Shown here: positions 1 to 64,000 of the stretch, in pieces
How the letters are laid out: every line of letters begins with the position of its first letter
Numbering within the stretch: the first letter of the stretch is position 1
Assembly: GCA_030698625.1 (NCBI GenBank)
Contig: JAUYMS010000048.1
Span: forward strand, 21,879 to 85,878
DNA from: Candidatus Omnitrophota bacterium
GTDB lineage: Bacteria; Omnitrophota; Omnitrophia; Omnitrophales; Aquincolibacteriaceae
Direction of reading: 5' to 3'
Length of the DNA stretch: 64,000 nt
Translations under genes and position numbers: made by a program
The notes under the pieces: model-generated
The model's input: only the letters and a program-made list of their open reading frames with translations
What the model was told of the DNA's origin: nothing
Databases searched by the model: none

Positions 1-762
1 ATGTTTTCTTCTTCGCGCATTCGCGATACGGCGAGTGGTATGCGTGTCGTGAAGCGATCCAGTTTGCCCAAACTCATGCCCTTGCCCGACGGCTTGCATT
101 TTACGCCGGCCATGAGTGCCCGTGCGATCCTGAGCCAGGATCTCAAAATCGAAGAGATCGACATGCCTTATGCCGAACGTGTAGGCAGATCCAAATTGAG
201 CGTGTGGAAGGACGGCTTGCGCTTTTTGAGGGTCATTTTTGAGTCGGCGTCCCTTTACCGTTTTTCAAGATTGCTGAATTTCCTCGGGGTTCTTTGCCTG
301 CTATTTGCCGGCGGCCTTATGATCGTACCCATACGCTACTATCTGGAACATCGCGCACTTCAGGAATGGATGATTTACCGCTTCATGGTCGGCAATCTTG
401 CCGGGACGAGCGCGTTCCTGCTGTTTAGTGTGGCGCACATCTGTAATAAGATCGTCGCGATCACATTATCGAACCGTCCTTGGTCTGAACACCGGAAGGG
501 TCTTATGGCGCATTTGCTGGCGCAGCGCCTCTTCTGGCTTCTGCCCCTCGCACTTGCTGTGGCCGGCGGATTGCTCGTGCTCCCGAGTTTTTTAAATTTA
601 TTGACTACCGGGATGACCTTTGAACACTGGTCGCGTTTTATGGCCATGACGTTTCTTTTTATCGTAGCCATCATTCTCGTTGTGACACGTCTCGTGGAGT
701 ATGCGCTTGAGCTGGTTGCGGCCCGCGTGGCCTATTTAAAATCGAAAAAAAGTAATATGTGA
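1..762 (+). CDS. C-terminal portion of a GT2-family polyprenyl-phosphate glycosyltransferase (GtrB/ArnC/DPM1-like); the 5' end lies outside the window
   Basis: ORF is open from the window edge. Block DMPYAERVGRSKLS resembles the R-x-G-x-SK region closing GT2 catalytic domains. It is followed by 3-4 hydrophobic helices, the same layout as the complete GT2 gene at 3174-4103. Confidence 0.5.
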   Translation: MFSSSRIRDTASGMRVVKRSSLPKLMPLPDGLHFTPAMSARAILSQDLKIEEIDMPYAERVGRSKLSVWKDGLRFLRVIFESASLYRFSRLLNFLGVLCLLFAGGLMIVPIRYYLEHRALQEWMIYRFMVGNLAGTSAFLLFSVAHICNKIVAITLSNRPWSEHRKGLMAHLLAQRLFWLLPLALAVAGGLLVLPSFLNLLTTGMTFEHWSRFMAMTFLFIVAIILVVTRLVEYALELVAARVAYLKSKKSNM

Positions 763-815
763 GTGCATAAAAGGTCTAGCACACTCTGGGAGCTAAAGAT
801 TACGGGAGCAGCATA

Positions 816-2453
816 ATGTCGAGATTCGAAAACTGTAAGACTGCGCTTTTGGCCTTCATCTTGGTCTCGGCCACCTTTTTGCTGCAGAGGAATGTTTTCA
901 TTAATCTAGCGGACGAAGGCTTTCTTTGGTACGGAACCTGGCGCGCGTCGCTCGGCGAGGTGCCTCTCCGGGATTTTACCGCTTATTATCCGGGCCGCTA
1001 TTACTGGGGTGCGTTGTGGTTTAAGCTTTTTGGGGATGGGGTCTTGGCCTTAAGGGCGTCTAACGCGATATTTCAGTTCCTTGGCCTGACGTGCGGCTTG
1101 CTCGTGTTACGGCGTTTGTCGCGTCAATGGCGGTTTCTGATCCCCGCCGGACTTGTCTTGCTCCTGTGGATGCACCCTCTCTATAAAGTTTTTGAGATGA
1201 GTATCGTAATGGCATGCTTGTATTTCGCCGTTCGATTGATCGAGAACCCTACCGCTCGCCGCCTTTTTACTACCGGGGTTTTTGTAGGATTAGCAGCTTG
1301 TTTTGGGCGTCATCTCGGTCTTTATTCCTTTCTTGTATTTCTCTCGTTAATCATGATTCTGCGGTTTAGGTATGATTCTGAAACGGAAGGCCCGAGGAAT
1401 ATTTTCAAGCGCATTGCGATTTGGAGCGGTGGAATTATAGTCGGTTTTTCACCTATTCTATTAATGGTTCTCATGGTCCCCGGTTTCTTTGGCGCGTTTT
1501 TGGACGGCTTCATGATCTTTTATCGTATCAAAACGACCAATATCACCCTACCGATCCCGCTGCCATGGAACGTCTTTAGTCACCTTTATCCGCAGGTGAA
1601 CTTTTCGGCGTCATGGGCGGCACGGTTTATCCTGATGTGTGCGGGAATTCTATATATTGTTTGGTTGGGGTTTTTTGTGTTGACCCTGCTCTGTGTTGTG
1701 TTCAAGAAGCCTCGGCTCACACCGCCGATGACGGTGCTTATCGCGAGCGCTCTTGTCGCAGCCCCGTGCTTTCATTACGCGGCTACCCGATATGATTTTG
1801 ATCACATTGCCATGAACATCTATCCGTTACTGACGGGTTTCTTAGCGCTTTCGTTTGTCTTGGAACCGTACCGTAAGAGAATCACGGGTGCGGCATGTCG
1901 AGTGGTCAGAGGTGGTGTTGTGCTATCGGCCTTTCCGGCAATTCTTCTGTCCTCAGGGTATCTGAAACCGGGCGCGGAAGCGGGTGCCCTCGTTCAGGCG
2001 CAGATCGGCGAGGATCGCCTCTGGGTGAGAAAGGAACGGGCCTATTTGATTGAGCGCATACGGCAACTCGATAGAAACTGTTTTGACGCCGAGGAGGGTT
2101 TGCTGGTTGCTCCCCATTGGCCTACTATTTATCCGATGCTCAAAAGGGAATCCCCGCTCCATATGATTTACTTTCTATTTCAAGAAACCGCGGATAGGCA
2201 ACGCGATATGATTGCCGCGATTGAAGCAAAGAATGTAAACTGGGCCATCTTGGGAGACGTAAAACTCGACGGGCGTGAGGATCTGCGTTTTCGGAATACT
2301 CACCGCCTCCTCTGGGAACATATTGTAAATGAGTTCGACCCGATATCTATTTCCGGCTTCCCGGACAACTATCTGCTGTATCACCGTCGAGGGAAGGGGC
2401 ATAACATCAGCGCTTTCTGCGCCACAGCAATTAACGAGGGCCAAACGGCATAA
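816..2453 (+). CDS. Polytopic membrane protein, putative GT-C fold glycosyltransferase (ArnT/PMT-like)
   Basis: 545 aa. About 10 hydrophobic helices in the first ~370 aa, with an acidic NLADEGF (DE-type) motif in the first loop typical of GT-C enzymes. Soluble C-terminal ~170 aa. Confidence 0.5.
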   Translation: MSRFENCKTALLAFILVSATFLLQRNVFINLADEGFLWYGTWRASLGEVPLRDFTAYYPGRYYWGALWFKLFGDGVLALRASNAIFQFLGLTCGLLVLRRLSRQWRFLIPAGLVLLLWMHPLYKVFEMSIVMACLYFAVRLIENPTARRLFTTGVFVGLAACFGRHLGLYSFLVFLSLIMILRFRYDSETEGPRNIFKRIAIWSGGIIVGFSPILLMVLMVPGFFGAFLDGFMIFYRIKTTNITLPIPLPWNVFSHLYPQVNFSASWAARFILMCAGILYIVWLGFFVLTLLCVVFKKPRLTPPMTVLIASALVAAPCFHYAATRYDFDHIAMNIYPLLTGFLALSFVLEPYRKRITGAACRVVRGGVVLSAFPAILLSSGYLKPGAEAGALVQAQIGEDRLWVRKERAYLIERIRQLDRNCFDAEEGLLVAPHWPTIYPMLKRESPLHMIYFLFQETADRQRDMIAAIEAKNVNWAILGDVKLDGREDLRFRNTHRLLWEHIVNEFDPISISGFPDNYLLYHRRGKGHNISAFCATAINEGQTA

Positions 2454-2478
2454 GCTTAATCGATACCTGGTTTTTGAA

Positions 2479-3177
2479 ATGTCGACGAATAAGATTATTA
2501 TTACTCAGTCCGATTATATCCCGTGGAAGGGTTATTTTGACTCTATCCATATGGCGGATGTGGTCGTGTTGTACGACGACGCCCAATACACACGGCGCGA
2601 CTGGAGAAATCGAAATAAGATCAAAACCGCAAACGGGGTGAAGTGGCTTACGATCCCGGTTCACGTGAAAGAAAAATATCATCAAAAGATCAACGAGGTT
2701 AGAATCAGCGATCCGGAATGGAAGGAGAAACACTGGAAATCTCTCGCGGGATGTTACCGGAAGGCCAGGTATTTTGAGGAGTATGGGCCGATACTCGAAG
2801 CTCTTTACCGGAATTGCACTTTTGAATTGCTGAGTGAAATTAATTTTACTTTCTTGCGAGCGATCTGTAAGCTACTAAACATCGATACGGCATTCAAGTG
2901 GTCCGGCGAGTTTCCGGTTACCGGGGATAAGAGCGAGCGGTTGCTGCGGATATGCCGGGAACTTAACGCGACTCATTATCTTACAGGGCCCGCGGCCAAG
3001 GATTATTTGAATACGGATGTGTTTCGCAGCGAGGGAATTGAGGTGGAGTGGCTTGATTATTCGGGGTATCCTGAATACACGCAGTTACACCCGCCCTTTG
3101 AACACGGGGTTACAATCTTGGATCTTATCTTTAATGAAGGACCCAACGCCGCAAAATATATGAAAACTTTTTCATGA
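2479..3177 (+). CDS. WbqC-like family protein (polysaccharide biosynthesis accessory)
   Basis: MSTNKIIITQSDYIPWKGYFDSIHMADVVVLYDDAQYTRRDWRNRNKIKTANGVKWLTIPV matches the WbqC-family N-terminal signature (YxPxxGYF...D..Q...R.W.NRN.I....G..WLTIP). The ORF-track upstream extension from 2329 overlaps the previous gene; the first ATG after its stop is at 2479. Confidence 0.7.
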   Translation: MSTNKIIITQSDYIPWKGYFDSIHMADVVVLYDDAQYTRRDWRNRNKIKTANGVKWLTIPVHVKEKYHQKINEVRISDPEWKEKHWKSLAGCYRKARYFEEYGPILEALYRNCTFELLSEINFTFLRAICKLLNIDTAFKWSGEFPVTGDKSERLLRICRELNATHYLTGPAAKDYLNTDVFRSEGIEVEWLDYSGYPEYTQLHPPFEHGVTILDLIFNEGPNAAKYMKTFS

Positions 3178-4103
3178 AGCTCTCGATCGTCACAACCCTG
3201 TACTGTTCCGCGCCTTATCTGGAAGAATTCTACTCGCGCGTCCGCGCCGAAGCCGAAAAAATTACGAGTGACTTCGAGATTATCCTTACCAACGACGGAT
3301 CGCCCGACAATTCCCTTGATGTCGCTATAAGTATCCAGGAGAAGGATTCTAAGGTCCGAGTCATAGATCTATCCCGCAATTTTGGACATCACAAAGCCAT
3401 TATGACGGGCCTTGCTCATACAAGCGGAGAGACCGTTTTCTTAATCGATTGTGACCTGGAGGAAGCCCCGGAGCTTCTGGGGCTATTTGAGCGCAAGCTG
3501 CAAGAAGTGAAGGCTGACGTAGTTTACGGTGTTCAGAAGGCCCGAAAAGGAAATATCTTTGAAAAGATAACCGGGGCAATTTTTTATCATCTTATCAACT
3601 TTCTTTCTACAAGCGCCATCCCGAAGAACGTCGTTACGGCGCGGTTCATGAGCCGGAGATATGTCGATGCCCTGGTTCAACACAAGGATCGCGAGATCTT
3701 CCTGGCGGGATTGTGGGCGATTACGGGCTTTCGGCAGGTGCCGGTTACGGTCGAAAAGCGTGACAAAGGGAAAACGACCTACAATCTTGCGCTCAGGATA
3801 TCGGCGTTCGTCAACGCGATTACCTCGTTCAGCAGCAAACCACTGGTCTACATCTTCTATATAGGGGCGATCATCTTCTTGGCTTCGAGCGTTGCCGCTT
3901 TATACCTCATGGTGAGGCGAGTTTTCTTCGGCATCTACCTGGCCGGTTGGCCGTCCTTAATCGTTTCCATATGGCTGTTAGGGGGGTTGACGATCTTTTG
4001 TGTCGGGCTTCTGGGCATCTATTTATCGAAGGTGTACATGGAGACTAAGGATAGACCCTATACTATCGTGCGACAAATTTATGAAAAAAAAGGCAAACCG
4101 TGA
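3174..4103 (+). CDS. GT2 glycosyltransferase, GtrB/ArnC/DPM1-like (polyprenyl-phosphate sugar synthase)
   Basis: N-terminal LSIVTTLYCSAPYLEEF...ILTNDGSPDNS...DCDLEE (GT2 DxD-type catalytic domain), then RDKGKTTY and two C-terminal TM helices. ATGA overlap with the upstream gene. Confidence 0.85.
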   Translation: MKLSIVTTLYCSAPYLEEFYSRVRAEAEKITSDFEIILTNDGSPDNSLDVAISIQEKDSKVRVIDLSRNFGHHKAIMTGLAHTSGETVFLIDCDLEEAPELLGLFERKLQEVKADVVYGVQKARKGNIFEKITGAIFYHLINFLSTSAIPKNVVTARFMSRRYVDALVQHKDREIFLAGLWAITGFRQVPVTVEKRDKGKTTYNLALRISAFVNAITSFSSKPLVYIFYIGAIIFLASSVAALYLMVRRVFFGIYLAGWPSLIVSIWLLGGLTIFCVGLLGIYLSKVYMETKDRPYTIVRQIYEKKGKP

Positions 4104-4723
4104 ACTACCGGGCGATCCTCGACGACGTCGGAAATTATTACGGTGAGAAGCTCAAAGCTCACGGCGCGACACCGCAGGGCGTGGATTGGAATTCGCGCGA
4201 ATCCCAAGAGTTAAGATTCGCGCAACTCCTGAAGATCCGTGACGGGGCGGATTCCTTCTCTGTAAATGATTACGGCTGTGGTTATGCCGCTCTCGTTGAG
4301 TATCTGATCAGGCAGGGTTTTACGTTTGAATACACCGGGTTTGACATATCGGTGCTCATGATAGAAAAGGCAAAAGAACTGCACGCGAAGTCGAATTTTT
4401 GCAGGTTTGTCTCCGACGAATCTCTTCTAACCGTAGCCGATTACACGGTTGCCAGCGGCATTTTTAATGTCAAGTTGAGTTCGCCTGACGAGGAATGGCA
4501 GCCGTATGTCCTTAATACGATCAAGAAAATAGACGCCCTTAGTAAGAGGGGGTTCGCATTTAATATGCTGACAGAATACTCGGATCCTGAATATATGCGC
4601 CCTGATCTTTACTACCCGGCCCCGTCATTCTTTTTCGATTACTGTAAAAGAAACGTTTCCAAACACGTGTCGCTTTTACACGATTATCCGCTGTATGAGT
4701 TCACGATTTTAGTAAGAAAGTAA
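4100..4723 (+). CDS. Class I SAM-dependent methyltransferase
   Basis: Motif I VNDYGCGYAALVEYL (DxGCGxG). ~200 aa Rossmann-size protein. GTGA overlap with the GT2 gene. Confidence 0.7.
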   Translation: MNYRAILDDVGNYYGEKLKAHGATPQGVDWNSRESQELRFAQLLKIRDGADSFSVNDYGCGYAALVEYLIRQGFTFEYTGFDISVLMIEKAKELHAKSNFCRFVSDESLLTVADYTVASGIFNVKLSSPDEEWQPYVLNTIKKIDALSKRGFAFNMLTEYSDPEYMRPDLYYPAPSFFFDYCKRNVSKHVSLLHDYPLYEFTILVRK

Positions 4724-4733
4724 GGAGAAGGTC

Positions 4734-5393
4734 ATGGCCAAAGTGGTGATTTTCGGCGCAGGAGATATAGCGCGATTGGCGCACTATTATTTTCTTCACG
4801 ATAGCGAACACGAGGTCGTTGCCTTCGCCGTCGATAAAGAGTATCGCAAGGGGGGCACGTTTCTTGATTTGCCGTTGATCGACTTCGACAGCGTAACGGC
4901 CCGGTATCCGGTAACGGATTGCAAAATGTTTGTGGCATTGAGTTACAACCGGATGAACCATGTGCGTGCAGAAAAATATGCCCTGGCGAAAAAGATGGGT
5001 TATGAGTTGCTGAGTTATGTGAGCAGCCGGTGTTCTCTGTTAACGGAGAATCCCGTGGGAGAAAACTGCTTTATTCTGGAGGACAACACAATACAGCCTT
5101 TTGCCACCGTGGGGAACAATGTGACCCTTTGGAGCGGAAACCACATCGGTCACGATTCGGTCATCGGCGACCACTGTTTTATCACTTCACACGTTGTCAT
5201 TTCGGGGAATACGCGTGTGGGGGATTATAGCTTTATCGGTGTCAATGCGACGCTGCGTAACGGTATTACGATCGCAAATGAAACCTTGATAGGTGCCGGG
5301 GCCGTTATTATGAAAAACACGGTCGAAAAAGGGGTCTACCTTCCGCCGCGGGCAGTGCTCCATCATAAGAAGAGTGATGAAATCGAATTGTGA
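4734..5393 (+). CDS. NeuD/PglD-like sugar N/O-acyltransferase (left-handed beta-helix hexapeptide family)
   Basis: N-terminal Rossmann-like KVVIFGAGDIARL, then hexapeptide repeats (VGNNVTLWSGNHIGHDSVIGDHCFITSHVVISGNTRVGDYSFIGVNATL...IGAGAVI). Confidence 0.8.
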   Translation: MAKVVIFGAGDIARLAHYYFLHDSEHEVVAFAVDKEYRKGGTFLDLPLIDFDSVTARYPVTDCKMFVALSYNRMNHVRAEKYALAKKMGYELLSYVSSRCSLLTENPVGENCFILEDNTIQPFATVGNNVTLWSGNHIGHDSVIGDHCFITSHVVISGNTRVGDYSFIGVNATLRNGITIANETLIGAGAVIMKNTVEKGVYLPPRAVLHHKKSDEIEL

Positions 5394-5436
5394 AATGAGT
5401 GCAACAATTGACAAGCATAGGAATCGCGCAAAAAAA

Positions 5437-6354
5437 ATGAAGTGGGTTAAGAAGGGTCTTATCTTTGAGTTGCAGAGTAAGCTTCCATGGATGACAACGC
5501 ACGCGGCGATCCCCTTTGCGGATCAGGACGGCGATCATTGTCGGGTTTATTTTAGTGCCCGAGATAAAGATGGTAGGGCTCAGATCGGTTTCTTTGGGAT
5601 TGATTTCCGGAATCCCGAAAAGCTCATAGGAGTCAGTGAGAAACCGGTGCTCAGCTTGGGTTCATTGGGTACTTTTGATGATCGGGGTCTAACGACATCC
5701 TGGATCGTTAATCATGGCGGTAGGAAATATCAGTATTATTCTGGCTGGAGCCTCGGTGTGACTGTGCCTTTTTATTTGGCGATTGGTCTTGCCGTCAGCG
5801 ACGATCGTGGGAAAACTTTTCAGAAGGTCTCGGAAGGCCCGATTTTGGCGAGAAGTGAAAAAGATCCGTATCTTACGGCATCTCCCTGTGTGCTCATTGA
5901 AAACGGAATATGGCGGATGTGGTACGTCTCCGGCATGAAATGGGAGTTGGGAAGCGGGAAACCAAAGCATTATTATCATATTAGGTATGCGGAATCTCGC
6001 GATGGGGTCCATTGGGACAGACGCGGCGTCGTTTGTATCGATTTTAAGTCCCCGGATGAGTACGCCATCGCCAGGCCTTGCGTCCTTAAAGATGAGGATG
6101 GTTATAAGATGTGGTATTCCTATAGAGGCGAGAGTTACCGTATCGGTTATGCAGAATCCGAAGACGGGATAAAGTGGACCCGGAAGGATGATGAGGCTGG
6201 CATAGACGTATCCACCGCGGGTTGGGATTCCGAGATGATCGAGTACCCCTTTGTGTTCGACCACGGCAGCAAAAGGTACATGCTTTATAACGGAAACGGT
6301 TACGGCAAAACCGGCATCGGGTTGGCGGAGTTAGCCCCGCCGGCACCCTGTTAA
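5437..6354 (+). CDS. Beta-propeller glycosidase/phosphorylase-like protein (GH43/GH130 or DUF377-like)
   Basis: Repeated W-x-MWY blades (WRMWYVSG, YKMWYSYRG, YMLYNGNG) typical of 5-bladed propeller glycosidases. The ORF track starts at 5374, overlapping the NeuD gene. I chose the in-frame ATG at 5437 (MKWVKKGLIF); the true start is uncertain. Confidence 0.5.
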   Translation: MKWVKKGLIFELQSKLPWMTTHAAIPFADQDGDHCRVYFSARDKDGRAQIGFFGIDFRNPEKLIGVSEKPVLSLGSLGTFDDRGLTTSWIVNHGGRKYQYYSGWSLGVTVPFYLAIGLAVSDDRGKTFQKVSEGPILARSEKDPYLTASPCVLIENGIWRMWYVSGMKWELGSGKPKHYYHIRYAESRDGVHWDRRGVVCIDFKSPDEYAIARPCVLKDEDGYKMWYSYRGESYRIGYAESEDGIKWTRKDDEAGIDVSTAGWDSEMIEYPFVFDHGSKRYMLYNGNGYGKTGIGLAELAPPAPC

Positions 6355-6411
6355 GAGCTCAAAAAACACGACACGATCGATGCGAATACCTTATTAAAGG
6401 GTAAGGAATAC

Positions 6412-7236
6412 ATGGGAGTGCGAAACGGCAAAGTTAAAGAAAGATGGCTTGCAGATGTTTTGGAAAGCATGCGATGCCTGGGTTATGCGGTAGTTGAGGG
6501 TATTTTGGGCTCTTCGTTTGTGGAAACCACGAAAAACGCCATGTATGAAGTGCAGAAAAGAATCATAGCAGATCTTGGAAAGGAACGTTTGGATCGCGCG
6601 GGAGAGTTGGGTGTGCTGCGACTAATGATGAAATACCATCCGCACTTTTTCCGGTTTTTGGAGATACCGGAAGTCTTGGCCATTGTCGACCATACGGTTT
6701 CGGCGGCGGCAGTAATGCACCTTCAAAACGGATTCATACTTCCTTCCTGTCCGAAAGACAGGACGCCGGACGTTTTTCAAAATCGGTTTCATCCGGATTT
6801 CAGGCGCGTGCTTAATGGCTACATGGTATCCGTGAATATTATGTTTGCTATCGATGATTTTTCTAGAGAGAACGGCGGTACTCTCATTGTTCCCGGAACG
6901 CATCAAAAGGAACCCCCTGCCGATCAAGATTATATGGAGCAGAAGGCCATAGCGGTAACGTGTCCCAAGGGTAGTATGTTCGTCTTCGACTCCACTTTAT
7001 GGCATGCGGCGGGTGTGAATATCTCCGGTAAAGATCGATTGGCGATCAATCATCAGTTCACAAGATCTTATATCAAGCAGCAGATCGATTATGTGAGGGC
7101 GCTTGGAGATGAGGTGGTGCTCGCACAAAATCCGCGAACGCAACAATTGCTCGGTTGGTATACGCGCGTAGTGACCAGCCTCAATGAGTACTATCTCCCG
7201 CAAGAGGAAAGATTGTATCGGAAAGGACAGGGCTGA
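6412..7236 (+). CDS. Phytanoyl-CoA dioxygenase (PhyH) family Fe(II)/2-oxoglutarate oxygenase
   Basis: H-x-D facial triad [18 protein letters not shown], and distal His in [10 protein letters not shown]. ~270 aa. Confidence 0.65.
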
Positions 7237-7259
7237 GGAAGCGCGAGCCAGATATCATA

Positions 7260-8392
7260 TGAGACATATTCCTTTTAATAAACCGTCCTTTACCGGCCAC
7301 GAACTTCACTACATTTGCAAGGCCGTGCTGAGCGGCAAGATATCCGGAGACGGGATCTATACGGAGAAATGTAGCCGTTTCCTCGAGAAAAAATTCAACG
7401 CACCACGGGTTCTACTGACAAATTCAGGTACCGCCGCCCTAGAACTGGCCTCGATATTGATCGATCTAAAAGAAGGGGACGAGGTGATCGCGCCGTCTTA
7501 CACTTTCCCCTCGACAATTAACGCGTTTATGCTGCGGGGTGCCAAACCGGTTTTTGTCGACATTCATCCCGACACCATGAATATAGACGTGAGTCTTGTT
7601 GCAAGCCGCATCACGAGGAAGACCCGCGCGATCTACCCCGTGCATTATGCGGGTATTTCGTGCGATATGGGCACGATTCAGGAGCTTGCGAAGAAACATG
7701 ATCTCGCCGTGGTGGAGGATGCCGCGCAGGGGGTTAACTCGAAATACAAAAATGAGTACTTGGGCACGATCGGGACATTCGGTTGCTATAGTTTTCACGA
7801 GACCAAAAATGTGATGGCGGGCGAAGGCGGGGCGCTCGTTATTAATGACACGCGATTTACGGCGAGGGCTGAAATCATCCGCGAGAAAGGGACGGACCGC
7901 AGCAAACATTTCCGCGGAGAGGTTGATAAATATACCTGGCAGGAAATCGGAAGTTCGTATCTGCCGTCCGATGTTTTGGCAGCTTTTCTTTTCGCCCAGC
8001 TCGAGGCCATTGACGAAATCACGCGCAAGAGAAAAAAAATCTATGACACCTATTTTGATTCCCTTCGGTTTCTTGAAAAGGAGGGTAAGGCGAAACTGCC
8101 TTTCGTGCCTGTGGATTGCGTTCCGAATTTCCATATGTTTTATCTGGTACTTCAGAGTGAAAATGCGAGAGATGAGTTAATGAAAGATTTAAGCACTCAC
8201 GGCATAACGAGTGTCTTTCATTTCATCCCGTTGCACACATCTCCGATGGGGCGCAAGCTTGGATGGAAGGACGGTGATTTGCCGGTGACGGAGAGCATGA
8301 GCGCAAGACTCTTAAGGCTCCCATTCTATAATGATATGCTTGAGGAAGAGCAAGTTTATGTCATTGAGAAAATAAGAGACTTTTTTCGTTGA
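7260..8392 (+). CDS. DegT/DnrJ/EryC1/StrS-family PLP-dependent sugar aminotransferase
   Basis: IPFNKPSFTGHELHYI...start typical of WecE/ArnB-like enzymes; SFHETKNVMAGEGGALV region (PLP-Lys neighbourhood). The first ATG after the upstream stop is at 7260. Confidence 0.85.
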
Positions 8393-8407
8393 TGTTGATG
8401 AGGTGTC

Positions 8408-10381
8408 ATGTTTAAACCACGGCATCCTGCCGAGGCCGTTCGCTTTTCTTTTCATGCCGGGGTCGTAAGCACCCTCGTTCTTCTGGGATTTATCGTCTAC
8501 TCCAATATCGTTCAAGCCCCGTTCCAGTTTGATGACAAACGTTTTGTGCTCCACAACACCGCCATTCGCGATGCCGGTAATCTTTCCGTTATCTGGGGCC
8601 GGGATAAGACACGATTTATTCCATTCTGGAGTTTTGCGCTCAATTACAGTATGGCCGGAACAAACGTTGCGGCCTATCATTTAACCAATATCCTCATACA
8701 CGCGCTTAATAGCGTGTTGGTCTACTTTCTTCTCCTGGCTTTTTTTCAGACTCCGCGGATGCGGGGCGATCCCGCGGCAAAGAAGGCGCAGTATATCTCA
8801 GCCGCGGCAGCCTTTATCTTTCTCTGTCATCCTCTTCAGACTCAGGCCGTAACCTACATCTCTCAGCGCATGGCCTCTCTGGCGTGTCTGTTTTATCTTG
8901 CGACCGTTTTCTTCTATGTAAAAGCACGCTTGAGCCGGAACGGTTATCTGCTGATTCCGGCGCTGCTTTGTGCGGTGCTCGCGGTGTTTACGAAGCAGAA
9001 TACCTTTACGCTGCCCTTTGCGCTGGCCCTATGTGAGATCTGTTTCTGGGGCCTTGAAAAGGAGAGCAGCTTCAAGCGGACGCTCGGAGGGATTGTCGTT
9101 TTCTTTCTGCCTCTGGGAGTTGCCTATCTCGCCTTTTTTGCGCGTGAGGACATTTCATCGTCGACCCGCATGCTCACCGATGTGCCGCGGAGTCATTATC
9201 TTTTTAGCCAGATTAATGTGGTGCGAACCTATCTTAGACTGCTGATTCTGCCGGTGGGGCAGACCATTGACTACGATTATCCGCTTTCGACAACATTATT
9301 TGAATTCAAAACACTGGCGTCGCTCAGTCTGCATCTTCTGCTCCTATACCTGGCCGCGCGCAGCTGGAAGCGGTACCCGCTCTATGCCTTCGGTATTCTT
9401 TGGTTCTATCTCACGCTTAGCATTGAATCCAGCATCATCCCGATCAATGATCTAATTTTCGAGCATCGTGTCTATCTGCCGATGGTCGGATTCGTAGCCA
9501 TTGTGCCCGGCGTGGTGTTTCAAATGTTCAGCAGTGAAAGAAATGCGCGGATTTTCCTGATCGCTGCCATCGCGGCGATGAGTGTCTTAACGCTCATGCG
9601 GAATCATGTCTGGGGCGATGATCTCAGGCTTTGGCATGATGCGGTTGAAAAGGCGCCTGGGAAATCGCGGCCGTATAACAATCTTGCCAGGGCTTATGGA
9701 GACCGGCGGGAATACAAGAAGGCATTTGAATATATTACGACATCTCTGAGGTTGAACCCTGAGGATTCCAAGGCCGTATACAACCGCGGTATCATTTATG
9801 CCGCGACCGGCGAGGATGCCAAGGCCACTGCAGACTTCGAAAAAGCGATCGAATTGGGCTATGACGATTTCGCAGAACTCTATTATAATTCGGGGCGCAG
9901 CTACGGAAAGCAGGGCAATCGTGAGAAGGAAATAGAGGCTTACCGTAAAGGGCTCCAGCTCGATCCGCTCGATTATACGATTCACAATGCCGTCGGCGCA
10001 TGGTACCTGCTCGGCGGTGAACTCGAAGAGGCCGTGCCCGCGTTTCTGAAAGCTGCCGAGATCAGCCCGAAGTCCGCCGAGGTTCAGAACAATCTCGGGA
10101 GGCTGTATGGTGACCTTAAGCAGTATAAGAAATCCATCGAGCATTATCTTAGGGCCATGTTGATCGATCCCCGCGCGCTGGAACCGTATAATGGGATCGG
10201 GTGGGTTTATATTCAGATGGCCCGGTTCGACGAAGCGATCGAATATCTTGAAAAGGGAATTGAGATGTATCCGAAAGAAGAGCGGCTTCACAAAAACCTG
10301 GCGAACGCGTACTTGCTCAAAGGCGACGAAAAGGCTTTCAATGAACAGCTGGCGATTCTAAAATCACTGAAATCGATATGA
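8408..10381 (+). CDS. TMTC-like membrane glycosyltransferase (DUF1736-type GT-C) with C-terminal TPR repeats
   Basis: N-terminal ~400 aa polytopic with FQFDDKRFVLHN (DUF1736/TMTC signature). C-terminal ~250 aa with >=6 TPR-like repeats (AYNNLARAY, AVYNRGIIY, LYYNSGRSY, EVQNNLGRLY, LHKNLANAY). GAGGTG precedes the ATG. Confidence 0.7.
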   Translation: MFKPRHPAEAVRFSFHAGVVSTLVLLGFIVYSNIVQAPFQFDDKRFVLHNTAIRDAGNLSVIWGRDKTRFIPFWSFALNYSMAGTNVAAYHLTNILIHALNSVLVYFLLLAFFQTPRMRGDPAAKKAQYISAAAAFIFLCHPLQTQAVTYISQRMASLACLFYLATVFFYVKARLSRNGYLLIPALLCAVLAVFTKQNTFTLPFALALCEICFWGLEKESSFKRTLGGIVVFFLPLGVAYLAFFAREDISSSTRMLTDVPRSHYLFSQINVVRTYLRLLILPVGQTIDYDYPLSTTLFEFKTLASLSLHLLLLYLAARSWKRYPLYAFGILWFYLTLSIESSIIPINDLIFEHRVYLPMVGFVAIVPGVVFQMFSSERNARIFLIAAIAAMSVLTLMRNHVWGDDLRLWHDAVEKAPGKSRPYNNLARAYGDRREYKKAFEYITTSLRLNPEDSKAVYNRGIIYAATGEDAKATADFEKAIELGYDDFAELYYNSGRSYGKQGNREKEIEAYRKGLQLDPLDYTIHNAVGAWYLLGGELEEAVPAFLKAAEISPKSAEVQNNLGRLYGDLKQYKKSIEHYLRAMLIDPRALEPYNGIGWVYIQMARFDEAIEYLEKGIEMYPKEERLHKNLANAYLLKGDEKAFNEQLAILKSLKSI

Positions 10382-10392
10382 GGAACTGCTAG

Positions 10393-11367
10393 ATGCCGTG
10401 GCTTTCTGTGCTCATCCCCACCTATAACGGCGAAAAGTATTTGTCTGCGGCGCTTGAGTCGGTCGCGGCCGAAGCCACACCCGACATTGAGTGCATCATT
10501 AGCGATGACGGTTCTGTGGACGGAACGCTTTCTATCGTGGAGCGTTACCGTAAAAAACTAAAAATAACCGTTGAGCAACATTCGGGTTCCAAAAATTGGG
10601 CGGCCAATACCAACCGGGCACTCAGGCGGGCCACCGGTGACTATGTCTCCATCCTTCACCAAGACGATGAATGGCTCCCGGGGCGAATCCGGGTGTTTCG
10701 AAAATTGACGCGGGAAAATCCGGGGTTGGAACTCTTCTTATCCTCATCACAGTTTGCAGAAACTCAGGGAAAAAAACTGGGCCTATGGCGGTGCCCGTTA
10801 CCGGCCTATCCCGAGTATGTCGATGCGACTACCTTCATTGAACATCTTTTGATTCAGAATTTTATCTTTGTCGGGGCCCCCTTCTTTAAGCGGGAAGCTG
10901 CCCTGAGCGTCGGCGGCATGGATGAAAAACTGTGGTTTACGCCCGATTGGGATCTTTGGCTAAAACTCGGCAGCCGGGGAAAGGTTATCTATTACGCGGA
11001 GCCCCTTGCCTCATTCCGGCTGCATTCGCAGTCGCAGACGATGCTTTTGAGCGGAGACAGGGAAGGTTTCAGACAGCAATTAAGTTCGGTTACCGAACGG
11101 CATCTGGAGCGCTGGAATGGACCCCCGGGCGTGAAGGGAGCGGTGCGTAGGGCGGCTGCCTTTTCCGTCGACGTCAATGTTGCCTTAGCCGGTTCCGTTC
11201 ACGGGCGTGACCTGCCGTGGTTTGATTTGATCAAGGGCTTTCTTGCCTTGGGACCTTCGGGAGGATGCCGCTATCTTCGCGACTCCAGGATTTTGGAACG
11301 GGGCCTCGCACGGCTTCGGGCCGGTAAATGGATTGCCCGCAGGGCGACTGCTAATGCCGCAGCCTAA
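10393..11367 (+). CDS. GT2-family glycosyltransferase
   Basis: LSVLIPTYNGEKYLSAALESV...ISDDGSVDGT...HQDDEW (GT2 motifs). GAGGA Shine-Dalgarno-like sequence upstream. Confidence 0.8.
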   Translation: MPWLSVLIPTYNGEKYLSAALESVAAEATPDIECIISDDGSVDGTLSIVERYRKKLKITVEQHSGSKNWAANTNRALRRATGDYVSILHQDDEWLPGRIRVFRKLTRENPGLELFLSSSQFAETQGKKLGLWRCPLPAYPEYVDATTFIEHLLIQNFIFVGAPFFKREAALSVGGMDEKLWFTPDWDLWLKLGSRGKVIYYAEPLASFRLHSQSQTMLLSGDREGFRQQLSSVTERHLERWNGPPGVKGAVRRAAAFSVDVNVALAGSVHGRDLPWFDLIKGFLALGPSGGCRYLRDSRILERGLARLRAGKWIARRATANAAA

Positions 11368-12505
11368 TAACTCTAAAGGCAAATCCCCTTTAGCAAGCCT
11401 GACCGGGCCGGACCGCATAATTGTCTTCGCCCTCGGTTTCTGCTTTGCCGTCATAACGGTTTATTTTTTACTGCAGCCTTTATGGGGGAATGCGCTTAAA
11501 TACGATTTCTCGAGTCCCGCGACCATGAAACAATGGAAGGTTTCGGGAAATCACCTTCTGAGTCCGTCGTTGCCAGCTGATGAAAAGGGTGTCATGAACT
11601 GGGATGATTACCCCTATATCAAACTCAGCGTCAACCGCGGTGAGAAGGAGCGTAATGGCGCCCTCGTCTGGTATCCGCAGAAAGATCTCAATATAAACCA
11701 TTCTTTTATCTTTACGATTCCCGCAGGCCGGGATCAAATCATTCTAAGTGTAAAAAAAGAGGAGTTTTGGATACGTCGATCCGCTTGGTCGGGAGCGATT
11801 ATACGGTTCGGCTTTTATCTCAATCCTGATGTGCACGTGCGCACTGTCGCATTAAAATCGACTCTGTCTTTCCCCGAAAGAATCAGGGTTTTCTTGGACG
11901 AATTCTTTACCGTCGAACCGCTTCTGCCGTACAGCATTAACGGGCTCTATGGCAACACCGTCTTTAGAGTTCCCGTGGTTCTGTGCTTCGGAGTTGGGTT
12001 CTTAATCGTGGCCGCTTACTATTTCTTCAGACCCAATACATTCAGCCGTCTTGTGTTTATAGGATCAGCCGTAGCCGCGTTCGTGGCCATTGATATGCAG
12101 TGGAACCATACCTTTTGGCAAGAGGTTCGCTATAGTTCCGAGAGGTCAGCTTGGCATTATGACCGTTTTGATGAGTACGAATCGCGTTTCGGAGATTCCT
12201 TCGGGAAGCTCGCGCGTGAGTTTGAAGAGCGTGTGCCTGCGGGCGCAAACGTTTTCTTTTCTAAGGAGCGTGAATTTAGAGTCCGCGGTGAGGAAAACTG
12301 GATCGCATTTCAGTATTACCCCCGTTATAAGTCGGTATCTCTCGATAAGGCAGACTGGATTTTTTACTTCGAGCCCAAGGATGTTAAATACAACGCGGCA
12401 ACGAAACAAGTCGTGTCTAATGACGGCCAATCGCGTTCGGATACGTTAAAGACCGCTTATTCATTTACCGAAGACGCGCAAATTTTTGAGGTGATGCGTG
12501 ATTGA
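11354..12505 (+). CDS. Hypothetical N-terminally membrane-anchored protein
   Basis: ORF 11243-12505. The first ATG not deeply overlapping the GT2 gene is 11354 (MPQPNNSKGK...), then a TM helix IIVFALGFCFAVITVYFLL. No recognisable domain. Confidence 0.5.
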   Translation: MPQPNNSKGKSPLASLTGPDRIIVFALGFCFAVITVYFLLQPLWGNALKYDFSSPATMKQWKVSGNHLLSPSLPADEKGVMNWDDYPYIKLSVNRGEKERNGALVWYPQKDLNINHSFIFTIPAGRDQIILSVKKEEFWIRRSAWSGAIIRFGFYLNPDVHVRTVALKSTLSFPERIRVFLDEFFTVEPLLPYSINGLYGNTVFRVPVVLCFGVGFLIVAAYYFFRPNTFSRLVFIGSAVAAFVAIDMQWNHTFWQEVRYSSERSAWHYDRFDEYESRFGDSFGKLAREFEERVPAGANVFFSKEREFRVRGEENWIAFQYYPRYKSVSLDKADWIFYFEPKDVKYNAATKQVVSNDGQSRSDTLKTAYSFTEDAQIFEVMRD

Positions 12506-13850
12506 GGTCTTAGTCGCGGCCATGCTGGCGCAAGGTATTCTTGTGTTGGGAGGTCTCGGTCTCATGCAGTTAATCAGCGGGCGTGAACGCTTGTGCCCTT
12601 TGACGGCCCTGCCTTATGGCTGGTGCTTCGGCGTGCTCATCCTGTATCTGTTCGGGTCGATTGCGGTAAGGATTCCGGCTCTTACGGGTCGTTGGCACTA
12701 TGTCGTTGCGGCCGCATGTTGTGTGGCCGCTGTGGCCGGTTGGTGGCGATGGCGTACGGGTTCTGAGGGTGTGGAATCCCGGCAGGTTAAAAGCAAGTGG
12801 TCATGGCTTGATGGGATGTTTCTGGGGCTCATTCTGTTAAAGGTTGTTTTCGCCGCCTATGTTCTCATGGTTAATCCCGTCATTGATGCGGACGCAGCAC
12901 ATCTGGATCTTTGGGTCGGTCTCTCGAAGGTCATTGCCCATGAAGGAACGCTTCCGGAAGGGACTTCGCATCTGGCGCGGCTTTTTTGCCCTTCGCTTTT
13001 ACCCGCGTGGACGCATCGTTTTTTGCCGCGCTGGCATGACGGTCTGATTTCTTTACCGTGGCTTGTGACCTACCTATCCTTCATAGGTGTCGGCTTTACG
13101 ACATGCTATTCGCTTACGCGATCACGTGCAGCGTCGCTAGTGGCTGCGTATTTCTTGTCGGCTATTCCGCTCGGAGTGGCCCACGTCATGCGACCGGGTT
13201 ATTCTGACTTTATTGTTGCTTACTTTTTTCTTGTCGCCCTATCCTTTGTTCTGCGCATCTTCTTCAAGACAGGAGCCGCCGTGCCGGCGTCGCTGCTTGC
13301 CTGCCTCGCCGCATTCGGGGGACTGCTCACCAAAGAGGAGGGGAACCTCTTATTTGTGTGGGTTATCGCTGTGATTGGTAGTTTTTACATTAGCGACAAA
13401 AAGGGAATCGAGTGGAAAAAGATTCTCATCATTCAGATTGTGGGGCTCGCTGTTATCTACGGCGTTTATTTTTTCGGCGCAGACTTGATCCGGCCTCATA
13501 TTGAATCGGGTCGAATGCAATACCTGTTCACGAAGAGTTTTAATGTCCGTGCGATCGGCGTCTTTTTTGATGAGGTCTTCGGAAGGGGAACTTTTAATCT
13601 GCTTTGGTGGTTCGCGTTTGGGATGATGTCTTTTTTGGTGTTGCGGAAAACACCGGCGCCTTCTAAGGCGCTGACAATTTACCTAATTCTCCTTTTCGCC
13701 GGGGTCTTTTATTTCTGCTGTTTTACGGTAAATATCCAGTTTACGCTTAAGCGCACCAACGCACCCCGATTCCTGCTCCAGATTATAGGGATCTGGCTCC
13801 CTCTTTACGTGATGTTTTGCCGGGATATCCTTTTAGTTGATGAAAGATAG
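12498..13850 (+). CDS. Polytopic membrane protein of the glycan locus (O-antigen polymerase/ligase-like or glycosyltransferase-like), function unknown
   Basis: 450 aa with ~10-12 hydrophobic helices. GTG at 12498 overlaps the previous stop; an alternative ATG is at 12522. Confidence 0.5.
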   Translation: MIEVLVAAMLAQGILVLGGLGLMQLISGRERLCPLTALPYGWCFGVLILYLFGSIAVRIPALTGRWHYVVAAACCVAAVAGWWRWRTGSEGVESRQVKSKWSWLDGMFLGLILLKVVFAAYVLMVNPVIDADAAHLDLWVGLSKVIAHEGTLPEGTSHLARLFCPSLLPAWTHRFLPRWHDGLISLPWLVTYLSFIGVGFTTCYSLTRSRAASLVAAYFLSAIPLGVAHVMRPGYSDFIVAYFFLVALSFVLRIFFKTGAAVPASLLACLAAFGGLLTKEEGNLLFVWVIAVIGSFYISDKKGIEWKKILIIQIVGLAVIYGVYFFGADLIRPHIESGRMQYLFTKSFNVRAIGVFFDEVFGRGTFNLLWWFAFGMMSFLVLRKTPAPSKALTIYLILLFAGVFYFCCFTVNIQFTLKRTNAPRFLLQIIGIWLPLYVMFCRDILLVDER

Positions 13851-13904
13851 GGGGAAATCGCATAGAATGTACGCCTCCAGTCTCCAATCACGAGGTGTTA
13901 TCTC

Positions 13905-15578
13905 ATGAGTTATCTAATATTTGCCCGAAAATTCAGGCCCCAGACCTTCGACGAAGTCGTGGGCCAAGAGCCGATCGTTAAGACGCTGAAGAACGCTATC
14001 CAACAAGAACGCATTCCTCAGAGCTTTCTTTTTTCGGGACCCCGCGGTGTGGGTAAGACCTCGGTGGCGCGTATTGTGGCGATGGCCCTCAATAGCCCAG
14101 GCGGGCCGAAAGTTGACTTTGACCCAAAAAGCGATGTCTCCCGCGAAATTGCCGAAGGGCGGTCGATGGATGTCCTGGAAATCGACGGAGCCTCGAATCG
14201 CGGCATCGATGAAATCCGGAATTTGCGCGATACGGTTAAGTTCAAGCCTTCAGCGGGAAACTATAAGCTCTACATTATCGATGAAGTGCACATGCTCACC
14301 ACCGAAGCTTTCAATGCGCTGCTGAAAACGCTCGAAGAGCCTCCGCCGCATGTGAAGTTTATTTTCGCTACGACCGAGCCGCACAAGGTTCCTCTTACGA
14401 TCCTATCGCGGTGCCAGCGCTTCCACTTTAAAAGAATCGCCACTCCGGAGATCGTGGCCAAGCTCGAAGAGATCGCTAAGCGCGAAAAGATTAAATACGA
14501 CAAGAAGGCAATTTTCCTCATCGCGAAAGCCAGCGAGGGTGCATTGCGCGACAGCGAAAGCATTCTGGATCAACTGGCGAGTTTTTGTGACGAAAAGATC
14601 ACCGAAGAGGATGTGCTTTTTACTCTGGGATACGCATCCGAAGATCTTTATTTTCAGGTTTTGCAGGCCCTGAGGGCAGGAGATGCCAATACGCTCTTTC
14701 GCCTCATTCGCGAACTCTACGAAGGGGGCCGGGACCTGGTTCAGTTTGCGAAAGGGCTTTTTGAAATCTTCCGCCATCTCTTATTATTTCAGTGCTCGCC
14801 GGAGCATGCCGAGGAGTTCATCGAGATGAGCCCGGAGGGTATCACCGAGCTCAAAAAGATTCAGACTACTTTTTCGCGGGGTGAGCTGCTTCTGGCTTTG
14901 GGGATACTCGGCAATCTTCAGGGCACCTTGAGGCGCAATCTTGCTTCTCCGCGAATTTTGGTGGAGACTGCACTTTTGAAGCTGCTCCATCTGGATGGTT
15001 TGAAATCCGTTGAGGCGCTCGTGGAGTCGGGTGCGCCGGCCAGGCCGCAGGCAACGACCCGCGCGGCCAGTACCCCGGAGCCGAAGCTCCCGGTGCGCTT
15101 GCAGACAAAGGTCCAAGCCGTTGTGAAGGAGACGCCGCAGGCTTCAGGCGATGTCCCGCAGAGCCTTGATGCGGGCGGCACGGCCATTGCCACCGCCATT
15201 TCTGTCGAGGAGGCCGAAGGTGTTTGGACGCGGGTCATCGAATATGTGAAGACAAAGCGTATGTCGACCGGGATTTTCCTCTCGGAGGCCACACCTGTGG
15301 AGATGTCGGATGAGGTCGCGACGCTCGGGTTGCCGTCGGAGTTTGAATTTCACAAGGAAACCTTGGAAAAGGAAGGCAATCGCCGGCTCGTTGAAGATGC
15401 CTTTGAGGTTATCGCGGGCAAAAAGATAAGAGTCAAATATGTTGTTACGACAAGCACGACAGTCGAAGGCGTGCCCTCCGCGAAGGTTTCGGGTAAAAAA
15501 GACGAAAAGGTCGCCGATATTATCTCCGAGGCGCTAGAGATTTTTGAGGGTGCCAAGATCGTCACGAAGGATTCATGA
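13905..15578 (+). CDS. dnaX: DNA polymerase III subunits gamma/tau
   Basis: [43 protein letters not shown] (Walker A clamp-loader box), [15 protein letters not shown], zinc module [16 protein letters not shown] upstream. Confidence 0.95.
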
Positions 15579-16174
15579 AAGCCTACGCGGACTGGATGGC
15601 GCAACTCATTGAGGCATTCATTAAGTTTCCGGGAATCGGACGGCGTTCGGCGGAACGGATCGTTTTCTATTTATTGAAAACGAAGCGTGAAGAGGTAAGT
15701 CGCCTTGCCACGCTGCTTGGGAAGGTCCGCGACACGGTCTTTTTCTGTGACATCTGCCACAATTTTTCCGATGCCAAAATCTGCCACATCTGCTCGGATC
15801 CGGCGCGCGATCAGGGTGTCATCTGCGTTGTGGAGGATCCTAAAGATGTCATCGCCATTGATAAGACCCAGGAGTATGTCGGTGTTTACCACGTTCTTTT
15901 AGGTGCGCTTTCGGCTCTCGACGGCATCGGCCCTGCCGAAATCCAAATACAGGGTCTTCTGACGCGCGTCAAAACCGGTAAGGTGAGGGAGGTTATTATC
16001 GCGACCAATTCGAACACCGAAGGGGAAACAACCTCCCTTTATCTGGCTAAAGTCCTGAAACCGCTAGGCGTCAAAATTACCCGAATTGCGCGGGGGATAC
16101 CGGTCGGAAGTCACATCGAATTCATGGATCAAGCCACCCTGTCGCGAGCCCTCGAAGACCGCGTCGCGACGTAG
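15575..16174 (+). CDS. recR: Recombination protein RecR
   Basis: HhH region PGIGRRSAERI, C4 zinc finger CDICHNFSDAKICHICSD, Toprim ICVVEDPKDVIAIDKT. ATGA overlap with dnaX. Confidence 0.95.
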   Translation: MKAYADWMAQLIEAFIKFPGIGRRSAERIVFYLLKTKREEVSRLATLLGKVRDTVFFCDICHNFSDAKICHICSDPARDQGVICVVEDPKDVIAIDKTQEYVGVYHVLLGALSALDGIGPAEIQIQGLLTRVKTGKVREVIIATNSNTEGETTSLYLAKVLKPLGVKITRIARGIPVGSHIEFMDQATLSRALEDRVAT

Positions 16175-16454
16175 ACGAACGTCCGGCTTCAAACCTCACA
16201 TTCCGCACTAGCGCGGCCTCTCTCAGAATGGCCGCTTATAGCATTTCCTAACACTTTCCCCCCATCCGCTTCAGGTGCAAGTTTAATCACGTATGAGTAA
16301 TGGATTTCTAATAGAAGTAGGCTTTTGGCCCTGCCCGGTTTGACACCCCAAATTTCACATGGTTCACTTTGATAATCTTATTCTCATTAGAACTTACGTC
16401 AATTGGACTGGATTCAGAATGCCCGGGGATTGGGGCAGGCTATACCCCTAATTA
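16175..16454 (+). promoter_or_regulatory. 280-bp non-coding leader upstream of the giant ORF (promoter/5'UTR candidate)
   Basis: The only sizeable intergenic gap on this strand between 13.9 and 50 kb. AT-richer than the flanks. Contains TTGACA (16339-16344) and GATAAT (16371-16376), but with a non-canonical 26-nt spacing. No clear Shine-Dalgarno sequence before ATG 16455. Confidence 0.3.
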
Positions 16455-19400
16455 ATGAAAACAAAAAAACACGAAACCCAAAATCAGAACTTTCATCCGC
16501 TCCTGAAAACTACTGCGTGGATCATAGCGCTCGTTTTTCTCGTGGATACCGTTGCCTGGTCGGCGCCGGTGACGCCCGAGGCGAATATTCCCGCACCGAA
16601 CGTCTCAGCTTATCTTTACGATCTCCGGATTCCCGAAGCCATCGGTAAAATTGAAACGCGTTTTTTGCCGGCCGTCCCAGGGAAGGATACTCCCGTTATT
16701 ATTCACATCCAAGACGCGCACGCGCATCCGGAAGCCCAGCGAAATATCCAAGCGATCCTGGACCATCTCGGCAAGAACAACAAGATCGACAGGATTGCCG
16801 TAGAGGGTGCATCGGGAAAAATCGAGCCGGCCCTGCTTGAATTCTTCTCCGTTCCCAAAGTCAATGACGCCATGGCTGAGTACCTTACGGACATGGGGGA
16901 GTTGACCGGCACGGAACTTTATGCTCTTGAACATAAGGGGTCGGCCGCTTCGGTAAGCGGCGTCGAAAACGTCGATCTCTACCGCCGGAGTTTCTCCCTC
17001 TTTGAAGAGATCAAGTCCGAAAAAGAGAGCGTTGAAACGGCTCTGAGTTTCTACGGCCGCAAACTCGAGGAGCTGGAGATTCGGTACCTCGGAGAAGATT
17101 TGCGCCGATTCGTGGCACAGCGGAGGTTGTGGCAGGCAAAACAGGCAAGCGAGTCTCACGCCTACTTTAAGCTTATCGCCGAGTTTTCAGAGCGATACTT
17201 GGCCCTCAACTTTTCGGACCCGCGCATGCAGTTCACATGGCCGCATCTCGTGCGCATGGTCAAAACGGGCGAGATCGAAGCGGATCTCAAGCCGGAAGCT
17301 GCAGCCGGGGAGAGTTCGCAATTGGTTGTCGCTATCGCTCGGGCGTATCCCGATCGGAGTCCCATGAGAGATTTCCTTATCGGAGGGATTGAATCCCTGG
17401 GTTCCGAAGAAGGCCCTAAGGCGTGGTTGTCCCGCCAGAACGGCTTTGCCGACGTAAAAAACGTTCGCGAGTTTACGGAATTGCTCTATCGGGAATCCCT
17501 TAACAAGGATTTTAATCTCTTGAGTTATCCCCACCTGCTGAACCTTGCCGGTTTTCATATTTTGCGGGAGGAAATCGATGCCACGGCACTTTTTGCCGAG
17601 ATGGCCAAAATTGAAAAGCGTCTCGAAGAAACAGTGGTTCGCAGTGACGATGAGAAGATGATTCTGAGTCTCATCCATGATTTCGAACTCATCCAGAAGC
17701 TGCTTTCGCTTTCCATGACTCGCGACGACTACGAGGCCTATAAGACGAGAAAAGATGATCTTACGCCGCGTAGGCTGAGCGAGAGATTCCTTAAATGGAA
17801 CGTGTTACCGCAGACGTTTCCCGTACTCGAAGCAAAAGCAGTCGCGATGGCTGAAGAGTTTTATCTCCTTTCGCGTCGGCGCGACGAAACGCTCCTGGAA
17901 AACGCTTTGCGCCTTCCGGGGACCTCGCATCTCGTGCTCGTAGCCGGCGGTTTTCACAGCCAGGGTTTGCAGGCCTTAATGAAGGAGAAAGGAATTGCCC
18001 ACGCGGTCATCAGCCCGCGCATGACTCAGTTCGACAGCGATGGCCTCTATGAGAAGGTGATGCTCGGCGAGAACGCCAAGCTGGATCTGCTGCAGGCTAG
18101 AGGAACCGCGATCGTTAAGCGCCTCATGCTTCAGTTGTCGCAGGAATACAGAGCCTTGGGTCCTCTGCCGCGGGCCGAAGAGCAGGCGGTTCTGGCATTG
18201 CGCGCCATTCACAAAGGCGTCGAGGTTGCCAGAGCTCTTGGTATTTCTGAAAAGACATTGGCTGCAGAGTTAAGCCGGCAGATTACGCTCTCCAGCATTT
18301 TTAGCGGCACACGTTTTGGCGTCGAGTATGACGCGGCCCGAGACCGTGTTGTCTTCGGAGTTTGGAATGATCGGGGCCGCCTAACGCTTTTGGGTGAAGA
18401 TGCGGCCGTTACCGCACAACCTGCTGTATCCGATGCGGCTGCGTCGCCGAAACGAGTCGATGTTACGGCGTGGTATCTCGGGCCTGAGTCCACGCTTTCT
18501 GTCTCTTCGGGGTTTGTGGCAGCGGGCGAGATCTGGTCCAACCGCCGTACGTCGCGTTCCCGATCCGAACTTCGCGTGGAACTTGTCGCCCAAGAAAATC
18601 ACTGGGTCGGAAATTTCGTTAAGAACATCCTCAGAGTGGTGCGCGGGCGCGACAAAAACACGTATCAGCAGCTTATCACGGCCATTGACCGGGTTAATCG
18701 TCTCAAGCGTGAACTTCTCAATGACCGGGGTCCGGAGGGCCTTTGGGAGGTTCACAGTGAGGCCGATATCGGACCGCACCGCTACATCCTGAGAATCGAG
18801 AATATCGCGGAGCGTGTTTATAACGACCACTTGATCTATGATTTGCCCATCGCCCATCGCATCGCCTATGTGCTCGCGGTTTTTGACGCCAAGAATTTCC
18901 CCACACTGCACAAGCGAATCTACGATGTGGTTCGTGAGATCATCTACAAGCCTAACAGTGATGAGCTTGAACATAATCCCAGAGCCTATCGCAACCCGTC
19001 TTCCAAGGAAGCTGAGATTACGGCATCAGAGTACAGCCGCGTTGCCAATACGGTTTCGCTTGCCGAACATCAGGACACGATTGATCGGCACACGCTTCTC
19101 CAGTTTGCCCTCAACTGGATCGTATTCGACATTCCGCGCAGTCATCGCCTGGCCCTTAATAATGAGAGTTTTACTGCCGAGGGGCTCAAGGAACTCGACG
19201 TGCCCGGAAGCGGAAATATTCCTAAAATTGCCTTCATTACCGACTATCACGGCGCCACGCGTGTCGGGTCTCTTTTTGCCTTTCTTAGCGGAATTCGCAG
19301 CGATTACCGCAATGTGCAAAGCGTGGCAGATCTGGAAGCGAAAATTCTAAAACGATACGCACAACAGTTTCCGGGCAAGACGGCAGGCGAAATTATTGCT

Positions 19401-22400
19401 CAGATGAACATGCATGTCGTCGGAGCCGGAGACTATGTCGATCGCGGACCGTGGCCGGATCTGGGATACGAACTCAATAAGTTCTTCCGCGCTAACGGAA
19501 AACTTAAGTTCATCAACGGAAATCACGAGGTCTGGAAAGACTGGAATATTACCGGTGTGCACCTTCGAGTGCACGATGCGTTTCGTACCATCCTGGCCAG
19601 TGAAAAATTGGCAGAAAACCATATTAGCGAACACCTCAAAATCATAAGGCCGTTTGTCACCACCGTGGGGTGGGATGCTGTAAGGGATCAGGAGAAATTC
19701 ATAGAGCTGGAACGGCAATTAGCAGATCTGATGGCACGCTTCTTGGCAGAGGCAAAGAAAAACGGAGGTGTCCTGGATAATGAAACGATCGAAAGGTATG
19801 CCAATGTGGTGATTGATGCGGGAACTAACATGACGCATTCGCGTGAATATTGGTCACGGGAGTGGGGCGTTCACGGCAACTGGTTCGATACCCTGCTTGA
19901 TCGTTTGAATGCCCGCATGATCAACGAGGGCCGTGCGGCGGCCAATGACAGCATTAATGACAGCCTTCGCGATCGCTTGGCCGCGATTCTAGAGCCCGCA
20001 CCATTCGGAGAGTTGGATGCTGAGATTCGCGAGGGCCTCGAGGACGTTCGGGAACAGCTGTTGACCAATATCCGAAGCGGAGAGGGTCTCTTTACCCCGG
20101 TGGATTCTCTGATGTTTTCAGATACCGACGAAGTCCGCGCCCTTCTTCGTCGAATGAAAGAGCTCAAACGTGCCAACGAAGAAAAGCGCTTGCTGGGGCT
20201 CAGCCACGAACAAGTCAAGGTGCCGAGCCCCTTTGAGGAGACGGCAAAAGTGGCTCGGAGGTATCTGGATGAGACAAATAGGATTATCGGGTTCTTAAAT
20301 CGGGCCGTGAAAGAAGCAGAGATTCCGAGCTTTGAGGCAGAGCTGATCACGATGGAAAATATGCGCCATAACCCCGTGGTCCTCGAAACGGTGCAATGGG
20401 ATCTGGAGAATTTCAGGCAATTCTATGTTCACTCCCTCGGCATGGCGGTATCGCACGGCATCATCCCCTTTAAAGAGGGAACCACCGAGCTTAATGTCAG
20501 CTATAAGACCCGGGGCGGGCGCACCTTCGTAGGAGTTGCTGCGATCGATGCCATGCAAGTTGACATACGCCGGTTCTTTCAAAATATCGATAAGATCGAG
20601 GACACGGCTGAGTTCCGGCAGGAAATGGAAGACGCCCTCGGTCCCGCCTATGATATTTTGCAAGACTGGTACTCCGACCGACTCGGCATCCTCAAGGCGC
20701 CGGCGGTCTTACACTTTGCAGACATCGGCGGACCCACCAAATTTTACTTTTCCGACCCCACGGCTTACAGCCCCAGGAGATTTCAACCGAATGCGGGTTT
20801 TTTAATGTTTGGCCACGTCCCGATGTCAGAAATGAAAAAACGTGACCTTCCTTATCTCAACATGTCAACCCGATGGGAGTTGAGCGGATTCGTCAACGGA
20901 GATGACGGTATGTCCGAGGGGTATGACGGCCGCGGCTCGGTCGTTTTGATTTTCGACCGCGACGAGAATGGAGTGCTCGAGGGTTTCAGGCGATATGGTT
21001 TCAAGCGAACCTCTTTCTACATTATCAATAAGCTCGTGCCGCCGGAAGAGAAACTCCTCGCGGCGGCTGTGGCGGCCCTCAAAATAGCAAACGGAGAGAC
21101 CGAGGCGCCGGCCGATCAGGTTCGCGCCCGTGAACTGCAAGCGGAGATTGAAGAAAGGACGGAACGCATACGGGAATGGAAGGAAAGGGCCGAGCGTTTG
21201 GACCGAGACGGAGAAGAGATCGAAGATATTACGCTTTATAAGATTCCTCAAAAAACGGCGGACAGAATTCGCCCTTTCTTAAGCGGCGAGGGCCTGCTCA
21301 TGCATATGGTGGAGCAGAAACTGGAAGAGACCCGGAGAATTTATGGAGAGCTCTTAGAAACCGCTACTCAGTTCGGACGTGTTTGGAAGAAAGCCCATTA
21401 TAGGAAGAAGCTCAAAGCAACAAGCCGACAGCTTGCGAACTTTCGTATCACGACCGTCAAGAAGCTCCTCGATCGCGCCTCCAAGGCCTCCGGCCGGCTG
21501 CATTCGCAGGAAGTGCGGAGGCGCATCGACAAAGCGCTGTGGTACGCAAGGACTTGGCGCTATGCTCAATCCGAGAAGGCCGTTACCGCAGTTCTCAATA
21601 TCGTTCAGGGCCCGGAATTTGAATTGGGACCCAGCTCACAGCTTTTTGAGGATCTTGAGCGCGCGTATCTTATCCTCAGCAGGCATACCATGTCAGAGCC
21701 GGTTCTACTCCAACGCTCCGAGCTGCGGTCTGACCCTGCTGTTACAAGCACTGGTGAATCTGATGCTGAAGCTTTCAATGTCTATACCCCCGACAAAATT
21801 GTGCGCGGTATGGAGGAGGAGATCGGTGAGAAGCCGGTGCTCCTTGCCACCTTCTCAAAATACTTGAGGGCCATTGTGTCCCAGAGGACGGAAGGGGGCC
21901 GTACTGTGGCGATGCCTCCATTTTTCGTGATACCCGCCCATCTTTCCGAACGCATGCTGAGCAGCGGTCAGCCCTTCGACGAAATCACCAGAAGAAAGTT
22001 ATTGGAGAATCTCTTCGAGTTTAGCGAAAGAGGAACAGAAGCATTCGGTAAACCCGAATCACCGCTATTTCTTTCGATACGTGCAGCTGCACCGCGAATC
22101 GTGCCCGGCCAGTTTATTACTATCCTGAATGTCGGCATTAATGACGACACCTTTCCGGGTCTGGTTCAGCGCTTGGGAAGCCTTGAATTAGCCCAGAGCC
22201 GTTACTCGAAACTGATTCGCGACATTCTAATCGAAATCTATAATTATGAACGTGACGACATTAAGGAAAGTATGGATGAACTCCCGATCGAAAATTATGC
22301 GACAAAGGAGGAGTGGCGTTTAGCCGCACTGCGGAAGGCCTATCGAGATTTGCGCCAGGAAGAATTTCCGCAGGACGTTTACGAACAAGTGCGAATTATT

Positions 22401-25400
22401 ATGGATGGTATTTACAACCGCACACGATACACGTCAGCCGCTGCCGGAGCGCAGTTCCGAGGCGGTATTATGTTGCAACGCATGGTTTTCGGTATCGGAG
22501 AGAATTCTTACTCGGGCGAAATCGCCAGTCGGACATCAGAAGGGGACCGAATCATCCGGGGTAATATGGAGGCAGGCGTCCAAGGGGATGAAACAACGGG
22601 TGTCGTTCGGGTCGGTCAGGAATTCTTTCAGAGGTACCCGGAATTTACGAAAGCTATCGACGGTATTTTGACGGACGGTGAAAATTTTCTGCGCACCGCT
22701 GTTCAAATGGAGATTACCATCGAGAATAGCAAGGTCTATTTATTACAGCTGAAAGCGGCGGAGCGAACCAGTGATGCCGCGGCCGCCGTCATCATGGATT
22801 TGCTGGATCGAGGCGTCATTAATAGTGAGACGGCCTATGATATGGCTCAGAATGTCGACACGGATGCGCTGCGATTTGAAGAGGCGCTCGCGGGGACCGA
22901 TGCCCTGGTGAAGCTTGGCGGGGGTATTCACGTCTCACCGGGTGTTGCCGTTGGGCATCCGGTCATGACGAACGTAGGCGTGAATGAGAGCCGCCAGGGA
23001 GGAGTCCCCTACATCTTGGTAAAGCCCGAGATTCGTGCCCATGATCAGGAAGCCATTCAGGGTGCGAATGGCGATAAGGGTGCCGCGGCTATTGTGGCCC
23101 TCAATCAGATCGGAAATCATGCCGAGACCTTGGCGCTTATAGCGAAGATCCCCGCCGTGTTATCCGTACCCTTCGAGGAGATCGATTTACCACAGGGTAC
23201 ATTTTCGCTGCGTGGATCTGACGGTCAAGTGCATAGACTTCAGGAAACCAACCCGAATGACTTTATCTCGATTGATTCAGACGGCGCCATCTATTTAGGT
23301 AAGGCTGAAATTGTAAAGAGCCGCCGCAGCCTAAGTAAGCGTTCCGGTGATTTCCTTGCATGGAAAATGAAACTTGAGGGCAAGACGCCTGCCTTTGCCG
23401 TCAAAAGAGTGCCTTTCGGCTATGAAAGCTGGAGCACACCCTTCATCGAAGATGTGGTCAGTGAAAATGATTACTACCGCACGGTTCGTGACGGAGTGCG
23501 AGGCGATAAGAAGGTCTTTTTAATCGAACTTATTGATGTGGTCGAAGCCGAAGCAAAGCCGGATAAACAGAAAACAGAAAAGAAGGAACCTGAATATCGC
23601 ACTATTCCTGATTCGGTTATTATCGCGGCCGCTCAAGACGTGTTGGCTCGTGCCGACAGCATCGAGCAGTTCACTTTCTGGCTTTGGCGGCACTACGGTA
23701 AAATGGATCTTAATGCCTATCAGTTCGAAGAAAAAACGGAGAAGGGAAAAGAGATATTCTACGTGCCCTCTCACATTAAATACACAAACGAATCCGCCGC
23801 TCAAATTGCCTACATGCTGCGCGTCCTCAAGGGAAATCCTGAAAGGCTCGCGCAATCCATGTTTCATATGGTTGAGCGCCACAAGCCATGGAGCTATACC
23901 TTTAGGCGGGGGATCATTCCGCGCCTGTCGAGAGAGGATGCGTCCAAGTTCCTGGCTCTGGCGATGAACGAAGCTGTGAAACACGGGCAGAACCACATTG
24001 ATTTTATGATGCCCAGGCTCTTCGCGGAGCTTATCGAGAGTAACACCGAATTTGCGCTTGCCGTAATGCAAAAGGAATTTGGTCCCTTACAGCGCGGTTG
24101 GATGATGAATGGACTTTACGAGTTGTATGAACATCGTCGACTGCGGGAACGGACTATGGACTTTGATCTCCCTGCGGCGGAAAAATTAAAAGCGTTTCTG
24201 CTCGATAGTGTCGTGGATGCGGGAATCGAGTATCAGGTGGCGGAGAGGCATGAACACGGACCTCACGCCAGACGAGAAGTGACATGGACACATGACCCAC
24301 GCCTGCAGGACGAGATCGTTGCGTGGATTCGTACCCGAGAGAGGTCGGAATTGCGCGAGGCAGGGACCGCGATGCGGTCCGAGCTGCGCACCGGACCCGA
24401 TTCCGAGTATGTATCGAATGTCGTGTCGATATCGACAGCTGAGAATCTGTTGGATATCACGCCGGGCAGCATCAGTCAGCGATTTCCGGAATCAGACTAT
24501 GAGGCCCAAATCGATTGGAACCCCGGACTCATTCAATCAGACCGTGGTCTATCGCGGCTCACGATCATTCCGAAGACTGAAGGCAAAGCCAACCTTACCT
24601 ACGTCGTGAAGAGGGCCAACCCCATCAGGCGGGAGCTGGCGGCGCATTTCCAAGGTGAGGGCGATGTAGCCCAAGTTGCGTCTGATAGCGGGTTCGGCCC
24701 CGCCCTATTGCATCAAGAAGGCAACGTCATCATCGAAGAAAAATATCCGCCGGGGCATCACATCGCAGCTCGCGGTTTACTTCTTTCGCCCGTCGAATCA
24801 GCCGCCTTTGGCAGAAAGCTCGCCGGCGCACTTCACAGTATGATCACTCGGGGTCAGCTCGTTTACTACGGCGAAACACCTCAAACTCACATCATGATTC
24901 TGCCCACGAACAAAGACGGCCCCCGTATCCGCTTTTTGGACTGGAGCCATTCGCTTCCATTGCAGAATGACGCCGACCACAAAAATAAATTAGAGGCATT
25001 AAAACAATATGCCTACGTTATCAAAACCTTCTTGGCAAAACCGAGTAATAACATTTATGCATGGCGTAGTTTTGAAGCGACTTTCTTGAGTTTGGCGGAT
25101 ACGCTTGACATCGACTATTACGATGACCTTATCCACCAGGTTCGCAGCTACTATGCAAACAAGGAGACGAATCCGGATAAGGCATCTCGGGAATTATGGG
25201 GTGACTTTTTTTCGTATGCTGACGCGGCTCCGGACCTGGGCAGCGTTCGGACGACTATTGACCAGTCTGTGCCTGCAGAACGAGCTCCCGGAAAATTCGT
25301 TCAGAACCTACTGACATCGGTCAACATTGATTCGCAAGCCTTGCGCTCCGTCAAACTGATCTTGGAGCATGAGGAATATCTTGACGCGGAAATTGCGGAA

Positions 25401-28400
25401 GCCGTCGCGATGGACCTATTTGAGCGCGGCTACCTGGGGAGTAATGTGAATCGTTCCGGCGATGAAATTGCCAACGCTGCGGAAAGCTACCTTGCAAGTC
25501 AGGGCGTGGCCGCAGATGCCATAACGGCCATGCAGGAATCAATACGCCAGGAATTTTCCGAGAAGAACACGGGAATGGACAGAAGGTTTTTTTTAGGTGC
25601 GATTCAACGATTGGCCAAGCAACACAAGCTTTTCGAATCAATGAATCGGCGCGCGTACCGTCAGCTCGCAGAAGGTTTCTTCTCCTATCTGGTCGCTATT
25701 GAAGCAAGGCGAATCACCTTCAAAACCTCGATCTTACCCAACCTGCGAAATCGCGACGAGGGCGAGACATTGGAAGTTTACCTTGAGGGGAATCCCGATA
25801 CCCCCATCAAGGAATATGCGATTAAAGGGCGGCACAAAAACGGGGGCGGTGAACCTGCCCGTTCAACCCGTGCTTCAGAGATGAATTTGGGTCCGCACGT
25901 TGTCTTTGCGCGCAACGAGGAAAGGGTTCGGGAAAACGGGGGCATGCGGAGAATACCGCTCCGCATCGTAGAAGATTTATTGCCTCGCGAGCGGAACATT
26001 CGTCGTATCAGCCCCGGGACATTCACAGAAAATCCACAATACATGGGGATCCTGGTAGATAACGTGGCGACGAAGATTTACCGCATGGTTGATCCGAAGC
26101 GAGGCGACAGGACCATATTGCACCGTTTTGATAATGCCCCGGACCATATGTATATTTTGGACGCTGAACACGGTTTTGATTTCCTGATGATCGACTGGGG
26201 CTTTTCCAACTCGCTTATTCTCCCGACTTATGGCAACGATGCCGCCAAACATCTGGAAAGCATTTTCTCCGTCCTCTTGAGCGAGTTTAATAAGTTCGGG
26301 CCCGACTTTTGGAGCCGGTTCAGAGAGACCCTCTTGCAAATAGCGCGGATCAACGGAGGGCTGCTCGAGGCAGAAATCGAACAAGCGTTTGATAAGGTGC
26401 CCTACCAACCGTCTCGGCAGCGTTCCGAATTGCGCGAGGCAGGGACCGCGATGCGGTCCGAGCTGCGTATGCCGGATGAAGAAATTGCCGATCGGATACT
26501 GGATAAGATTTCACCCGAACGTCGGGGCAAGCGGAGCGTCACAAAGGCGCGTGTCCAAGAGCTGCAAGATGCCGTTGAAGCGGTGCGAACCATGTTGACG
26601 GTAGAAAATACCAAGAATGAACCCCCGGACAGCGACGTCTTTAAGAGCGAAATCTTTAATGCGATAGTCGACAGCAACTTAGTCCACGATTACCGGTTTA
26701 CAACCGGCCGGAACGCACCCAACTTTGCCGCAATGTTTCTTATCGACACGCAAAAACTTTTCACGATGAACGGAGATTACTTCGATGAAGCCTTTCCGGG
26801 AGAGGAAAAACCCCGCTATCTGGCAGTGATGGTAGGCCGGGATGCGGTGGTCGCAACAGCCATTCAAAGCGATCTCAATACGGATGATTTCAAATTTTGG
26901 GTGGACGGCGATTGGAAACATAAACTGTCCTCTGATTTTGACCTCGAGCAGTTTCTGCTTTCAAAAGGGGGCGTGCGCTGGTGGCAGATCGGAGAGTCGG
27001 GACCCTTGCGCGATGTTACTTATGACCAGAAAATAGCAGGAATACAAAAGATAACGAAAGACAAGCGGTTGGAGGCGAAGCATTTTCTCCTTGAACTTTT
27101 CAACCTTGCCCGAGCCATGTCGAACAAGAATCCGCCGGCGAATGTCTTTTTTGAGGGCGGGAAGACGGTTATTTTGGCAAGACAAAAGACGGACTTCGGG
27201 AAGTATCACAATCAGGATGAGATCCTCGCGCGGGCCCGGGAATTGGCTCTGGGCGCGGAGGTCCCAGTTGACGAATCATTTTCAACGGAGGATTTCAACG
27301 GTTGGTTTTCAGATGATGCGCGATCGCTAGAAAAGGACAGCCCCGTTTCAAAGCGCCACCGGATCGCGCAGCAGGTATTCAAAGAGCAAGTCGTTCGTGA
27401 CTGGGTCAAATCCGCGATCACAACAGGTGTGCTCGGGAAACGGTACCTTGCGGGACCGGACATGGCGACCGCGGATGTCATGAAGCTCGTTCAGGACACG
27501 GCTGATGAAGTCCATAACGATCTCGATTTATACCCCGCGCGCGTGACTACCAGTATCAAGGGGGAAGATGCGACCTTCGACCACATCAAATGGCGGACCA
27601 CGAGCATTAGTGTCGTGGCAACACTGCTTTCTTTTATTGATAACGAAGAGTTGATGAAGCGCGCCGGTTATGATCCAACTGATCCGGAACTAAAAATCGA
27701 TATCGTCATTCAAGGTTTTGGTGATGTGGGAACCGGGATCATTAATTACCTCTATGAGTCGCATAAGAACCGCTTGGACGGTTATGGGGGACCCATCCGC
27801 ATTGTGGGTGTTTCGGATGCCGACGGCGGGATCTACAACCATGGAGGTCTCGACATGGAGGAATTAAGGCGCCTGGCCAAGATCCGCGTGGGCGATGATG
27901 AAACTGAGGGAAGGCTTGTCGGCTTGTGGGATGAGTATTTGGGAGGGGAAGAGGCCCGCAAAGAGCCGGAGGCCAAGAAGGAGGCAAAGACACAGCGCGT
28001 TGACCACGGTAATGACATTTTCTATGTGCGTAATAAACATGAAGGGCGCATACGTGAAAGGCCGCTGATCGGAATCCCCGCCGCGGTGCCCGACGTTTTT
28101 CGCAGTGCCCAGGATATTCAGAAATTAAAGGACGATAGTGTCGTTGGGCTTATTTCGCCGGCGAACAATGTGCTCAAAGAGAACGCGGGCTTGGAGGCCG
28201 TACTGCAGGATCTCGGTATCTTCCTCTATGACGGCCCGCATGCGGGATTGGGCGGGATCTATTCGTCTTCGGCCGAGATATACGCCATCATGACGAGGGG
28301 CCTAGAAGCCGTTCGCAGAACTATGAGAGGTAACGACGATGTCTATGAAACGGATTATTATAAAATCCGTACACAGAGTGCCGTTAGAAACACTTCGCTT

Positions 28401-31400
28401 TCGATCAGCCGTTGGCTCAATCATCAGTACCTTTCAGCGATTAAAGCAGGTAGGCCCACCCATTTTTCTGAGATCCAGCGCAAGCTGGCAAAGAGCATTC
28501 GCCAAGCGAAAGGAAATTTCCTTAAAGACCCGAATCTGCGAGCAGGCCTGCTCAAACGCATTGAACGTACCATCGACAAGGTGCTGCCGAGATTGGAAAC
28601 GACTCATGAGGGCAGGGAACTCACAGAGCAACAAAAGAGGCAGCAGCGAGATCTCGTTAAACTTATTATCATTTTAAAGCACGTCGTCGATAGTGCTGTG
28701 GAAACCGTTGTTTATGGCCACGATCCCGACCATATTCAAACTCTCGTAAAAAGACTTGAAACGAACGACCGCAGTACAAGGCGAGCACGAGTAGCCCAAC
28801 AGATCGCGGCTTATGACCTCGCCGTGATGCGCGCTGCGGGTACGGCGTCGACAATGATTGCAGTCTTGCTCGATACAGACAATCGTGACGCCTTGACCCG
28901 GTCCAATGCGGCCTGGGCGCTCGGGATGCTGCGTTCGAAAGACGGTATTCCTCATCTGAAAACGGCACTAAAGGACAAAAGCGTTTATGTCCGTGTCGCC
29001 GCCAGAAGAGGCCTTGATCAATTTTCTCCGGCCGAGCTCGCAGAGACTGAGCGCTCAGAACTTCGCAGTGCGGATACTGTCGGAGAAACAGCAGAACGCG
29101 CGCCGCCTAAGGGGATAAGAATTGCGCTCGAAAAGGGTTGGGTGATCGCCAACCACATCTTTATGTCTGTCCACGCCGCGTTCTTGTTCCCCTATTATAT
29201 TGACCGGTTTGTGGAACGCGTTCTCGTTCCCCAAGGTCTGATTCCTAAAGACCATCTCGTGTTGCTCCCCGAAAGTCTCATCTTAGAATTGATCACGGGC
29301 TTCATCTTGGCGTTTGCGACCGGGTGGATTGCAATTTGGTGGCATGAGCGCGGGCATTACTGGGAGGCCGTGCGCCAAATCACGCTTCGTAAGGATCTTC
29401 TCAAGGAAGCCGGCCGCCGGCTTAAAAAGGGCGGACTCACGCGGCTTTTCTCGGAAGTAAAGATGGCCTTTCTTGCCCCTCTCGGCAAATTCCCCGGCAT
29501 CAAACGCATCGGCCTGACCTTTATGCCGGAATCTCCTTATAACCTTGACGTCGCGGCAGCGGGACCCGCAGCGAGCGGTTCCCTGGCGCGGGTGTTATTG
29601 GCTCTAGGCATCGTGTTTATCGTCATCGGTCTTTTCGGGCATATGGCCATCCCGGCCATTATCGGCCGCGTGTTTCTCGGAGTTGGAACCGTGGCTTTTC
29701 TCGACCGCCTCTTTGCCGATCCGGGTAAACTGCGCGAACTTCGCGTGCGCGAGCGACTCGCAAAAGAGGCCAGTAAGACAGTCGCAGAGAAGATGAGCGG
29801 CGGTGAAAAATGGAGTGATCAGATGGCGGATGTAAGGAATAAATTGCGGCATCAGCGTCAGGAAGTCGTCGGATGGCTCAAGGCGCCTTGGGGTTGGCGT
29901 AACTCTGCGATGGGCGGCGTTCATACCGAGAAAGAATATCCCGAGAGTAATATCAGTATGCAGGAAGGCATGTTTATTCCCATTTCACCTAGGAATGCAG
30001 AAGACGCCCAGGAAATGACGGTGGCTCTGCAGGAGCGCTTAAAGCAGATTATTGACGGTACGGAAGGTTCCCGTGTCATGGGAATCGGTTTAGAGGGAGG
30101 CCTCGCAGCCTACATCACGCCCGCAGAGGGAGACTGGGTGCCGGAACAACGCCTTTACCGAATGATGAAGCAGGCGATCATGGACCTTGGCTATATTCCG
30201 GGTAAGGACGTGGCTCTCGCCCTCGACCCCGCAGCGAGCGAGTTAGAAAATATGTATCGTGAAGAATTTCCCGATGCCGTCGGGATGTACCGTTTTTGGC
30301 GGGCCGATAACCCCATCGACGTGCCGCGCGATTCTGAGGACCCCAACCAGCCTTCTATGATGGGGATTTATCGTAAGATGATCGCCGAAGGCATTCCCAT
30401 TATCTCCATTGAAGACGGTTTCAGTGAGCGTGACTTTGAAGGGTGGCGGCTGCTGATGAAAGAATTTGGCGACAAAATGTTTGTCGTCGCCGACGATTTG
30501 GCCACTACGAATGACATGACGGTTGAAAAGGTTGCGAAAATGGGACTCGCCAATACCCTGCTTGTTAAAGCGAATCAAATCGGCACTCTTTCAGAAACTG
30601 TCTCGGCGATGCTTGTCGCCTTAGGTTATGGCATGGACCTTATCGTCTCGCATCGATCCAAGAAACCCAATGACACCATGGAAGCCCATATCGCAATTGC
30701 GGTGTCCTCAGTCGGTCTGAAAAGCGGCGGCGGCTCCAACACCGAGCGTCTGATTGTCTATCACGAGATTGTGAAAATCTTGCGGCGCATGTCTAAAGTT
30801 CAGACGGCTTCTCCGGATCAGATTCCGGAAGACGAAAGAGCCCGGCTTGACGCGATCGAACAGGCTTTCATTAATGAACTGACGATTCGCGACATCCTGG
30901 CCTTCGAAGAGCCGACGAATGCGGGCGTGCCGACGGTCGGTGTGGAGGTCGACGTTGGTATCCCCGGCGGCAGACTACGCATTCCGTTTACGGCATCGAC
31001 ACCTCTGGGAACATCATCCGGTACGGGTGAGGCCATCCATCTAGTCGATAATGCTATTCCTGGCGGAACTTTGATCCACCGCTACAAGGATCTCTTTGAG
31101 CAAACCGAAACGGTCGGGATCTACCATTTTAAAAAGCGAATCACACGAAAGGAGATCGATGCCCTTGGCGATAGTGACCTGACAAAGCTTTGGGTCAAGG
31201 CAAATCGGTTCAAGGGTAAGGGTGTTTTAAATGCGGCCGAACATGCCGAGCACATCCTTGGAAAAGATTTTCTGGATATGAAACTTGTCGAAATTGAGAG
31301 TCTAGTCGAGATTGACCAGCGTCTCCTCAGAGTCGAGTTTGATCGTGCCGGCAGCCGCGATCAGGACACTTCCGACCCTGTTGCCATCGCTCAGCGCAAG

Positions 31401-34400
31401 GCCAATTTGGGAATGAATGCGATTCTCTCTATTTCGCTGGCCATTGCACGTGTTAAAGCGTGGTCGGAGGGTAAGGAACTTTATCATATCATTCGCGAGC
31501 AGATGGAAGAGACCATGGCGAAGGTGATTGCAGCACAGGCGGATGGTGAGTCGGCTGGTCAGTGGGCGACCGTGCTTGAAGAGAATAGTTTCGATGAATT
31601 GGTGATGGCGTTTCAGGAAGCTTCGGGCAGAATCGCACAGAGTGAAACGCCTCTCTATGAAGTCGTTCGTCAACACCTGCCGGTTTATGACATCAACGGC
31701 GGCCCAAGCACCGTCAATGCCGACCGGTCCGAGCTGCGTCAGACACAGTATGAGCCTAAATCCGTTGAGGTTTTTGCCGAAGGCCTTGAGATGGGAGAGG
31801 CTGCTGCTGAACGTATCATCGAGGTGGCGGCGAAATACCACAACGAGGGCGGGGCCGTCATCCAAATTCCCACAGGATCTACACCGGTGCCGATGTACTG
31901 GCACCTCATCAAGCGCTTCGAAGAAGACCGCTCAATCGATTTGTCGCGCGTCAAATTTTTTAATCTCGATGAATATGTCGGCCTTGAGGCCAACCACCCG
32001 CTCAGCTACCAGTTTTTTATGCAGGAAGTACTCTACAAGCATCTTGATGCTATCGATAAGCAGCAGCGATTACAGCGTGCGCCGAAACCCGAAAACCGCA
32101 ATGTGCCCTCGATCGATTTTTTGGAAACGCATACCGGATACCGCCGCGAGCAGGGTGCGGACGCGGCTGCGGCCATCTATGAAGCTCGCCTTGCCGAGGC
32201 GGTGAAGGCGACGGGGCGCAACATATCGGACCTTACGATTCTGGGCGCCGGCGGCGCCTACCCCTTAGACGGACCCAACGGCTTCCTTAAGACCGACGAC
32301 GGCCGGTTTATCCTGGCCGGCGGGCATATCGGCTTTAATGAGCCGGGTTCCAAGCTGACCGACCGTACGCGTGTCATCAACCTGACGGCCAAGACCAAGA
32401 AGGACACGGGCTTTCGCTTCGGTAATATCCTCAAACGCGGCGATTATCGCGGCCAGTGGGCGGCCAAGGTGCCGGACCAGGCGATTACATTGGGTGTTGC
32501 CAATATTTTGCAGAGCGCCGAGATTCTTCTCCTCGCTAACGGCGAAGAGAAGTCGATCGTCATGAAAGAGGCCTATGAAAACGAGCCCAATCCGGATTTT
32601 CCCGTAACCTTCCTAAAATATCATAAGAATGTTCACTGGCTGCTTGACCGCGATGCCGCCAACAAGCTGCCGCATGTGCTGACACCCTGGACGGAGTATG
32701 AGGATTACGAGTGGACTCAGACAGGCATACGTCAGGCTGTCATCGAGGCACTACGCCGCAATCCCGGCATTACCATCGAACAACTGCGGCGCAGTCATCT
32801 CAACGCTATCGGCGTGACAAACCCGACTCTTGCCCGCTTCGGCGGCATTACGCAGATCAAAGAAGATCTCCGGACCTTTCTGCAGCCGCACTTTTCAACC
32901 GGCAGCAAGGCTCTGTTACCGCGCCGCCAGAACATTGTCATTTTCTCGCCCCATCCTGATGACGATGCGATTACCTCAGCGGCGACGATCCGCAAGCTGG
33001 TGGAGCGAGGCAACAATGTCACCATCGTTTATCAGACCGGAGGAGAAAATGCAGTTCGCAAGGAAGGTAAAACGATACAGATCCACGCGAAACTGGTCCG
33101 CGATTTCATTGCCCGCAAGGGCAAGGATCCGTCCGGCGTCGAAGACCTCGAGCTTCAGCGCATAGCACGTATCCTCACACGCAAAGAGGAGGCCGACAAC
33201 GCCGTTGCTGCCGCAGTTCGCGGCGCACGTTCGCGGGGAGGAGAACTCGGCACCGTGAAAACATTATTTATGGACCTGCCTTACTATTATGCGCGCGGTT
33301 TCGTTGACCAGGCCGCAGTGAGTGAGCAGAAGGATGTGATGCCCACCGTCGACGTATTGAATCAGCTGAATCCGGACCACATCTTTATTTCGGCCGAGCA
33401 GGACCCGCACGGGGCGCATGGCCTCGGCGTCAAAGCCATTCAGCGGGCGCTTCTGCACAACCGGTCCCGAGTGTCGCGGCATGTCAAGATCTGGGGTTAC
33501 CGGGGCGCTTATGAAGAGTGGCCGCTCGAAAACCCGGAAGGCCTCGTCATTGTTCCCTTCGATGAAGCGGCCATGGAAATAAAAATTGATTCAATCCTTG
33601 AGCATGTCTCCCAGCTGAAGCCTCTTTTCCCGAGTTTTGATCCGCGTGAGTTCTGGGAAAGGGCCCGTGACCGCAACGGAGCGACGGGCCGATTGCTGCA
33701 ACAGCTGGGTTTGGTTCCGCCTGACGGCAATTTCTATGCCGAGGTTTTTCGCATAATGACGTTTGAAGAGTTCACCGGGGCACGCTCGGAGCTGCGGGTA
33801 TCCGTCAAAGAAGTCTTGGTCGGGCTTGCGCTCGTGGGTGTGCTCGCGACCGGGTCGCACGGCGCACTACCGGCGAATCAGACGCCCACGCTTGCCCGTG
33901 CCACGCTTACGGACAGAAGCACGCTACCTTACGGGGTTATTTCGGATCACCCGGTGGTTGTCCTGACCGCCGATTCTTTTACGGTTCAAAAATCCGGGAG
34001 AAACCACTACCTGGTGCCTTCAGGAAGCGGTCTCAAGATTCAAGTCACTGCCGGCAGTGTCGAGGTTCGTGACGGTCTCGTGATTCAGGTCAGCGAAGGG
34101 GACCGGCACTTGGCGGCGTTCAATCTCAAAGGGGAGGTCAAAAAAGCCGTTGCGGCCTCGAATGAACGCAAACAAGGTGAGCGCGATTTGACCGACCTGC
34201 GGCAATTGGCGGTCAATTTAGGGACGGCTCTGAATCGCTCCTTTTCGAGAATAGACAGTGTTTCCCATGATTTTGAGATAATGCAGGCATTGAAGGCGTA
34301 TCGAGATCGTGTCGCAAAAGGTATTGATCTCGAGACGGATAAGGAGGCGCAGGAAGCTGTCGCCGAGATCGTCGCGGCTTATTTGGCGCGCATCGAGGCG

Positions 34401-37400
34401 GAACAACAGATTCAGCGCGGCATTGCGGATGCCGCCGAGCAATTGCTGCAAAGCAAGGACGTTTACGTCAAGGGCGCCGCGGCGAGTCTGCTGCTTGAAG
34501 TCTACGTGGCGGGCCGCATCGAGAATCTCAAGCAGTTTGATCGTAAAGCGCATCGGTTCGTTTCGCTCGGCGATCCCGCCGAAAAATACCGCAAGCAACT
34601 GGAAACGGCCCTGGCAATCGACGCGAAGGCCCTCGACATTGCGGTGACTGCGTTGGAGCAGGCGATCAAGGCATTAAAAGATGAGATCGCGAAGCTTCAA
34701 CCTCTCGTAAAGGCGGCAGACGATGAGCTAAAAGCGCTTGAAGTTGCCAGATCAACCGCCGAGAAAGCTATGGGAGATGCGAGGCAAAAAATCACGGCGG
34801 AACAGTATAAGCTTCGCCCCAAATACCTGTCGCGGTCAGGGGCCGCCGTCGGTTTGATCGCCCGTCTTGCCGAGGCGGAAAAAGATCTGACGACGAAGGA
34901 GAAGCGTGACGCGGCGATAAAAATCAGGGAAGAAATCGCTGTCGTCGAAGCGGCCATCCGTCAGCTCGATAAGGCGGTGGGTGCGGAGCAGACTAAGTGG
35001 TCCGCCGCGGACAAGGCGGTTCCCACGGCCCGCGGCAAAGCGATGCGGGTGAGTGGGCAGCTTACGCTGCGTCAGAAACCACTCAAGGCATTGGAAGATG
35101 CGCTCGGTCCGATTCGAGTCGCGCAAGAGGCCGCGGCAGCATCGCGCTCTGAATTGAGAATATTAGAAAGAGTAAAAGAAAGAACTCGGAAGATTGTCAG
35201 CGGAATCAAGTCCTACTCCGCTGCGTTCACGTATTACACGCAGGGAATAAGGCGCCGTCTCGACTTTGCCCGGGAGGTCGCATGGGCTGTTCTCAAGACC
35301 CGCCCCGCGATATTTATCGTTGCAGTGAGTCTTTACCTAGGTCTCTTTATGTGGGGCCGAGAGGCATTGCATGAACGTTATGTTCGGCCCAAGGTTGAAG
35401 TGGTCCGTTTTGATGAGCAGGGCCCGAATATCAGCCGCATCAGAATCGTCGACAACTCGATGAACCAAGCCCTGACTGCAACCGAGGAACGCCCCGAGCT
35501 CCCGTTTGCCGTCGTCCGCGCCCTTCGGACCATGGGGGCGACCGATGCGATAAGGCTTTCGCAGGTCAAGCAGATCGGCGCCACCGACTATCGCGAGCTT
35601 GACGACGGTAATCATGCCGTCACCATTAGTGCCGAGGCCCACGATCCCAATATGGTGCATCCGCCTCTGCATGATGTGACGGTTGTGTTGGAAGGCCCGG
35701 ACGAAGTCCCCAATGCCCAAGACGTGACGAATGTCCAGACGATGCTGATGGGCGAGCCGATTAAAGGCAAACTCGATTTGCAAAAGCACTTTGCCGACCT
35801 CTTCTATTTTGTGGTGGCAGGATTCGTCCCCATTCTCATTTACGTATTCGTAAGAAACGTCAAAATTGTTGCCGCAATGCCTTCAAGCATAAGAAAGAAG
35901 ACGAGGCGGAGGGTCAAGCCGAAAGAAGGCGCCGAGGATAAGCCTGCCGGCGAGGGCCAGCGACGCGACGCCGATGACCGCAAGCCCGGGGATCGCCCGG
36001 ACCGAGGCCGGCGCGACCGCTCGGAACTGCGTGAGGATGAGGGGAAAATTGTAATTGAAATTGATTTTCCGGCGAACCGCAATATCGATGACTTTCTCCT
36101 GGAGCGATTGCCTGCGATGTTACGGCAGAAGGGGCTTTATGAAACCGATGCTCTGGAGTTTGCAAGTGGTACGCTTGAGGTCGATGGGCAGACGCGCACG
36201 ATCGGTGTCAACAATATTAGCGTTCGGTACGACAAACCGGGGAAGGTTAAGCTTGTCTATAATGCGGAGCTTGCCGAAGAGCTTCGCCCCCTCAGTAACT
36301 TGAAGTATGAGGCATCCGATGCGGTAAGTGCCGCGGTTAAAAAACTTCTGTACTCTTCATATCGGCGATCGATGTTTGTTGCGGATCAAAAGTTGAACCC
36401 GTATCTCGACGTGGGTTCGGTGATTTATTTTAAGGACCCGGTCCCGGGCCTTCCGCCGGTCGTGGCCTTTGTCGGTGCAGGGAAGCAGGACGTCACTGTG
36501 GGCGAGGAGAAAGAGACGCGAAGCACAATTATCGTGAAATCTCTCTTTGCTGACGGCAAGCAATACGCGATTCCCGTCAGTAGTCTTGGCAAAGTCAGAG
36601 GCTTGGTCGATCGCATCCAAAACGATGAAGTGGAAATGGTGATTCCGAAGTCACGGATTGAGGCTGCGGTCGGACGCTATTTTATTCCAACCATTACGAA
36701 TGAGATGGCTAATCTGATTGAGAGATCGCATGCGACTTTCAAAGATCTGGCTGAGAACGTGCGTGTCAGGTTGCGTCTTTCTCCGCAAGGACAGATGCAC
36801 TTTCACCTGAGTGCTTTCGAAGAGGATTTTGATGCGCTGGCCGAGGATGGCTTTGTCCTGAGCGGTGACACCATTGCAAGCGCTGACCTCTATCTCGACA
36901 AGACGCGGCCGTCCCTGCGCGATCTCTATAAAGTGCTCACTTGGGATCTTCCCGCGAAGGCAAACAAACGGGAGGAGCGACTGCAGGAAATCAACGACGG
37001 CGCAGGATTCGGCGCTATCATTAGTGGTCTCGTCGAGTATCAAGACTCAGAAAATATGCTGTATCTTATTAGCCCGCCTGAGTTCGAAAAAGGCAAGCTG
37101 AAGCTTGGCGAGGATGCGCGCCAGATTGTTTGGACGGCCGGTTCCGAAGATGGGCTGCTTTTCGACGAATCTTTCGTTAAAGACGGCAAGCTTTCTCTGA
37201 AGTGGAATGCCCTCGACGGACAGGCGTGGTTTGTTGCCGTCATGCGGCCTACCCTTGATGTGAGTGACCGGAAACTGGTGATTCGCTTTGATCCGAAGAA
37301 GTTGGCGGAGCTCCCCGAGACGATTCATTTAGAACTCAAGAATCCGTCCGGGACCTCCATTCAACACGTTGAGTTGACCAAGGAAAGTCTTCAAGCGGCA

Positions 37401-40400
37401 AGGGGTGTTGCCAATGTCGCCCTTTATGCGGACTTCGGTTTCTTGGCTGAAGTGGCAGTAACCGTCAATCGCGAAGGGGCCGCCCTTGAAAAGGGCAGTG
37501 TCGTGATCGAGAGTATGTACACGCTGGAGCGTACGGACAAAGACCCGCCGGCAGGTAAGGCACCGTTTACGGTTGAGGAGACGACAACAAAGGGTCTGCA
37601 TGTTCGCTGGGAGGCGGCCGGTTTCTTTGACATGAAGGCAGCAAAAAAGCCTCCGCTCGATCTCCATCCCGATCTTTTAGCGAATTCCCGTTTGGGTAAG
37701 ACCTACAATGACTACCGAGTACTCGGCATAACGGGCGTAGATAAAAACGAATGGGCCCTTTCCGATGTGAAACAATTGAAGATCACCCTGAGCGGCGACA
37801 AGATTCCACAAGGGTTTTATCTTGTGGTTGCCAATACAGACCAGCCGGACGGGGTCGAATATAAGGGCCTTATCCGCCTCGCGATGCCCCAATCGATCGT
37901 GGGACAGAAGCTGGCCAAACCGACGACGCTTACCGTCGATTTTACCGCAAAGGGCCCGAAGCTCTTCCGGGACATTACGCCCGCGCGGGCGAATGCGCCG
38001 ATCGAAGCGCGCACGGTTGAGAACTTCGGTAAAGTGGGATGGGTGGCACTTCTTTTTAAGCCGGGGGACTTCGCCAAAGACCTGAAGCCCGAGGAGCACG
38101 TCGCCGACTTCAATGTTCACAGCATCGAAGTCGTGCGTTCGGAGCTGCGTAATTTAGAGAGGTTAAAGACAGAGGCAAAGGCCCTGCTCGAGCGCGCCAA
38201 GCCCTTCTACAACGAAAAGCTTGACGCAGCTATTGCCGAAATAGAGGCTGAGAATTTTACGCGTGCGAGCGACATTGTTGTTGAGGTCATTGGAATTGCA
38301 ATCGATAGGCATAACATGAAGCCCACGAGTGCCTTTGTGACGAGTCTGTGGAAGGTCCACTCCACACTCGAGCAAGCGGCGGATCTCAAGCGTTCGGAAC
38401 TACGGGTTGAATTAGCGGCGGATGAGGTGGCGACGGCCAACGGGTTGATCCGCCATCTTTCACCCAAGACGCCTCAGGCGGAGATTCCTAAGGATCACGT
38501 GCTTGTTGTGCTCGGTAATCCGCATGCGGATTATCCGGACTATGTGGCTGAGTTAGCGGAATATCTCGGCCCCACTAAGATTGTGATTGTCGGTAAAGGT
38601 GTCCGTGACGGCGAGGTCCCGGAGTGGAGAAGGATTCGCGACCGCATCGTAGACCTCAAGCCGGCGCTCGCCTCTAAGATCCTCGTGGATGAAAACGACG
38701 CCTCGATGCATACGGGTATGAATGTCACAACCGTTGCGAAGATCCTAAAAGACAACGGCATTACGAATCCTAATCTTGTGCTAACCCAAATTCCGACCGG
38801 TGTCCTGCTCTCGCGGCGTATCTTTGAAAAGCAGTGGGCCGAAAATGCGGCCCGAGCGGGCCTGAACCTGACCCCGAACTTTTTGACCTATGCGGTGGAC
38901 CGGAATTTCCGTCTCGCCGCTAACAAACCGTTAAGCAAACGTGCAGTATTCGCGGTGGAACATGCCCTGGGCCAAGTCGAACGTCTGCGCGACTGGCCGG
39001 CAAATGAAAACCCGCCTCTTGATGCGGTTGAAGGTGATGTCACGCCTGAAATTCTCAGTGCTTACGGCAGTCTGCAACGTGCACTCAAGCGCTCGGAGCT
39101 GCGTGATCTGGAACCCACGCGCGTTCTCGTCGCCGATGAACCGCAGGGCGGCGACATTGAGCCGCTGCGTGAAGTCGTGAATTTTTTTGCGGGAGACGCG
39201 GTTCTCATCGAAGGTGAAATCGAGGGCACCAGCAAGGTAGGTATCGGTGCTGATCACGATAAACTCAGAAAAGTTATTGAACAAGATAAGCCGGACGTCA
39301 TCCTGATTCGCTCCGGCGTTAAGAAAATCTTCAAGGACCCGGATTTCTTAGAATTCGCCGCGGCTAATGGCGTGCGCGCTATCATCCGCATGGGTGCGGG
39401 TATCGATAACGTTGATGATGTGATGGCCGCGGAACTCGGCATCGCTGTGATTCGTACGCATGGCAATGCAAACTCCGTGGCAAACGGGTTTTTGCGTCAG
39501 TTGCTTGCCGGTCTTGAGGCTGAAGACGGGCGGCTTGGCGAAAGCAGTGGGCCGGATCTGAGCGCCTCAGACCTCGGAGACATTTTTGACATTGATATTG
39601 ATGAGCTCGTCGCGGCAGAGGCCGAGGCCTCGAAGAATGCCGCCCGCGGTAAGACGCATCCGGATCAGGCAGGAAAAGTCTTCCACTCCATCTCCGCTGT
39701 GCGGGCCCGCGAACTACTTCAGAAGTTGGAGGGCCGTACCATCGGCCTCATGGGATTTCGTGCCGTGGCCTGGGCCGTGGCCGAAAAACTTAACGAAATC
39801 CGTACTCGCTTGAATATTGATTTTAAGATTGTCGCAACCTCTCCGACCCTCGATGGCAAGAATAAGAAAAAGGCGGCCGAGACCGCGGTCTTGCGTGAGG
39901 TCGCCGCTAAGTTTGGGGTGGAATATCCGGGCGAGGACGCGGTTTTGGCCGAATCCGATATCCTCTCGCTTCATATGTCCGCGGGTGACGAGCCTTATTT
40001 CACTAAGGAAATCCTCGAGAAAACAAAGGCCACGATTTGGATCAACACGGCAAGACAGGCGCTCATTGATGAAGACGATCCCGCATCGCTTAAGGCATTG
40101 AACAAGGCTTTCTGGGACGAATTTGTGGCGCGAGGGAACTTTTATTTCTCAGATGTGGATGCTCACGCGGCCTTTGAAGCTTTGCTGGCCGAGCATACCG
40201 GTCATCTTTTCCGCTCGCCGCATATCCTCGCCAGCACGGTGAACGCAGGTGAAGGGGTTAAGGCGCTGACGCTGCCCACGCTGAAAACCACGATCGAGCT
40301 GATGCGCGGCCTTGAGCAATCGACGCCTGACTTTGTCCTGGAGAACCTGAACGGTATATCTCTCGCTCCCAAAACCCCCGAGGTGCGCGGTCCTTTTGAT

Positions 40401-43400
40401 CCCGTCCTCGTGCAGAGCGACGGACAGACGACTTTTAGTTGGTCCCACTCGTTCCGAACCCTTGAGGCCTCGGCGATTCTCAATACGATTAACGGGTTAC
40501 CTGAGAAAAGCACGAAGAACGCTCAAGCCATGTCGCAGAAAGAAATGACGACGGTGGTTGAGTTCGACAGCGAACAACATCGCGGCTGGATTATTGATAT
40601 GAAGGTGGTCCGGGATTTCATTGCCGAACATGACCCGATGATTCGCCTCAGCCGCTGGCTCTATCAGATTACGCCGGAAGAAATTATTGTCTACGACTTG
40701 AGCGAGACGGAAATCACCACAAGTGAAGATAAAAATCTCCGCCGCTTTCTTGAAACATTACTTCACGAAATCCTCACGGCGTCGGCGATGCAGATGGCCG
40801 GAGAGAAGTCTGCGCTGACTTATGAGCTCGTACTCAATGCGATTAATAGAGAGCGAAGCGAAGATACGCGTTTCAGCCCTGATACCATTGAGTCCCTGAT
40901 GCGGGGTGAAATGATCTACAGCATTGACCGCAAGACGAGACGGATTGAACCTTCCGCCGGAACCGTTGAGTTAGGCCATCTTCCCGCTGTGTTGGCGATC
41001 CCCACGATGCAGGGTATTTATCTCAAGACGGCCTTTAGCCTGATCCACTCGCTTCACGAACTCGGTATTGACGGCGATAAAGACGACCCGGTCCTGGCGC
41101 TGCCCGATCCGCCGGCGGGACCGCTGCATCCGACGAAGCCGCATTTGGCCGCGGATGATGTCGTCATAAAAGATACGAGGAATCTTACGGCACGTTCCGA
41201 GCTTCGGGCGGCGGGTCTTGAGCGGCAACGCGAAAACAAGAGGCTGGCTACGGCCAAGCTGCTCTATCGTGATGTCTTGAAAGCCAATATCGCGCTCATG
41301 CGTGCCACCTCTGCGAAGTCGAAGGCTGCCGCCGAAAGCGAAGATGATGCCGAGGCAGCCTACCAACAGGTCGCCGCCGATCTCGCCGGTTTGCAAAAGG
41401 ACATTCTCAAGAGATGGGTGACCGCTAAGGACAAAACAGACAAGCCGTGGAAGCAAGAAGCCAAAGACAAGATCAAGCGTGCCCTTGAACTTATCGAAGG
41501 TTCCGGGGAAACGAAAAAGAATCCTATTGCCGCCAATGCCGCTTTGACTGCGGCGGTGACTCGTTTTCACAAAGAGTATGTCAACTTGCTAGCAGCGAAG
41601 TATAACCGGGTGCGGGATTATCAGATAAGCCACAAAGGCCGGTTTTCGTATGATCCGCGGAACCGGCAGTATGTGTTAATTCAGGGGGCCTATAAGATGC
41701 AGCAGGTAGTTGAAGGGCGCGAAGTCTCCATCATTTCTTTTGACGAAAGACGCTTTGATCTGTTGTGGGATGCCTTGGGCTCTCAATATCACACGATCGA
41801 CAGCGAACTAAACAACAATCGTGATACCGGGACGGCCATTGAAACGCTCGGTGAACTTGAGCAAACCCTTACGAGACTTAAACAGGATGAGAGGGATGCC
41901 TCGGCGGCCGCGGATGTTTCACGTCAGCTTACCGGGTTGGAAGAGGCGCTGAATTCGCAGTGGATTGTCGAGAAGGAACTCGCCCAGCTCGGCAGTGAAG
42001 CGGCCGCCTTACAGGTTGATCTCGGCGATTTCGGGCCGGCGCATACGACGGCGACTCAGACGAAGTCCTTGCTTGTGACCCGTCTTGGAGCCGTGAAAGC
42101 GATTATTGATAAAGTTGAAGACGGGCGCCTGCAGGAGATGCGCGATATGCATAAGGGGCGTAACCGAAACTATGACCGCAAGATTGAGAGTATGCAGCAG
42201 ACCCTGAAAAACGCTGTCTGGAGTGACGAGGAGCGTAAGATGGTTGTTGCCGCAGGCAGCCGCGCTTCCGCTTATGTGGCATTGAGTAATCCCGCAGCGG
42301 TGATCATCGACCAATTGAAGGACCGTTCCGAACCTGATCTCGAAGGCCTGAGCGGTCTCCTGCAGGGCGCGAAGCGGTCGCTCAGTGAGATGGAGAAAGC
42401 CTATAGGAGAAGTGATGCTCAGGGAGTTGCTCAGCAAAAGGCGAATGCCGTCAGGTATCTTAAGTTAGCGCGCGATATCGTTGAAGAGTCGGATCGCAAT
42501 GGGCGGTTTATGGTGGATTATCGCACCCGCTTGAAAAAGGAAAGTCTGGCGGGGAAAAGTGAAGAGCAGTTGCGTCAGGCTGCCTTCAACTACGCCCTTG
42601 ACGAATTTAGTGCCCGTGAAGGAATCGGGAAGCAATCCAAACAATTTCCTGCTTGGTGGTATCTTTTTTACCGGAACGCCTTTGTTTCCCGGCGGCCGGA
42701 GGAAAAAGAGGCACGCGAACGCGGTGACGTGAACCCCCGGTTTCAGGCACTGACGACTTTGAAACAGATCCTCAAAGCCGACACCGTGGAAAACACCCTC
42801 AAACTTAGGGCAGTTAAGAAGGATAGCCCGCTGCATACCTTTTTCACACAGGGGAGTATCAGCCCAAAGAAGAGCGTGATGAATCTGGAGGCTGAACAGA
42901 AAACAAAGTTTCTCGAAGCCCTGGCAGAGCAGCATGGAATTCAAAGGGCCGATATTCCGAATGTCCCCGCGGCGTACCGCCCGCGCACCCGCTCCGAGCT
43001 TCGGGAAACCGTGTTGGCGGCCACCGCCTCTATTCAAAGTCTGGATGCGCTGGATCGCTTGCTCGTCCTTGTGGACGGATTCGGAGAATTCTCCGAAGTC
43101 ATTTCCGAAGCGGCCACAGGTACTGAGAAAGAATTAATACAGGCCTTTCGTGCAAACAACCTGGCTGAGGTCAAAGATTCTATAAGTGCCGTGAGCGGTT
43201 GGAAAATCGGTACCCGCAATTCCTGGTTGGGTGTGAGACGTGCTATTCGCAACAGACTTCGCAAACTGATTGAACCCAGGATTGAAAGAACCATCGATAT
43301 CATTAACCAAATTGAGGATGAAGCGGCCTATTACCTTGCAGGGCAGATCTTAATCGGTGCGACTGAATTTGGCGAGTATCCGGAGCTTGAAGGCCTGCGG

Positions 43401-46400
43401 GATTATGATGCTCTTATGGCATTGGAAATGGTTCATCCGGAGATGAAACTTTGGATTTTGGATGAGGCAGTGAAGGTATCGAATGCGCTACAAATAAAGG
43501 CCTTCGAGTTCGAACATAACCACATGATGGCGCGATTCGACGAAACGGAACGGGTGATGCAATCACTTCAAAAAATAAAGGATCGCAAGGCAATGGAACT
43601 GGCGCTTTGGATTGTGATCGGGAAAGTTCCCGAACCTTTGGGCGAGGCCTACGGCAAAGGATTAGGTGTTTTAGAAGAGGCGCTTGGGGTCGAAGGATTG
43701 GACGGGGTCAGAATCCTGTTGCGGCGGCAGAATCGAAACTTCATTCGAAGCGTGATGCAGCTGGCGCTCACTCAAATTTCACAGCGCGAAGAAGCGGCAG
43801 CTTACCGGGCTCAGGTAGAGGCGCTGCCGGATAGCGATCCGATGAAAGCCCTGCTGTTGGAGGCATTTGACGCGCTCGATGCAAATCTGCAAAGATTCCT
43901 AAAGCAGTTGGACCGCTCCGAACTGCGTGCTGACGAAGCCGATAAGGTCGTCATCCACCCGGTGATTCGGGAGCATATTGCAGCGTGGCTGATCGAGTAC
44001 CTTAAGCCCGAGCGGCTGCCGCCGGGACGGGAGTTCAGCGCGGACACGCTGGATGCCGTGATTCTCGAGCCCGACAAGGCACCGGATATCCTCAATGCTG
44101 CAGGAGCACAAATCAAAAAGAAGCATAAAGCTGGTCTGGTTAGCGAGCTCAAGGTGCAGCTGCGTGTGGCCTCGGCCTTTGCTTCTGCCAAAGAAGCGGG
44201 CGTTGTGGACCAGACGACTGCGGAAGATACCCACAGGATGACCGTCATTGCAAAATTTGCTGATCGCACGGAGGCTTCCAGAAAGGACTTTGCGGCGAAA
44301 CTTGCCGTGAGTGTGAAGCAGCAAGTCGAGCAATTGTCCGACAGCCAACTGCTCGCAATTTCGATGGACCTGGAATTACTTCGCGAGCAGGCAGTGCGGG
44401 CAGCCGCGGCCGCTCCCCAGAAACTCCGGTTTCAACCGCCGTTCTTTGTGGCCATGGGCTTTGGCCCCTCAGCTCTCAGGCAGGCCTTTCGCACAAGCCT
44501 GATTCAGCGCGGCGTGAGTACGACCGGCGCAGACGATTTCTTGAATACCCTTGAAGACAAAAAGCATGTGACGCCGGTCTGGGACGCGGCTGATGTTATC
44601 GGCAAGGCGGCTGCACAGGTTACGCTTCCGGGCGGCATTACGGTAAACATTCTGGACGAAAAAGACATTCATCTCATCAACTCTCTGCTAGCGGCCGGCG
44701 GGCGGACCGAACAGCTTCGCGTCTGGCTCGTCAACGGCCGTCTCATTATGGCGCTCTTCGGTGAAGTGACGCATGAAACGCTTGCGCTTGATGAGCTGGA
44801 TGACGACACCCAACTTGGCGTCGGCATTCGCACCTATACGTCATTCACAGCGGCGACGCCGCTCGCCCTGATCGGCGAGGCCACCCGCGATCACGGAACG
44901 CTCGAGATCTACCGGCCGGTGATTCAGTTGAAGGCTTCCGAGCAGAGCCAAACAGTCAAGACCACGCTAGCCAAGGAAAATCCTGAGTTTTTCAAAGCGT
45001 GGACGAATGCCGAACGTGAGAAGTGGTCCGAACAACTCAGTGACCTCGACCGCTTTGCGGCAGACATGGAGGCCATGACCCGTTTCCGCGGTGTTAGCGA
45101 CCTTATCTCCATGATATTCAGCCAGTCGGCAAGCCAGCAGTTCGGTGACCTTGCCGAGATTTTTCAGAAACTGGCGTCGGTTGAAAGCACGGCACAGCAG
45201 CTCCCGTTTATCCCCGACACCCTCTTCGATTTCATCGGGAGATTCGACCCGTTTCAGGGTTTATATGCCAAGGTACACGAACTCGCACTTGCAAGTTCCG
45301 AAGACGCCTATCGCCTGCTGCTTCTGCAGTGGGCCCAGACGAAAAACGAAACCCGGATTACCGTACCCGTGGCCAGGCTGCGGGCAGAGCTGGAACTTGA
45401 GCTTCTCGAAGGGCTCTTGAGTGGCAAGCCGGAGGATCTCGCAGCGAATCTCGAAAAACTTCTGACGACGGATCCTCAGCAGCAACTGTTGAATCTTTTT
45501 GGGGAGCTCAATGAAGCGGCCAAACAGCACAAGGAGGCTCCCGAAGGTTTCCTTGCCGAACTCGAACAGGCGAAAGGGATGCTGAGATCTATATTGAAGT
45601 TGGACGAAGGCCGCCTCGAGCTGCCGGCTGCCGATCGGCCGGTAGAATCTGGTTTGGACGCGCTGCGCGATGAACGCGATCGCATGGGAATGGTAATAAG
45701 GATTGCGGACATTGACGATGCGGCCTTTCCTCTCGGCGAAAAAGTACGCATTGTCTCCGATGTGACAGGCGCTTTTATTCAGGAAGCGCGTTACGATGAC
45801 TCTCTCATTAAAGAATTGATCCTAAATAATCAGGATGCCCGCTATTCGGCGGCCCAAAACGAAGAGGCGCACAGAGTCGTCTCGGACCTCATCTCAAAAA
45901 CGTACAATGAGCAGTTCCGGCCGGCGATCGCCGAGGGGCGCCTTGCGGATGCCGAAAAGGCCTGGGCGCGTTTCGTGCGTCTGACTACCGGCGGCTACAT
46001 CGTTTCGATCACGGCAGATAACCACAAATTCGATTATGTCGTTCCTACGGCAACCGAAGCAGATCTTAACGAACTCGTAAAGGGCCATACCGTAAAATCG
46101 GAATTTTTCCAAGCGCTCATAGACCACAAGGCAAACATCGGTGCGGCCGAGAATGCCCGCACTTCCATTACCTTCGTGACACGCACGGCCGAGCGCTTTA
46201 CCGTAGCCCTTATGCAGCGTGCCGATATTCAACAGGCATTACGTGAAGCCGGAATCGACGAGGTCCGCATTATCGGCACCGTGATCAAAACCGACAAGGA
46301 GGCCCTCGGAATCGACGAATACGATATCGTGCGGGCGCCGGTAGAAAAAGAGGATGTGTACGTATTCCCGAGTCTAGGCGAGACCTATTTCGTGGACGAC

Positions 46401-47366
46401 AAATCCGCGGCGAAATACGAAGGCCGCTTCGAGAAACGAATCATTAATGTAGAAGCCGTGAACCGCTCCGAGCTGCGGACCGCTACGGCTGAAGTCGCAT
46501 TGCAGACTCCGTGGGAGACTGAATTTGCCGATGCATTGCGTGCGATCGAGAACGTGTTGTGGGGCCGTTACGAGATTACGCGCGAAGTCACGGTGATTGC
46601 CGCACGCCTCATTTTGCCGATTATTCCGCAGGACGTGCTGAATGCCGGGCGCGTGCGTGAATTCCTCGAGGCCGATCTGTTCGGGCCGCAGTCGCGTGCC
46701 CTCGCGGCCGTCACCGGTATCGATACCTTCTCGGATCAGGCGCAGGCGAATCTGGCGCAAGCGGCGATCAATATCCGTCTTCTGGATCGAGTGCCCGAGA
46801 ATTCCCGCTACCTTGTCGGGATCGAAAAGATTCTTGCGGACCAACCGGGTCTTTACCTTCGTGCGATTGTGGTGGACGGGGACGAAGCGCAGGTGCGAGC
46901 CGCGGGCGATTTGAATCGTGCCTTCACATATGGCTACCCGCATTTGGCTAATCGGTTCCGGATTGATGTGGTCTCTGAAAGGAGATTGAGTGCCGCTGTC
47001 CAGGAAACGATAGAAGAGACGCATAAGAATGTCCGGGCAACCGAGGCGATTTCCACAGAGGAGCTTCTGGATCGCGCCACCCTTTCGAGTGTGCGCGAGG
47101 AGTGGCTAGAGCGTGTTCTTGTTCAGGCTAAGTGGCGGGTTTATGACAATGTCGAAGAAACGCGTTTGGGCGAGGAGCTTGTCGGGATTCAACTTGAAGC
47201 CCTCCTAGCGGCCGACCACCTTGATGCCGAATTGCTCAAACAACTTGAAGGTCGGCAAAAAGAGCGTCATATTACTCGTCAGGATCTTTATAATGCCGTG
47301 GATGAGGTTGCCGCGAATCTTTGGGAAGCCTATCTCGGCGATCGTAAGTTTTACGAAGCAGCCTAA
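16455..47366 (+). CDS. Giant 10,303-aa modular membrane-anchored mega-protein built of enzyme-like domains separated by RSELR motifs
   Basis: 30,912 nt with no stop codon in one frame. Consistent codon structure throughout, and only short spurious ORFs on the opposite strand. N-terminal signal/TM anchor. Domains are recognisable by direct motif alignment (see domain features). Confidence 0.9.
   Translation: [10303 protein letters not shown]
16506..16562 (+). other. N-terminal signal peptide / signal-anchor helix of the giant protein
   Basis: [21 protein letters not shown]: positive n-region, hydrophobic core, AWS-AP possible signal peptidase site. Confidence 0.6.
16700..18010 (+). other. 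TraB/GumN/TIKI-like domain (module 1)
   Basis: [15 protein letters not shown] resembles the TraB GTAHV block. C-terminal [13 protein letters not shown] resembles the TraB-family GxGH block. Confidence 0.35.
19200..19900 (+). other. Calcineurin-like (PPP-type) metallophosphoesterase domain (module 2)
   Basis: Ordered motifs TDYHG (GDxHG-like), GDYVDRG (GDxxDRG) and GNHE in canonical spacing. Confidence 0.6.
21850..23300 (+). other. PEP synthase / pyruvate-phosphate-dikinase-like ATP-grasp nucleotide-binding domain plus phosphohistidine (PEP-utilizers mobile) domain; no C-terminal PEP/pyruvate TIM barrel (module 3)
   Basis: [29 protein letters not shown] aligns to PPDK [52 protein letters not shown]...[11 protein letters not shown] aligns to VQAMVFGN.G.TSGTGV.FTRNP...LYMLQ.[22 protein letters not shown] aligns to TSHAAVVARGWGKCCV, so the phospho-His is retained. 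[14 protein letters not shown] aligns to GDWLSLDGSTGEV. No GLCRTEHMF-type barrel follows. Confidence 0.7.
24345..24389 (+). repeat. 45-nt direct repeat copy A (encodes [15 protein letters not shown])
   Basis: tcggaattgcgcgaggcagggaccgcgatgcggtccgagctgcgc is 43/45 identical to copy B at 26424-26468, with a 41-nt perfect core. Confidence 0.9.
24650..26220 (+). other. Two protein-kinase-like (APH/RIO/Kdo-kinase-like) motif blocks within module 4
   Basis: [32 protein letters not shown] and [32 protein letters not shown] resemble the HGDLHPGNILV...IDW catalytic-loop / DFG-like arrangement. Weak. Confidence 0.25.
26424..26468 (+). repeat. 45-nt direct repeat copy B (encodes [15 protein letters not shown])
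   Basis: tccgaattgcgcgaggcagggaccgcgatgcggtccgagctgcgt, 2079 nt downstream of copy A in the same frame. Confidence 0.9.
27300..27960 (+). other. Glu/Leu/Phe/Val dehydrogenase-like domain, NAD(P)-binding part (module 5)
   Basis: [17 protein letters not shown] aligns to GDH [32 protein letters not shown]...[23 protein letters not shown] aligns to KTFVVQGFGNVG...VGESDGSIWNPDGID. The upstream GGxKGG catalytic-Lys motif is not evident. Confidence 0.6.
29100..29760 (+). other. M50 (site-2-protease)-like transmembrane HExxH metalloprotease-like block (module 6, N-terminal part)
   Basis: Hydrophobic helix [18 protein letters not shown] directly followed by HERGH (nt 29343-29357). Downstream AAAGPAAS (cf. 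M50 AGPxxN) and a further helix ending AFLDRL (cf. LDG). 3-4 TM helices. Confidence 0.4.
29900..30800 (+). other. Enolase C-terminal TIM-barrel domain (module 6, C-terminal part); no enolase N-terminal capping domain
   Basis: Colinear match to enolase: GGVHT/[153 protein letters not shown]. All barrel catalytic and metal residues are conserved. The first ~140 aa of enolase are absent. Confidence 0.75.
31760..32700 (+). other. Glucosamine-6-phosphate deaminase (NagB)-like domain (module 7, N-terminal half)
   Basis: IQIPTGSTP (LPTGGTP), FNLDEYVGL (FNMDEYVGL), [24 protein letters not shown] ([25 protein letters not shown]), [24 protein letters not shown]. Confidence 0.8.
32920..33500 (+). other. 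LmbE/PIG-L-like deacetylase domain (module 7, C-terminal half); with the NagB part this gives a NagB-II-type architecture
   Basis: [13 protein letters not shown] (AHPDDE zinc motif) and DPHGAHGLG (HxxH) about 150 aa later. Confidence 0.6.
38460..39080 (+). other. DUF218 (YdcF/SanA/ElyC)-like domain (module 12)
   Basis: [35 protein letters not shown]...[19 protein letters not shown] resembles DUF218 VLGg....R...a..l...g....iivsGG...le..StnT.eNa. Confidence 0.35.
39250..40260 (+). other. D-isomer-specific 2-hydroxyacid dehydrogenase (PGDH/D-LDH-like) domain (module 13)
   Basis: [32 protein letters not shown] (substrate-binding domain signature), [18 protein letters not shown] (NAD-binding GxGxxG-like), [14 protein letters not shown] (Arg/Glu of catalytic triad), RSPHILAST (catalytic His). 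Confidence 0.75.
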
Positions 47367-47380
47367 AAAGAAAGTACTCA

Positions 47381-48115
47381 ATGCCGCGTCGCAGCATCCT
47401 GGTCCTCGATTCTCCGGATACCCACTGGACTTCTCTTATTCAAGAATATTTTCAGGATACTTCTTCGCAGGTCGATTGCTTTGATGCAGCTGCCCCGGCG
47501 GGTCAGGCCCTGGATAAAACCGGTCACGATCTAGCCTTTATAAACCCCAAACTTCTCAATCTTGCCCTGACCCAAAAACTCCTTTCTGTACGACAGACCC
47601 GGCCGGATTTCCGTATCTTTGGTTTGGGTAAAGCCGCTCAAGCAAATAAAATTCCTTACAGCGCTCTCTTTGAAGAGGAGATCTCCTTGTTTGACTTTAG
47701 CAAGAAGGTGGTCGAGGCTGTGCCGCTTCCCGAGGCGATTCAGGTCGTGGTGGTTGACGATGAGGAGGCTATAGCCGCCATGGTTTGTGATTACTTGAAA
47801 GGGCGATCGAATCCGGTTTTTCAGGTGCGTTACGCAAAGAACGGTGAAGAGGGGATGCGGCACTTGACTGAAAAGCAGCCCGATGTGCTTATACTCGACA
47901 TCAAGATGCCCGTCAAAGACGGGCGTGAGGTGTATCGCGAAATTCAGGCGAAGAAATGGAATTTCCCGGTGGTCGTTTTCTTTGATGCGGTTTCAGCTCA
48001 CGAAATGCTTGAGATTCGAAAGGCCGGTAACCCCGTAGTCCTCGAAAAGGGTTCACGCGAAAGCACCATGCCTGAGATGATGGTCCTCATTAAAAAACTC
48101 GCCTTCTTCGGGTAA
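47381..48115 (+). CDS. Response regulator with tandem receiver domains (first degenerate), no output domain
   Basis: C-terminal half VVVVDDEEAIA...DVLILDIKMPVKDG...PVVVFF is a canonical REC with an acceptor Asp. N-terminal half ILVLDSPD...HDLAFINPKL is REC-like with Asp->Asn at the acceptor position. Starts 14 nt after the giant-ORF stop. Confidence 0.75.
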   Translation: MPRRSILVLDSPDTHWTSLIQEYFQDTSSQVDCFDAAAPAGQALDKTGHDLAFINPKLLNLALTQKLLSVRQTRPDFRIFGLGKAAQANKIPYSALFEEEISLFDFSKKVVEAVPLPEAIQVVVVDDEEAIAAMVCDYLKGRSNPVFQVRYAKNGEEGMRHLTEKQPDVLILDIKMPVKDGREVYREIQAKKWNFPVVVFFDAVSAHEMLEIRKAGNPVVLEKGSRESTMPEMMVLIKKLAFFG

Positions 48116-48119
48116 CCGC

Positions 48120-49214
48120 ATGAAACCGTTGCGTCAGCTGCTAATAGGGCTTATTTTTACCGCGCTCTTAGGGTCGGGATGCGCGTTGATGCTGCCCTCC
48201 AAAGCGATTACCGAAGATGGCTGGGGCACGGAGGGGCCTTACCGCGGCGTATTCCATGTCCACAGCGAACACTCTCACGATTCTGCCATTACCTTTGAAG
48301 ATGCCCGGAAGACGGCAAAGAAGGCGAATCTGGATTTCGTGGTCATCACCGACCATAACAATCTGGATGGGCGCGCGGCATACGCTGACGGTGAGTATGA
48401 GCCGTACCCCTTGCTTGTGCTCGGCACCGAAATCACGACCGGTGACGGCCATCTCATTGCGCTGGGTATCGACGAGTATCCGCAGAAACAGTCAACTAAA
48501 GAGCTTGTGAAGTGGATTCACGACCGCGGTGGATACGTGGTAGCGGCCCACCCCTTGTCGGTGAGAACTCCGTGGACTGACTGGAGCATCAAGGATATCG
48601 ACGGCTTTGAGGTTTATAACTTTGGTCATGCCGCCTACACGCAGAATAAGGTGCTCTTGGCCTTGAAGGCGCTTTTCTATCCGCCGCACAAATTCCTGAA
48701 ATCAACCCAAGACGCTCCGCTGGATCACATTCGCTTTTGGGAACAGAATCTCACAGGCAACCACACGGCGATCGTCGGTGCGGCGGACGCACATATTCAC
48801 TTTGAGTTCCTCGGGATGTCGCCTGAGAATTTGCGTATGTACTTTGAATCTGTTACCACTTATGTGATAGCGAATCGTCTGGAAGAAAAGGCTGTGGTGA
48901 AAGCGATCGGGGAGGGCAGAAGTTACCTCGCCTTTGAGGTGCGAGGCGATGCCTCCGGGTTTACCTTTACGGCGGTTTCCGGTTCTCGGGAATTGGAAAT
49001 GGGGGATACGGCACGGTCCGGCAAGTCCGTGGAGTTTAAGGCGGCATCGCCGGGACGGGCCTGGATGTACCTTATCAAGAACGGCCAAGTCGTTGAGAGC
49101 CGGCGCGGAACGGAACTGCGCTTCACAACGGCAGATGCGGGTGTGTATCGGGTGGAAGTTCACAAAGACGGAGGGCTGTGGATTCTCTCCAATCCAATCT
49201 ATGTGGAGCCTTAA
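48120..49214 (+). CDS. Secreted PHP-domain metal-dependent phosphoesterase
   Basis: Signal peptide MKPLRQLLIGLIFTALLGSGCA. PHP motifs GVFHVHSEHSHDS, FVVITDHNN and later His/Asp blocks. Starts 4 nt after the response-regulator stop. Confidence 0.8.
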   Translation: MKPLRQLLIGLIFTALLGSGCALMLPSKAITEDGWGTEGPYRGVFHVHSEHSHDSAITFEDARKTAKKANLDFVVITDHNNLDGRAAYADGEYEPYPLLVLGTEITTGDGHLIALGIDEYPQKQSTKELVKWIHDRGGYVVAAHPLSVRTPWTDWSIKDIDGFEVYNFGHAAYTQNKVLLALKALFYPPHKFLKSTQDAPLDHIRFWEQNLTGNHTAIVGAADAHIHFEFLGMSPENLRMYFESVTTYVIANRLEEKAVVKAIGEGRSYLAFEVRGDASGFTFTAVSGSRELEMGDTARSGKSVEFKAASPGRAWMYLIKNGQVVESRRGTELRFTTADAGVYRVEVHKDGGLWILSNPIYVEP

Positions 49215-49390
49215 ACTTCAATGAAGAAGGTGAAAAGAGGCTGTCAGAAACATGCGGCGGAGTTCTCTGGCCGTATCAGCAACTATCAAAGTCACAACCG
49301 CTTGACATGACTTTGATGGGCAGGATAGGCCAAGAAATCCGAAGCGTTTCAGGCAGACTCGTTTTCACCGCTCGTAAGACGAGGGGCGCA

Positions 49391-50470
49391 GTGAATATAA
49401 AAAGTTTTGCTCACAGGTTGCTTTCGTGTCTGATACTGTCGCTGCTGTTATCGGGGTGTGCGGTATGGCGGCCGTTCTCCGCGAACACGATTAATGCAAC
49501 CCCCGAGTTGAGCGAGGAGTACCGGGAGTATTACGATTATCCAACACCCGACCTCGACGGTCGATTGGTGTTTGAGGAGGAGAAGACCTATTATACCCTG
49601 CGTCGGTACGAGATCCCGTTAACCTTGCCCGAGTCTCTTCAGCATGATTCTCCGGCTTCCTTGAAACAAGCGGCCGAAAAAAAAGCGGAAACAGATCAGA
49701 AAAACGCCCGAGATCTCGAACTCCGGTATTTAACGCGAATCGATTACTATCTTCCGAAGAACCTGCAGCCGGGCCAGAGACGGCCGGCGATTCTGATCTC
49801 GCCGATTCTGGGCGGCAATATGGTGGTCGACCGCTTCGCTAACTATTATGCAGGTCGCGGTTTTGTCGTGGTGCTCGCACACCGCAAAAAAACTTTCTGG
49901 GTGGACGGACGCGGGATTCAGCAGGTGGAAGACTATATGCGGACCTCGGTGATCCGGCTGCGGCAAGCAGTGGATTGGCTCATGATTCAGCCGGAAGTCG
50001 ATCCCGATAGGATCGGAGCTTTTGGCATTAGCTATGGGGCGGTGCTTCACACGGTCCTGGCGGCCGTTGAACCGCGATTGAAATATCACGTGTTAGCTAT
50101 GCCCGGCGGACCTCTTCCGGAGGTGATTCGAGATTGTCCGGACGGGAACATTACCAAGCTATGGCGTAATGCACAGCGGGATACAGGGTGGCCCGACGAG
50201 AAGATTCTTGAGGAGCTGAGACGTGTGCTCAAGACCGATCCGATTTTGCTGGCACCTTATGTGCCGCGCGAAAAAGTGCAAGTGTATGTCGCCATCTTCG
50301 ATCGCGTTGTGGGTGCGGGCCGTTCCTGGGGTTTATGGAAAGCGCTTGGCAAACCCGATCTCAAAATCATGCCCTTCGGCCATTACGGCGGGGTCCTCGT
50401 GTTTCCCTTCCTACAGAGCCAGTCCGCCTGGAATCTTAAGCGGCATCTCGGCCAAGCTCGTCAAAATTAA
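49391..50470 (+). CDS. Lipoprotein alpha/beta-hydrolase (dienelactone-hydrolase/S9-like)
   Basis: The ORF is open from 49178. GTG 49391 gives a classic lipoprotein signal MNIKSFAHRLLSCLILSLLLSGC (lipobox LSGC), preceded by GAGGGG. GISYG nucleophile elbow, ILISPILGG. Alternative ATG starts are at 49307 and 49316. Confidence 0.65.
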   Translation: MNIKSFAHRLLSCLILSLLLSGCAVWRPFSANTINATPELSEEYREYYDYPTPDLDGRLVFEEEKTYYTLRRYEIPLTLPESLQHDSPASLKQAAEKKAETDQKNARDLELRYLTRIDYYLPKNLQPGQRRPAILISPILGGNMVVDRFANYYAGRGFVVVLAHRKKTFWVDGRGIQQVEDYMRTSVIRLRQAVDWLMIQPEVDPDRIGAFGISYGAVLHTVLAAVEPRLKYHVLAMPGGPLPEVIRDCPDGNITKLWRNAQRDTGWPDEKILEELRRVLKTDPILLAPYVPREKVQVYVAIFDRVVGAGRSWGLWKALGKPDLKIMPFGHYGGVLVFPFLQSQSAWNLKRHLGQARQN

Positions 50471-52874
50471 AGCGCAGGTATTCGGTTTCGGCAGCGCGCT
50501 TTCCGTCTTTTGCATTGGCAACCCAGAAATCCGGAAAAGCATAGACCACGCTTTGAATGTTGGATTGCGGTGCGATTTCGAGTGCTATCGCCTGAGCGAC
50601 TTCGGCATCAATTTTACCGAAGTGATCCTGCACGAGATTCCCGTGTTTGAGATAACGGATTTCATAGGCACTGCCGCGCGGAACTTCCAAGCCGGGCGTG
50701 TCGGGATCTCCCTTGGAGGCCCTCTGAAGATTTCGTATGACGGGGTCGAGGGCCGGGTCGCCTCGAAATACCGCGCTGTGAACAGGCAGGGCATAATTGA
50801 CGGTCAGCTCATGCGGGTCGTGATCGCGAAAGACGGCAAGGTGATTTTGTGTGGTTTCAACCGCAACCGCCTCTTTGCGCACGGCATCGGCGATCAAATA
50901 ATTGTAACCGCGGGTGCGGTAGTTCCGCTCTAAGATACCGATCGCATCCTCCAAGCTTTCAGCCTCGGCCAAAACACGCTTCAAGAGAAACGGCATAGGA
51001 ACGCCTTCCATGGTTTCATCGACGGATGTGGCACCGATCTGGCCGACAGACAATCCCCGCGCATTCATTCCTGACAGGACACCCGTGAATCCGTAATAAC
51101 CAATATTGACATAATTCGGTCCCGCGCCGTTCTCGACATATTTTACGACCGCCCACTCGTGCACCCCCATGTGACGATTCCAGTCGAGATTGCGAATCGC
51201 AATTAACTGACCGCTTGATGTTGCCGGACCCCAATAGGCCCCGTTAGAACAGAACGTAGGATACAGTTCGGGCATGGCGTGAATACGCTGCAGGACTTTT
51301 AATGAGACACCGGATCCGTCGGCCATTCCCTTAAGTTGTTGTTTTTCTTCATAAGACACATAAGGCGCCATCTTTTTCCAGGCTCGATCGCCGATGTGAT
51401 TGATGATTAGGCGATTCAACAAAGGAAGATGCAGCTCTGAGCGGAAATACTTAAAGATTGCCGAGGATCCCGTGCGGATTTCATCGCGTAGTAGCCGGCC
51501 TTCTTCATACCCGCGGTGGTAGGCCGTTCCCCCAAGTTTTAGCACGGGGAGGTCTTGGTGGTAATAGAGGTCCGCCGGTTTCTCGATTCTTTCTTCGGGC
51601 GTCTTCACGGCGGCGAGCAATTTCGCTACGCGTTCGTGATAAAAGTCACTCAGCTTACCGCCATAGAAACTGACGCGCGATTCGTATTGACCGGCGCCTT
51701 TATGGTATTGATGCGGGCTGACGGCATAGCCGACATAGTCATTGGCGTATCCGGCAATAAAGGGTTTTAACGCGGATGAGCGAATCTGCCGTTCGAGGGC
51801 ATAGCCGACATCCGAGGCAAGCTCGCCCGGAAAAGTTACGACCACGAAATCTCCCATGCGGATCGCCTGAAAGTATGTTTTTCTCGGAAAGATACGGTTG
51901 CCCAGAATTGATGGAATACGGAACCAGCCCAATCGAATGCGGGTTCGGGGCAGCCGGACCCGTTGAATCTCAGTTTTCCATACACCGTTTAAGTTGAGCG
52001 GCGCATAGGAAACTTGTGCAACCTTTGCGACTATCGCCTTGCCGTAGTTCTCCATGCTTCGCCACCGGTCTTCGGCAGCTTGGGTGTGCGGACGGAGATC
52101 GCCTGCGGCACCGTTGATGAAGACGGTTACCGATCCGGTATGCATCTCTTCAAGGCGGCTTGTCACGACTCCGGGATAATCGGCCGAAAAGGAAAGTTCC
52201 CTCCATGGTGCGAGGGTTGCATGTGCGGCCATGAACAAAATCTGCCCGGCAAGGCTCCCGTCGGTTTTCTTGAAGCGCATAAGTTTCAAGTGTTTGGGGT
52301 GAGTTAGCTTTTTGTCCATCCTGTTTTCGACTAAGTCATCAATACGTACAGAACCGTATTCGGCCCGAACGGGAATGGGATTTTGTATCGATTCAATGAT
52401 GGTTCGGGCGACCTGATCCGTGAGTTTCTCAAAAACAGATTTCCGGAATTTTCCCATGATATATTTTTCCCAATGGCGTCCTCCTATTGCGCCGGATCCC
52501 GTATGCGTGTGCGTCGCTGTCAAGAGGAGGTCTTCGGAGCGGAGAAGGACACCTGCATTCACTTTCTGCAGGATCGTCTTTCGCAGTTTCTCGTCGATGA
52601 GACAGAGGTCCAAAGAGACAAAAACAATTTTCTGATCGCCGTAACTGAGTGCAAGAGACCGCGCGTAGAGGGGGTCATGCATACCCACAGACGGTTTGCC
52701 CCGAATCTTTCCGTAGCCGGAGAGGGGGGTTCCTATGGCCGGCGTGATCTCGTTCTTTGCCGTGCCTAGGGTGAGCTCGGCGGCCCGGCATGTATTGATA
52801 TAACATGTTGATATAGATAATGTTATAAAAATAGCTGCCAGTAGGCGCCCGATGCTATGTTGGATTCTGCTCAT
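50436..52874 (-). CDS. Secreted fusion of a neutral/alkaline ceramidase catalytic domain (N-terminal) and a C45-family (acyl-CoA:6-APA acyltransferase-like) Ntn-hydrolase domain (C-terminal)
   Basis: N-terminal signal peptide. ITPAIGTPLSGYGKIRGKPSVGMHDPLYARSLAL...IVFVSLDL and TATHTHTGSGAIGG (neutral ceramidase blocks). C-terminal GTAYHRGYEEGRLL, FCSNGAYWG (Ntn Cys), RNLDW, NYLIAD (C45 blocks). Convergent 35-nt overlap with the lipoprotein gene. Confidence 0.75.
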   Translation of the reverse strand: MSRIQHSIGRLLAAIFITLSISTCYINTCRAAELTLGTAKNEITPAIGTPLSGYGKIRGKPSVGMHDPLYARSLALSYGDQKIVFVSLDLCLIDEKLRKTILQKVNAGVLLRSEDLLLTATHTHTGSGAIGGRHWEKYIMGKFRKSVFEKLTDQVARTIIESIQNPIPVRAEYGSVRIDDLVENRMDKKLTHPKHLKLMRFKKTDGSLAGQILFMAAHATLAPWRELSFSADYPGVVTSRLEEMHTGSVTVFINGAAGDLRPHTQAAEDRWRSMENYGKAIVAKVAQVSYAPLNLNGVWKTEIQRVRLPRTRIRLGWFRIPSILGNRIFPRKTYFQAIRMGDFVVVTFPGELASDVGYALERQIRSSALKPFIAGYANDYVGYAVSPHQYHKGAGQYESRVSFYGGKLSDFYHERVAKLLAAVKTPEERIEKPADLYYHQDLPVLKLGGTAYHRGYEEGRLLRDEIRTGSSAIFKYFRSELHLPLLNRLIINHIGDRAWKKMAPYVSYEEKQQLKGMADGSGVSLKVLQRIHAMPELYPTFCSNGAYWGPATSSGQLIAIRNLDWNRHMGVHEWAVVKYVENGAGPNYVNIGYYGFTGVLSGMNARGLSVGQIGATSVDETMEGVPMPFLLKRVLAEAESLEDAIGILERNYRTRGYNYLIADAVRKEAVAVETTQNHLAVFRDHDPHELTVNYALPVHSAVFRGDPALDPVIRNLQRASKGDPDTPGLEVPRGSAYEIRYLKHGNLVQDHFGKIDAEVAQAIALEIAPQSNIQSVVYAFPDFWVANAKDGKRAAETEYLRFNFDELGRDAA

Positions 52875-52944
52875 GACATGTTTCCCATAGAATTATGCCA
52901 TATGAGGCAAAGGCAATGCCGCTTTATTCCGATAAAGAGATGAT
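52875..52944. promoter_or_regulatory. Divergent 70-bp intergenic region between the ceramidase fusion (minus strand) and the CHASE2 kinase (plus strand)
   Basis: Short AT-rich spacer (ttcccatagaattatgccatatgaggcaaaggcaatgccgctttattccgataaagagatgat) flanked by two divergent start codons. Confidence 0.3.
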
Positions 52945-54963
52945 ATGGTTAAATTGCTTAGGCTGAGTCGACTCAGACATGAATTTCTTAATCTCGTCAA
53001 TGATCGCCGGAAGCAGTACGAGTTTCTGGTCGGGATTGTGATCGCGCTTGTTCTGTTCGGCATTTGGCGGGCGGGATCCTTCGATAAATTTGAGAATGTT
53101 TTTTTGGATTTGCGTTTTCTGCTTCGTCCCATCAGAGCCTTTCCGGAGGCCATCAATGTCATTGGCATTGATGAAGCCAGTCTTGATCATCCGGATCTCG
53201 GGCGCTGGCCCTGGTCGCGTCAAAAGCACGGGCACCTTCTTTATCTTCTGAGTCAGCGGAGTTTTCGTCCCGCCGAGGTGGGCTACGACGTTCTGTTTGA
53301 GAACAAGGACAAGTACGAACCCTCGGGAGACGATAGCCTTGCTTACCGGGCCGAGCAGTTTGCGCCGCATGTCTTTATGTCCTATTTTTTGGAAAAGGGA
53401 TTTGTCTCAAAGTTTGAGTACAACGAAGAGAAGCAAAAGCGGCTTGAAGACTTCGCTGTTCTGAACGACTCGCGAGCTCCGCCCAACCTATTGGAATACG
53501 ACAAAGTTTCCGTTCCTTACCTTGAGTTGGCGAAGGCCTCGAATCTCGGGTTTGTCAACGCGCCCGTCGACTCCGACGGCCGTACGAGGCGCATTCCGCT
53601 TCTCGTCCGCTACCGGGGTAAGACTTACCCGTCATTCAGTTTACTCATGGCGTTACAGCGTTTGGGTGCCGGTATATTGGATATTCAGGTGCGGGAGGAC
53701 AGAATTATAATCGAGAAGGAAGACCTGCACCGTGTCATACCTCTCACGGATCGCGGCGAAATGCTCATCAATTATTACGGCAGCAGCGCACTCATTACGA
53801 GCTATTCCTTTCTGGAGGTTCTCTCGGCCGGTAAAGCGTGGATGGACGGCGAGACTAATCCCGAAATTCTTCAGTCCTTCAAAGACAAGCTCGTGTTAGT
53901 GGGCGCAACAGCGCTTGGGCTCAAGGATAGCCGGACGACACCCTTCTTTGAGTATGAACCCGGCGTCAGTATCCAGGCGCAGGCGATTGCCAATATTCTC
54001 GACAATGCCTTTTTGGCCCACGCTGCGTGGCCGGTATCGGCCGCAATGCTGTTTCTTTTGGCCTTTCTAGTGACCGTTATCACCATGTTGACGCGAATTA
54101 CGTACTCTCTTCCGCTCACGATCGGTTTGGGGGTCGCTTATTTTTTCGGAAACCTGCTTCTGTTCATCAACGGAATATGGATCGATATGGCGGCTCATAT
54201 GGCGGCTATCGCTCTCATCTTCATTAGCATCACATCCTTCCGCTATTTTACGGCGCTGCAAGAATTGAAGCGAGCGCAGGAACAGCTTATTCACTCCACT
54301 AAAATGGCATCTATGGGGGAGTTGTCTGCGGGTATCTCGCATGAATTCCGCAATATTCTGAATGCGATCAATCTTCATATTGAATTTTGTGCCATGCCGG
54401 GACGAACCCCGGAGCAGATTTCAAAATACATGGTGAAAATCAAAATGATCATGAAAAATGCCAGCATGATTCTAAACGGACTGCTTACTTTCGCGCGCAA
54501 GAGTGAATCCAATAAGGTGCTGGGTAGTCTGAATACGACAGTAGAGGAAACCCTCCTGCTTATTGAAAAGGAAATGATGCGGCACAAGATTTCGATTAAT
54601 GCGCAGTTGCACGATGTCCCTCAGGTTGCCTTTGATAAGGGGCAGATCTCGCAGGTCATCATGAATCTCATCAATAACGCCCGTGATGCGCTTCAGAATC
54701 AGGATGAAAAACTCGTGACGCTTACACTTACCGAAGAGGCGCATTATGTGCGTCTTGATATCGGAGACAATGGGGCCGGCATCCCGCCGGAAGTGCTCAA
54801 GCGCTTGTTCGAGCCTTTCGTGACCAGTAAACCCGCGGGAAAGGGAACCGGGTTGGGTCTTTCGGTTTGTCACGGCATCATCACGAATCACGGCGGTGAA
54901 ATTAAAGTGACAACTCTCCGCGGCAAGGGTACCACCTGGCATATCTTTTTCCCAAAATCCTAG
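52945..54963 (+). CDS. CHASE2-domain sensor histidine kinase
   Basis: N-terminal TM helix plus periplasmic CHASE2-like region and 3 TM helices (aa ~330-420). HisKA ELSAGISHEFRNILNAI. HATPase N/G1/G2 boxes IMNLINNARDAL, DIGDNGAGIP, GKGTGLGLSVCHGIITNHGGEI. Confidence 0.85.
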   Translation: MVKLLRLSRLRHEFLNLVNDRRKQYEFLVGIVIALVLFGIWRAGSFDKFENVFLDLRFLLRPIRAFPEAINVIGIDEASLDHPDLGRWPWSRQKHGHLLYLLSQRSFRPAEVGYDVLFENKDKYEPSGDDSLAYRAEQFAPHVFMSYFLEKGFVSKFEYNEEKQKRLEDFAVLNDSRAPPNLLEYDKVSVPYLELAKASNLGFVNAPVDSDGRTRRIPLLVRYRGKTYPSFSLLMALQRLGAGILDIQVREDRIIIEKEDLHRVIPLTDRGEMLINYYGSSALITSYSFLEVLSAGKAWMDGETNPEILQSFKDKLVLVGATALGLKDSRTTPFFEYEPGVSIQAQAIANILDNAFLAHAAWPVSAAMLFLLAFLVTVITMLTRITYSLPLTIGLGVAYFFGNLLLFINGIWIDMAAHMAAIALIFISITSFRYFTALQELKRAQEQLIHSTKMASMGELSAGISHEFRNILNAINLHIEFCAMPGRTPEQISKYMVKIKMIMKNASMILNGLLTFARKSESNKVLGSLNTTVEETLLLIEKEMMRHKISINAQLHDVPQVAFDKGQISQVIMNLINNARDALQNQDEKLVTLTLTEEAHYVRLDIGDNGAGIPPEVLKRLFEPFVTSKPAGKGTGLGLSVCHGIITNHGGEIKVTTLRGKGTTWHIFFPKS

Positions 54964-55021
54964 ATTCAAAGCACTCTAAAAATCGCTACATTTGCCGTCG
55001 TTTCTCGCGTAAAATAAATAT

Positions 55022-56923
55022 ATGAAATTATTCATCGTATTTTTTATTGCGTGCTATGCGTGTCTTGTACCCACGGCCCGAGCCGAAATCCTTATGGGGC
55101 TTTCGGATGCCGAGTTGCTCGAGACAATCGAGCGAAAGGCATTTGATTATTTTGTCTATGAGCGGGATTCAAAAACGGGGCTCGTGAAGGACAAAGCGCA
55201 TAATTTCCAAAGGGGAGCGACAAAGTCGACATCGAGCATTGCGGCGACAGGCTTTGCCCTTACGGCTTATGGCGTAGGCGTCCAGAACGGCTGGATGGAT
55301 ATCTCAACCGCGCGCGAGATGACGCGGCGAACGCTTCATTTCTTTCTTCATAACGCGGCGTCAGAGCGTGGTTTTTTCTATCACTTCCTAAATATGGAGA
55401 CCGGTGAAAGGGCTCGTCGCAGCGAACTCTCACCCATCGATACGGCGCTTTTTCTCGCCGGGGCCCTGTATGCCGCAGAGTATTATGATGATCAGGAAAT
55501 CAGGGATCTCGCGACGCAGCTCTATGAGCGGGTGGATTGGGCATGGATGCTGCATGGTGAGCTCACTCTGGCCAAAGCGTGGTCCCCGGAAACGGGTTTC
55601 GAAAAATACCGTTGGGATAGTTATGACGAAGCGATGATTATGTACCTGTTGGCCATCGGATCGCCGACGCATCCGCTTCCGGCGGAGAGTTGGCAGGCAG
55701 TGGCCCGGCCCGTAGGAAGCTACGGCGGTTATCGCGTTATTCAAATGCCTCCGTTATTCACGCACCAGTATTCCCATATCTGGATTGATTTCCGAAATAA
55801 GAATGACGGTTACGCGGACTATTTTCAAAACTCGGTGAACGCTACTTTGGCAAACCGCGCCTTCTGTATCAAAGAGTCGGCAAAGTTCTCAAGCTACGGA
55901 GCGACCTCGTGGGGGTTGACGGCCTCCGACGGACCCTTCGGCTACCGTGCCTTCGGCGCACCGCCGGGTTGGGCGGAGCACAACGGGACGATTGCTCCCA
56001 CGGGCTGTGGGGGATCCATCGTGTTTACTCCGGAAGAATCGATTGCGTGCCTGAGGCACTTTTACGAAGACCTCGGAGAATCGCTCTGGGGCATGTACGG
56101 ATTTTCCGATGCGTTTAACCTCGATAAAAACTGGTTTAGCCGGGATGTTCTCGGGATTGATCAGGGCACACTTTTGCTGATGATTGAAAATTACCGTTCG
56201 GGTCATGTGTGGGATGTTATGAGCAGAAATACCTATTTGGCGGGGGCTATGGAGTTGGTGGGGTTTCGTTCGGGTACGAAGGAAGTGCCCTGGCCGGATC
56301 CCCCGAAGTTTCACGCGCCTTATCTCAGCGACGGCATCAAAGTCGACGGCTATTTGAAAGACTGGCCAAACGGAGAAGTGATCATCCTGGATAAATCGCA
56401 TAAGGAAACGGGAAGCATTCAGGACGACAAGGATCTCAAGGCGGAGGTGCGGTTTGCCTGGAGTGAGCAAGCCCTTTATTTCTATGCGAAGGTTACCGAC
56501 GAGTCCGTGCTGGTGAGAAAATCGGGTAAGGACATATGGCTCGATGACCTTATCGAAATTTACATTGATCCTGCCGGTGACGGCCTCTCCTGGGGCGATG
56601 ATCGCGATTATCAAATCGGTTTTCGCGCCCGAGAGGAGGATGAAGAGGTGCTAAGCTGGTCCTGGTTCCAGGGCGGCGAGGACCCGGGCGAAAAAGGAAT
56701 GGTCGCGGCGCGCGGCTTCGTTTATGAGGATGGCTACATTATAGAGGGGGGCATTCGCTGGCGATACCTGGGGCTGGAGCCAAGCGAGGTTGAGACCTTG
56801 AAGCTTTCGGTGGCTGTGCACGATATTGACCATGACCGCAGCCAGGGAAAGGTTCAGTGGTTTTTTCGTAATGAAGATGAGCTCAAACGGTTTGTCCTGG
56901 GTGAGGTTGTATTGACGCGATGA
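55022..56923 (+). CDS. Secreted (alpha/alpha)6-barrel glycoside hydrolase of the PF10091 'glucoamylase-like'/GH144-type family with a C-terminal CBM9-like domain
   Basis: Signal peptide. Blocks SIAATGFALTAYG, IDTALFLAGALY, GLTASDGPFGY, IAPTGCGGSI, GIDQGTLLLMIENY. C-terminal DGYLKDW...AEVRFAWSEQALYFYAKVTDE...DDLIEIYIDP (CBM9-like). Confidence 0.6.
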   Translation: MKLFIVFFIACYACLVPTARAEILMGLSDAELLETIERKAFDYFVYERDSKTGLVKDKAHNFQRGATKSTSSIAATGFALTAYGVGVQNGWMDISTAREMTRRTLHFFLHNAASERGFFYHFLNMETGERARRSELSPIDTALFLAGALYAAEYYDDQEIRDLATQLYERVDWAWMLHGELTLAKAWSPETGFEKYRWDSYDEAMIMYLLAIGSPTHPLPAESWQAVARPVGSYGGYRVIQMPPLFTHQYSHIWIDFRNKNDGYADYFQNSVNATLANRAFCIKESAKFSSYGATSWGLTASDGPFGYRAFGAPPGWAEHNGTIAPTGCGGSIVFTPEESIACLRHFYEDLGESLWGMYGFSDAFNLDKNWFSRDVLGIDQGTLLLMIENYRSGHVWDVMSRNTYLAGAMELVGFRSGTKEVPWPDPPKFHAPYLSDGIKVDGYLKDWPNGEVIILDKSHKETGSIQDDKDLKAEVRFAWSEQALYFYAKVTDESVLVRKSGKDIWLDDLIEIYIDPAGDGLSWGDDRDYQIGFRAREEDEEVLSWSWFQGGEDPGEKGMVAARGFVYEDGYIIEGGIRWRYLGLEPSEVETLKLSVAVHDIDHDRSQGKVQWFFRNEDELKRFVLGEVVLTR

Positions 56924-57567
56924 AAGAGCCGCGAGCCAAGAAGCAATCGATCTATGAGCTGATTGCCGCCCAGACTGAAGAACAACACCATGCAGAATCC
57001 GAAAAAGCCTCCATCGAGCTGCACCGCACGGTTCGCCGCCTCAGACAGGCCAAAGGCTTTTCGGGAGTTCGGTTGTGCCGTGAAGCCGGGGATCTCGATC
57101 CCAAGACCTTAACGGCCCTGGAGAAAGGCAGGATCAAGAATCCCTCTATTCGAACCCTTCAGTCTGTCTCAAGGGGCTTGTCTTTAAGCGTCAGCGACCT
57201 TTTCCGTGAAGCCGAATTGGAGTCGGAGTCTAGCTACTATCTGGGATCCCAAAAGGGGGAGTTTCAGGTTGATTTTCCTAAGCGGGGTATAAAAATCGTG
57301 TCTTTTACACCGTTTATAAGGGATTTTTTCTGCGGAAAGCTTCTGCTTGGTCCCCGCCGTCGCCTCGCAGACACCCTTCTCAAGCACCCCAATCCGGTTT
57401 TTGTATCTGTGCTTATAGGACGTTTTGAGGTGGACGTCGAGACTAGGAAGGCGACGCTTAAAGAGGGGGAAAACCTTTTTTTTAACGGCAGACTAAAGCA
57501 CGTGTTTTATAACCCGCTTCATCGTGAGTCCGTGCTCCTCATGGTGACGGCCCCGTCTTTTGTCTGA
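56920..57567 (+). CDS. XRE-family HTH transcriptional regulator with C-terminal cupin domain
   Basis: HTH RLRQAKGFSGVRLCREAGDLDPKTLTALEKGRIKNPSIRTLQSVSRGLSLSVSDLF. The C-terminal ~100 aa are beta-rich and cupin-like. ATGA overlap with the upstream gene. Confidence 0.7.
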   Translation: MKEPRAKKQSIYELIAAQTEEQHHAESEKASIELHRTVRRLRQAKGFSGVRLCREAGDLDPKTLTALEKGRIKNPSIRTLQSVSRGLSLSVSDLFREAELESESSYYLGSQKGEFQVDFPKRGIKIVSFTPFIRDFFCGKLLLGPRRRLADTLLKHPNPVFVSVLIGRFEVDVETRKATLKEGENLFFNGRLKHVFYNPLHRESVLLMVTAPSFV

Positions 57568-57739
57568 CCTTTAGTTAAGTCCAATGAGTGACGATACTTA
57601 AGAGACGAGAACTCGGCTAGGCCGTTACGGACACAACCTGGGTTTTTGCGAACCCAAATATGTGGAGTGTGGTATCCTTATGTCATCGGCATGGGGTGCC
57701 GCCCGTGAGTCGCGAAACGATTTAACAGAAAGCATATGG

Positions 57740-59482
57740 ATGAAGTTTAAGGTTTTATTTTTTATCGGGATAAGCGTCTGTGCCTTTGCCTACGTTGGGA
57801 TCGCGGCTGAAGATGCCTTTCTCGCAACCGCCGACGCCGACCTTTTGCCCCAACACACTTACGAACACCATGAAGTCGCAAAATCAATTCTGACGACCCC
57901 CCACGATGAAACGACTCGGCAAGCCATCCGCGAACGCGTCCGTGCTTTGCGCGTCGAGCGACACGAAGCCATGCCTTATCTTGACCGCAACATTATCCGT
58001 GCTTCTATTAGTAAGGAAACAATTGCACGCAAAGCGGCATTTCTGGATAGAGGGCAGAAGAAACTCGATGACCTTGTGGGGCGTGCTGTAGAGATCTATA
58101 CGCCTGCTCGAGCTTCTCATGAGCGGGTTTCGCTCGGCCGGCGGCGTATCATGGCGGCGGTGAGGGAACTCATGCCGGAACTCAATTTTGAATATGAAGA
58201 CCGTGACGGAAAGCTTAGCGGTACGGAGTTTAATTCGCGAGGTTATCACTTCACGTTCACTCAGCCGCTTTTTCGCGGAGGGATTCTCTGGAATACTCTG
58301 TTGCAGGAACGCGCGAATCTCAAGGCGGCAGAAAGGGAATATGACCGGGTGATCGGGGATTTGGTCCGCGACGTCGCCCAAGCTTATTTCGAATACAACC
58401 GTACGCTTCAGATTACGGCGGATCAGGCGGATGCCATTTCGCGCATGGAGCGGTTTGATAATATTTCGGAACGGAAGTTCGACGAAGAACTGATATCTGA
58501 GATCGAGCATTTGAACGTGCAATCGTTGTACAGTCAGATGAAATACGATTACGAGACGGCCAAGCAGGAATTAGAACTGGCCAAGCTTGATGTGCAGAAC
58601 TATTTGGGCCTTGAATTTGAAGACGATCTTTGGGTTTCTCCTCTTTATGATATCGATGCCCTCATCGCGGGTGATGCGACCGAAGAGGCGCGTGACACGG
58701 ATGCGGGCTGGACCGAAGAAACCTCGGAGGCTTACGCGGCAACGGAGGCGATCCCGGATTTGGAAGAATTGGTGGATCTGGCTTATCAGCATCGGCCGGA
58801 ACTGCAGGTCGAGTCGGCTCGGCTTGCTGCCGCAATCTTCGAACAGCGCGTGCGGTGGGGTGAACTATTGCCCCATGCCGACCTCGTTGTCGAGTTTGGG
58901 AGAGTAGGAGAGGCCAATGACGTCAACTCTGTGACACCCGAATGGAAACTGGAGTATCGCTTGTTCCTGGAAATGAGCTGGAATATGGCCGGGTCAACGA
59001 TCAATTACCAACATGAAACCGACGAACAGGCGCCTTCTCAAACCCAGTTTCAAGGGGGTACCGGGACCGAAACCAAGCGGAACACGGTAACCCTTAATCT
59101 GTTCGACGGGCTGGATGCATTCGTTGAGGCCAAAGAAGCCGAAGCCGATAAGTTGGATCAAATCGTTGAACTCGAAAACGCTGAGAAAGAAGTCGTTCAG
59201 GACGTCAAACAGGGCTATTACGATTATCAGAAGGCGCGCATCCAGGTAAAATCAACGCTGAAGCGCCTTGATTACCGCGGCCGCCTCGTGCATCTCATGA
59301 AGCACCGCTTAGACGGCAATGAGATTCAAATCTCGGAGTACATGCAGGCCGAGATTGATTATTTCCAGGAGAAAAGCGAATTGCATGGTGCGCTTAAGGA
59401 TTATTTTGCGGCCAAGGCCGCGCTAAACCGCGCCGTCGGAATTCGTAACCACCTTCCCATCGAGGATACGTATGGAGAATGA
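57740..59482 (+). CDS. TolC-like outer-membrane efflux protein
   Basis: Signal peptide MKFKVLFFIGISVCAFAYVGIAA at the in-frame ATG 57740 (the ORF is open from 57662). Two long coiled-coil-rich repeats with Y-rich beta segments typical of OEP family. Confidence 0.65.
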   Translation: MKFKVLFFIGISVCAFAYVGIAAEDAFLATADADLLPQHTYEHHEVAKSILTTPHDETTRQAIRERVRALRVERHEAMPYLDRNIIRASISKETIARKAAFLDRGQKKLDDLVGRAVEIYTPARASHERVSLGRRRIMAAVRELMPELNFEYEDRDGKLSGTEFNSRGYHFTFTQPLFRGGILWNTLLQERANLKAAEREYDRVIGDLVRDVAQAYFEYNRTLQITADQADAISRMERFDNISERKFDEELISEIEHLNVQSLYSQMKYDYETAKQELELAKLDVQNYLGLEFEDDLWVSPLYDIDALIAGDATEEARDTDAGWTEETSEAYAATEAIPDLEELVDLAYQHRPELQVESARLAAAIFEQRVRWGELLPHADLVVEFGRVGEANDVNSVTPEWKLEYRLFLEMSWNMAGSTINYQHETDEQAPSQTQFQGGTGTETKRNTVTLNLFDGLDAFVEAKEAEADKLDQIVELENAEKEVVQDVKQGYYDYQKARIQVKSTLKRLDYRGRLVHLMKHRLDGNEIQISEYMQAEIDYFQEKSELHGALKDYFAAKAALNRAVGIRNHLPIEDTYGE

Positions 59483-60890
59483 TTTGCCGCCGGAGCCCGC
59501 ACCTCAAGGTCCGCCTAAAAAGAATTTGCTCGATAAAGTTCGCGCTCTTCCCGGCAAAATAGCTAAGATTCCGGCGTCGTTCGGCAATCTTTTCAAGAAA
59601 CTTTTTCGGATGTTTAAAGGTGTGTTTGGTGTGTTCAAGAAGCCGGTGGATGCCGTCACAGCCGTCTTCGGTAAACTTTTTTCACGCTTCAAGAAGAAAG
59701 AGATTCCCACCCCTTTCCAGATCGAAGAACCGCGGAGCGGTTTTATCCATCGCCACCGTTTTAAAATTGTAATCTTGATCGTAGTTGCCGCAGCTGCGTT
59801 CGTGATTCCGCGATTCCTGACCAAGCCCGAAAAGCCGAAGATCTCCCTGGAGGAGACACTCTCCGAGCCCGCGCAGCCGAAGGTGAGCGTTATTGCCGTT
59901 AAGGCCTTCAAGGTGGGACGTTTTAATTATGAGGATTCTCTGAATGTGCTGGGCACGGTCAAAGGCGCCATGGAGTTCAAGCTGAGTTTCGAAGTGCCCG
60001 GGGTGGTCAGCTCCATTAACTACCGCGAGGGTGAGCGGTATGAGGAAGGCGCGCTCCTTCTGTCTTTGCGGCAGGATGATATCTTGCTCCGGCTCAAGCG
60101 GGCTCAGGCAGAGCTCAATAAAGCGGACACCGGAGTTCAGCTCGCCCAAGAGAAAGTGACGGAGCATGAAAAGTTATTCGCGATGGGGGCGATTCCTAAA
60201 CAGACTCTTGATAAGGTGAAAATTGAGTTAGACGGTGCAAAGTATGATAGCGAAGCGGCTCGGCTTGAACTCAAGGCGCATGAATCTATGCTGGAGAAAT
60301 CGAATTTATACGCACCTTCGGCCGGCATGATCGGAGAGCTCAAGATTGAAGAGGGTGAGACAGTGACCCCAAACACTTTGCTCGGCTCGCATATCATGAC
60401 CGAGTACGTCTATGCGGAATTCGGTGTCGTGGAAAGAGAAGTCAATAAAATAGCCCTCGGGCAAAAGGCGCGCGTTTTTATTGATGCCTATCCTGACAAG
60501 ACATTTGAGGGTGTGATCGAAAATATCGCTCCGGTCGTCGGGGGCACGAGCCGCACGGCGACGTCACGTATCCGTATCGAGAATCCCGAGCGCTTACTCC
60601 TGCCGGGCATGTTTTCGCGTATTCGTATCCTCCTATACAGTAAGAAGAATGCACTTGTTGTGCCTACCGATGCCCTGCAAGGAGGAGAGGGGGATCAGTG
60701 GATTTTTATTGTTCACGAAGAAGACGAAGTAGCCGAGAAAAGGGCGATCAGCGTTGGCTACACGCGCCCGGATTATTCACAGATTGATGCGGGTATTTCC
60801 GAAGGCGAACTCGTCGCCGTCACGGGCCTAGAACGTCTTGAAGACGGTGCTAAAGTTCGCCTCTTGGAGACGCAGGAAGCCGAAGCCTGA
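59472..60890 (+). CDS. Periplasmic adaptor (membrane fusion protein, HlyD/AcrA family)
   Basis: N-terminal TM helix FKIVILIVVAAAAFVIP, a long coiled-coil hairpin, lipoyl-like LYAPSAGMIGELKIEEGETV, beta-barrel and MP domains. Overlaps the TolC-like gene by 11 nt. Confidence 0.8.
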   Translation: MENDLPPEPAPQGPPKKNLLDKVRALPGKIAKIPASFGNLFKKLFRMFKGVFGVFKKPVDAVTAVFGKLFSRFKKKEIPTPFQIEEPRSGFIHRHRFKIVILIVVAAAAFVIPRFLTKPEKPKISLEETLSEPAQPKVSVIAVKAFKVGRFNYEDSLNVLGTVKGAMEFKLSFEVPGVVSSINYREGERYEEGALLLSLRQDDILLRLKRAQAELNKADTGVQLAQEKVTEHEKLFAMGAIPKQTLDKVKIELDGAKYDSEAARLELKAHESMLEKSNLYAPSAGMIGELKIEEGETVTPNTLLGSHIMTEYVYAEFGVVEREVNKIALGQKARVFIDAYPDKTFEGVIENIAPVVGGTSRTATSRIRIENPERLLLPGMFSRIRILLYSKKNALVVPTDALQGGEGDQWIFIVHEEDEVAEKRAISVGYTRPDYSQIDAGISEGELVAVTGLERLEDGAKVRLLETQEAEA

Positions 60891-60892
60891 GC

Positions 60893-63800
60893 ATGAGCTT
60901 ACCCGAGTTTGCGATACGCAAAAAAGTGACCATTGTCATGGCCACACTCGGATTGATTTTACTCGGTATGATCTACTTTTCCCGCCTCCCGCAGGAACTT
61001 TTCCCCCCTATCGTATTTCCGCAGGTGACCATCATTACCGAGTACACGAACGCGGCGCCTGAAGAAATCGAGACTCTCATCACAAAACCCATCGAAGAAG
61101 CCATCGGTTCCGTTTCCGGTTTGAAACGAATCGAATCTATATCGCGCGAGGGGCGCAGTGCGGTGATCGTCTCTTTTGACTGGGGGCAGGACATCGATTT
61201 TGCGGCCTTGGCGGCTCGCGAAAAGATAGACCTTGTCAAGGAGCGCCTGCCCAAAGAGTCCGAAGATCCTATCGTGCTGAAATTCGATCCTCTCGCACGG
61301 CCTGTATTGATTCTGTCGGTAACGGGTAAGGATCTCGAACCGATCCGGCTGAAATTTCTTGCCGAGAAGGTGTTCAAAGATAATTTGGAAAAGCTTGAAG
61401 GTGTCGCTTCCGTCAGTATCTCTGGCGGCGCTGATCGCGAAGTGCTTGTGGAAATCGATCAGGGGCGCTTGCATGCCAACCACCTCTCTCTTCTGGAGAT
61501 CATTGAAGCGATCGAAAATGCAAATGTGACGTACCCGGCGGGCAGCATTAAGAAGGGACTCTATGAGTATTTGATTCGAACCGTGGGTGAGTTTCGCAGT
61601 GTGCGTGAAATCGGATATGCCGTGGCGGGCGTAGATATTGTTGAGGAGATGCGGCGCGAAGATACTAGTTTTGTGGAGCGGGGTGAGACGGGGCCGCGTG
61701 AAACTCTCGATACGATGCGTGAGGAGGTGGAGCGTTCGATCGCAGAGAAGCGGCTCGTGCTTGTGCGTGACATCGCTGAAGTCATCGACAGTACGGCGGA
61801 ACGGACCAGTATTTCACGGTACAACGGAAGCGAAAATATCTCGATTGCTGTTCAGAAACAGGCAAGCGCAAACACGATCCAAGTCGTGGATGCCCTGAAA
61901 AAGGCGCTCGAATTTCTCGACATGGACATTAAAACACGCGGTATGGATTACAGTATTATTTACGATCACTCCAAGTTCATACGAAATTCATTGAAGAATT
62001 TGCTGAGTGAATCGCTTATGGGCGGATTCCTGGCTTTCATCGTGCTGCTCTTTTTTCTCCGGGCTGCCGGACCTTCCCTGCTGGTAACGCTTTCGATTCC
62101 TGTCACCGTCATCGGCGTGTTTTTTTTAATGGGAATGACCGGAATTACCCTAAATATCATGTCGCTTGGCGGTCTTGCGCTCGGTGTCGGAATGATCGTG
62201 GATACGAGTATCGTGGTGTTAGAGAACATTTTTCGCAGGCGTCAGCTGGGTGAAGATGCCGAAGAAGGAGCCATACGAGGCAGTGAAGAGGTGATTTGGC
62301 CGGTTTTCGCTTCAAACCTTACAACAATCTCGGTATTTTTTCCGCTAATCGTTTTTGTGCCCGGTATCCCGGGTCAGCTCTTCAAGGATCTATCCTGGAC
62401 CGTTATCTACTCCCAAGTCCTCGCAGCTTTGGTTCCGCTTACCTTGATTACGATGCTGTCGGTTTACCTGAAAGTGAAACAGGGAGGTTATGAGCCCATG
62501 CCCTGGACTCGATTTTTTGAGGAGCGCCTCGTCGGGGATCAGGATCCTGCTAAGAAAACGAGGCTTTTGCTCTGGGTATTGGCTTTGGCTTTCGGAATGT
62601 GCTCGATAGCATTGGTGATCATGCCCATGCTTGATCAGGAAGTGTTGCCAAAAGTCGACCAGGGCCAGTTCATCGTGAAGATCGATATGCGGATCGGCAC
62701 GCGCTTGGAAGTGACCGACAGGGTGATTCGGCGGATCGAAGAGGCCTTGGCGCAGGTTCCCGAAGTCAGGGATGTTGCTGTTACAATCGGTTCCGAGAAG
62801 AGTCGAAGAGGTCAGGTTCAAGTCGAATCTCTGCGTCCTTCGCAGGCATTGATCATGGTTGCCTTGGATCCTGATCGCAAGAGGACATCGGCGCAAGTGG
62901 TTGACGATGTCCGAGAAAAGATGCGCGGCGTCGGAACTGAAGGCGCACGCGTGGAATTTATTTTACAAGAAAGCGAATTCGCCTTTGCCGAGGGGGGTAC
63001 GAAACCGATCCTAGTCGAAGTTAAGGGCTATGATTTCATGGAGATGAAGCAACTCGTAGACGGCATTAAGGGTAAGCTGGGAAAAATTCCCGGAATTGTC
63101 GAAATTCAGGACGACATGGGCGAAACATCGCCGGAGACAAAGTTGAACATCGACAAGAAACGCGCCGCTCTCTACGGTATTTCTGCGCTAGACGTTTCAC
63201 TTATTGCCAAGGCGGCCATTGAGGGTGTGGTTGCGACGCAATATCGTGAAGGCGGCAAAGAATACGATGTCCGCGTGCGGTTGAGTGAGCGGGATCGTAG
63301 AAATATCCACACCCTGAACGACCTGTTGCTCTATTCGCAAGTGCTTGATGCGCTCATTCCCCTCAAAGAGGTTGCCGAGATCGTTCAGGGGGAAGGTCCG
63401 AGTGAAATTCGGCGCGCGAACCAAGAGCGAACGATTGTGATCTCTGCAGACATTGTCAAAGACATGAAGAGCAAGGATGTCTTGACCAAGGTTCAGGATC
63501 TCCTGGCGACCCTCGAAATCTCGAGTGATTTTCAGGTCGTTCTGTCGGGTAAAGCGCGCGAAGTCAAAGAGAATTTCTCCAAGGTTATCTTTGCCTTTGT
63601 GCTTTCTATCATTCTCGTCTACATGATCATGGCGTCTCAGTTTGAATCATTTATTCAGCCTTTAATCATCATGTTTACGGTGCCGCTCGCATTTTTCGGT
63701 GTTTCTGTTGCCCTGTGGATTACGGGAACTTCCATGAACGTGATCTCCATGCTGGGAATCGTAATTCTGGGCGGTATCGTCGTCAACAACGGTATCGTTC

Positions 63801-64000
63801 TTATCGAATATATCAATCAGCTTCGTGAGCAAGGCCTAGATGTTGAAGAAGCTGCGTTGACCGCTGCAAAGGTGCGCACTCGGCCGATCCTGATGAGTGC
63901 GCTGACAACCATATTCGGCTTGGTGCCCTTGGCGCTTGGATTAGGTGAGGGTTCGGAATTGCGCGCTCCCATGGCCATTACGGTCATGGGCGGTCTGTTG
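60893..64000 (+). CDS. RND (HAE1/AcrB-type) inner-membrane efflux transporter; the 3' end lies outside the window
   Basis: MSLPEFAIRKKVTIVMATLGLILLGMIYFSRLP...FPPIVFPQVTIITEYTNAAPEEIE...PIEEAIGSVSGLKRIES is the canonical AcrB N-terminus. 12 TM-type organisation continues to the window end without a stop. Not in the ORF track because it has no stop codon. Confidence 0.9.
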   Translation, partial: MSLPEFAIRKKVTIVMATLGLILLGMIYFSRLPQELFPPIVFPQVTIITEYTNAAPEEIETLITKPIEEAIGSVSGLKRIESISREGRSAVIVSFDWGQDIDFAALAAREKIDLVKERLPKESEDPIVLKFDPLARPVLILSVTGKDLEPIRLKFLAEKVFKDNLEKLEGVASVSISGGADREVLVEIDQGRLHANHLSLLEIIEAIENANVTYPAGSIKKGLYEYLIRTVGEFRSVREIGYAVAGVDIVEEMRREDTSFVERGETGPRETLDTMREEVERSIAEKRLVLVRDIAEVIDSTAERTSISRYNGSENISIAVQKQASANTIQVVDALKKALEFLDMDIKTRGMDYSIIYDHSKFIRNSLKNLLSESLMGGFLAFIVLLFFLRAAGPSLLVTLSIPVTVIGVFFLMGMTGITLNIMSLGGLALGVGMIVDTSIVVLENIFRRRQLGEDAEEGAIRGSEEVIWPVFASNLTTISVFFPLIVFVPGIPGQLFKDLSWTVIYSQVLAALVPLTLITMLSVYLKVKQGGYEPMPWTRFFEERLVGDQDPAKKTRLLLWVLALAFGMCSIALVIMPMLDQEVLPKVDQGQFIVKIDMRIGTRLEVTDRVIRRIEEALAQVPEVRDVAVTIGSEKSRRGQVQVESLRPSQALIMVALDPDRKRTSAQVVDDVREKMRGVGTEGARVEFILQESEFAFAEGGTKPILVEVKGYDFMEMKQLVDGIKGKLGKIPGIVEIQDDMGETSPETKLNIDKKRAALYGISALDVSLIAKAAIEGVVATQYREGGKEYDVRVRLSERDRRNIHTLNDLLLYSQVLDALIPLKEVAEIVQGEGPSEIRRANQERTIVISADIVKDMKSKDVLTKVQDLLATLEISSDFQVVLSGKAREVKENFSKVIFAFVLSIILVYMIMASQFESFIQPLIIMFTVPLAFFGVSVALWITGTSMNVISMLGIVILGGIVVNNGIVLIEYINQLREQGLDVEEAALTAAKVRTRPILMSALTTIFGLVPLALGLGEGSELRAPMAITVMGGLL

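Follow-up and report, generated by a model that had tools for sequence, protein, structure and literature searches.

A 10,303-residue Omnitrophota protein of unrelated modules, several of them enzyme-like, with a recurrent five-residue peptide at module boundaries

Why Omnitrophota carry giant genes is an acknowledged puzzle. A published clustering covers 5,761 of the phylum's proteins of at least 10 kaa and defines a 'multi-enzyme metabolic cluster' class (Nielsen & Lui 2026, bioRxiv 10.64898/2026.06.07.730766). For the 'Archaeovorins', N-terminal regions are described as ones that 'generally lack identifiable domains' and the cleavage points as unknown (West-Roberts et al. 2023, bioRxiv 10.1101/2023.11.21.568195). 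The protein described here, 10,303 aa long, is encoded on the forward strand of the window, by which we mean the whole 64,000-nucleotide stretch of DNA analysed. The DnaX, RecR and response regulator proteins encoded beside it have identical counterparts in NCBI under the name [Candidatus Omnitrophota bacterium], which bears out the suggestion of an earlier note on this DNA that the giant gene might come from that phylum, and the named homologues of its N-terminal head are nearly all from Omnitrophota.

The protein very probably belongs to the Omnitrophota multi-enzyme giant class. As in class 1 of Nielsen & Lui and in the 'Archaeovorins', an Omnitrophota genome encodes a chain of at least 10,000 aa that is tiled by many Pfam families, none of them dominant, with a signal peptide and scattered transmembrane (TM) helices, with PPDK_N, HEAT and sugar-metabolism domains, and with most of the sequence unannotated. 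Unlike in those proteins, SecA-DEAD, C39 and S8 domains were not found. Size alone is not new, since giant multi-enzyme proteins are already catalogued in Omnitrophota; the earlier note was right that giant genes are known in this phylum, but with 5,761 proteins clustered, those of at least 10 kaa can no longer be called rare there. Neither Nielsen & Lui nor West-Roberts et al. mention the delimiter motif, cysteine depletion or TIKI-like head described below, and four features are not mentioned in the papers searched: the RSELR delimiter, the absence of cysteine, the TIKI-type head and a circularly permuted enolase. The earlier note had likewise overlooked the delimiter, the lack of cysteine and the conserved head and tail.

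The gene and its neighbourhood

The ORF occupies 16455..47366 of the forward strand (30.9 kb, 10,303 codons and a stop), with the ATG at 16455 as the first possible start because an in-frame stop lies at 16449-16451. It is almost certainly a real single gene. The earlier description of one frame open end to end, an opposite strand with only short ORFs and a uniform coding character is upheld on all three counts: no stop interrupts the frame, compared with 161-600 stops in each of the other five frames across the same stretch; opposite-strand ORFs within the gene reach at most 216 aa; and frame 0 has the top score in 34 of 34 consecutive 900-nt sub-windows under a codon-usage log-odds model trained on 19 neighbouring genes, with GC1, GC2 and GC3 constant along the ORF. 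From base composition (stop probability 0.045 per codon), the probability that 10,303 codons in a row stay open is e^-475. There is no N in the window. RecR and the downstream response regulator, encoded on a 346,779-bp contig, have the NCBI accessions MDP3921456.1 and MDP3921458.1; with one accession between them, the giant gene is probably annotated there as one CDS.

The DNA was assembled from metagenomic short reads, and adjacent genes or paralogous fragments might have been fused in frame by mis-assembly, by stop-removing errors or in annotation. Two Logan contigs (run SRR13727534) are 100% identical to window positions 5575-24377 and 37381-48946, the second probably extending back to about 30499; they leave 24378-30498 uncovered. 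The first ends inside a 43-nt exact repeat (24340-24388 / 26419-26467), the gene's only real DNA repeat, and module M4, which this repeat brackets, could in principle be misplaced or mis-counted. Logan represents a different assembler and probably the same reads as the MAG, so read-level errors remain possible. Against such an artefact, which we consider very improbable, stand the stop-free frame with its uniform codon-usage signal and the complete concordance of two assemblers across roughly 25 kb of the gene if the probable extension of the second contig is included. Removal of M4 takes out exactly 693 codons and leaves the frame open, and the junctions show the same in-frame peptide each time, with neither start codon nor intergenic signature. 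Proteins from other samples also argue against it: P0003 is collinear across junctions from the head into M6, while P0002, P0044 and P0057 contain both motifs flanking M7. There are relatives of 5,000-7,400 aa with the same architecture. Homology searches with pieces of the protein, of the kind that the earlier note proposed, gave no collinear full-length orthologue, and even where the heads are most similar (at most 46% identity) the cargo that comes next is different.

The gene adjoins dnaX and recR and is a chromosomal cellular gene. A response-regulator gene (47381..48115, forward strand) begins 14 nt downstream, outside the ORF, and is probably co-transcribed with it. No Rfam family was found in the window, nor a convincing promoter or terminator around the gene. 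The neighbourhood includes genes for a glucoamylase with CBM9 and a ceramidase-like hydrolase, as well as TolC-like (OEP) and HlyD genes. A link to type I secretion through the latter two was rejected, as the next gene encodes an RND transporter, pointing to an RND efflux pump.

Modules from head to tail

About 17 different modules make up the product: a head, some 15 unrelated cargo modules and a tail. The pentapeptide RSELR recurs along this string and, like the modules themselves, is located below by its residue numbers and window positions, all on the forward strand. In agreement with the earlier note, the chain opens with a predicted signal peptide or anchor (aa 1-41, 16455..16577; MKTKKHETQ... 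then AWIIALVFLVDTVAWSAP), made up of a KTKKH n-region and a hydrophobic stretch at aa 15-41; hydropathy, charge and the matching signal-peptide-like N-termini of homologues all point the same way. A hydropathy scan adds about five internal hydrophobic helices, and the resulting topology places the head and some of the cargo on opposite sides of the membrane. Comparison with P0002, which has no internal TM helix, puts the NagB/PIG-L and tail modules on conflicting sides, and topology predictions of this kind are regarded as unreliable (West-Roberts et al. 2023).

The head module core (aa ~50-640, 16602..18374) is a predicted central parallel beta-sheet flanked by helices, an alpha/beta core split in two halves by a helical insert of about 300 aa. 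Fold and motif together make it highly probable that this core belongs to the TIKI/TraB/erythromycin-esterase/ChaN superfamily, in which the reference 2His/2Glu constellation comprises E3900, H3902, E3930 and H4030 of RRSP, or H85/E113 in Bcr135, plus a conserved Arg. D87-x-H89, E117, R476 and H501 (GGFH501) are invariant or nearly so in 20 head sequences, and E117 lies 28 residues past the His, as in Bcr135 and RRSP. The head is thus a predicted hydrolase domain with a complete catalytic residue set. It departs from the superfamily in that the first acidic residue is Asp rather than Glu, in the long helical insert and in being confined to one position, the N-terminus of long proteins with many modules. 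No Pfam or NCBIfam model matched aa 1-900 at E<=0.01, and the TraB, Erythro_esteras and Cofac_haem_bdg models miss the head; we also found no paper linking Omnitrophota with the TIKI superfamily. The family headed by this domain comprises at least 10,408 protein clusters, nearly all from Omnitrophota.

The first RSELR closes the head module (aa 703-707, 18561..18575) and M2 follows (aa 704-1754, 18564..21716) with a calcineurin-like phosphoesterase at aa 924-1032 (GDYVDRG and GNHE motifs), up to the second delimiter (aa 1754, 21714..21728). The core of M3 (aa 1818-2346, 21906..23492) pairs a PPDK-like ATP-grasp with a phospho-His swivel ('IGNHAE'). It matches PPDK residues ~35-576 of 874, with the PEP/pyruvate TIM barrel absent, and scores 129 bits against a cut-off of 843 for TIGR01828; M3 is a predicted PPDK-like dikinase fragment that lacks the third PPDK part and keeps the swivel His. 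M4 (aa 2642-3323, 24378..26423), which has no assigned fold and a 31% identical block in P0003 in a different order, lies between two double delimiters of the form RSELR-EAGTAM-RSELR (aa 2630-2645, 24342..24389; aa 3323-3338, 26421..26468). The recognisable parts of M5 (27699..29015) are a Glu/Leu/Phe/Val-dehydrogenase-like Rossmann domain (aa 3749-3946) and HEAT repeats (aa 4094-4187); the delimiter at aa 4200 (29052..29066) follows.

M6 includes a membrane block of three TM helices (aa ~4243-4417, 29181..29705). Directly after TM1 it bears HERGH (HExxH, aa 4297-4301), conserved in P0003, P0166 and P0167, and the end of TM3 reads 'AFLD'. An identity as a site-2 protease (M50) is unsupported: Pfam Peptidase_M50 matched at E=0.085, its 12.6 bits falling below the cut-off of 27.2, the second motif NxxPxxxxDG was not found beyond the 'LD' at the end of TM3, and a profile search of PDB sequences gave no match for the block. 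The other recognised part of M6 (29910..31511) is a predicted permuted enolase-like module rather than a canonical enolase. Its C-terminal barrel (aa 4486-4782) comes first and its N-terminal domain (aa ~4813-5019), with an insert of about 110 aa, second; TIGR01060 gives 202.7 bits against a cut-off of 300. In alignment to PDB enolases (E ~1e-43), all of the residues that we take to be catalytic or metal-binding are present (S39, E168, E211, D246, E295, D320, K345, H373 and K396 in yeast numbering). Among the literature matches listed, none reports a natural circularly permuted enolase.

The delimiter at aa 5091 (31725..31739) begins a block common to P0002, P0044 and P0057. Here M7 (31788..33440) joins a NagB-like domain (aa 5112-5406) to a PIG-L/LmbE deacetylase (aa 5496-5662; 'SPHPDDD', 'DPHGAHG'), matching positions 170-638 of 653 of the NCBIfam profile for the NagB-LmbE fusion (PRK02122, glucosamine-6-phosphate deaminase-like) with 280 bits against a cut-off of 384; PTGSTP, FNLDEY, GHIGFNEP, HPDD and a later His motif are present, with an insert before GHIGFNEP. 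M8 opens with a signal-peptide-like segment (VSVKE-VLVGLALVGVLATGSHGA) directly behind the delimiter at aa 5777 (together 33783..33869). Between the delimiters at aa 6231 (35145..35159) and aa 6522 (36018..36032), M9 contains a TM helix (aa 6445-6475, 35787..35879) followed by a K/R-rich stretch. Two closely spaced delimiters follow (aa 7228, 38136..38150; aa 7313, 38391..38405), the latter starting M12, a block shared with L012 and P0132 at 41-45% identity. After the delimiter at aa 7546 (39090..39104), the core of M13 (aa ~7635-7935, 39357..40259) resembles D-2-hydroxyacid/3-phosphoglycerate dehydrogenases. Further copies stand at aa 8247 (41193..41207), aa 8846 (42990..43004) and aa 9154 (43914..43928), and the last, at aa 10004 (46464..46478), starts the tail (aa 10005-10303, 46467..47363). 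In at least five other family members the tail likewise occupies the very C-terminus, with a conserved ...R-x-F-Y-x-x-A as its last residues. Structure prediction gives it an alpha/beta core at high confidence, with no significant PDB fold match and no functional clue from the fold search.

Several modules are thus intact-looking metabolic enzymes, and at least nine distinct Pfam families occur once each, with no dockerin and no TSP3. The mosaic of distinct enzyme folds that the earlier note described is real to this extent, with the qualification that recognised enzyme folds cover about 22% of the length, the remainder being unmatched by the libraries employed; a Pfam search at E<=1 with nine RSELR-defined modules of unknown function added no credible domain. 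That note's view of the protein as non-repetitive and not an Ig, cadherin or RTX adhesin held: an adhesin nature was rejected after a BLAST self-comparison found no internal protein repeats at E<1e-3 and a GGxGxD search was empty.

The junction peptide and its possible roles

RSELR occurs in 18 exact copies, against 0.05 expected, at the boundaries of homology blocks. Across the family the consensus is RSExR (39-fold enriched), with position 4 varying among V, L, A, M, T and I and with R, S, E and R fixed. The motif is present at every junction, in linker regions predicted with low confidence and between unconserved flanks. The 18 sites are encoded by five Arg, four Ser, both Glu and four Leu codons, the Ser codon always being TCN; selection acts at the peptide level, since the amino acids are exact while the DNA varies. 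We hold with strong confidence that RSExR is a functional peptide delimiter of modules. The one RSELR that a literature search turned up, a catalytic motif of PL7 alginate lyases, is unrelated. The chain also contains no cysteine in 10,303 residues, where about 98 would be expected, and motif and cysteine depletion co-occur in related loci (p=1.7e-28). Head, RSExR delimiter and cysteine avoidance are common to a very large Omnitrophota family in which cargo is shuffled at the delimiters. Of 165 head-bearing proteins examined, 79 contain RSExR, as do 53 of the 86 with at least 2,000 aa, so the head is not strictly in need of the motif.

The coincidence of the motif with block boundaries between relatives, and cargo that differs even among the closest of them, could also be understood if RSELR were primarily a DNA-level recombination junction, a cassette-exchange site conserved through module shuffling between paralogous genes. 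The double sites flanking M4 share 43 identical nt and could mediate its insertion or deletion. Except in that one pair, synonymous codons vary at every position, which leaves too little identical DNA for homologous recombination, and an exact peptide on inexact DNA is the signature of peptide selection, as is consistent with the family-wide variation confined to position 4. A DNA repeat or recombination site was rejected as the main cause of RSELR and we give it very little probability.

The best explanation that we can offer, on balance neither probable nor improbable, is a modular, polyprotein-like product that is exported. Behind a predicted signal peptide or anchor of the Sec type stand the head, some 15 cargo modules and a conserved tail of about 300 aa; the protein would leave the cytoplasm or be built at the membrane, its exclusion of cysteine marking the exported fate. 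RSExR would be recognised so that the chain can be cut, or at the least handled, one module at a time, and the gene would work as a polyprotein supplying a fixed-ratio set of envelope-associated or extracellular enzymes. That RSExR is a proteolytic cleavage site falls just short of an even chance. The head would be the most obvious candidate for the enzyme that recognises it, given that its superfamily contains site-specific endopeptidases. Yet the TIKI/TraB-PrgY/GumN/ChaN/erythromycin-esterase superfamily comprises proteases, esterases and non-enzymes (ChaN, PMT), so a protease role is not implied by the fold, and that the head is a protease recognising RSExR is a tentative and rather unlikely proposal. 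Head similarity tracks delimiter type, which says little about function as shared ancestry explains it equally well. An exported fate also sits uneasily with the cargo, since the substrates and cofactors of enolase, of an ATP-grasp dikinase and of NAD-dependent dehydrogenases are cytoplasmic.

A chain that stays whole must be weighed against the polyprotein-like reading. The product would then be a single membrane-anchored scaffold of about 1.1 MDa, 'beads on a string' forming a covalent metabolon or an attack organelle, and RSExR a linker element, whether as a hinge, as a motif where a partner such as a chaperone or secretion factor docks, or as a place where the invariant Ser is modified post-translationally. 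The placement of the motif in poorly predicted linkers, between unconserved flanks and at every junction, suits binding or modification equally well, and the constant TCN codon would fit a modified residue. Internal TM segments suit a single multi-pass chain, as does the published view of membrane-anchored giants whose TM counts scale with length, and half of the head-bearing proteins do without the motif. A hinge or spacer would rarely need five invariant residues, however, and no partner has been identified. Modules move between proteins and orders and sometimes occur as separate adjacent ORFs, suggesting that they work independently, and some open with a signal-peptide-like segment immediately after the motif. 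If the chain stayed intact, homologous modules would have inconsistent topology in different family members, and the chain bears a hydrolase-type head of a superfamily with site-specific endopeptidases. We therefore regard the uncleaved scaffold as doubtful, albeit with a substantial minority share of the probability. Prey attachment or cell-wall attack, argued as prey adhesion and wall degradation by West-Roberts et al. (2023), would instead have the enzyme-like folds mostly binding or moonlighting, in the manner of a surface enolase adhesin, and not serving metabolism. The signal peptide and cysteine exclusion do point outside the cell, NagB with PIG-L suggests amino-sugar and de-N-acetylation chemistry relevant to cell-wall sugars, and the glucoamylase and ceramidase-like hydrolase are neighbours. 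But NagB acts on phosphorylated GlcN-6-P and not on polymers, the enzyme modules keep full catalytic residue sets that pure binding would not require, and searches of the protein found no domain of the glycoside hydrolase, lectin, dockerin, Ig, cadherin or beta-helix adhesin type. Such a role appears improbable.

For the polyprotein-like reading, a junction peptide under peptide-level selection gives the giant genes of Omnitrophota explicit candidate cut points, which can be checked in existing or new proteomes and which allow computational splitting into foldable modules. Alongside the delimiter go the almost complete exclusion of cysteine and a conserved hydrolase-type head that is missing from Pfam (more than 10,000 clusters), and motif and head are practical annotation markers for the family even without cleavage. 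It is possible, if unlikely at present, that the head family of at least 10,408 clusters represents a previously unrecognised bacterial self-processing polyprotein system, releasing a stoichiometric, cysteine-free enzyme cocktail to the envelope or to the surface or interior of a host cell. The giant genes might in that case largely package and shuffle enzyme sets as cassettes and not encode single giant machines, a suggestion that we make with similar reserve. Confirmed cleavage would mean a cellular polyprotein system of large size, which is very unusual for bacteria. Protein-length statistics and metabolic reconstructions of the phylum would read differently, and enolase-like or NagB-like modules inside giants could be miscounted as housekeeping enzymes.

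Comparison with described modular systems

Giant adhesins of the RTX type secreted by T1SS are a poor likeness: the protein has no GGxGxD and no internal repeats, and the OEP and HlyD neighbours are followed by an RND pump. MARTX toxins come closer, being very large exported proteins with conserved ends and a variable set of unrelated enzymatic effector modules, which proteolysis at short sites between them sets free, and the MARTX effector RRSP has the same TIKI fold as predicted for the head. MARTX proteins, however, carry glycine-rich repeats, are secreted by the type I route and process themselves between effectors with a cysteine protease domain. Such repeats are absent here, the protein has no cysteine at all, and the modules are metabolic-type enzymes, not known toxins.

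In picornavirus and flavivirus polyproteins, as here, one ORF encodes unrelated modules joined by a short, near-invariant peptide with unconserved flanks, a hydrolase is part of the same chain and some products have their own membrane-targeting segments. The short conserved site expected at the module junctions of a polyprotein is matched by the 18 exact copies of RSELR at block boundaries. The present gene differs in being bacterial and chromosomal, beside dnaX and recR, and cleavage is here only inferred; to our knowledge, the candidate protease family and motif match no known viral system. A bacterial parallel for a short peptide at the cassette-exchange boundary of large exported proteins is the VENN motif that precedes CdiA-CT toxins. 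VENN stands once per protein, before a single C-terminal toxin, whereas the delimiter described here recurs up to 18 times between enzyme modules.

Integrity and setting of the giant gene

The giant gene runs on the + strand from an ATG at 16455 to a stop codon ending at 47366 and encodes 10,303 aa, with an in-frame stop directly 5' of the ATG (16449–16451). The earlier note had described one uninterrupted 30.9-kb ORF of uniform coding character, facing only short ORFs on the opposite strand, and this description holds throughout. Stops in the remaining five frames number 161–600 over the same 30.9 kb, and the probability of a frame staying open over the full length is e^-475 as computed from base composition. 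A codon-usage log-odds model, trained on 19 neighbouring genes and applied in 34 consecutive 900-nt sub-windows, scores frame 0 highest in all 34, which together with constant GC1, GC2 and GC3 marks the coding character as uniform and host-like. ORFs antisense to the gene reach at most 216 aa. Two Logan contigs, built by a different assembler from run SRR13727534, match the window at 100% over 5575–24377 and 37381–48946; the second extends back to ~30499 by inference, and 24378–30498 lies outside the coverage of both. As these contigs and the MAG probably share the same reads, the match rules out assembler artefacts and not read-level artefacts. The first Logan contig terminates within the one sizeable DNA repeat that the gene contains, a direct pair of 49 nt (43 identical positions; 24340–24388 and 26419–26467) encoding the double delimiters RSELR-EAGTAM-RSELR that flank module M4. 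Given that the copies are spaced by exactly 693 codons, mishandling of this repeat could change where, or in how many copies, one module appears and would not close the frame. It is the sole place where the assembly copy number could be wrong, and recurrent in-frame gain or loss of M4 at this pair is plausible. The flanking NCBI proteins, MDP3921456.1 (RecR) and MDP3921458.1 (response regulator), are encoded on a 346,779-bp contig and leave one accession number between them, so the giant was presumably deposited as a single CDS.

The surroundings are unremarkable chromosomal DNA. On the upstream side are genes for glycosyltransferases, WbqC and an aminotransferase as well as dnaX and recR, and this glycosyltransferase-rich region also holds ORFs of 420, 450, 253 and 545 aa (within 11243–13850 and 1–2453) for which Pfam gives nothing at E ≤ 1e-4. 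The response regulator gene lies downstream, 14 nt past the giant's stop, with no convincing terminator found between the two, and no Rfam families were found in the window. Further downstream are genes for a PHP-domain protein, an alpha/beta hydrolase, a ceramidase-like protein, a CHASE2 histidine kinase, a glucoamylase with CBM9 and a TolC-MFP-RND efflux pump. The ceramidase-like gene (50436–52874, − strand) encodes an 812-aa fusion, unusual in a bacterium, joining a neutral/alkaline ceramidase N-terminal domain to an acyl-CoA:6-APA acyltransferase (Ntn-hydrolase) domain. The efflux genes (57662–64000) form a complete-looking operon of TolC-like OEP, HlyD-family adaptor and RND transporter, the last overrunning the window end. 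DnaX matches an Omnitrophota entry in NCBI at 100%; its next-best homologues show at most 66% identity and those that are named are mostly Omnitrophota or Omnitrophica. The best match of the giant's N-terminal head among species-representative genomes is 46%, and the lineage is thus without a species-level representative in that collection.

The RSELR delimiter and cysteine exclusion

The head (aa ~50–640), a member of the TIKI/TraB/erythromycin-esterase superfamily, is a hydrolase fold with a complete catalytic constellation. Beyond it the chain is punctuated by the pentapeptide RSELR, which occurs 18 times with its first Arg at aa 703, 1754, 2630, 2641, 3323, 3334, 4200, 5091, 5777, 6231, 6522, 7228, 7313, 7546, 8247, 8846, 9154 and 10004, against 0.054 occurrences in shuffled sequence (maximum 2 in 500 shuffles). 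These delimiters partition the giant into ~17 modules (M1–M17) of 85–1,051 aa plus two 11-aa spacers, and none falls inside a recognised domain. The flanks are unconserved save for a mild Ala/Ser preference at −1 to −3. Five different Arg, four Ser, both Glu and four Leu codons are used across the sites, and selection therefore acts on the peptide and not on a DNA repeat. Within this diversity the Ser is always TCN and never AGY, which makes up 40% of the giant's Ser codons (P=1.2e-4), suggesting that purifying selection has kept this Ser in place without a break or that the sites have a common origin. The delimiters coincide with the edges of homology blocks mapped independently by BLAST, with 18/33 block endpoints within 15 aa of a site compared with 2.05 expected (P<2e-4) and a median distance of 10 aa versus 185. 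For example, the NagB/PIG-L block common to the head-family proteins P0002, P0044 and P0057 (47–53% identity) spans 5084–5099 to 5770–5782, the block common to the giant, the related locus L012 and P0132 spans 7313 to 7546–7550, and the block of the C-terminal tail (aa 10005–10303) begins at 10002. An alignment of six tail proteins is unalignable before the motif column and continuous after it, and AF2 pLDDT is ~25–35 around the tail motif and 80–94 in the domain that follows. Structure prediction covered the head and the tail.

The 165 proteins of the head family contain 343 copies of RSE.R, a 39-fold excess over the 8.7 expected, compared with 1–39 for scrambled controls. The first site has its median at aa 708, where the head has just ended, and no RSE.R is present in the 10,681 aa of the window's other proteins. 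It is also the top de novo gapped 5-mer (81-fold), followed by RAE.R (16-fold). Across 80 related loci the motif tracks cysteine poverty, with a density of 0.69 per 1,000 aa in Cys-poor ORFs (67/140 with motif) versus 0.03 in Cys-normal ORFs (3/211; Fisher p=1.7e-28). Motif-bearing ORFs lacking a visible head are long neighbours of head ORFs on the same strand. Such Cys-free, RSExR-rich ORFs, headless within the fetched DNA, lie beside head ORFs in L012 (12460–17150), L019, L056, L033, L059 and other loci, and are either related genes in tandem array or parts of larger single genes that frameshifts have broken up in the MAGs concerned. The downstream ORF of L012 carries blocks homologous to M12 and M2 of the giant. 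Five large members without RSExR (P0084, P0118, P0135, P0104 and P0050) contain a recurring [G/A/S]-S-L-G-x-E (24 observed versus 3.6 expected) that never co-occurs with RSExR in one protein and could serve one clade as its delimiter in place of RSExR. The heads of these members share 48% identity with one another and 28% with RSExR-type heads. Delimiter type agrees between nearest-neighbour heads in 91/101 cases (shuffled mean 57, maximum 77), a concordance that could be explained by shared ancestry alone.

None of the giant's 10,303 codons is TGT or TGC, while 24 neighbouring ORFs average 0.95% Cys (probability ~1e-43). The exclusion extends to the family, where Cys amounts to 0.13% over 402,276 aa in the 165 head-bearing proteins, Cys-free members include proteins of 7,376, 5,541 and 4,660 aa, and head ORFs of the 80 related loci average 0.19% versus 0.80% in flanking ORFs. 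Exported proteins of bacteria lacking oxidative folding systems are documented to exclude Cys as an adaptation (PMC2823432). The Cys-poorest proteins elsewhere in the window are likewise envelope proteins (HlyD-like 0/472, OEP 2/606). Combined with the signal peptide, the exclusion is the strongest indication that the whole giant is probably destined for the envelope or beyond.

Cargo enzymes and module exchange

The mosaic of distinct enzyme folds proposed in the earlier note, as opposed to a repetitive adhesin, is supported by Pfam, NCBIfam and PDB sequence searches, and neither internal repeats in a self-comparison nor RTX motifs were found in the giant. Recognised domains comprise a calcineurin-like phosphoesterase (aa 924–1032), a pyruvate phosphate dikinase-like module (aa 1818–2346; PPDK residues ~35–576) with ATP-grasp and phospho-His swivel but without the PEP/pyruvate barrel, a Glu/Leu-dehydrogenase-like Rossmann domain (aa 3749–3946), HEAT repeats (aa 4094–4187), an enolase (aa 4486–5019; window 29910–31511), a NagB-like deaminase fused to a PIG-L/LmbE deacetylase (aa 5112–5662) and collinear with the known fusion family PRK02122, and a D-2-hydroxyacid/phosphoglycerate-dehydrogenase-like module (aa ~7635–7935). 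Together these account for ~22% of the length, and nine further modules have no credible Pfam match even at E ≤ 1. As none reaches an NCBIfam equivalog cut-off, the enzyme modules are divergent relatives and not housekeeping enzymes. Several nevertheless retain their catalytic residues. The enolase keeps every catalytic and metal-binding residue, with equivalents of S39, E168, E211, D246, E295, D320, K345, H373/R374/S375 and K396, the swivel histidine is present in the PPDK-like module, the phosphoesterase carries GDxxDRG and GNHE, the NagB module PTGSTP, FNLDEY and GHIGFNEP, and the PIG-L module HPDD and, further on, a His motif. In the enolase the domain order is circularly permuted, with the C-terminal barrel first and then the N-terminal domain bearing an insert of ~110 aa. 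P0003 has the identical arrangement, and no natural permuted enolase is reported among the literature matches listed. Upstream of the enolase and fused to it is a membrane block of three hydrophobic helices (aa ~4243–4417; window 29181–29705), conserved in P0003 and two short fragments; TM1 is directly followed by an invariant HExxH (HERGH), and TM3 ends in 'LD'. The block's top Pfam match, Peptidase_M50, has E=0.085, and profile searching against PDB sequences gave no match; its resemblance to a site-2-protease core makes an intramembrane metalloprotease possible.

Cargo varies between family members, even between those with the closest heads. P0002 (2,622 aa) consists of head, NagB/PIG-L and tail, and P0003 (2,607 aa) of head, a TM-HExxH and permuted enolase unit and an M4-like block, in an order unlike that of the giant. 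The family therefore evolves by whole-module exchange at delimiters, the exchanged modules lying between a head that is conserved and, in some members, a tail that is conserved too. The tail occupies the extreme C-terminus of P0002, P0032, P0044, P0117 and P0132 as well. It has a generic alpha/beta fold with no significant PDB match. The giant ends in ...DRKFYEAA (window 47340–47363), and a C-terminal R-x-F-Y/H-x-x-A is conserved in most of the six tail proteins, P0132 deviating with ...AHSA. This terminus could act as a signal that is recognised either in sorting or by a PDZ-type or tail-specific protease. A few head loci occur in MAGs labelled as other phyla, namely L065, L071, L074 ('uncultured Planctomycetia') and L076 ('Elusimicrobia'), in the last of which the frame around the head match is open for just 49 codons; these could reflect mis-binning, mis-labelling, a pseudogene or rare transfer.

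Processing or an intact chain

We propose that the giant would be exported or assembled at the membrane and that RSExR would be the recognition site where its modules are separated. Proteolytic processing at RSExR is the reading we tentatively favour, with confidence that stops a little short of even. It is favoured because an exact five-residue site with free flanks at every junction behaves like the protease sites of polyproteins, because the modules are evolutionarily autonomous, and because a hydrolase is built into the chain itself, its superfamily counting the site-specific endopeptidases RRSP and Tiki among its members. That superfamily also contains esterases and non-enzymes, a weak point of this reading. 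In some modules, moreover, the motif is followed at once by a segment resembling a signal peptide, as at the start of M8 (RSELR-VSVKE-VLVGLALVGVLATGSHGA), an arrangement found family-wide at 15/340 sites versus 14/835 random positions. The main rival, which we regard as possible yet rather improbable, is that the multi-enzyme chain stays membrane-anchored and uncleaved, the motif then serving as a docking, hinge or modification site. The absence of RSExR from half of the head proteins speaks against cleavage, whereas an intact chain would place homologous modules on inconsistent sides of the membrane between family members, which again favours proteolysis.

The cargo is a further weak point of the favoured reading, as enolase, ATP-grasp and NAD-dependent chemistry is biochemically awkward outside the cytoplasm. 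Extracytoplasmic metabolic enzymes would be sensible only if their substrates came from a host or prey cell, or if cleavage preceded export and export were partial. Omnitrophota have been proposed as episymbiotic or predatory (bioRxiv 10.1101/2023.11.21.568195; 10.64898/2026.06.07.730766). Pre-export cleavage with only some modules leaving the cell leaves the uniform Cys exclusion unexplained.

West-Roberts et al. did not split their giants for want of cleavage-point information and considered cleaved versus intact an important question, describing N-terminal regions in which domains can generally not be identified (bioRxiv 10.1101/2023.11.21.568195). Cysteine, delimiter or linker motifs, polyproteins and TIKI-like domains all go unmentioned both in this preprint and in that of Nielsen & Lui, and no description of the grammar of head, delimiter, Cys exclusion and tail was found in either of these key papers or by full-text searching. 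It is this internal grammar that raises interest over sheer ORF size, and it makes the question of whether giant proteins are cut directly testable. The earlier note was right that giant genes are known in Omnitrophota, but the rarity it saw in a protein of this size no longer stands, a 10-kaa ORF now being ordinary in the phylum. Omnitrophota proteins reach 85,804 aa (bioRxiv 10.1101/2023.11.21.568195), and Nielsen & Lui catalogued 916 proteins of at least 10 kaa, clustered 5,761 in all, found a TM helix or signal peptide in 94% and defined three classes (bioRxiv 10.64898/2026.06.07.730766). In size, anchor and enzyme mosaic the giant is of an already-known kind in Omnitrophota, and it fits the first of those classes, the 'multi-enzyme metabolic clusters' (bioRxiv 10.64898/2026.06.07.730766).

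Follow-up and report, generated by a model that had tools for sequence, protein, structure and literature searches.

RSELR, a pentapeptide repeated at the module junctions of a giant Omnitrophota protein, as a candidate polyprotein processing signal

Introduction

In Porphyromonas gingivalis, the polyproteins RgpA, Kgp, and HagA are cut at Arg/Lys into adhesin and protease domains. The enzymes responsible, the gingipains, are C25 cysteine proteases that form part of the same polypeptide, and their sites carry no fixed pentapeptide. The linkers of Vibrio MARTX toxins likewise have no exact pentapeptide, showing a loose Leu-small preference. MARTX effector domains are released by an internal cysteine protease domain, and the effector RRSP is itself a TIKI-family endopeptidase with a "2His/2Glu" catalytic set of E3900, H3902, E3930, and H4030, the pair in Bcr135 being H85/E113 (PMC6254334).

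For the bacterial giants of 10,000 to >100,000 aa, it is an explicit open question whether each is a single molecule or is cut up. Omnitrophota giants of the "multi-enzyme metabolic cluster" kind have been described in domain content and topology only (bioRxiv 10.64898/2026.06.07.730766; West-Roberts et al., bioRxiv 10.1101/2023.11.21.568195). West-Roberts et al. reported that lacking cleavage-point information blocked structural analysis (bioRxiv 10.1101/2023.11.21.568195), and the 2026 preprint makes no mention of cleavage, motif, linker, processing, or junction (bioRxiv 10.64898/2026.06.07.730766). The protein analyzed here belongs to this multi-enzyme class: it comes from Omnitrophota, has at least 10,000 aa, combines many enzyme families without copy-number dominance, and carries signal peptide and transmembrane features. 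The literature searched on these giants describes neither the two classes of punctuation motif nor the shared TIKI-like domain at the N terminus, all of which we report here.

Results

Layout of the giant ORF

The window (the whole 64-kb stretch of DNA that was analyzed) contains a single giant ORF with the following features.

16455..47366, + strand: giant ORF, 10,303 aa; signal anchor, N-terminal TIKI-like domain, ~17 RSELR-separated modules, ~300-aa C-terminal module
16500..16556, + strand: N-terminal hydrophobic helix, aa 16-34, then ..VAWS/AP; signal-peptide-like or anchor, family-conserved (hydropathy scan; AF2 helix 15-36; alignment A3)
16632..18074, + strand: N-terminal TIKI/TraB/ChaN/erythromycin-esterase-fold domain, aa ~60-540
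19224..19550, + strand: metallophosphoesterase-like domain, module 2
21906..23363, + strand: pyruvate,phosphate-dikinase-like region, module 3, under the family cut-off
27699..28295, + strand: Glu/Leu/Phe/Val-dehydrogenase-like domain, module 5
29232..29744, + strand: membrane segment with HERGH (HExxH at aa 4297) and FLD; weak Peptidase_M50 (site-2-protease-like) resemblance
29940..31490, + strand: enolase-like domains, module 6, in permuted order (C-terminal barrel, then N-domain)
31725..33797, + strand: module 7, NagB-like plus PIG-L-like
39357..40079, + strand: D-2-hydroxyacid/phosphoglycerate-dehydrogenase-like domains, module 13
46464..47363, + strand: C-terminal ~300-aa module ending ..FYEAA, homologous to the C-terminal modules of the relatives P0002 and P0003

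The gene sits chromosomally between recR and a response regulator. Its Pfam families occur in single copies (Metallophos, PPDK-like, ELFV_dehydrog, HEAT, Enolase_C/N, Glucosamine_iso, PIG-L, and 2-Hacid_dh), and self-BLAST found no internal paralogy in the giant; thus, with the exception of a 41-nt repeat, the repetition of RSELR does not come from tandem duplication. A hydropathy scan shows four to six hydrophobic segments beyond the N-terminal helix. Two Logan contigs of run SRR13727534 (L001 and L082) are identical to the window, base for base, over the parts of the ORF that they cover, which are its 5' 2,641 aa and, from window position 37381, its 3' part; L001 stops at 24377, inside copy 1 of the 41-nt repeat.

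RSELR occurs 18 times and is conserved as a peptide

A first-pass annotation had listed 18 exact copies of RSELR in this ORF. We confirmed all 18 at the listed residues, against a chance expectation of 0.025 from the protein's own composition.

18561..18575, + strand: RSELR 1, aa 703, 205 aa past GGFH
21714..21728, + strand: RSELR 2, aa 1754
24342..24356, + strand: RSELR 3, aa 2630, first of doublet 1
24375..24389, + strand: RSELR 4, aa 2641, second of doublet 1
26421..26435, + strand: RSELR 5, aa 3323, first of doublet 2
26454..26468, + strand: RSELR 6, aa 3334, second of doublet 2
29052..29066, + strand: RSELR 7, aa 4200, 13 aa beyond the HEAT repeat end
31725..31739, + strand: RSELR 8, aa 5091, opening module 7
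33783..33797, + strand: RSELR 9, aa 5777, at the natural C terminus of the NagB+PIG-L module, then a hydrophobic segment
35145..35159, + strand: RSELR 10, aa 6231
36018..36032, + strand: RSELR 11, aa 6522
38136..38150, + strand: RSELR 12, aa 7228
38391..38405, + strand: RSELR 13, aa 7313
39090..39104, + strand: RSELR 14, aa 7546, ahead of the 2-hydroxyacid-dehydrogenase-like module
41193..41207, + strand: RSELR 15, aa 8247
42990..43004, + strand: RSELR 16, aa 8846
43914..43928, + strand: RSELR 17, aa 9154
46464..46478, + strand: RSELR 18, aa 10004, ahead of the C-terminal module

All copies lie in the frame of the giant, the other five frames of the window holding none, and there are no one-residue variants: searches with RSEL.,.SELR, RS.LR, R.ELR, RSE.R, and [RK]SE[LIVM][RK] returned the same 18 sites. 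The looser pattern R[SA]ExR was absent from the 24 other ORFs of the window (9,872 aa), where 0.40 were expected. A sortase/exosortase-type sorting signal, which would be one C-terminal motif ahead of a transmembrane helix and a basic tail, is excluded, as the 18 copies are internal and a hydrophobic segment follows only the one at aa 5777.

Synonymous codon variation at the sites had earlier been taken to mean that selection is on the peptide, and our DNA comparisons bear this out. The flanks are unrelated, with pairwise identity between sites of 0.27 upstream and 0.29 downstream versus 0.77 in the 15-nt core. The sole shared flank is an exact 41-nt repeat common to both RSELR-EAGTAM-RSELR doublets, whose two copies bracket module 4.

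24348..24388, + strand: 41-nt exact direct repeat, copy 1, within doublet 1
26427..26467, + strand: 41-nt exact direct repeat, copy 2, within doublet 2

The Ser codon of the motif is TCN at 18 of 18 sites, while AGY makes up 39% of Ser codons in the rest of the ORF; this is due to toggling between Ser and Ala, which passes from TCN to GCN and back. Over hundreds of sites in many genomes, the three charged residues are invariant and position 4 drifts by lineage, which indicates selection on the peptide. We conclude that selection acts on RSELR as a peptide and not as DNA.

The motif lies between modules in linker-like sequence

Within 10 residues on each side of the motif, S, P, A, T, E, and Q are enriched and W, Y, H, C, and F are depleted. 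At the one junction modeled with AF2, the first motif falls in a 75-aa coil.

18378..18602, + strand: predicted disordered linker, aa 642-716, holding RSELR 1 (AF2 coil, pLDDT 23-29)

No Pfam domain crosses any motif of the giant in an unsplit scan, and indels adjoin the motif in alignments. The spacing between motifs has a median of 295 aa, with short doublets of <60 aa in 29 of 249 cases.

When aa 5091-5782 of the giant (module 7) were compared with aa 910-1586 of P0002, motif to motif, identity was 54% between the motifs, 12% before them, and 9% after. Free-standing homologues of 620-730 aa (~650 aa) align end to end with the inter-motif stretch; in one of these, P0041 (660 aa), residues 5-657 align with query positions 33-714, the two motifs being at query 31-35 and 717-721. 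The free-standing proteins stop 1-4 aa past the box AEVF..EF(L/T), and RSELR or RSEIR begins at that stop position in the giant and in P0002, P0039, P0040, P0044, and P0047, the last five of which carry motif-bounded equivalents of module 7. These homology limits strongly support the earlier suggestion that RSELR is a conserved junction between concatenated modules. Module 7 had also been described as a complete NagB-type unit bounded by RSELR; its ends do fit those of the free-standing homologues, but the unit is a two-domain NagB plus PIG-L protein rather than NagB alone. The dehydrogenase module, said to begin right after RSELR 14, does so to within about 15-20 residues and not exactly. For the C-terminal module, the HMM envelope opens exactly on the motif in both P0002 and P0003.

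By these sequence comparisons, the motif evidently marks true module boundaries in linker-like sequence, at the point where free-standing homologues have their stop codon. We are confident that RSELR is a dedicated recognition motif at module junctions.

The motif belongs to a family of long Omnitrophota proteins

The check proposed with the initial claim, whether orthologues keep the motif at their junctions, came out in its favor: relatives carry RSELR, RSEVR, RAEVR, RSEAR, or RSEMR. RSELR is this organism's fixed version of a family consensus, R-[S/A]-E-[L/V/A/M/T/I]-R, and R-[SA]-E-x-R is found in hundreds of long Omnitrophota proteins. In 38 homologues there were 86 matches to R[SA]ExR against about 4.6 expected, and across 80 genome loci there were 216 against 9.3, with ordinary neighboring ORFs at background. 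All but one of these related loci (79/80) come from Omnitrophota or from unclassified "uncultured bacterium" MAGs, the remaining one being titled Planctomycetia; the named homologues are all Candidatus Omnitrophota/Omnitrophica.

Two sites of the same genome share an identical 5-mer at a frequency of 0.246, compared with 0.130 ± 0.009 after shuffling (0 of 2000 shuffles reached 0.246), and the motif class is uniform across all sampled paralogues within each multi-locus genome. The motif is specific to these long proteins, and its spelling is homogenized within a genome and differs between genomes. This homogeneity, together with one motif class per genome, implies a recognition partner. In some other lineages, the same positions are taken by a second class, [AG]-x-S-L-G, which reaches 13 copies per protein and is 27-fold enriched.

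Family members share an N-terminal signal peptide or anchor, a ~550-aa domain of the TIKI/TraB/erythromycin-esterase fold, and a chain of unrelated modules, mostly metabolic enzymes. The first motif comes 66-250 aa past the GGFH box, and often there is a final motif followed by a C-terminal module of ~300 aa. About a quarter of the proteins with the N-terminal domain have neither motif, and the junctions of P0003 are degenerate (RFE.., KSESR) at homologous positions. Some motif-rich ORFs lack an N-terminal domain of their own, so that any cleavage there must be in trans. Several family proteins stop 3 aa past a motif (..RAEVRKAA*, ..AQSLGQAA*); C termini in -AA occur in 21 of 73 versus 2.8% of control ORFs, and -AA or -SA together are far commoner than in controls. 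In ERZ505514, the gene that occupies the orthologous position behind dnaX-recR is built from other modules, and it is a different gene that holds the homologue of module 7.

An N-terminal TIKI-like domain accompanies the motif

The N-terminal domain, a family-wide candidate, was absent from the first-pass annotation. It has the alpha/beta TIKI fold with a parallel-sheet core, split by a helical insertion of ~300 aa (aa 173-490), and its invariant residues are D87-x-H89, E117, R476, and G498-G-F-H501. These include the catalytic His-Glu pair and the second GxxH His of a 2His/2Glu site, with D87 in place of the first Glu; the 28-residue spacing from H89 to E117 equals that of RRSP and Bcr135 (PMC6254334). 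The curated models PF01963, PF05139, and PF04187 gave no above-threshold match to the domain, and Foldseek gave no significant one. Below threshold, Pfam matched Cofac_haem_bdg (Tiki superfamily) in 3 of 19 members (best E = 0.014) and Erythro_esteras in 1 of 19. With sub-threshold hits only, the domain is a distant relative at the superfamily level and not a member of a described family. TIKI fold alone does not prove protease activity, as the Ere esterases and the haem-binding ChaN belong to the superfamily too.

The N-terminal domain is the only element common to motif-bearing proteins with an examinable N terminus. The first motif lies downstream of it in 49 of 52 R-type and 14 of 15 A-type proteins, and all motif-bearing carriers of module 7 have it at aa 1 to about 610. 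Being common to these proteins and keeping TIKI-family catalytic residues, it is the best candidate for the enzyme that would act on the motif. A domain that reads the motif directly would be expected to have specificity-determining positions, and we found no clear ones separating RSExR-type from [AG]xSLG-type domains, which counts against this assignment; the AF2 model showed no docking of the motif onto the domain.

The embedded M50-like domain had been put forward earlier as a possible protease. This segment (aa ~4260-4430) scores 12.5 bits (E = 0.096) with PF02163, whose cut-off is 27.2; its HERGH adjoins hydrophobic segments, with FLD downstream, and it is conserved in P0003. Because it is only weakly detectable and is missing from most motif-bearing relatives, it makes a poor general candidate. 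Apart from this resemblance, Pfam detected no peptidase families in the giant.

Discussion

With moderate confidence, we read RSELR as the punctuation motif of a polyprotein that would be matured by an endopeptidase, with the N-terminal domain as the best candidate for that enzyme. RSELR would punctuate independently folding and independently inherited units, in an architecture that runs from a signal or anchor through a ~550-aa hydrolase domain and a first motif to a variable chain of enzyme look-alikes, mostly of central metabolism, each followed by a motif. A site-specific endopeptidase would recognize and cut the motif, and the giant would mature into about 17-19 separate proteins, much as viral polyproteins and MARTX toxins do. 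The leading candidate protease would be the N-terminal TIKI-like domain, in cis or in trans. As in processed polyproteins, a short conserved motif is repeated between the units and lies in flexible linkers. Taken by itself, cleavage of the motif is in our judgment slightly more likely than not; that the N-terminal domain is the cleaving enzyme is doubtful enough that we propose it as a candidate only. Ala is accepted in place of the motif Ser, which argues against self-cleavage by a Ser nucleophile. Counting against processing, the signal-peptide-like N terminus would export enzyme modules of the NAD/ATP type.

The motif could instead be recognized and not cut, serving as a docking or hand-off site in the linkers; its partner could be a chaperone, a scaffold, or a secretion or membrane-insertion factor that threads the 10-kaa chain one segment at a time, and the giant would act as a tethered multi-enzyme assembly. 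The evidence for a dedicated linker motif fits this equally well, as do the signal peptides and scattered transmembrane segments of the family, the lack of specificity-determining positions in the N-terminal domain, and the proteins that stop 3 aa past a motif, which resemble a C-terminal tag on the upstream module and not a separator; the 2026 preprint also treats the giants as membrane-anchored assemblies (bioRxiv 10.64898/2026.06.07.730766). We nevertheless consider docking unlikely, since a binding motif would seldom have to coincide with the ends of free-standing homologues, or to accompany every module, 85-aa ones included; in addition, doublets 8-40 aa apart look like the spacer peptides of processed polyproteins, the modules are equivalent to free-standing enzymes that elsewhere work untethered, and the proteins always have a domain of hydrolase fold whose catalytic residues are intact. 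Of the same low likelihood, in our view, is cleavage by another protease, either the membrane domain with HExxH and M50 resemblance in module 6 or an enzyme elsewhere in the genome (e.g., an Arg-specific or PDZ-type C-terminal-processing one). The N-terminal domain would then serve a different function, for example as an esterase, as a hydrolase of the cell envelope, or as an anchor. The M50-like domain is confined to the giant and P0003 among the proteins compared, P0003 has degenerate motifs, and further peptidase families were not detected in the giant by Pfam; yet HERGH does lie in a hydrophobic segment that is conserved in P0003 and has Peptidase_M50 as its top, though sub-threshold, Pfam match. 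Another protease would suit a motif class that is a genome-level property, an N-terminal domain that does not covary with that class, and ORFs that bear motifs without this domain. It would also suit the excess of -AA/-SA C termini over controls, endings that may resemble the signals recognized by tail-specific or PDZ proteases.

That the motif is mainly a by-product of module shuffling, with junctions acting as recombination microhomology and the peptide merely tolerated in linkers, seems improbable. The 41-nt repeat in the doublets flanks module 4 on both sides, as a duplication arising from an insertion would, modules do move between genes (as in ERZ505514), and every Ser codon of the motif is TCN; however, outside that repeat the 15-nt cores differ synonymously and the flanks are unrelated, a degenerate core of five codons is too short for homologous recombination, the invariant charged residues and lineage-specific drift at position 4 speak for peptide selection, and S/A toggling accounts for the Ser codons. 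A compositional accident or an artifact of assembly or gene calling, for which one could cite the Logan contig that breaks at the 41-nt repeat, has a negligible chance of being right. It is refuted by the site statistics (18 against 0.025 expected), the absence of the motif from other frames and other window ORFs, the match of independent contigs to the window, and the recurrence of the motif in hundreds of proteins from unrelated samples.

Returning to the processing interpretation, the motif offers a first concrete, testable answer to whether the giants are chopped. Candidate cut points become readable from sequence, so giant ORFs can be split for structure prediction and annotation, and the predicted termini can be searched for in metaproteomes. 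If cleavage holds, the viral polyprotein strategy would have a counterpart on a cellular chromosome, used for metabolic enzymes. A new branch of the TIKI superfamily would then have an assigned substrate class, and the growth of giant genes would seem to proceed by fusion of whole genes behind a uniform separator. A protease with its punctuation would let genes fuse into giant ORFs and swap between them, and RSExR and AxSLG, as two orthogonal separators with their cognate enzyme or enzymes, could serve as new specific protease/site pairs. Only tentatively do we extend this to a general scheme, in which Omnitrophota, ultrasmall and probably host-dependent, would produce a large share of their enzymes as polyproteins targeted to the membrane. 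As in viruses, these would be matured by a protease of their own, a TIKI-fold endopeptidase of a new clade at each N terminus that would cut R-[SA]-E-x-R or [AG]-x-S-L-G, depending on lineage, at the sites of ancestral stop codons.

Among described systems, the giant resembles the Omnitrophota "multi-enzyme metabolic cluster" proteins in phylum, in a length of at least 10 kaa, in the many metabolic Pfam families that tile one polypeptide, and in its signal peptide and scattered transmembrane helices (bioRxiv 10.64898/2026.06.07.730766; West-Roberts et al., bioRxiv 10.1101/2023.11.21.568195). With the superfamily of TIKI/TraB/PrgY/GumN, erythromycin esterase, and ChaN, its N-terminal domain shares, by sequence and predicted structure, an alpha/beta core, a His after strand 1 (D-A-H89), Glu117 28 residues on, Arg476, a second G-x-x-H (GGFH501), and a 2His/2Glu-type site; it differs in its ~300-aa helical insertion, in having Asp for the first Glu, and in a similarity below the Pfam threshold. 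MARTX toxins are likewise giant, with exchangeable cassettes and unstructured linkers, are processed by a cis-encoded protease, and include a TIKI-fold endopeptidase (PMC6254334), but their TIKI domain is cargo that cuts host Ras, whereas that of the giant is a candidate processing enzyme. MARTX identity is excluded, as Pfam found neither RTX/A-type repeats nor a C80 cysteine protease domain in the giant. The P. gingivalis polyproteins are likewise bacterial, with basic-residue sites and several mature domains, cleavage of the giant being predicted. Compared with viral polyproteins (picornavirus 3C, potyvirus NIa/TEV, coronavirus Mpro), the giant is encoded by a gene of a cellular chromosome, its units are homologues of metabolic enzymes, its putative protease has a TIKI/Ere fold and not a chymotrypsin or papain fold, and its cleavage is a prediction; what it has in common with them is one ORF with many units, a short conserved peptide in flexible linkers, a hydrolase in cis, spacer peptides, and a lineage-specific spelling of the motif.

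RSELR is confined to one reading frame of a giant ORF

The RSELR pentapeptides of the window lie in a single feature:

16455..47366, + strand, giant ORF of 10,303 codons

The first-pass annotation had listed 18 RSELR positions in this ORF, and every one proved exact; 0.025 would be expected from the protein's own composition. All 18 share one frame, and none occurs in the window's remaining five. Relaxing one position at a time (RSEL.,.SELR, RS.LR, R.ELR, RSE.R, and conservative residue classes) retrieved the same 18 sites in each case, and RSELR therefore occurs in the giant without near-misses. The wider pattern R[SA]ExR has no match in the window's 24 remaining ORFs (9,872 aa; 0.40 expected).

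Codon comparison bore out the earlier claim that the sites vary synonymously, and their 30-nt flanks are unrelated (identity 0.27 and 0.29 on the two sides). A DNA or RNA element was thus rejected as the origin of RSELR, as was tandem duplication, since we found no internal paralogy in the giant. Outside the motif, 39% of the ORF's Ser codons are AGY, yet the motif serine is TCN in 18/18 sites (p ~1e-4); none of the motif's Leu codons is CTC. The TCN-only bias is consistent with Ser (TCN) and Ala (GCN) having replaced each other at position 2 during evolution.

Two Logan contigs, both from run SRR13727534, match the window without a single difference across the 5' 2,641 codons and the part of the ORF 3' from 37381; the source organism was seen in this run only. 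Scanning metagenome contigs with module 7, the NagB-like plus PIG-L-like unit at aa 5091-5776, returned no close relative. An exact 41-nt direct repeat, GAATTGCGCGAGGCAGGGACCGCGATGCGGTCCGAGCTGCG, spans both RSELR-EAGTAM-RSELR doublets, at 24348-24388 and 26427-26467, with module 4 between them, and the Logan contig matching the 5' part of the giant terminates at 24377, within copy 1. The repeat pair has the look either of a junction at which a cassette was recently inserted or duplicated, or of a branch point in the assembly.

The giant is a multi-enzyme protein of Omnitrophota

The giant gene has dnaX-recR on one side and a response-regulator gene on the other, and lies on a bacterial chromosome. 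Annotation used Pfam and NCBIfam, also with the protein left unsplit at the motifs, and even in the unsplit scan no domain spanned a motif.

Domains annotated in the giant with Pfam and NCBIfam
Metallophosphoesterase, single copy
Pyruvate,phosphate-dikinase-like region, single copy
Glu/Leu-dehydrogenase-like domain with HEAT repeats, single copy
29940-31490, enolase-like module, single copy, with permuted domains (C-terminal TIM barrel first, N-terminal domain second); 208.8 bits, below the NCBIfam enolase cut-off of 300
NagB-like and PIG-L-like domains, single copy
2-hydroxyacid/phosphoglycerate-dehydrogenase-like unit, single copy

With aa 1-1,800 as query we retrieved 38 homologues of 1,000-3,150 aa, the named ones all from Candidatus Omnitrophota. 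They match the giant over its first ~550-600 residues only, which hold its TIKI/TraB/erythromycin-esterase-fold domain (the N-domain), and beyond it carry other enzymes, including PEPCK, UDP-glucose dehydrogenase, 2-oxoacid oxidoreductase, GNAT and PlsC. The giant matches the Omnitrophota 'multi-enzyme metabolic cluster' class as defined in a 2026 preprint (bioRxiv 10.64898/2026.06.07.730766). Homologue searches with module 4 and with modules 14-17 gave no matches.

Directly downstream of the giant (47381-50470) lie genes for a response-regulator receiver, a PHP domain protein and an S9/S15-like hydrolase. Families of these 3' genes recur as internal modules of homologues (PF00072 in P0009 and P0010, PF02811 in P0036), which suggests that a gene may be part of the polyprotein in one lineage and separate from it in another. 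A hydrophobic, transmembrane-like segment directly follows the ninth RSELR (33792-33848, aa 5780-5798); in homologues P0021 and P0033 a hydrophobic stretch lies a short way past the first motif, and in P0001 one lies upstream of it. Further hydrophobic segments at 29232-29744 (aa ~4260-4430) contain WWHERGHYW (HExxH) with FLD downstream, and this region is conserved in homologue P0003. It had been described as an embedded M50-like domain; Peptidase_M50 is indeed its best Pfam match, at a sub-threshold E = 0.096, and of the proteins compared just the giant and P0003 showed it.

The motif coincides with the ends of modules

Giant aa 5091-5782 and aa 910-1586 of homologue P0002 are 53% identical, with RSELR at both ends in both proteins; identity drops from 54% between the motifs to 12% upstream of the first and 9% downstream of the second. 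The last 300 aa of the giant match the C-terminal modules of P0002 and P0003, and the HMM envelope begins exactly on RSEVR and RSEAR.

A HMMER search with module 7 plus 30 aa per side, against 1.84 billion representatives, found relatives of two kinds, free-standing proteins of 620-730 aa and copies embedded in long proteins (P0002, P0039, P0040, P0042, P0044 and P0047); P0039 has 6,766 aa and 13 motifs, 10 of them RSELR. The free-standing homologues align end to end with the inter-motif stretch, as in P0041 (660 aa), whose residues 5-657 correspond to query 33-714 with the motifs at query 31-35 and 717-721. They terminate 1-4 residues past the box AEVF..EF[LT], and at that end point the motif begins in the giant, P0002, P0039, P0040, P0044 and P0047 (junctions ..EFTGA-RSELR, ..EFTG-RSELR, ..EFLG-RSELR and ..EFVG-RSEIR). 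The motif therefore takes the position of a separate gene's stop codon. An RAE[EDQ]R box near the C terminus of the free-standing homologues was rejected as punctuation, being an internal conserved box. On the other side, the natural N terminus of NagB lies ~7 aa past the preceding RSELR. The dehydrogenase module, annotated as starting right after an RSELR, does follow that motif, with its natural N terminus ~15-20 aa further on. Judged by these alignments, the motif marks real module boundaries.

A positional orthologue was found in ERZ505514 NODE_11 (ENA; 20935-27869), where RecR is 72.6% identical. The gene after dnaX-recR there encodes 4,766 aa with an N-domain 37% identical to that of the giant; similarity ends past its RSELR at aa 711, and the homologue of module 7 lies within a different gene 6 kb away. 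Modules thus move between genes, and in this comparison the adjacent housekeeping genes evolve far more slowly than the N-domain and the set of modules. Two free-standing NagB plus PIG-L homologues, P0048 and P0056, start with typical signal peptides, which would fit an extracytoplasmic location of module 7 and an exported polyprotein.

The motif is a family trait with lineage-specific spelling

The homologues carry RSELR, RSEVR, RAEVR, RSEAR, RSEMR or RSETR, several per protein, and R[SA]ExR occurs 86 times in the 38 homologues (~4.6 expected). A tally of 104 sites gives the consensus R-[S 85/A 19]-E-[L 37, V 28, A 12, M 8, T 7, I 6]-R, with no conservation in the flanks. Scanning one genome per species with the N-domain gave at least 527 relatives; in the best 80 loci of these, N-domain ORFs hold 216 motifs against 9.3 expected, with a maximum of 16 per ~3,900 aa, and ordinary neighbouring ORFs are at background. 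In 49/52 R-type proteins (those with R-[SA]-E-x-R) the first motif lies 66-250 aa past the GGFH box, 205 aa in the giant, and only one motif falls within the N-domain across those 52 proteins.

Spelling is more uniform within than between genomes, the giant's organism being the extreme with RSELR in 18/18. With the window itself left out, pairs of sites within a genome shared an identical 5-mer at a frequency of 0.246, compared with 0.130 +/- 0.009 after shuffling, and the observed value was reached in 0/2,000 shuffles. R[SA]ExR is absent from about one-third of the best 80 loci, and all paralogues sampled per genome were concordant. Many of these loci repeat [AG]-x-S-L-G instead, with up to 13 copies per protein, 27-fold over expectation; AQSLG alone is 239-fold above expectation. 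This second pentapeptide, whose spellings include AQSLG, ASSLG and GASLG, substitutes for R[SA]ExR in some Omnitrophota genomes (loci L011, L015, L018, L019, L042, L058 and L062; proteins P0004, P0011, P0031 and P0038), and its first copy, like the first R[SA]ExR, lies just past the N-domain. Motif spelling thus co-varies with genome, in two alternative classes; proteins lacking both motifs were searched for a third class and had no such motif in common.

Within ten residues on either side of 309 sites, S, P, A, T, E and Q are enriched and W, Y, H, C, F and M depleted, and indels adjoin the motif in alignments. Inter-motif spacing has a median of 295 aa, with doublets (<60 aa) making up 29/249. 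An AF2 model of giant aa 1-780 renders aa 642-716, including RSELR 703-707, as coil (pLDDT 23-29), and the N-domain is confident in the same model; AF2 of the N-domain gave pLDDT 84.7. Complete family proteins end in -AA in 21/73 cases, -SA in 11, -QA in 4 and -RA in 3, compared with 2.8% -AA in control ORFs; the giant ends in ..FYEAA (47349-47363), and three proteins end three residues past a motif (RAEVRKAA*, RAEIRKAA* and AQSLGQAA*). The -AA/-SA endings may be a C-terminal recognition signal.

A candidate protease site and its candidate enzyme

We conclude that R[SA]ExR is a dedicated short linear motif that sits in flexible linkers, behind complete protein units, and is under selection as a peptide. 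The best explanation, and on balance a probable one, is that it is the protease recognition site of a polyprotein, which would be cut at the motif by a protease recognizing the pentapeptide. Cleavage by a Ser nucleophile of the motif itself was rejected on the strength of Ala in place of Ser in 18% of sites, and a sorting signal on that of the multiple, internal copies.

The best candidate for the enzyme behind the proposed cleavage is the TIKI-like N-domain, because it is common to the motif-bearing proteins with an examinable N terminus, retains the catalytic residues and directly precedes the first site. Invariant in 19 sequences are D87, H89, Q95, E117, G169, Y176, R476, G498-G-F-H501, P521 and Y532. 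Sequence support for the superfamily is weak (Cofac_haem_bdg of the Tiki superfamily matched 3/19 members, best E = 0.014), and a Foldseek search with the N-domain gave no significant match, the probable reason being a ~300-aa helical insertion that interrupts the core. The N-domain stays a candidate only, because R-type and A-type ([AG]-x-S-L-G) N-domains show only conservative differences, none tracking motif class; because the first RSELR is disordered and undocked from the active site in the AF2 model; because some motif-rich ORFs lack their own N-domain; and because the TIKI superfamily also includes esterases and a haem binder. In two loci an N-domain-less motif ORF starts in frame directly after the TAA/TAG of an N-domain ORF (L043, 9469-9473; L054, 16924-16928), and in L009 and L073 such ORFs overlap the N-domain ORF in another frame; separate genes, read-through and sequencing errors are all candidate explanations for them.

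Three rival explanations stand beside cleavage by the N-domain. A protease other than the N-domain might cut at the same sites, a reading favoured by the N-domain differences that do not track motif class and by the motif ORFs that have no N-domain. The motif might be a docking or threading signal that stays uncleaved, with the same linker placement and peptide-level selection. Lastly, and with low probability, it might be a by-product of recombination; modules do move between genes, and selection on the peptide is set against this reading.

Comparison with known systems

Two Omnitrophota giant-protein papers and a phylum survey make no mention of the motif, linkers or junctions, and one of the former states that the cleavage points of giants are unknown (West-Roberts et al., bioRxiv 10.1101/2023.11.21.568195). 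Text searches for RSELR and its variants returned nothing relevant, those for RSELR itself hitting just chance strings and an R package, varSelRF, and the literature on polyproteins or Omnitrophota that we searched held no description of the motif. The motif provides a rule for dissecting giant ORFs and makes the question of whether bacterial giant proteins are cut directly testable.

RRSP is a site-specific endopeptidase with a catalytic 2His/2Glu set (E3900, H3902, E3930 and H4030), and the His/Glu pair of Bcr135 is H85/E113 (PMC6254334). D87-x-H89, E117 and H501 of the N-domain repeat this arrangement, His and Glu again lying 28 residues apart. Viruses and MARTX toxins already exemplify the general principle of a polyprotein that encodes its protease in cis.

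Follow-up and report, generated by a model that had tools for sequence, protein, structure and literature searches.

The window (the whole stretch of 64,000 nucleotides of Candidatus Omnitrophota DNA analysed here) carries a giant gene whose product strings several metabolic enzyme folds on one chain, which raises the question of whether such a protein works as a single polypeptide or is taken apart into its modules. The initial annotation had described the region 19200–40260 as a concatenation of enzyme folds; it corresponds to aa 916–7936 of a single 10,303-aa ORF (16455–47366, + strand) with no internal stops, and profile searches back all six of the fold assignments made at that time. The ORF is divided into 17 modules (M1–M17), many of them metabolic enzymes, set apart by the pentapeptide RSELR. 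The modules all differ from one another, and no internal repeats were found in the 10,303-aa protein. According to hydropathy, 8–9 hydrophobic helices are scattered along the ORF; the N-terminal helix is preceded by a positively charged N-flank and followed by AWSAP. The ORF and its modules are as follows.

16455–47366 (+): giant ORF, 17 modules; 5' part also on an independent Logan contig
16500–16568 (+): N-terminal hydrophobic helix, aa 16–38, signal-peptide- or anchor-like (hydropathy; helix 15–36 in the structure model)
16632–18392 (+): M1 core, TIKI/TraB/ChaN/EreA fold, universal N-terminal domain of the family
18579–21716 (+): M2, PPP-type metallophosphoesterase with large insertions (Pfam match 19224–19553; GH motif 20808–20822)
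21732–24344 (+): M3, PPDK-like ATP-grasp and phospho-His domain (21912–23489), then a helical C-terminal subdomain
24393–26423 (+): M4, fold without assignment, flanked by doubled linkers
26472–29054 (+): M5, GDH-type NAD(P) Rossmann domain (27699–28295) and HEAT repeats (28734–29015)
29070–31727 (+): M6, multi-TM domain and circularly permuted enolase (HERGH 29343–29357; Enolase_C 29940–30794; Enolase_N 30915–31490)
31743–33785 (+): M7, NagB deaminase (31788–32639) and PIG-L/LmbE deacetylase (32940–33440)
33801–35147 (+): M8, signal-peptide-like segment (VSVKEVLVGLALVGVLATGSHGA) straight after the motif, then coiled coil
35163–36020 (+): M9, two hydrophobic helices
36036–38138 (+): M10, matching no family
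38154–38393 (+): M11, helical, 80 aa
38409–39092 (+): M12, weakly DUF218-like, 41% identical to the syntenic ortholog P0154
39108–41195 (+): M13, D-2-hydroxyacid dehydrogenase-like (domain 39357–40079)
41211–46466 (+): M14–M16, helical or coiled-coil, no family detectable for any of them
46482–47363 (+): M17, conserved C-terminal module, Rossmann-like alpha/beta, ending ...FYEAA-COOH

It is extremely improbable that the ORF is an artefact, either an assembly chimera or adjacent genes fused by sequencing errors. Giant ORFs from metagenomes are in general prone to assembly problems, but nothing positive points to one here: the frame is open over 30.9 kb at 52% GC with even composition along its length, an independent Logan contig has recR and the giant coding sequence up to at least aa 2,641, the same architecture is found in dozens of relatives of 4,000–7,800 aa, and a syntenic ortholog is present on a 353-kb contig.

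Enzyme modules

The PPP-type metallophosphatase proposed earlier was recovered as M2 (Pfam Metallophos, 25.4 bits, cut-off 21.5, aa 924–1033), with all of its motifs present, namely TDYHG (929), GDYVDRG (992) and GNHE (1022), plus GH at the distal position 1453. For M3, the assignment to a PPDK-like ATP-grasp and phospho-His protein holds for both of these domains (E = 3e-30 over module residues 61–586 against the PPDK of C. symbiosum, 1dik), and the His of IGNHAETL (aa 2222; motif 23109–23132) aligns with that of the PPDK TSHAA motif, but the GGKG region fails to align and the PEP-utilizer TIM-barrel, which binds PEP, is missing from the module. The helical C-terminal subdomain of M3 is also found in the Omnitrophota protein P0104. 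M5 matches ELFV_dehydrog (34.2 bits, cut-off 23.4, aa 3749–3947, with GFGDVG) ahead of its HEAT repeats. This supports the Glu-dehydrogenase-like Rossmann domain, which is the C-terminal half of GDH; the catalytic half was not detected in M5. M13 exceeds the cut-offs for both 2-Hacid_dh and 2-Hacid_dh_C and retains the Arg (NTAR) and His (SPHI) of the proposed triad, while the Glu was unconfirmed and the Gly-rich NAD loop is degenerate (GFRAVA).

The enolase of M6 (Enolase_C, E = 1e-45, aa 4496–4780) retains all catalytic and metal residues, as had been claimed, and these are invariant in 8 aligned homologs. The earlier description needs one correction, in that the enolase has undergone circular permutation, with Enolase_N (aa 4821–5012) placed after Enolase_C, the reverse of the order in canonical enolase (TIGR01060). 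M6 shares with the latter both domains and all catalytic and metal-binding residues, but it is fused to a multi-TM HExxH domain, whose HERGH gives a weak Peptidase_M50 match. M7 combines Glucosamine_iso and PIG-L matches (E = 1e-28 to NagB, 3hn6), in agreement with the NagB and LmbE assignments. By alignment, M6 and M7 each equal stand-alone proteins end to end. M6 is collinear with proteins of 825–990 aa (~50% identity, 98–100% coverage), from a family of membrane-anchored, permuted enolases of ~870 aa whose termini fall within ~15–40 aa of both flanking motifs, and M7 with NagB+PIG-L proteins of 610–660 aa (49% identity, 100% coverage), of the PRK02122-type family (~650 aa). A relative of M4 in a Ca. 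Omnitrophota MAG is an ORF of its own and begins with a signal peptide.

The statement that several modules have intact catalytic residues is thus correct for enolase, NagB, LmbE and the phosphatase, and overstated for the PPDK-, 2-hydroxyacid dehydrogenase- and GDH-like modules. This bears on the quite unlikely alternative that most of the enzyme-like modules are pseudoenzymes, with folds recruited for binding or adhesion to prey-cell metabolites or surfaces and catalysis irrelevant. The losses in M3 (PEP/pyruvate domain, GGKG region), M5 (catalytic half) and M13 (GxGxxG loop) would fit this, as would the fact that every module scores below the NCBIfam equivalog cut-offs (209 bits for M6 to TIGR01060, cut-off 300). 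It is difficult to reconcile with the complete and invariant set of enolase ligands, and with the NagB, LmbE and metallophosphatase motifs, which do not vary across relatives of M7 and M2 even though family modules are only ~45–53% identical.

The RSELR motif

RSELR occurs in frame 18 times in the giant protein (0.025 expected), and none was found in the other frames or other ORFs of the window. None of the 18 copies lies within a Pfam domain, and the linker at site 1 has a pLDDT below 30 in the structure model.

18561–18575 (+): site 1 (M1/M2), disordered linker
21714–21728 (+): site 2 (M2/M3)
24342–24389 (+): sites 3 and 4, doubled (M3/M4)
26421–26468 (+): sites 5 and 6, doubled (M4/M5)
29052–29066 (+): site 7 (M5/M6)
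31725–31739 (+): site 8 (M6/M7)
33783–33797 (+): site 9 (M7/M8)
35145–35159 (+): site 10 (M8/M9)
36018–36032 (+): site 11 (M9/M10)
38136–38150 (+): site 12 (M10/M11)
38391–38405 (+): site 13 (M11/M12)
39090–39104 (+): site 14 (M12/M13)
41193–41207 (+): site 15 (M13/M14)
42990–43004 (+): site 16 (M14/M15)
43914–43928 (+): site 17 (M15/M16)
46464–46478 (+): site 18 (M16/M17)
24340–24388 (+): 49-nt direct repeat, copy 1, encoding doubled linker RSELREAGTAMRSELR upstream of M4
26419–26467 (+): 49-nt direct repeat, copy 2, 94% identical, encoding doubled linker RSELREAGTAMRSELR downstream of M4

The synonymous codons vary at all five residues while the amino acids stay the same, a pattern that calls for selection on the peptide itself; RSELR is therefore under selection at the peptide level.

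The N-terminal domain and its family

M1 has no Pfam or NCBIfam match. Its fold is that of the TIKI/TraB/PrgY/ChaN/erythromycin-esterase superfamily, with a ~310-aa helical insertion peculiar to M1. The domain type (~550 aa) has a strictly conserved His/Glu/His set, which in M1 is H89, E117 and H501 (HIQDAH, VEG, GGFH). RRSP, a MARTX effector, has the TIKI fold in common with M1. A search with M1 returned 7,433 cluster representatives, in which the domain is always N-terminal and which reach 7,840 aa. The family is very large and consists of long, membrane-anchored proteins, apparently specific to Omnitrophota.

The punctuation was surveyed in 150 representatives together with the giant protein of the window. 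R[SA]ExR was found 542 times, where 25 copies would be expected. Strong enrichment is seen in 68 proteins, a further 19 have xSLG, and strong R[SA]ExR enrichment is absent from 36 of the 90 representatives of at least 2,000 aa. The junction peptide, RSELR in the window protein, is R-[SA]-E-x-R family-wide and xSLG in another branch, the variants being lineage-specific and uniform within one protein. The first site lies at a median of aa 645, just past M1, and the spacing has a median of 286 aa. Signal-peptide- or TM-like segments are found after 4.8% of the motifs compared with 0.8% upstream (p = 1.4e-4), and include lipobox and AxA sites as well as a Tat-like SRRRLL in P0262. M7-type modules in 5 relatives have the motif on both sides and different neighbours.

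Two groups of genes flank the giant gene.

13905–16174 (+): dnaX and recR, upstream, conserved synteny anchor
47381–50470 (+): response-regulator-domain protein, PHP-domain protein and S15/S9-type alpha/beta hydrolase, downstream

The downstream trio also adjoins the orthologous giant gene at the syntenic locus L005, where the flanking proteins are 41–73% identical to those of the window. The ortholog has 4,766 aa and only M1, M12 and M17 in common with the window protein; M7 is found there in a second, nearby paralog. These comparisons indicate that cargo has been exchanged between paralogous and orthologous loci. The family plan, as judged from the sequences, consists of an N-terminal hydrophobic helix and M1-type domain, a C-terminal module ending in [AS]A-COOH, and lineage-variable cargo between them. 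The cargo modules appear to be complete proteins, i.e. sugar-phosphate and central-metabolism enzymes, membrane proteins, and proteins that retain signal peptides.

Comparison with known systems

Multi-enzyme giant proteins of Omnitrophota have already been described (bioRxiv 10.1101/2023.11.21.568195; 10.64898/2026.06.07.730766), so the concatenation as such is not novel. 'Multi-enzyme metabolic clusters' are a class of the Omnitrophota long and giant proteins (bioRxiv 10.64898/2026.06.07.730766), and glycolytic-enzyme, PPDK_N and HEAT content was reported for the 'Archaeovorins' (bioRxiv 10.1101/2023.11.21.568195). The window protein resembles these in its size (at least 10 kAA), in the N-terminal signal or TM segment and internal TM helices, in the many different metabolic Pfam domains tiling one chain with no dominant repeat, and in its PPDK_N-like and HEAT_2 content; its named relatives are also Candidatus Omnitrophota. 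It differs in having an inter-module motif, which is absent from both papers (one calls the cleavage points unknown), and a recognisable fold in M1, whereas the N-terminal regions there are described as without identifiable domains. It lacks SecA and C39 domains, its gene sits between recR and the response-regulator gene, and within the window no upstream T2SS-like genes and no downstream PilZ genes were detected.

With MARTX toxins the protein shares conserved ends, strain-variable unrelated enzymatic modules and short sites between the modules, which in MARTX are cleaved by a protease within the chain. The sequences are unrelated, the cargo is made up of housekeeping-type enzymes and polytopic membrane proteins rather than known cytotoxic effectors, and processing is putative here. 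Four readings had been offered initially, and a MARTX-like polyprotein logic is the one favoured by the invariant inter-module motif, the whole-protein modules, the conserved N-terminal hydrolase-fold domain and the variable syntenic cargo; the protein is not a MARTX member, since neither a C80 cysteine protease (CPD) domain nor RTX/glycine-rich repeats were detected in it. Viral polyproteins (picornavirus, flavivirus, potyvirus) likewise have one ORF for several complete proteins, a short conserved recognition sequence between them and a protease-like domain in the same chain, but here the gene is cellular and chromosomal, and the putative protease has a TIKI/TraB fold and not a chymotrypsin-like or papain-like one.

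Possible processing at the motif

Our tentative reading, held with somewhat less than even confidence, is that the giant protein is a polyprotein built from cassettes and cut at the motif, possibly by the domain at its own N-terminus. R[SA]ExR would serve as recognition and cleavage site, and the cutter would most plausibly be M1, because the TIKI superfamily includes sequence-specific endopeptidases such as RRSP and Tiki. The released modules would become separate enzymes or membrane proteins, each at its own destination, and the 49-nt direct repeats around M4 suggest that recombination within the linker-coding sequence would bring in new cargo. Several points speak against this reading. The TIKI fold also covers esterases and haem binders, and M1 aligns Asp or Asn with the first Glu of the 2His/2Glu set of RRSP. 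The positive-inside rule predicts M1 to be outside the cytoplasmic membrane, which fits poorly with cytoplasmic release of signal-peptide-bearing modules. Some family members lack a recognisable motif, and a short linear motif present in many copies could serve to recruit a partner protein instead. A comparison of motif type with M1 residues for co-variation is confounded by phylogeny.

A serious rival, which we consider less likely, is that the chain stays uncleaved and works as one polypeptide, a membrane-anchored scaffold of many enzymes (a surface or periplasmic array, or a tethered metabolon), in which R[SA]ExR would be a linker element or a docking motif for a chaperone, secretion factor or assembly protein. 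The continuous ORF with hydrophobic helices along its length, the HEAT repeats and the coiled-coil modules are consistent with it, published topology predictions for Omnitrophota giants put their metabolic content at the membrane or the periplasmic face, and peptides of a giant ORF were detected in V. archaeovorus, for which coat formation by the protein was proposed. However, a passive linker does not explain five-residue identity at 18 of 18 junctions under synonymous codon drift, and it leaves unexplained the lineage-specific, protein-uniform motif variants as well as the fact that modules retain precisely the termini and targeting signals of free-standing proteins; moreover, the substrates of the active sites (2-PG/PEP, GlcN6P, NAD(P), ATP) are cytoplasmic metabolites. 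It is improbable that the motif acts mainly at the DNA level, as the footprint or attachment sequence of the in-frame cassette integration and recombination that would assemble these genes, without a role in the mature protein. The repeats flanking M4 and the modules shifted between paralogs and swapped at the syntenic locus would agree with this, but apart from those repeats the 18 sites have no nucleotide conservation beyond what the peptide needs, all synonymous codon families are used, and the invariant amino acids require peptide selection. Linker recombination also fits the polyprotein model, in which it probably has a place.

We did not find described in the literature 18 in-frame RSELR copies with varied codons that delimit 17 modules unrelated to one another, the match of two or more of these modules to full-length stand-alone proteins, an N-terminal TIKI/TraB/ChaN-fold domain heading a family with over 7,400 cluster representatives, R[SA]ExR or xSLG punctuation in the relatives, or a syntenic ortholog with different cargo. 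An RSELR-type motif may mark the cut points of giant bacterial proteins.

Giant open reading frame and its class

The interval 19200-40260 is the interior of one unbroken open reading frame (window 16455-47366, forward strand), along which the G+C content is even (0.51-0.57). An independent Logan contig (SRR13727534) carries an identical recR followed by at least the first 2,641 residues of the giant protein. The genes flanking the frame are ordinary chromosomal genes, and Rfam and tRNA scans returned no rRNA, tRNA or Rfam matches in the 64 kb window. The features are as follows.

11243-13850: neighbouring ORFs of 420 and 450 aa, overlapping by 8 nt, with a GT2 glycosyltransferase gene on one side and dnaX on the other; no Pfam match
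5' of the giant ORF: polysaccharide-synthesis genes, dnaX, recR
16455-47366, forward strand: giant ORF, 10,303 aa
24340-24388 and 26419-26467: 49-nt direct repeats
47349-47363: codons of the C-terminus, ...FYEAA
47381-50470: first three genes on the 3' side, coding for a response-regulator-domain protein, a PHP-domain protein and an S15/S9-type hydrolase
Further 3': ceramidase-like gene, CHASE2 histidine kinase, glucoamylase, TolC- and HlyD-like genes

Giant ORFs are common and poorly understood in Omnitrophota (PMC10066038). Nine different Pfam families, one copy each, are found in the protein, and internal repeats are absent. With at least 10,000 residues and no dominating family, it belongs with the 'multi-enzyme metabolic cluster' class defined among Omnitrophota proteins of at least 10 kAA (bioRxiv 10.64898/2026.06.07.730766), whose signal or transmembrane character it shares through an N-terminal helix and some 7-8 internal hydrophobic helices in the hydropathy profile. 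The topology of this class is at odds with an intracellular role (bioRxiv 10.64898/2026.06.07.730766). The named relatives of modules M1 and M4 are Candidatus Omnitrophota, and the affiliation of the host is read from these. By published criteria the protein is not an Archaeovorin: Archaeovorins have at least 30,000 aa with SecA-related and C39/S8 peptidase domains and loci with T2SS-like genes upstream and PilZ genes downstream (West-Roberts et al., bioRxiv 10.1101/2023.11.21.568195), whereas our protein has 10,303 aa, no Pfam match to SecA, C39 or S8 domains, and a gene flanked by dnaX/recR and a response regulator. Nor is it a MARTX toxin, with whose effector arrays an analogy had been drawn. 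Those toxins are marked by glycine-rich RTX-type repeats at both termini together with a C80 cysteine protease domain, and our protein has no Pfam match to either and no internal repeats.

Punctuation of the chain by RSELR

The pentapeptide RSELR is present in 18 in-frame copies, where 0.025 would be expected from composition, and is absent elsewhere in the 64 kb window in any frame. Its copies occupy all 16 junctions, two of which are doubled, as would be expected of the junction peptide of a polyprotein. They cut the chain into 17 modules (M1-M17, 80-1,046 aa) without similarity to one another; no Pfam domain contains a site, and site 1 falls where the M1 model has pLDDT < 30. Since synonymous codons differ among the 18 sites at all five positions, selection acts on the peptide, so that every junction bears a motif conserved as such. 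One example of the motif peptide is TSRSRSELRVELV.

The 49-nt direct repeats (94% identical, 2,079 nt apart) bracket M4, a module of unknown fold, and code for the doubled linker RSELREAGTAMRSELR at both of its junctions. They have the appearance of a trace left when a cassette was inserted or duplicated through recombination at linker-coding sequence. DNA-level repeats were also considered as a general feature of the junctions and rejected, as the M4-flanking 49-mers are the only ones and other matches reflect coding of the motif alone.

Folds and active sites of the enzyme modules

The six enzyme folds that the initial annotation had read along the chain were all upheld by profile or pairwise statistics, with amendments. 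The metallophosphatase of M2 (Pfam Metallophos, 25.4 bits against a cut-off of 21.5, aa 924-1033) has the motifs TDYHG, GDYVDRG and GNHE and a distal GH (FGHV), which make up the PPP/calcineurin-like set (DxH, GDxxDR, GNH[DE], later GH) kept in 7 of 9 related modules; the match spans only profile positions 2-72 of 191 because large insertions interrupt the fold. The PPDK-like ATP-grasp and phospho-His domains of M3 (aa 1760-2630) match PPDKs with E = 1e-27 (5.8 billion sequences searched) and PDB 1dik with E = 3e-30. The phospho-His said to be retained is indeed kept, the His of IGNHAETL aligning with that of the PPDK motif TSHAA, presumably the catalytic phospho-His. M3 does not have the three-part build of a PPDK: the alignment is limited to PPDK residues 36-576, no match to the PEP/pyruvate TIM barrel (PF02896) was found in M3, and the last 285 aa form a different helical subdomain in place of the barrel, which recurs in the Omnitrophota protein P0104. 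The matches to M3 were ordinary PPDKs only, with neither giant relatives nor the giant protein itself among them.

For M5, the Glu-dehydrogenase-like Rossmann domain stands (ELFV_dehydrog, 34.2 bits, cut-off 23.4; motif GFGDVG), but its NAD(P)-binding half is the only one detectable; PDB glutamate dehydrogenases match with E = 0.002-0.04, and HEAT repeats come after this domain. The enolase of M6 was correctly read in its barrel (Enolase_C, E = 1e-45) and in its catalytic and metal residues, while the reversed order of its domains had been overlooked: with the barrel at aa 4496-4780 and the N-terminal domain after it at aa 4821-5012, the enolase is circularly permuted. The motifs MQE, GLEGG, LDPA, IEDG, DDL, KANQIGT and SHRS all align, as do LKSGG, GTSSGTGEA and GGVH, and all are invariant in 8 homologs; we take the residues concerned to be E168, E211, D246, E295, D320, K345, H373, K396, S39 and H159 in yeast numbering. 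Against the equivalog TIGR01060, M6 reaches 208.9 bits (cut-off 300), and its domain order differs from that of the model. Both enolase domains are preceded by a multi-TM domain with a conserved HExGH and a weak match to Peptidase_M50 (Pfam, E = 0.076).

M7, in which a NagB deaminase and an LmbE deacetylase had been seen, matches NagB 3hn6 with E = 1e-28. The motifs LDEY, GHIGFNEPGS, SPHPDDD and DPHGAHG were all recovered, do not vary among 6 modules, and cover NagB Asp72/His143/Glu148 and the LmbE zinc motifs; the score against NF002557 (PRK02122) is 335.7 bits (cut-off 384), and the best stretch by itself extends over profile positions 170-638 of 653. In M13, both 2-Hacid_dh domains of the proposed D-2-hydroxyacid dehydrogenase score above cut-off, and of its Arg/Glu/His triad the Arg (NTAR) and the His (SPHI) were confirmed; the Gly-rich NAD loop (GxGxxG) reads GFRAVA, and GFGPLG in a relative. 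Every module scores under the NCBIfam equivalog cut-offs, and the enzyme modules are divergent relatives rather than orthologs of housekeeping enzymes. M4, M10 and M14-M17 went unmatched in Pfam, NCBIfam and PDB sequence searches, and a kinase-like nature considered for M4 is unsupported.

Two fusions were observed outside the chain. In P0104 (Ca. Omnitrophota, partial), a permuted enolase runs directly, without RSELR, into a counterpart of M3's helical C-terminal subdomain (homology at E = 1e-18), so that pieces below module size are also recombined. P0024 (Logan, 1,309 aa), with a long helical N-terminus, PPDK N-terminal and phospho-His domains and a phosphoglycerate kinase (PF00162), is another unusual fusion of glycolytic modules.

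Modules as whole proteins

M6 (886 aa) corresponds to more than 100 stand-alone proteins of 825-990 aa, with about 50% identity over 98-100% of the length, the named ones being from WOR-3, Eisenbacteria, Hydrogenedentes and Omnitrophota. In the alignment these begin and end some 15-40 aa from the flanking RSELR sites, and all of those aligned have the HExGH membrane domain and the permuted enolase in common. This widespread family keeps all catalytic enolase residues, with an M50-like HExGH domain fused to the enolase. Its stand-alone members (P0025-P0144; loci L003 and L004) are annotated merely as 'enolase' or 'hypothetical', and a literature search for a circularly permuted transmembrane enolase, or for this family, found nothing. 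A conserved operon of stand-alone module homologs was considered and discarded, as the contexts in L003 and L004 are unrelated to other modules.

M7 (681 aa) likewise corresponds to stand-alone NagB+PIG-L proteins of 610-660 aa belonging to the PRK02122-type family (best match 49% identity, 100% coverage). A relative of M4 in a Ca. Omnitrophota MAG starts its own ORF, with a signal peptide, and M8 starts, right behind the motif, with a signal-peptide-like segment. The chain is thus assembled from cassettes of complete, mostly enzyme-type proteins.

The M1 head, its family and the conserved tail

M1 (aa 1-703) has no Pfam or NCBIfam match. Its AF2 model, built from a 32-sequence alignment (pLDDT 82, pTM 0.78), has the parallel beta-sheet core of the TIKI/TraB/ChaN/EreA superfamily (see table), which includes sequence-specific endopeptidases with a 2His/2Glu site (PMC6254334). 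Among 151 sequences, H89 and E117 are invariant (151/151 each), as is the GGFH His (H501, 147/147); D87 is Asp in 124 sequences and Asn in 19, where RRSP has the first Glu of the 2His/2Glu site (PMC6254334).

Table. Entries listed for the M1 model, with their values
HopBA1: 9.5
2rad: 9.4
TraB-family protein: 8.8
ChaN: 8.7
2qgm: 8.6
RRSP (MARTX effector): 7.6
EreC: 7.5

M1 matches 7,433 cluster representatives (50% identity) at E < 1e-3 and 5,519 at E < 1e-10; the matched proteins reach 7,840 aa, and the match is N-terminal in all of them. The members with names are Candidatus Omnitrophota. Motif statistics were computed for the best 150 of the 7,433 representatives together with our protein (n = 151). 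The most strongly over-represented pentapeptide in many of them is R[SA]E[LVMAIQST]R, and the R[SA]ExR type occurs 542 times against 25 expected, with strong enrichment in 68 of the 151 proteins and in 54 of the 90 with at least 2,000 aa. In 19 further proteins it is replaced by a [GAS][AS]SLG-type motif; this second branch of the family (P0174, P0201, P0204, P0242, P0251, P0267 and others) has as many as 14 copies in one protein, where about 0.1-0.2 would be expected. The first site lies at a median of aa 645, just past M1, the median spacing is 286 aa, and the flanks show a mild preference for small residues only. When M1 columns were compared between the R and SLG types, the top column was the motif itself and one column beside E117 differed, a comparison confounded by phylogeny.

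M1 is the sole module of our protein that is universal across the 150 representatives (see table). In every relative, M7-type modules have the motif on either side, although the modules next to them vary, and invariant catalytic motifs. Hydrophobic, signal-peptide-like segments lie 5-35 aa after 4.8% of the motifs, against 0.8% upstream (Fisher p = 1.4e-4) and 1.9% in the background; they include examples with a lipobox or an AxA site, and P0262 has a Tat-like SRRRLL behind the motif. On two relatives, Pfam at E <= 1e-5 gave almost no matches, which shows how strongly the cargo modules have diverged. As a family-wide protease, the M50-like HExxH domain of M6 was considered and dismissed, an M6-like module being present in 1 of the 150 and its Pfam match being weak.

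Table. Modules of the giant protein among 150 representatives
M17 (as C-terminal module): 10
M2: 8
M7: 5
M13: 3
M12: 2
M6: 1
M4: 1
others: 0

At the other end, 94 of the 150 representatives (P0145-P0294) terminate in [AS]A-COOH and 108 in Ala, and our protein in ...FYEAA; by analogy, these ends resemble the nonpolar C-terminal tails recognised by tail-specific or AAA+ proteases. The model of M17, the C-terminal module, is a generic Rossmann-like domain. The family combines a universally conserved hydrolase-fold head with a conserved tail.

Cargo exchange at the syntenic locus

On a 353-kb ENA contig (locus L005), the family member P0154 (4,766 aa) lies in the same gene order as in the window: dnaX, recR, giant gene, response regulator, PHP-like gene, S15 hydrolase, ceramidase, glucoamylase, HTH/cupin gene and OEP gene. 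Between the two loci, the proteins encoded around the giant gene share 41-73% identity. P0154 has only M1 (37%), M12 (41%) and M17 (27%) in common with our protein. The closest M7 (53% identity) is held by P0155, a second family member just upstream, so that the NagB+PIG-L module is in P0155 at L005 and inside the recR-adjacent giant gene in our genome. This comparison indicates that cargo has been replaced at the orthologous locus and exchanged among paralogs. P0155 (2,622 aa, L005 1-3964) and P0154 (L005 10001-24301), which both carry RSE[LVI]R, are about 6 kb apart, with three small ORFs, dnaX and recR between them. L005 also contains 136-nt tandem repeats (8720-9038, 98% identical) over the dnaX 3' end and the dnaX-recR spacer, and 61-nt near-tandem repeats (9644-9769) between recR and the giant gene.

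The three genes directly 3' of the giant gene are kept at both loci (window 47381-50470; L005 24483-27758) with 41-54% identity. The first codes for a response-regulator receiver domain with an unannotated N-terminal half of about 120 aa, the others for the PHP-domain protein and the S15/S9-type alpha/beta hydrolase. All three are candidate functional partners, the hydrolase being an alternative candidate protease.

Possible processing or scaffolding of the chain

Cassettes of complete proteins, a selected peptide at every junction and a conserved head and tail raise the question of what the junction peptide does. Our preferred reading, held tentatively, is that the motif is a putative processing site and the chain a polyprotein, with M1 as the best candidate protease, since it is the sole universal module, has the right fold and has invariant catalytic-type residues; cassettes would integrate at linker-coding DNA, as the M4-flanking repeats suggest. 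We put forward with more reserve the general proposal that Omnitrophota may encode self-processing cellular polyproteins, in the manner of an 'operon in one ORF'. In this proposal a putative TIKI-type endopeptidase at the N-terminus, anchored in the membrane, would cut at R-[SA]-E-x-R (or xSLG) and so free whole enzymes, membrane proteins and secreted proteins as a cargo open to rapid exchange, and cassettes would be swapped between loci through recombination at the linker-coding sequence.

Several points are difficult to reconcile with a polyprotein. The positively charged N-flank of the M1 helix suggests a periplasmic position for M1. Many cargo enzymes use cytoplasmic substrates and some cargo has its own export signals; a recognisable motif is also absent from some family members. 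The chief rival explanation, which we regard as somewhat less likely, is that the chain stays uncleaved as an enzyme array tethered to the membrane, with the motif serving to dock a partner.

Relation to previous work and implications

Glycolytic-enzyme, PPDK_N and HEAT domains have been listed in Omnitrophota giants by West-Roberts et al. (bioRxiv 10.1101/2023.11.21.568195), who suspected cleavage at unknown points, described N-terminal regions without identifiable domains and regarded the missing cleavage-point information as blocking structural analysis; unknown protease motifs have likewise been named as an obstacle (PMC11573180). The motif, the TIKI-like head and the whole-protein cassettes are absent from PMC10066038, PMC11573180, West-Roberts et al. 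and the 2026 preprint (bioRxiv 10.64898/2026.06.07.730766), and a search for RSELR, RAEVR, RSEVR or an Omnitrophota polyprotein found nothing relevant. Within the literature searched, concatenation itself was thus already known and the punctuated, cassette-like architecture previously undescribed.

Giant ORFs fill a sizeable share of very small Omnitrophota genomes, and the fate of their products is explicitly an open question. The junction peptide offers a concrete way in, being lineage-specific, placed at the ends of whole proteins and paired with a universally conserved hydrolase-fold domain. It supplies predicted module boundaries for in-silico segmentation, as well as exact peptides and point mutants for a cleavage assay, and the permuted membrane-anchored enolase family is of interest in its own right. 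If the general proposal is true, the inter-module motif would be the long-sought map of cleavage points in giant bacterial proteins. Were processing real, viral polyprotein expression would have a counterpart in cells, and the paradox of cytoplasmic-type enzymes on an exported-looking chain would be resolved; the metabolic scoring of genomes would also change, as enolase, NagB and similar enzymes may hide inside giant ORFs.

Follow-up and report, generated by a model that had tools for sequence, protein, structure and literature searches.

Two nearly identical junctions, each encoding the peptide RSELR-EAGTAM-RSELR, bracket a single kinase-like module inside a giant ORF of the window (the whole 64-kb stretch of DNA analysed here, 64,000 nt). 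As an explanation of the whole, we favour a secreted polyprotein that is processed at RSELR sites and has double-site linkers, combined with a recent short copying event between two of its junctions; we give this combined reading about an even chance of being right. The pair points to where giant proteins may be cut and to how their modules may come and go.

The giant ORF and its pentapeptide

The giant protein (Table 1) has a Sec-type signal peptide or anchor predicted by eye at residues 1-37. Searches against Pfam, NCBIfam and PDB gave distinct enzyme families per segment; the chain comprises ~17 enzyme-like modules. The exact pentapeptide RSELR occurs 18 times (0.025 copies expected), only in the frame of the giant ORF and between enzyme-like modules. 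None of these sites is located inside a domain match; their flanks are not conserved, and no near-variants are present. The serine of the motif is encoded by a TCN codon at all 18 sites, though 40% of the serines in the gene have AGY codons (P of about 1e-4). Such uniformity is expected if the sites share descent under unbroken selection. In the AF2 model covering the two double junctions, both are situated in stretches with pLDDT<50 (residues 19-38 and 706-732) around a folded body.

Table 1. Coordinates of the giant ORF, its modules, RSELR sites and the duplicated junctions in the window
Feature	Position (nt)	Strand	Evidence
Giant ORF, 10,303 aa, chain of enzyme-like modules	16455..47366	+	ORF listing, translation; Pfam/NCBIfam/PDB matches all in frame
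RSELR site, aa 703	18561..18575	+	translation
RSELR site, aa 1754	21714..21728	+	translation
Module 3, aa 1759-2629, pyruvate phosphate dikinase-like, ~full PPDK length	21729..24341	+	PDB 1dik E=2.6e-29; TIGR01828 E=1e-38
Junction copy 1, RSELR-EAGTAM-RSELR, aa 2630-2645	24342..24389	+	repeat search, translation
Copy 1 perfect core, 41 nt (inferred copied tract)	24348..24388	+	codon comparison
Copy 1 imperfect hairpin, 5+3+7 bp, perfect core GGACCGC-GAT-GCGGTCC	24352..24390	+	folding; -31.9 kcal/mol
Module 4, aa 2646-3322, 677 residues, two-lobed kinase-like	24390..26420	+	BLASTP edges, AF2, Foldseek
Junction copy 2, RSELR-EAGTAM-RSELR, aa 3323-3338	26421..26468	+	repeat search, translation
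Copy 2 perfect core, 41 nt	26427..26467	+	codon comparison
Copy 2 imperfect hairpin, same as copy 1	26431..26469	+	folding; -29.1 kcal/mol
Module after copy 2, aa 3339-4199, Glu/Leu-type dehydrogenase-like domain and HEAT repeats	26469..29051	+	Pfam
RSELR site, aa 4200; aligned to RFE- in P0004, matches LASD at aa 642 of P0019 by position	29052..29066	+	
Membrane HExxH region and circularly permuted enolase module, aa 4205-5090	29067..31724	+	Pfam, relatives' alignments
RSELR site, aa 5091; aligned to KSESR in P0004, matches LASD at aa 1555 of P0019 by position	31725..31739	+	
RSELR site, aa 5777; hydrophobic helix directly after	33783..33797	+	translation
RSELR site, aa 6231	35145..35159	+	translation
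RSELR site, aa 6522	36018..36032	+	translation
RSELR site, aa 7228	38136..38150	+	translation
RSELR site, aa 7313	38391..38405	+	translation
RSELR site, aa 7546	39090..39104	+	translation
RSELR site, aa 8247, hybrid form RSELRAAGLE	41193..41207	+	translation, motif comparison
RSELR site, aa 8846	42990..43004	+	translation
RSELR site, aa 9154	43914..43928	+	translation
RSELR site, aa 10004	46464..46478	+	translation

The duplicated junction

The first-pass annotation had reported a near-identical, in-frame 45-nt pair with copies 2.08 kb apart; the repeat search and the reading of the sequence confirmed it. The direct-repeat search of the 20-31 kb region returned a single family (24340-24388 and 26419-26467; 49 nt, 94% or 46/49 identical). 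The start-to-start distance of 2079 nt equals 693 codons; the copies are thus in register, and both encode the double-site peptide in the frame of the giant ORF. Counted from 24345 and 26424, respectively, 43 of 45 positions are identical, with a perfect core of 41 nt. The pair is the longest repeat within the 30.9-kb ORF. Across the 64-kb window only 11 31-mers are repeated, all of them common to the junction pair, and the 18-nt spacer has just two occurrences, both in the pair, even with three mismatches allowed (0.07 expected).

Given the shared peptide and the codon usage of the gene, at least 13 identical codons out of 16 would be observed with P=5.5e-5, and the codons that differ (numbers 1, 2 and 16) are all outermost (P=0.007). 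Nucleotide identity beyond the need of the peptide and the confinement of differences to the outer ends bear out the initial suggestion of a recent duplication or conversion. The borders of the tract are sharp, as the flanks are unrelated and similarity is gone directly beyond the repeat; both ends of the core fall within RSELR codons. Similarity between modules was looked for and none was found. With none there and none beyond the repeat, the pair is not a decayed tandem module duplication. The accompanying statement that all other RSELR sites have different codons and different neighbours went somewhat too far: two further pairs of sites, aa 1754 with 10004 and aa 3334 with 5091, are each encoded by identical 15-nt strings, though identity stops there. 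The first-pass annotation of the pair did not mention the hairpin at the junction, the location of the tract ends in RSELR codons or the equivalent motifs of relatives.

Module 4 and homologs in relatives

The module enclosed by the pair (module 4) had no match in Pfam or NCBIfam. Foldseek returned nothing but protein kinases for it, at E about 1e-4 and with a TM to target of 0.4-0.47; the label 'kinase-like', given to it originally, is therefore backed by fold only. Neither its GC3 (0.584 versus 0.602 +/- 0.023) nor its codon usage stands out within the gene, and there is thus no sign of recent foreign DNA.

Homology with relatives begins 0-20 residues past an RSELR and stops 7-16 residues ahead of the next one. 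For module 4, the BLASTP edges are +0/-7 residues from RSELR sites, and the module matches the mature portion of secreted proteins that stand alone in relatives, the closest of which are only 35-38% identical. No ortholog of the giant gene was found. The bacterium is probably a member of the Omnitrophota; the one relative with a name, at 37% identity for a single module, comes from a Candidatus Omnitrophota MAG. The order of modules is 1-8-4 in the relative P0004 versus 1..4..8 in the giant ORF. In P0016 and P0019 the neighbour of module 4 is the enolase module; P0001 has module 4 as a free-standing unit, flanked on each side by a junction motif. The membrane HExxH region and the enolase module are kept as a unit in P0004, P0016 and P0019.

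At the boundaries of the enolase module, P0004 has KSESR and RFE- aligned to RSELR sites, and in P0019 the aligned module (662-1552) lies between two copies of the tetrapeptide LASD, one at residue 642 and one at residue 1555. The relaxed pattern [RKL]SExR is observed three times in P0004 (0.27 expected), and L[AKT]SD 15 times in L013 (0.39 expected). GLEE has seven copies in P0002 and flanks the module on both sides in P0001, whose N-terminal RQELDRAGLEE resembles RSELREAGTAM (RxELxxAG). An equivalent motif stands directly behind the signal peptide in P0001 and P0002 (AGLEE) and in L013 (LKSD).

Origin of the junction pair

The pair is best explained by a recent and short non-reciprocal transfer of ~41 nt from one junction to the other, with microhomology-guided gene conversion or template switching as the likeliest route. 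A single RSELR site already in place would pair with each RSELR half of the double junction, and a 33-nt extension (EAGTAM-RSELR) would be copied into the recipient junction, with the recipient's own codons kept at the far left (Arg, Ser) and at the final base. Conversion alone gives no reason for the two double junctions to bracket one and the same module, a placement with a prior of about 15/120 for two junctions drawn at random from the 16 positions; still, their proximity favours conversion.

Identical junctions flanking one module would be directly accounted for if the kinase-like module had recently been inserted or moved into a double junction that already joined the PPDK-like module to the dehydrogenase-like one. 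If moved, it would come from elsewhere in the same or another multi-module gene. The crossovers would occur in RSELR codons, and doubling of the junction would be a side effect, similar to Campbell-type integration or to a long target duplication, so that the pair marks a portable cassette. We regard this alternative as a serious contender, though a doubtful one. The position of the module does vary among relatives (P0004, P0016 and P0019, and free-standing in P0001), the tract ends within RSELR codons, and the likeness of the P0001 peptide RQELDRAGLEE suggests that the module may take a portion of the double junction along when it moves; yet the GC3 and codon usage of module 4 are those of its gene, nearest relatives at 35-38% identity point to no donor, no allele with an empty site was found and the mechanism requires the junction to be used twice.

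RSELR as a candidate processing site

Since relatives have repeated peptides of their own (AGLEE, LASD, KSESR) at aligned boundaries, RSELR is most likely a lineage-specific candidate processing site of a secreted polyprotein, as judged from sequence. A lineage-specific processing protease would recognise it, and the ~17 modules would be separated after export. Pfam detected no protease in the giant protein; the membrane HExxH region had a sub-threshold match to Peptidase_M50 (E=0.077) and no PDB match. A gene for a Peptidase_M48 lipoprotein is located at most two genes away in three of seven loci of relatives; there is none in the 64-kb window.

It is conceivable, if on balance unlikely, that RSELR is a non-proteolytic linker element (a docking, sorting or modification motif) of a giant protein that works as a single chain; the duplicated double junction would then be merely a duplicated linker. 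That no protease was identified in the window, nor by Pfam in the giant protein, is in line with such a role. In relatives, a cut at the motif right after the signal peptide would free only a few residues, and a tag kept on each module fits this position better than a simple cut site. However, a strict pentapeptide whose flanks are not conserved, placed in flexible linkers exactly at the edges of units that are free-standing elsewhere, is what cleavage sites of polyproteins classically look like, and the M48 lipoprotein genes near three of the seven loci also argue for processing.

Hairpins at the double junctions

Each double junction can fold into an imperfect hairpin built from the spacer codons and the codons of the second RSELR. 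The 60-nt windows centred on the cores have energies of -31.9 and -29.1 kcal/mol, versus -13.6 +/- 4.5 gene-wide and -29.8 for the best of 2057 windows. The GC-corrected z values are -3.4 and -2.8, while dinucleotide-shuffle z is just -2.1 to -2.4 (GC of the region, 0.68-0.70). The 14 single RSELR sites are unstructured.

As the junction is among the strongest hairpins of the gene, selection at the nucleotide level could also preserve identity. The duplication could then be old, its copies held identical not by recency but by purifying selection on nucleic-acid structure that acts as an mRNA translational pause (for co-translational folding or export), in RNase processing of the 31-kb transcript, or in DNA. 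Fold energies far below background, along with single sites devoid of structure, agree with this possibility, but we consider it very unlikely: the unpaired loop and bulge bases are identical as well, there are no compensatory changes, the shuffle z is weak for a hairpin noticed post hoc in a GC-rich region, and there are just two copies, which are not independent of each other.

Assembly support

The population was found in one public run only, SRR13727534. A Logan contig of this run, an independent k=31 assembly, is 100% identical to the window over 18.8 kb and ends at nt 24377, precisely where an assembly with k=31 should stop if the core is preceded by two different left contexts. These two contexts speak against the mis-assembly with a single real copy that the first-pass annotation named as its refutation. 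The related worry about collapse of the repeat was half correct, in that the k=31 assembly does break there, but the break pattern itself supports two copies. Although the repeat exceeds small k-mers and the k=31 assembly is fragmented right here, an artefact (a chimeric join or mis-resolved repeat, with one real copy or a misplaced module 4) is extremely improbable, because the independent contig is identical and ends at the predicted base, 41 nt is far under read length and the larger k of standard assemblers, and frame, module edges and homology to free-standing proteins are seamless across both copies.

Possible module gain and loss

With the 41-nt perfect direct repeat left by the proposed copying, the 693-codon unit could be lost or duplicated in frame. 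No variant that lacks or doubles module 4 was found for this population, which is present in a single public run. Recombination that deletes or duplicates module 4 via the pair is plausible; a crossover between the copies would drop or double exactly 693 codons, with one junction left intact. RecA-dependent exchange in E. coli has a minimum of roughly 25 bp, compared with 41 nt of perfect repeat in the pair.

A bolder proposal, and in our estimate quite an unlikely one, is that in-frame recombination sites are provided by the very codons that specify the junction peptide. With every module bounded by the same coding motif, exchange between any two junctions would swap, delete or duplicate whole modules with the frame intact. 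If so, exchange would be possible within one gene or between genes of one genome, the twin hairpin-forming double junctions would be the first module cassette event to be caught, and the motif dialects (RSELR, AGLEE, LASD, KSESR) would both set protease specificity and confine module exchange to a lineage.

Comparison with known systems

MARTX toxins of Vibrio, secreted by the type I pathway, carry RTX repeats and an internal cysteine protease domain that cuts after Leu; linker cleavage frees unrelated effector modules, and effector repertoires vary between strains via intragenic recombination. The giant protein is likewise a very large, predicted secreted string of unrelated modules, but Pfam found in it no RTX repeats, cysteine protease domain or T1SS signal; it has an N-terminal Sec-type signal and modules that resemble metabolic enzymes. 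OEP and HlyD genes are present at 57.7-60.9 kb, 10 kb off and with no obvious link to the giant ORF.

Viral polyproteins have a short lineage-specific recognition peptide at each boundary (picornavirus 3C and potyvirus NIa sites) and encode their own protease. They share with the giant ORF the arrangement of many autonomous proteins in a single ORF with a short peptide at the boundaries; the giant protein differs in being cellular and predicted to be exported, and viruses in encoding their own protease. In prohormone and pheromone precursors such as yeast alpha-factor, Kex2 sites are combined with a spacer and the repeated unit is the product. The likeness here is in the two candidate sites a few residues apart, so that processing would free a short spacer peptide (EAGTAM with or without RSELR), whereas the giant protein has just two spacers, flanking a folded module of 677 residues.

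A parallel in composition is to giant 'multi-enzyme metabolic cluster' proteins of Omnitrophota, for which post-translational cleavage was proposed with cleavage points unknown and C39 or S8 peptidase domains suggested (West-Roberts et al. 2023, bioRxiv 10.1101/2023.11.21.568195; 2026 preprint 10.64898/2026.06.07.730766). As in those giants, the ORF exceeds 10,000 aa, tiles many unrelated enzyme Pfams and includes HEAT repeats and transmembrane segments; unlike in the proposal made for them, it shows a strict junction pentapeptide, and no C39 or S8 domain was found in the protein. The searchable literature mentions neither a motif nor a repeat at such junctions.

An integron-like cassette was considered and rejected: each end has a hairpin, but the ORFs of the window that were scanned include no integrase or recombinase, and the element lies in frame within a gene. 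Short-patch gene conversion and ectopic recombination between dispersed short repeats are known in bacteria. The junction pair is similar to their products in its identical tract of tens of nucleotides, sharp edges, differences confined to the borders and potential for deletion. It departs from the usual case in that the guiding homology seems to be supplied by codons for a functional peptide motif that one gene contains 18 times, so that any site-to-site exchange would preserve both the reading frame and the module boundaries.

Duplicated double junction within a giant ORF

The repeat search returned a single direct-repeat family between 20 and 31 kb, two in-frame copies of the double junction RSELR-EAGTAM-RSELR (49 nt, 94% identical); the start-to-start distance of 2079 nt equals 693 codons and the copies are thus in register. 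Direct reading of the sequence showed that both copies encode this peptide. As the first-pass annotation had it, 43 of 45 nt are identical when counted from 24345 and 26424, including a perfect core of 41 nt. Its further remark that every other RSELR site uses different codons was slightly too strong: sites 1754/10004 and 3334/5091 have identical 15-nt strings, though in these pairs identity does end at the motif. The double-junction pair is the longest repeat of the giant gene, whose other repeat families consist of the RSELR codons or of 18-25-nt matches such as chance would produce; the 11 31-mers common to both copies are the sole repeated 31-mers in the whole 64-kb window. The spacer GAGGCAGGGACCGCGATG occurs in two places only, even with up to three mismatches allowed (0.07 expected). 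A search with the degenerate RSELREAGTAMRSELR pattern gave no matches in JGI metagenomes, and no public metagenome contig with the junction was found.

The repeat lies within one ORF encoding 10,303 aa. Upstream of this ORF are dnaX and recR, together with a group of sugar-modification genes, and on its downstream side it is followed by genes for a response regulator, a PHP-domain protein, an alpha/beta hydrolase, a histidine kinase and others. The window is a piece of bacterial chromosome, neither phage nor plasmid. At its N-terminus the giant protein has a Sec-type signal peptide or anchor (judged by eye), and its inter-RSELR segments, mutually unrelated in BLASTP comparison of 17 segments, in many cases resemble different enzymes; in this the protein agrees with the giant Omnitrophota proteins classed as 'multi-enzyme metabolic cluster'. 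The segment with module 3, similar to pyruvate phosphate dikinase (PPDK), has 876 aa between RSELR sites and the matching PDB chains have 873-876 aa, so the segment is as long as a complete PPDK; in Pfam this module had nothing at E<=0.01. The one named relative found for any module is from a Candidatus Omnitrophota MAG. For the C-terminal 2,052 aa, no relatives were detected.

Coordinates of the features discussed (empty cells, not given)
Feature	Sequence	Position	Strand	Particulars
Giant ORF	window	16455-47366	+	
Double-junction pair	window	24340-24388; 26419-26467		repeat search
Perfect core of the pair	window	24348-24388; 26427-26467		
Imperfect hairpin, 15 bp	window	24352-24390; 26431-26469		perfect centre GGACCGC-GAT-GCGGTCC; folding
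Module 3	window	21729-24341 (aa 1759-2629)		pyruvate phosphate dikinase: PDB 1dik, E=2.6e-29 (phmmer); TIGR01828, E=1e-38
Module 4, kinase-like	window	aa 2646-3322		
Membrane-plus-enolase module	window	29067-31739 (aa 4205-5095)		enolase C-terminal barrel precedes N-terminal domain (circular permutation)
Metallophosphoesterase-like module	window			domain matches
Glu/Leu dehydrogenase-like module with HEAT repeats	window			domain matches
6-Phosphogluconolactonase-like module with PIG-L	window			domain matches
2-Hydroxyacid dehydrogenase-like module	window			domain matches
Hydrophobic helix after RSELR	window	33783-33860 (aa 5777-5800)		
OEP/TolC-like and HlyD-family genes	window	57662-60890		
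Logan contig L010	window	5575-24377		100% identical
Logan contig L011	window	30499-48946		100% identical
Related protein P0001	L001	4072-6603		
Related protein P0002	L003	1801-9615		2,604 aa; groundwater
Related protein P0004	L012	3028-10851		2,607 aa
Three consecutive long proteins, including P0019	L013	1201-14727		
Peptidase_M48 lipoprotein gene	L001	3157-3963	-	
Peptidase_M48 lipoprotein gene	L012	10867-11841	-	
Peptidase_M48 lipoprotein gene	L013	249-1109	+	
Hybrid motif, probably chance	L008	3652-3684		
Hybrid motif, probably chance	L009	11382-11414	-	

RSELR as a module delimiter

Exact RSELR pentapeptides number 18 in the giant protein, whereas its composition predicts 0.025, and none occurs in other frames of the window; positions flanking the motif are not conserved and near-variants (RTELR, RSEIR) are absent. 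A motif-profile search among 5.8 billion proteins detected no other RSELR-rich proteins. The RSELR serines are encoded by TCN in 18 of 18 cases, whereas AGY makes up 40% of serine codons in the gene (P ~1e-4). Interconversion of TCN and AGY requires passage through a non-serine codon; uniform use of TCN therefore suggests that the junctions share descent under continuous selection.

Homology boundaries fall at the motif. Homologs of module 4, P0001 and P0003 (the latter encoded on contig L002), occur as free-standing proteins, each with a signal peptide of its own; BLASTP similarity to P0001 starts at the first residue past the second RSELR and stops seven residues short of the next one. The membrane-plus-enolase module is 44-50% identical over its full length to parts of the related proteins P0004, P0016 and P0019 (50% in the module-only comparison), with homology starting 1-20 residues past RSELR and ending 11-16 residues short of the next. 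The AlphaFold model of 24300-26520, built on an alignment of seven sequences (mean pLDDT 72.6), shows a two-lobed body folded with confidence; the double junctions both fall in the low-confidence stretches on its flanks, residues 19-38 and 706-732, where pLDDT is <50. We conclude that RSELR marks the edges of autonomous units.

The earlier description of module 4 as kinase-like is fair as to fold: Foldseek matches in PDB were protein kinases only, weak as they were (E ~1e-4, TM to target 0.4-0.47). As a statement on demonstrated activity it does not hold.

Directly after RSELR at aa 5777 a hydrophobic helix is situated (RSELR-VSVKEVLVGLALVGVLATGS), which resembles an internal signal-anchor belonging to the module that follows. 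Other internal transmembrane-like segments were seen at aa 4268, 4377 and 6448, and given all four of them modules may be located on either side of the membrane. An OEP/TolC-like outer-membrane efflux gene and an HlyD-family membrane-fusion gene follow the giant gene at a distance of about 10 kb downstream, with no established link to its export.

Origin of the pair

Given the codon usage of the gene, the probability that two independent encodings of RSELREAGTAMRSELR agree at 13 or more of 16 codons is P=5.5e-5. Nucleotide identity beyond the peptide constraint implies either recent common ancestry or selection at the nucleotide level. Of the 16 codons, those that differ are numbers 1, 2 and 16 (AGG/CGT, TCG/TCC and CGC/CGT); the probability that all three differences fall at the ends by chance is 4/560 = 0.007. 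Confinement of the differences to the outermost codons indicates a copied tract of ~41 nt with both ends within RSELR codons. Comparison of the RSELR halves within a junction shows differences at 5 of 15 nt, identical in both copies, hence the doubling predates the copying. The proposal of recent copying made from the sequence alone is supported by identity above the peptide constraint as well as by the placement of differences.

The simplest model of the duplicated junction is pairing and copying. In a gene conversion or template switch that used the 11-15-nt microhomology of the motif, a single RSELR site would pair with the two halves of a double junction, both site and double junction being already present; the 33-nt extension would then be copied into the recipient, while the recipient's own outermost bases would be retained. 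An origin of the 33-nt extension as a target-site or tandem duplication is ruled out by the 5/15-nt difference between halves, the same in both copies.

In the main rival explanation, module 4 came to its position as a cassette, by insertion or relocation, and the duplicated junction is a scar of that event. It accounts directly for twin junctions flanking one module and fits the variable position of module 4 among relatives. GC3, codon usage and codon distance of module 4 are within the giant gene's own range, and the module thus bears no sign of recently imported DNA. Tandem duplication of a module is ruled out, as all-against-all BLASTP of the 17 segments found no similarity.

Selection on hairpin structure could also conserve the nucleotides of both copies, although the evidence for it is modest. 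The 60-nt sequences at the double junctions fold with -31.9 and -29.1 kcal/mol compared with a background of -13.6 +/- 4.5 (best of 2057 windows, -29.8); the hairpin is among the most stable local (60-nt) structures in the 31-kb gene, and the 14 single RSELR sites are predicted to be unstructured. However, the region has GC content of 0.68-0.70, the shuffle z is just -2.1 to -2.4, and the hairpin was spotted after the fact.

Returning to copying, we regard the pair as a recent footprint of recombination at junction codons, dated by its identity. Such recombination offers giant genes a simple route to in-frame gain, loss and reordering of modules.

Independent assembly and recombination potential

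Exact look-ups of the flanking recR and response-regulator proteins led to an independent Logan assembly of run SRR13727534, two contigs of which are 100% identical to parts of the window. If the first common 31-mer (start 24348) has two different predecessors, a k=31 de Bruijn graph must stop at nt 24377, which is where the first Logan contig stops; reads of SRR13727534 therefore hold the core in two left contexts, matching the window. A mis-assembly with a single true copy is unlikely given this independent identical contig ending at the two-left-context break point. The trouble for short-read assembly anticipated in the first-pass annotation did occur, with the small-k contig broken at the predicted base, and the repeat explains fragmentation of the giant gene in small-k assemblies. 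The other Logan contig begins at 30499, within the enolase barrel, and no within-window repeat accounts for this start; k-mers that also occur in other enolase genes of the sample may be the cause.

RecA-dependent exchange in E. coli needs a minimum of roughly 25 bp. The perfect direct repeat of 41 nt exceeds this minimum and is in register, which makes module gain or loss by crossover mechanically sound. A crossover at the repeat would plausibly delete or duplicate exactly 693 codons, with one intact double junction remaining. At the evolutionary scale, shuffled module orders in relatives lend support to module gain and loss. The population was seen in one public run only (SRR13727534), and the databases searched held no ortholog of the giant gene.

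Junction dialects in relatives

An exhaustive HMMER search with the module-4 profile produced 24 relatives. P0002 has seven [AST]GLEE motifs, one straight after the signal peptide and the rest between domains, with two of them flanking the kinase-like domain; in P0001, AGLEE is present on both sides of this domain. P0004 has three modules in common with the giant protein (module 1, 35% identity; enolase, 48%; kinase-like, 31%). Its residues aligned to DRSELR are EKSESR, and its three [RKL]SExR motifs (0.27 expected) are at its three module boundaries. In locus L013, 15 L[AKT]SD motifs (0.39 expected) are distributed across three consecutive long proteins, some right after signal peptides; in one of these proteins, P0019, the enolase module aligned at 662-1552 has LASD on either side, at aa 642 and 1555. 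A junction motif directly after the signal peptide was found in P0001, P0002 and L013.

Hybrid forms that connect two of these dialects exist as well: RSELRAAGLE (giant protein, aa 8247), RQELDRAGLEE (P0001) and RSELREAGTAM (the double junction). A search for the full hybrid RSELRxAGLEE gave five matches, approximately the number expected by chance, three of them in tiny open frames. One such form, RRSELRPAGLEED, follows a hydrophobic stretch in metagenome contigs L008 and L009, which come from different samples; it is located in a dubious 130-aa ORF on a high-GC contig with unrelated neighbours and is probably a chance match.

Junction position is thus conserved, while junction sequence is lineage-specific and uniform within a lineage, a pattern expected for sites read by a trans-acting factor that differs between lineages. 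Judging from these motifs, the simplest such factor would be a processing protease. The giant protein has no recognisable protease, and a single HExxH is the one classic catalytic signature it contains. The membrane region with which the enolase module starts has conserved HE[RM]GHY, AAGPxxS and LD[RF]xxADPG in site-2 protease order, but the likeness is weak (Pfam M50, E=0.077; unusable model with pLDDT 45; no PDB match). A better lead is a Peptidase_M48 lipoprotein (lipobox SGC/AGC), a candidate junction protease acting in trans, whose gene is at most two genes away from the multi-module gene in three of the seven loci of relatives; the enzymes of L013 and L001 are 40% identical. No M48 homolog was found in the 64-kb window.

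Comparison with known systems

Whether giant bacterial proteins act as one chain or as cut pieces, and where they are cut, is an open question as stated in the literature. Cleavage points of giant Omnitrophota proteins were stated to be unknown, and for this reason the proteins were not split for structure prediction (West-Roberts et al., bioRxiv 10.1101/2023.11.21.568195). For one giant protein, the locus described here offers a concrete, testable answer on cut sites, a strict pentapeptide at every module boundary, and junction motifs provide a rule by which giant ORFs can be split into units before they are annotated or their structures predicted. The pair is most valuable as a part of this junction-peptide pattern, showing recent recombination at junctions.

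Nothing relevant was found in the searchable literature for RSELR, AGLEE, Omnitrophota polyprotein or SRR13727534. No earlier description seems to exist of this pattern, in which lineage-specific junction peptides delimit the modules within giant exported multi-enzyme proteins. The kinds of phenomena involved are known; on the features described here, the locus would be a variant of the processed polyprotein and of short-tract conversion.
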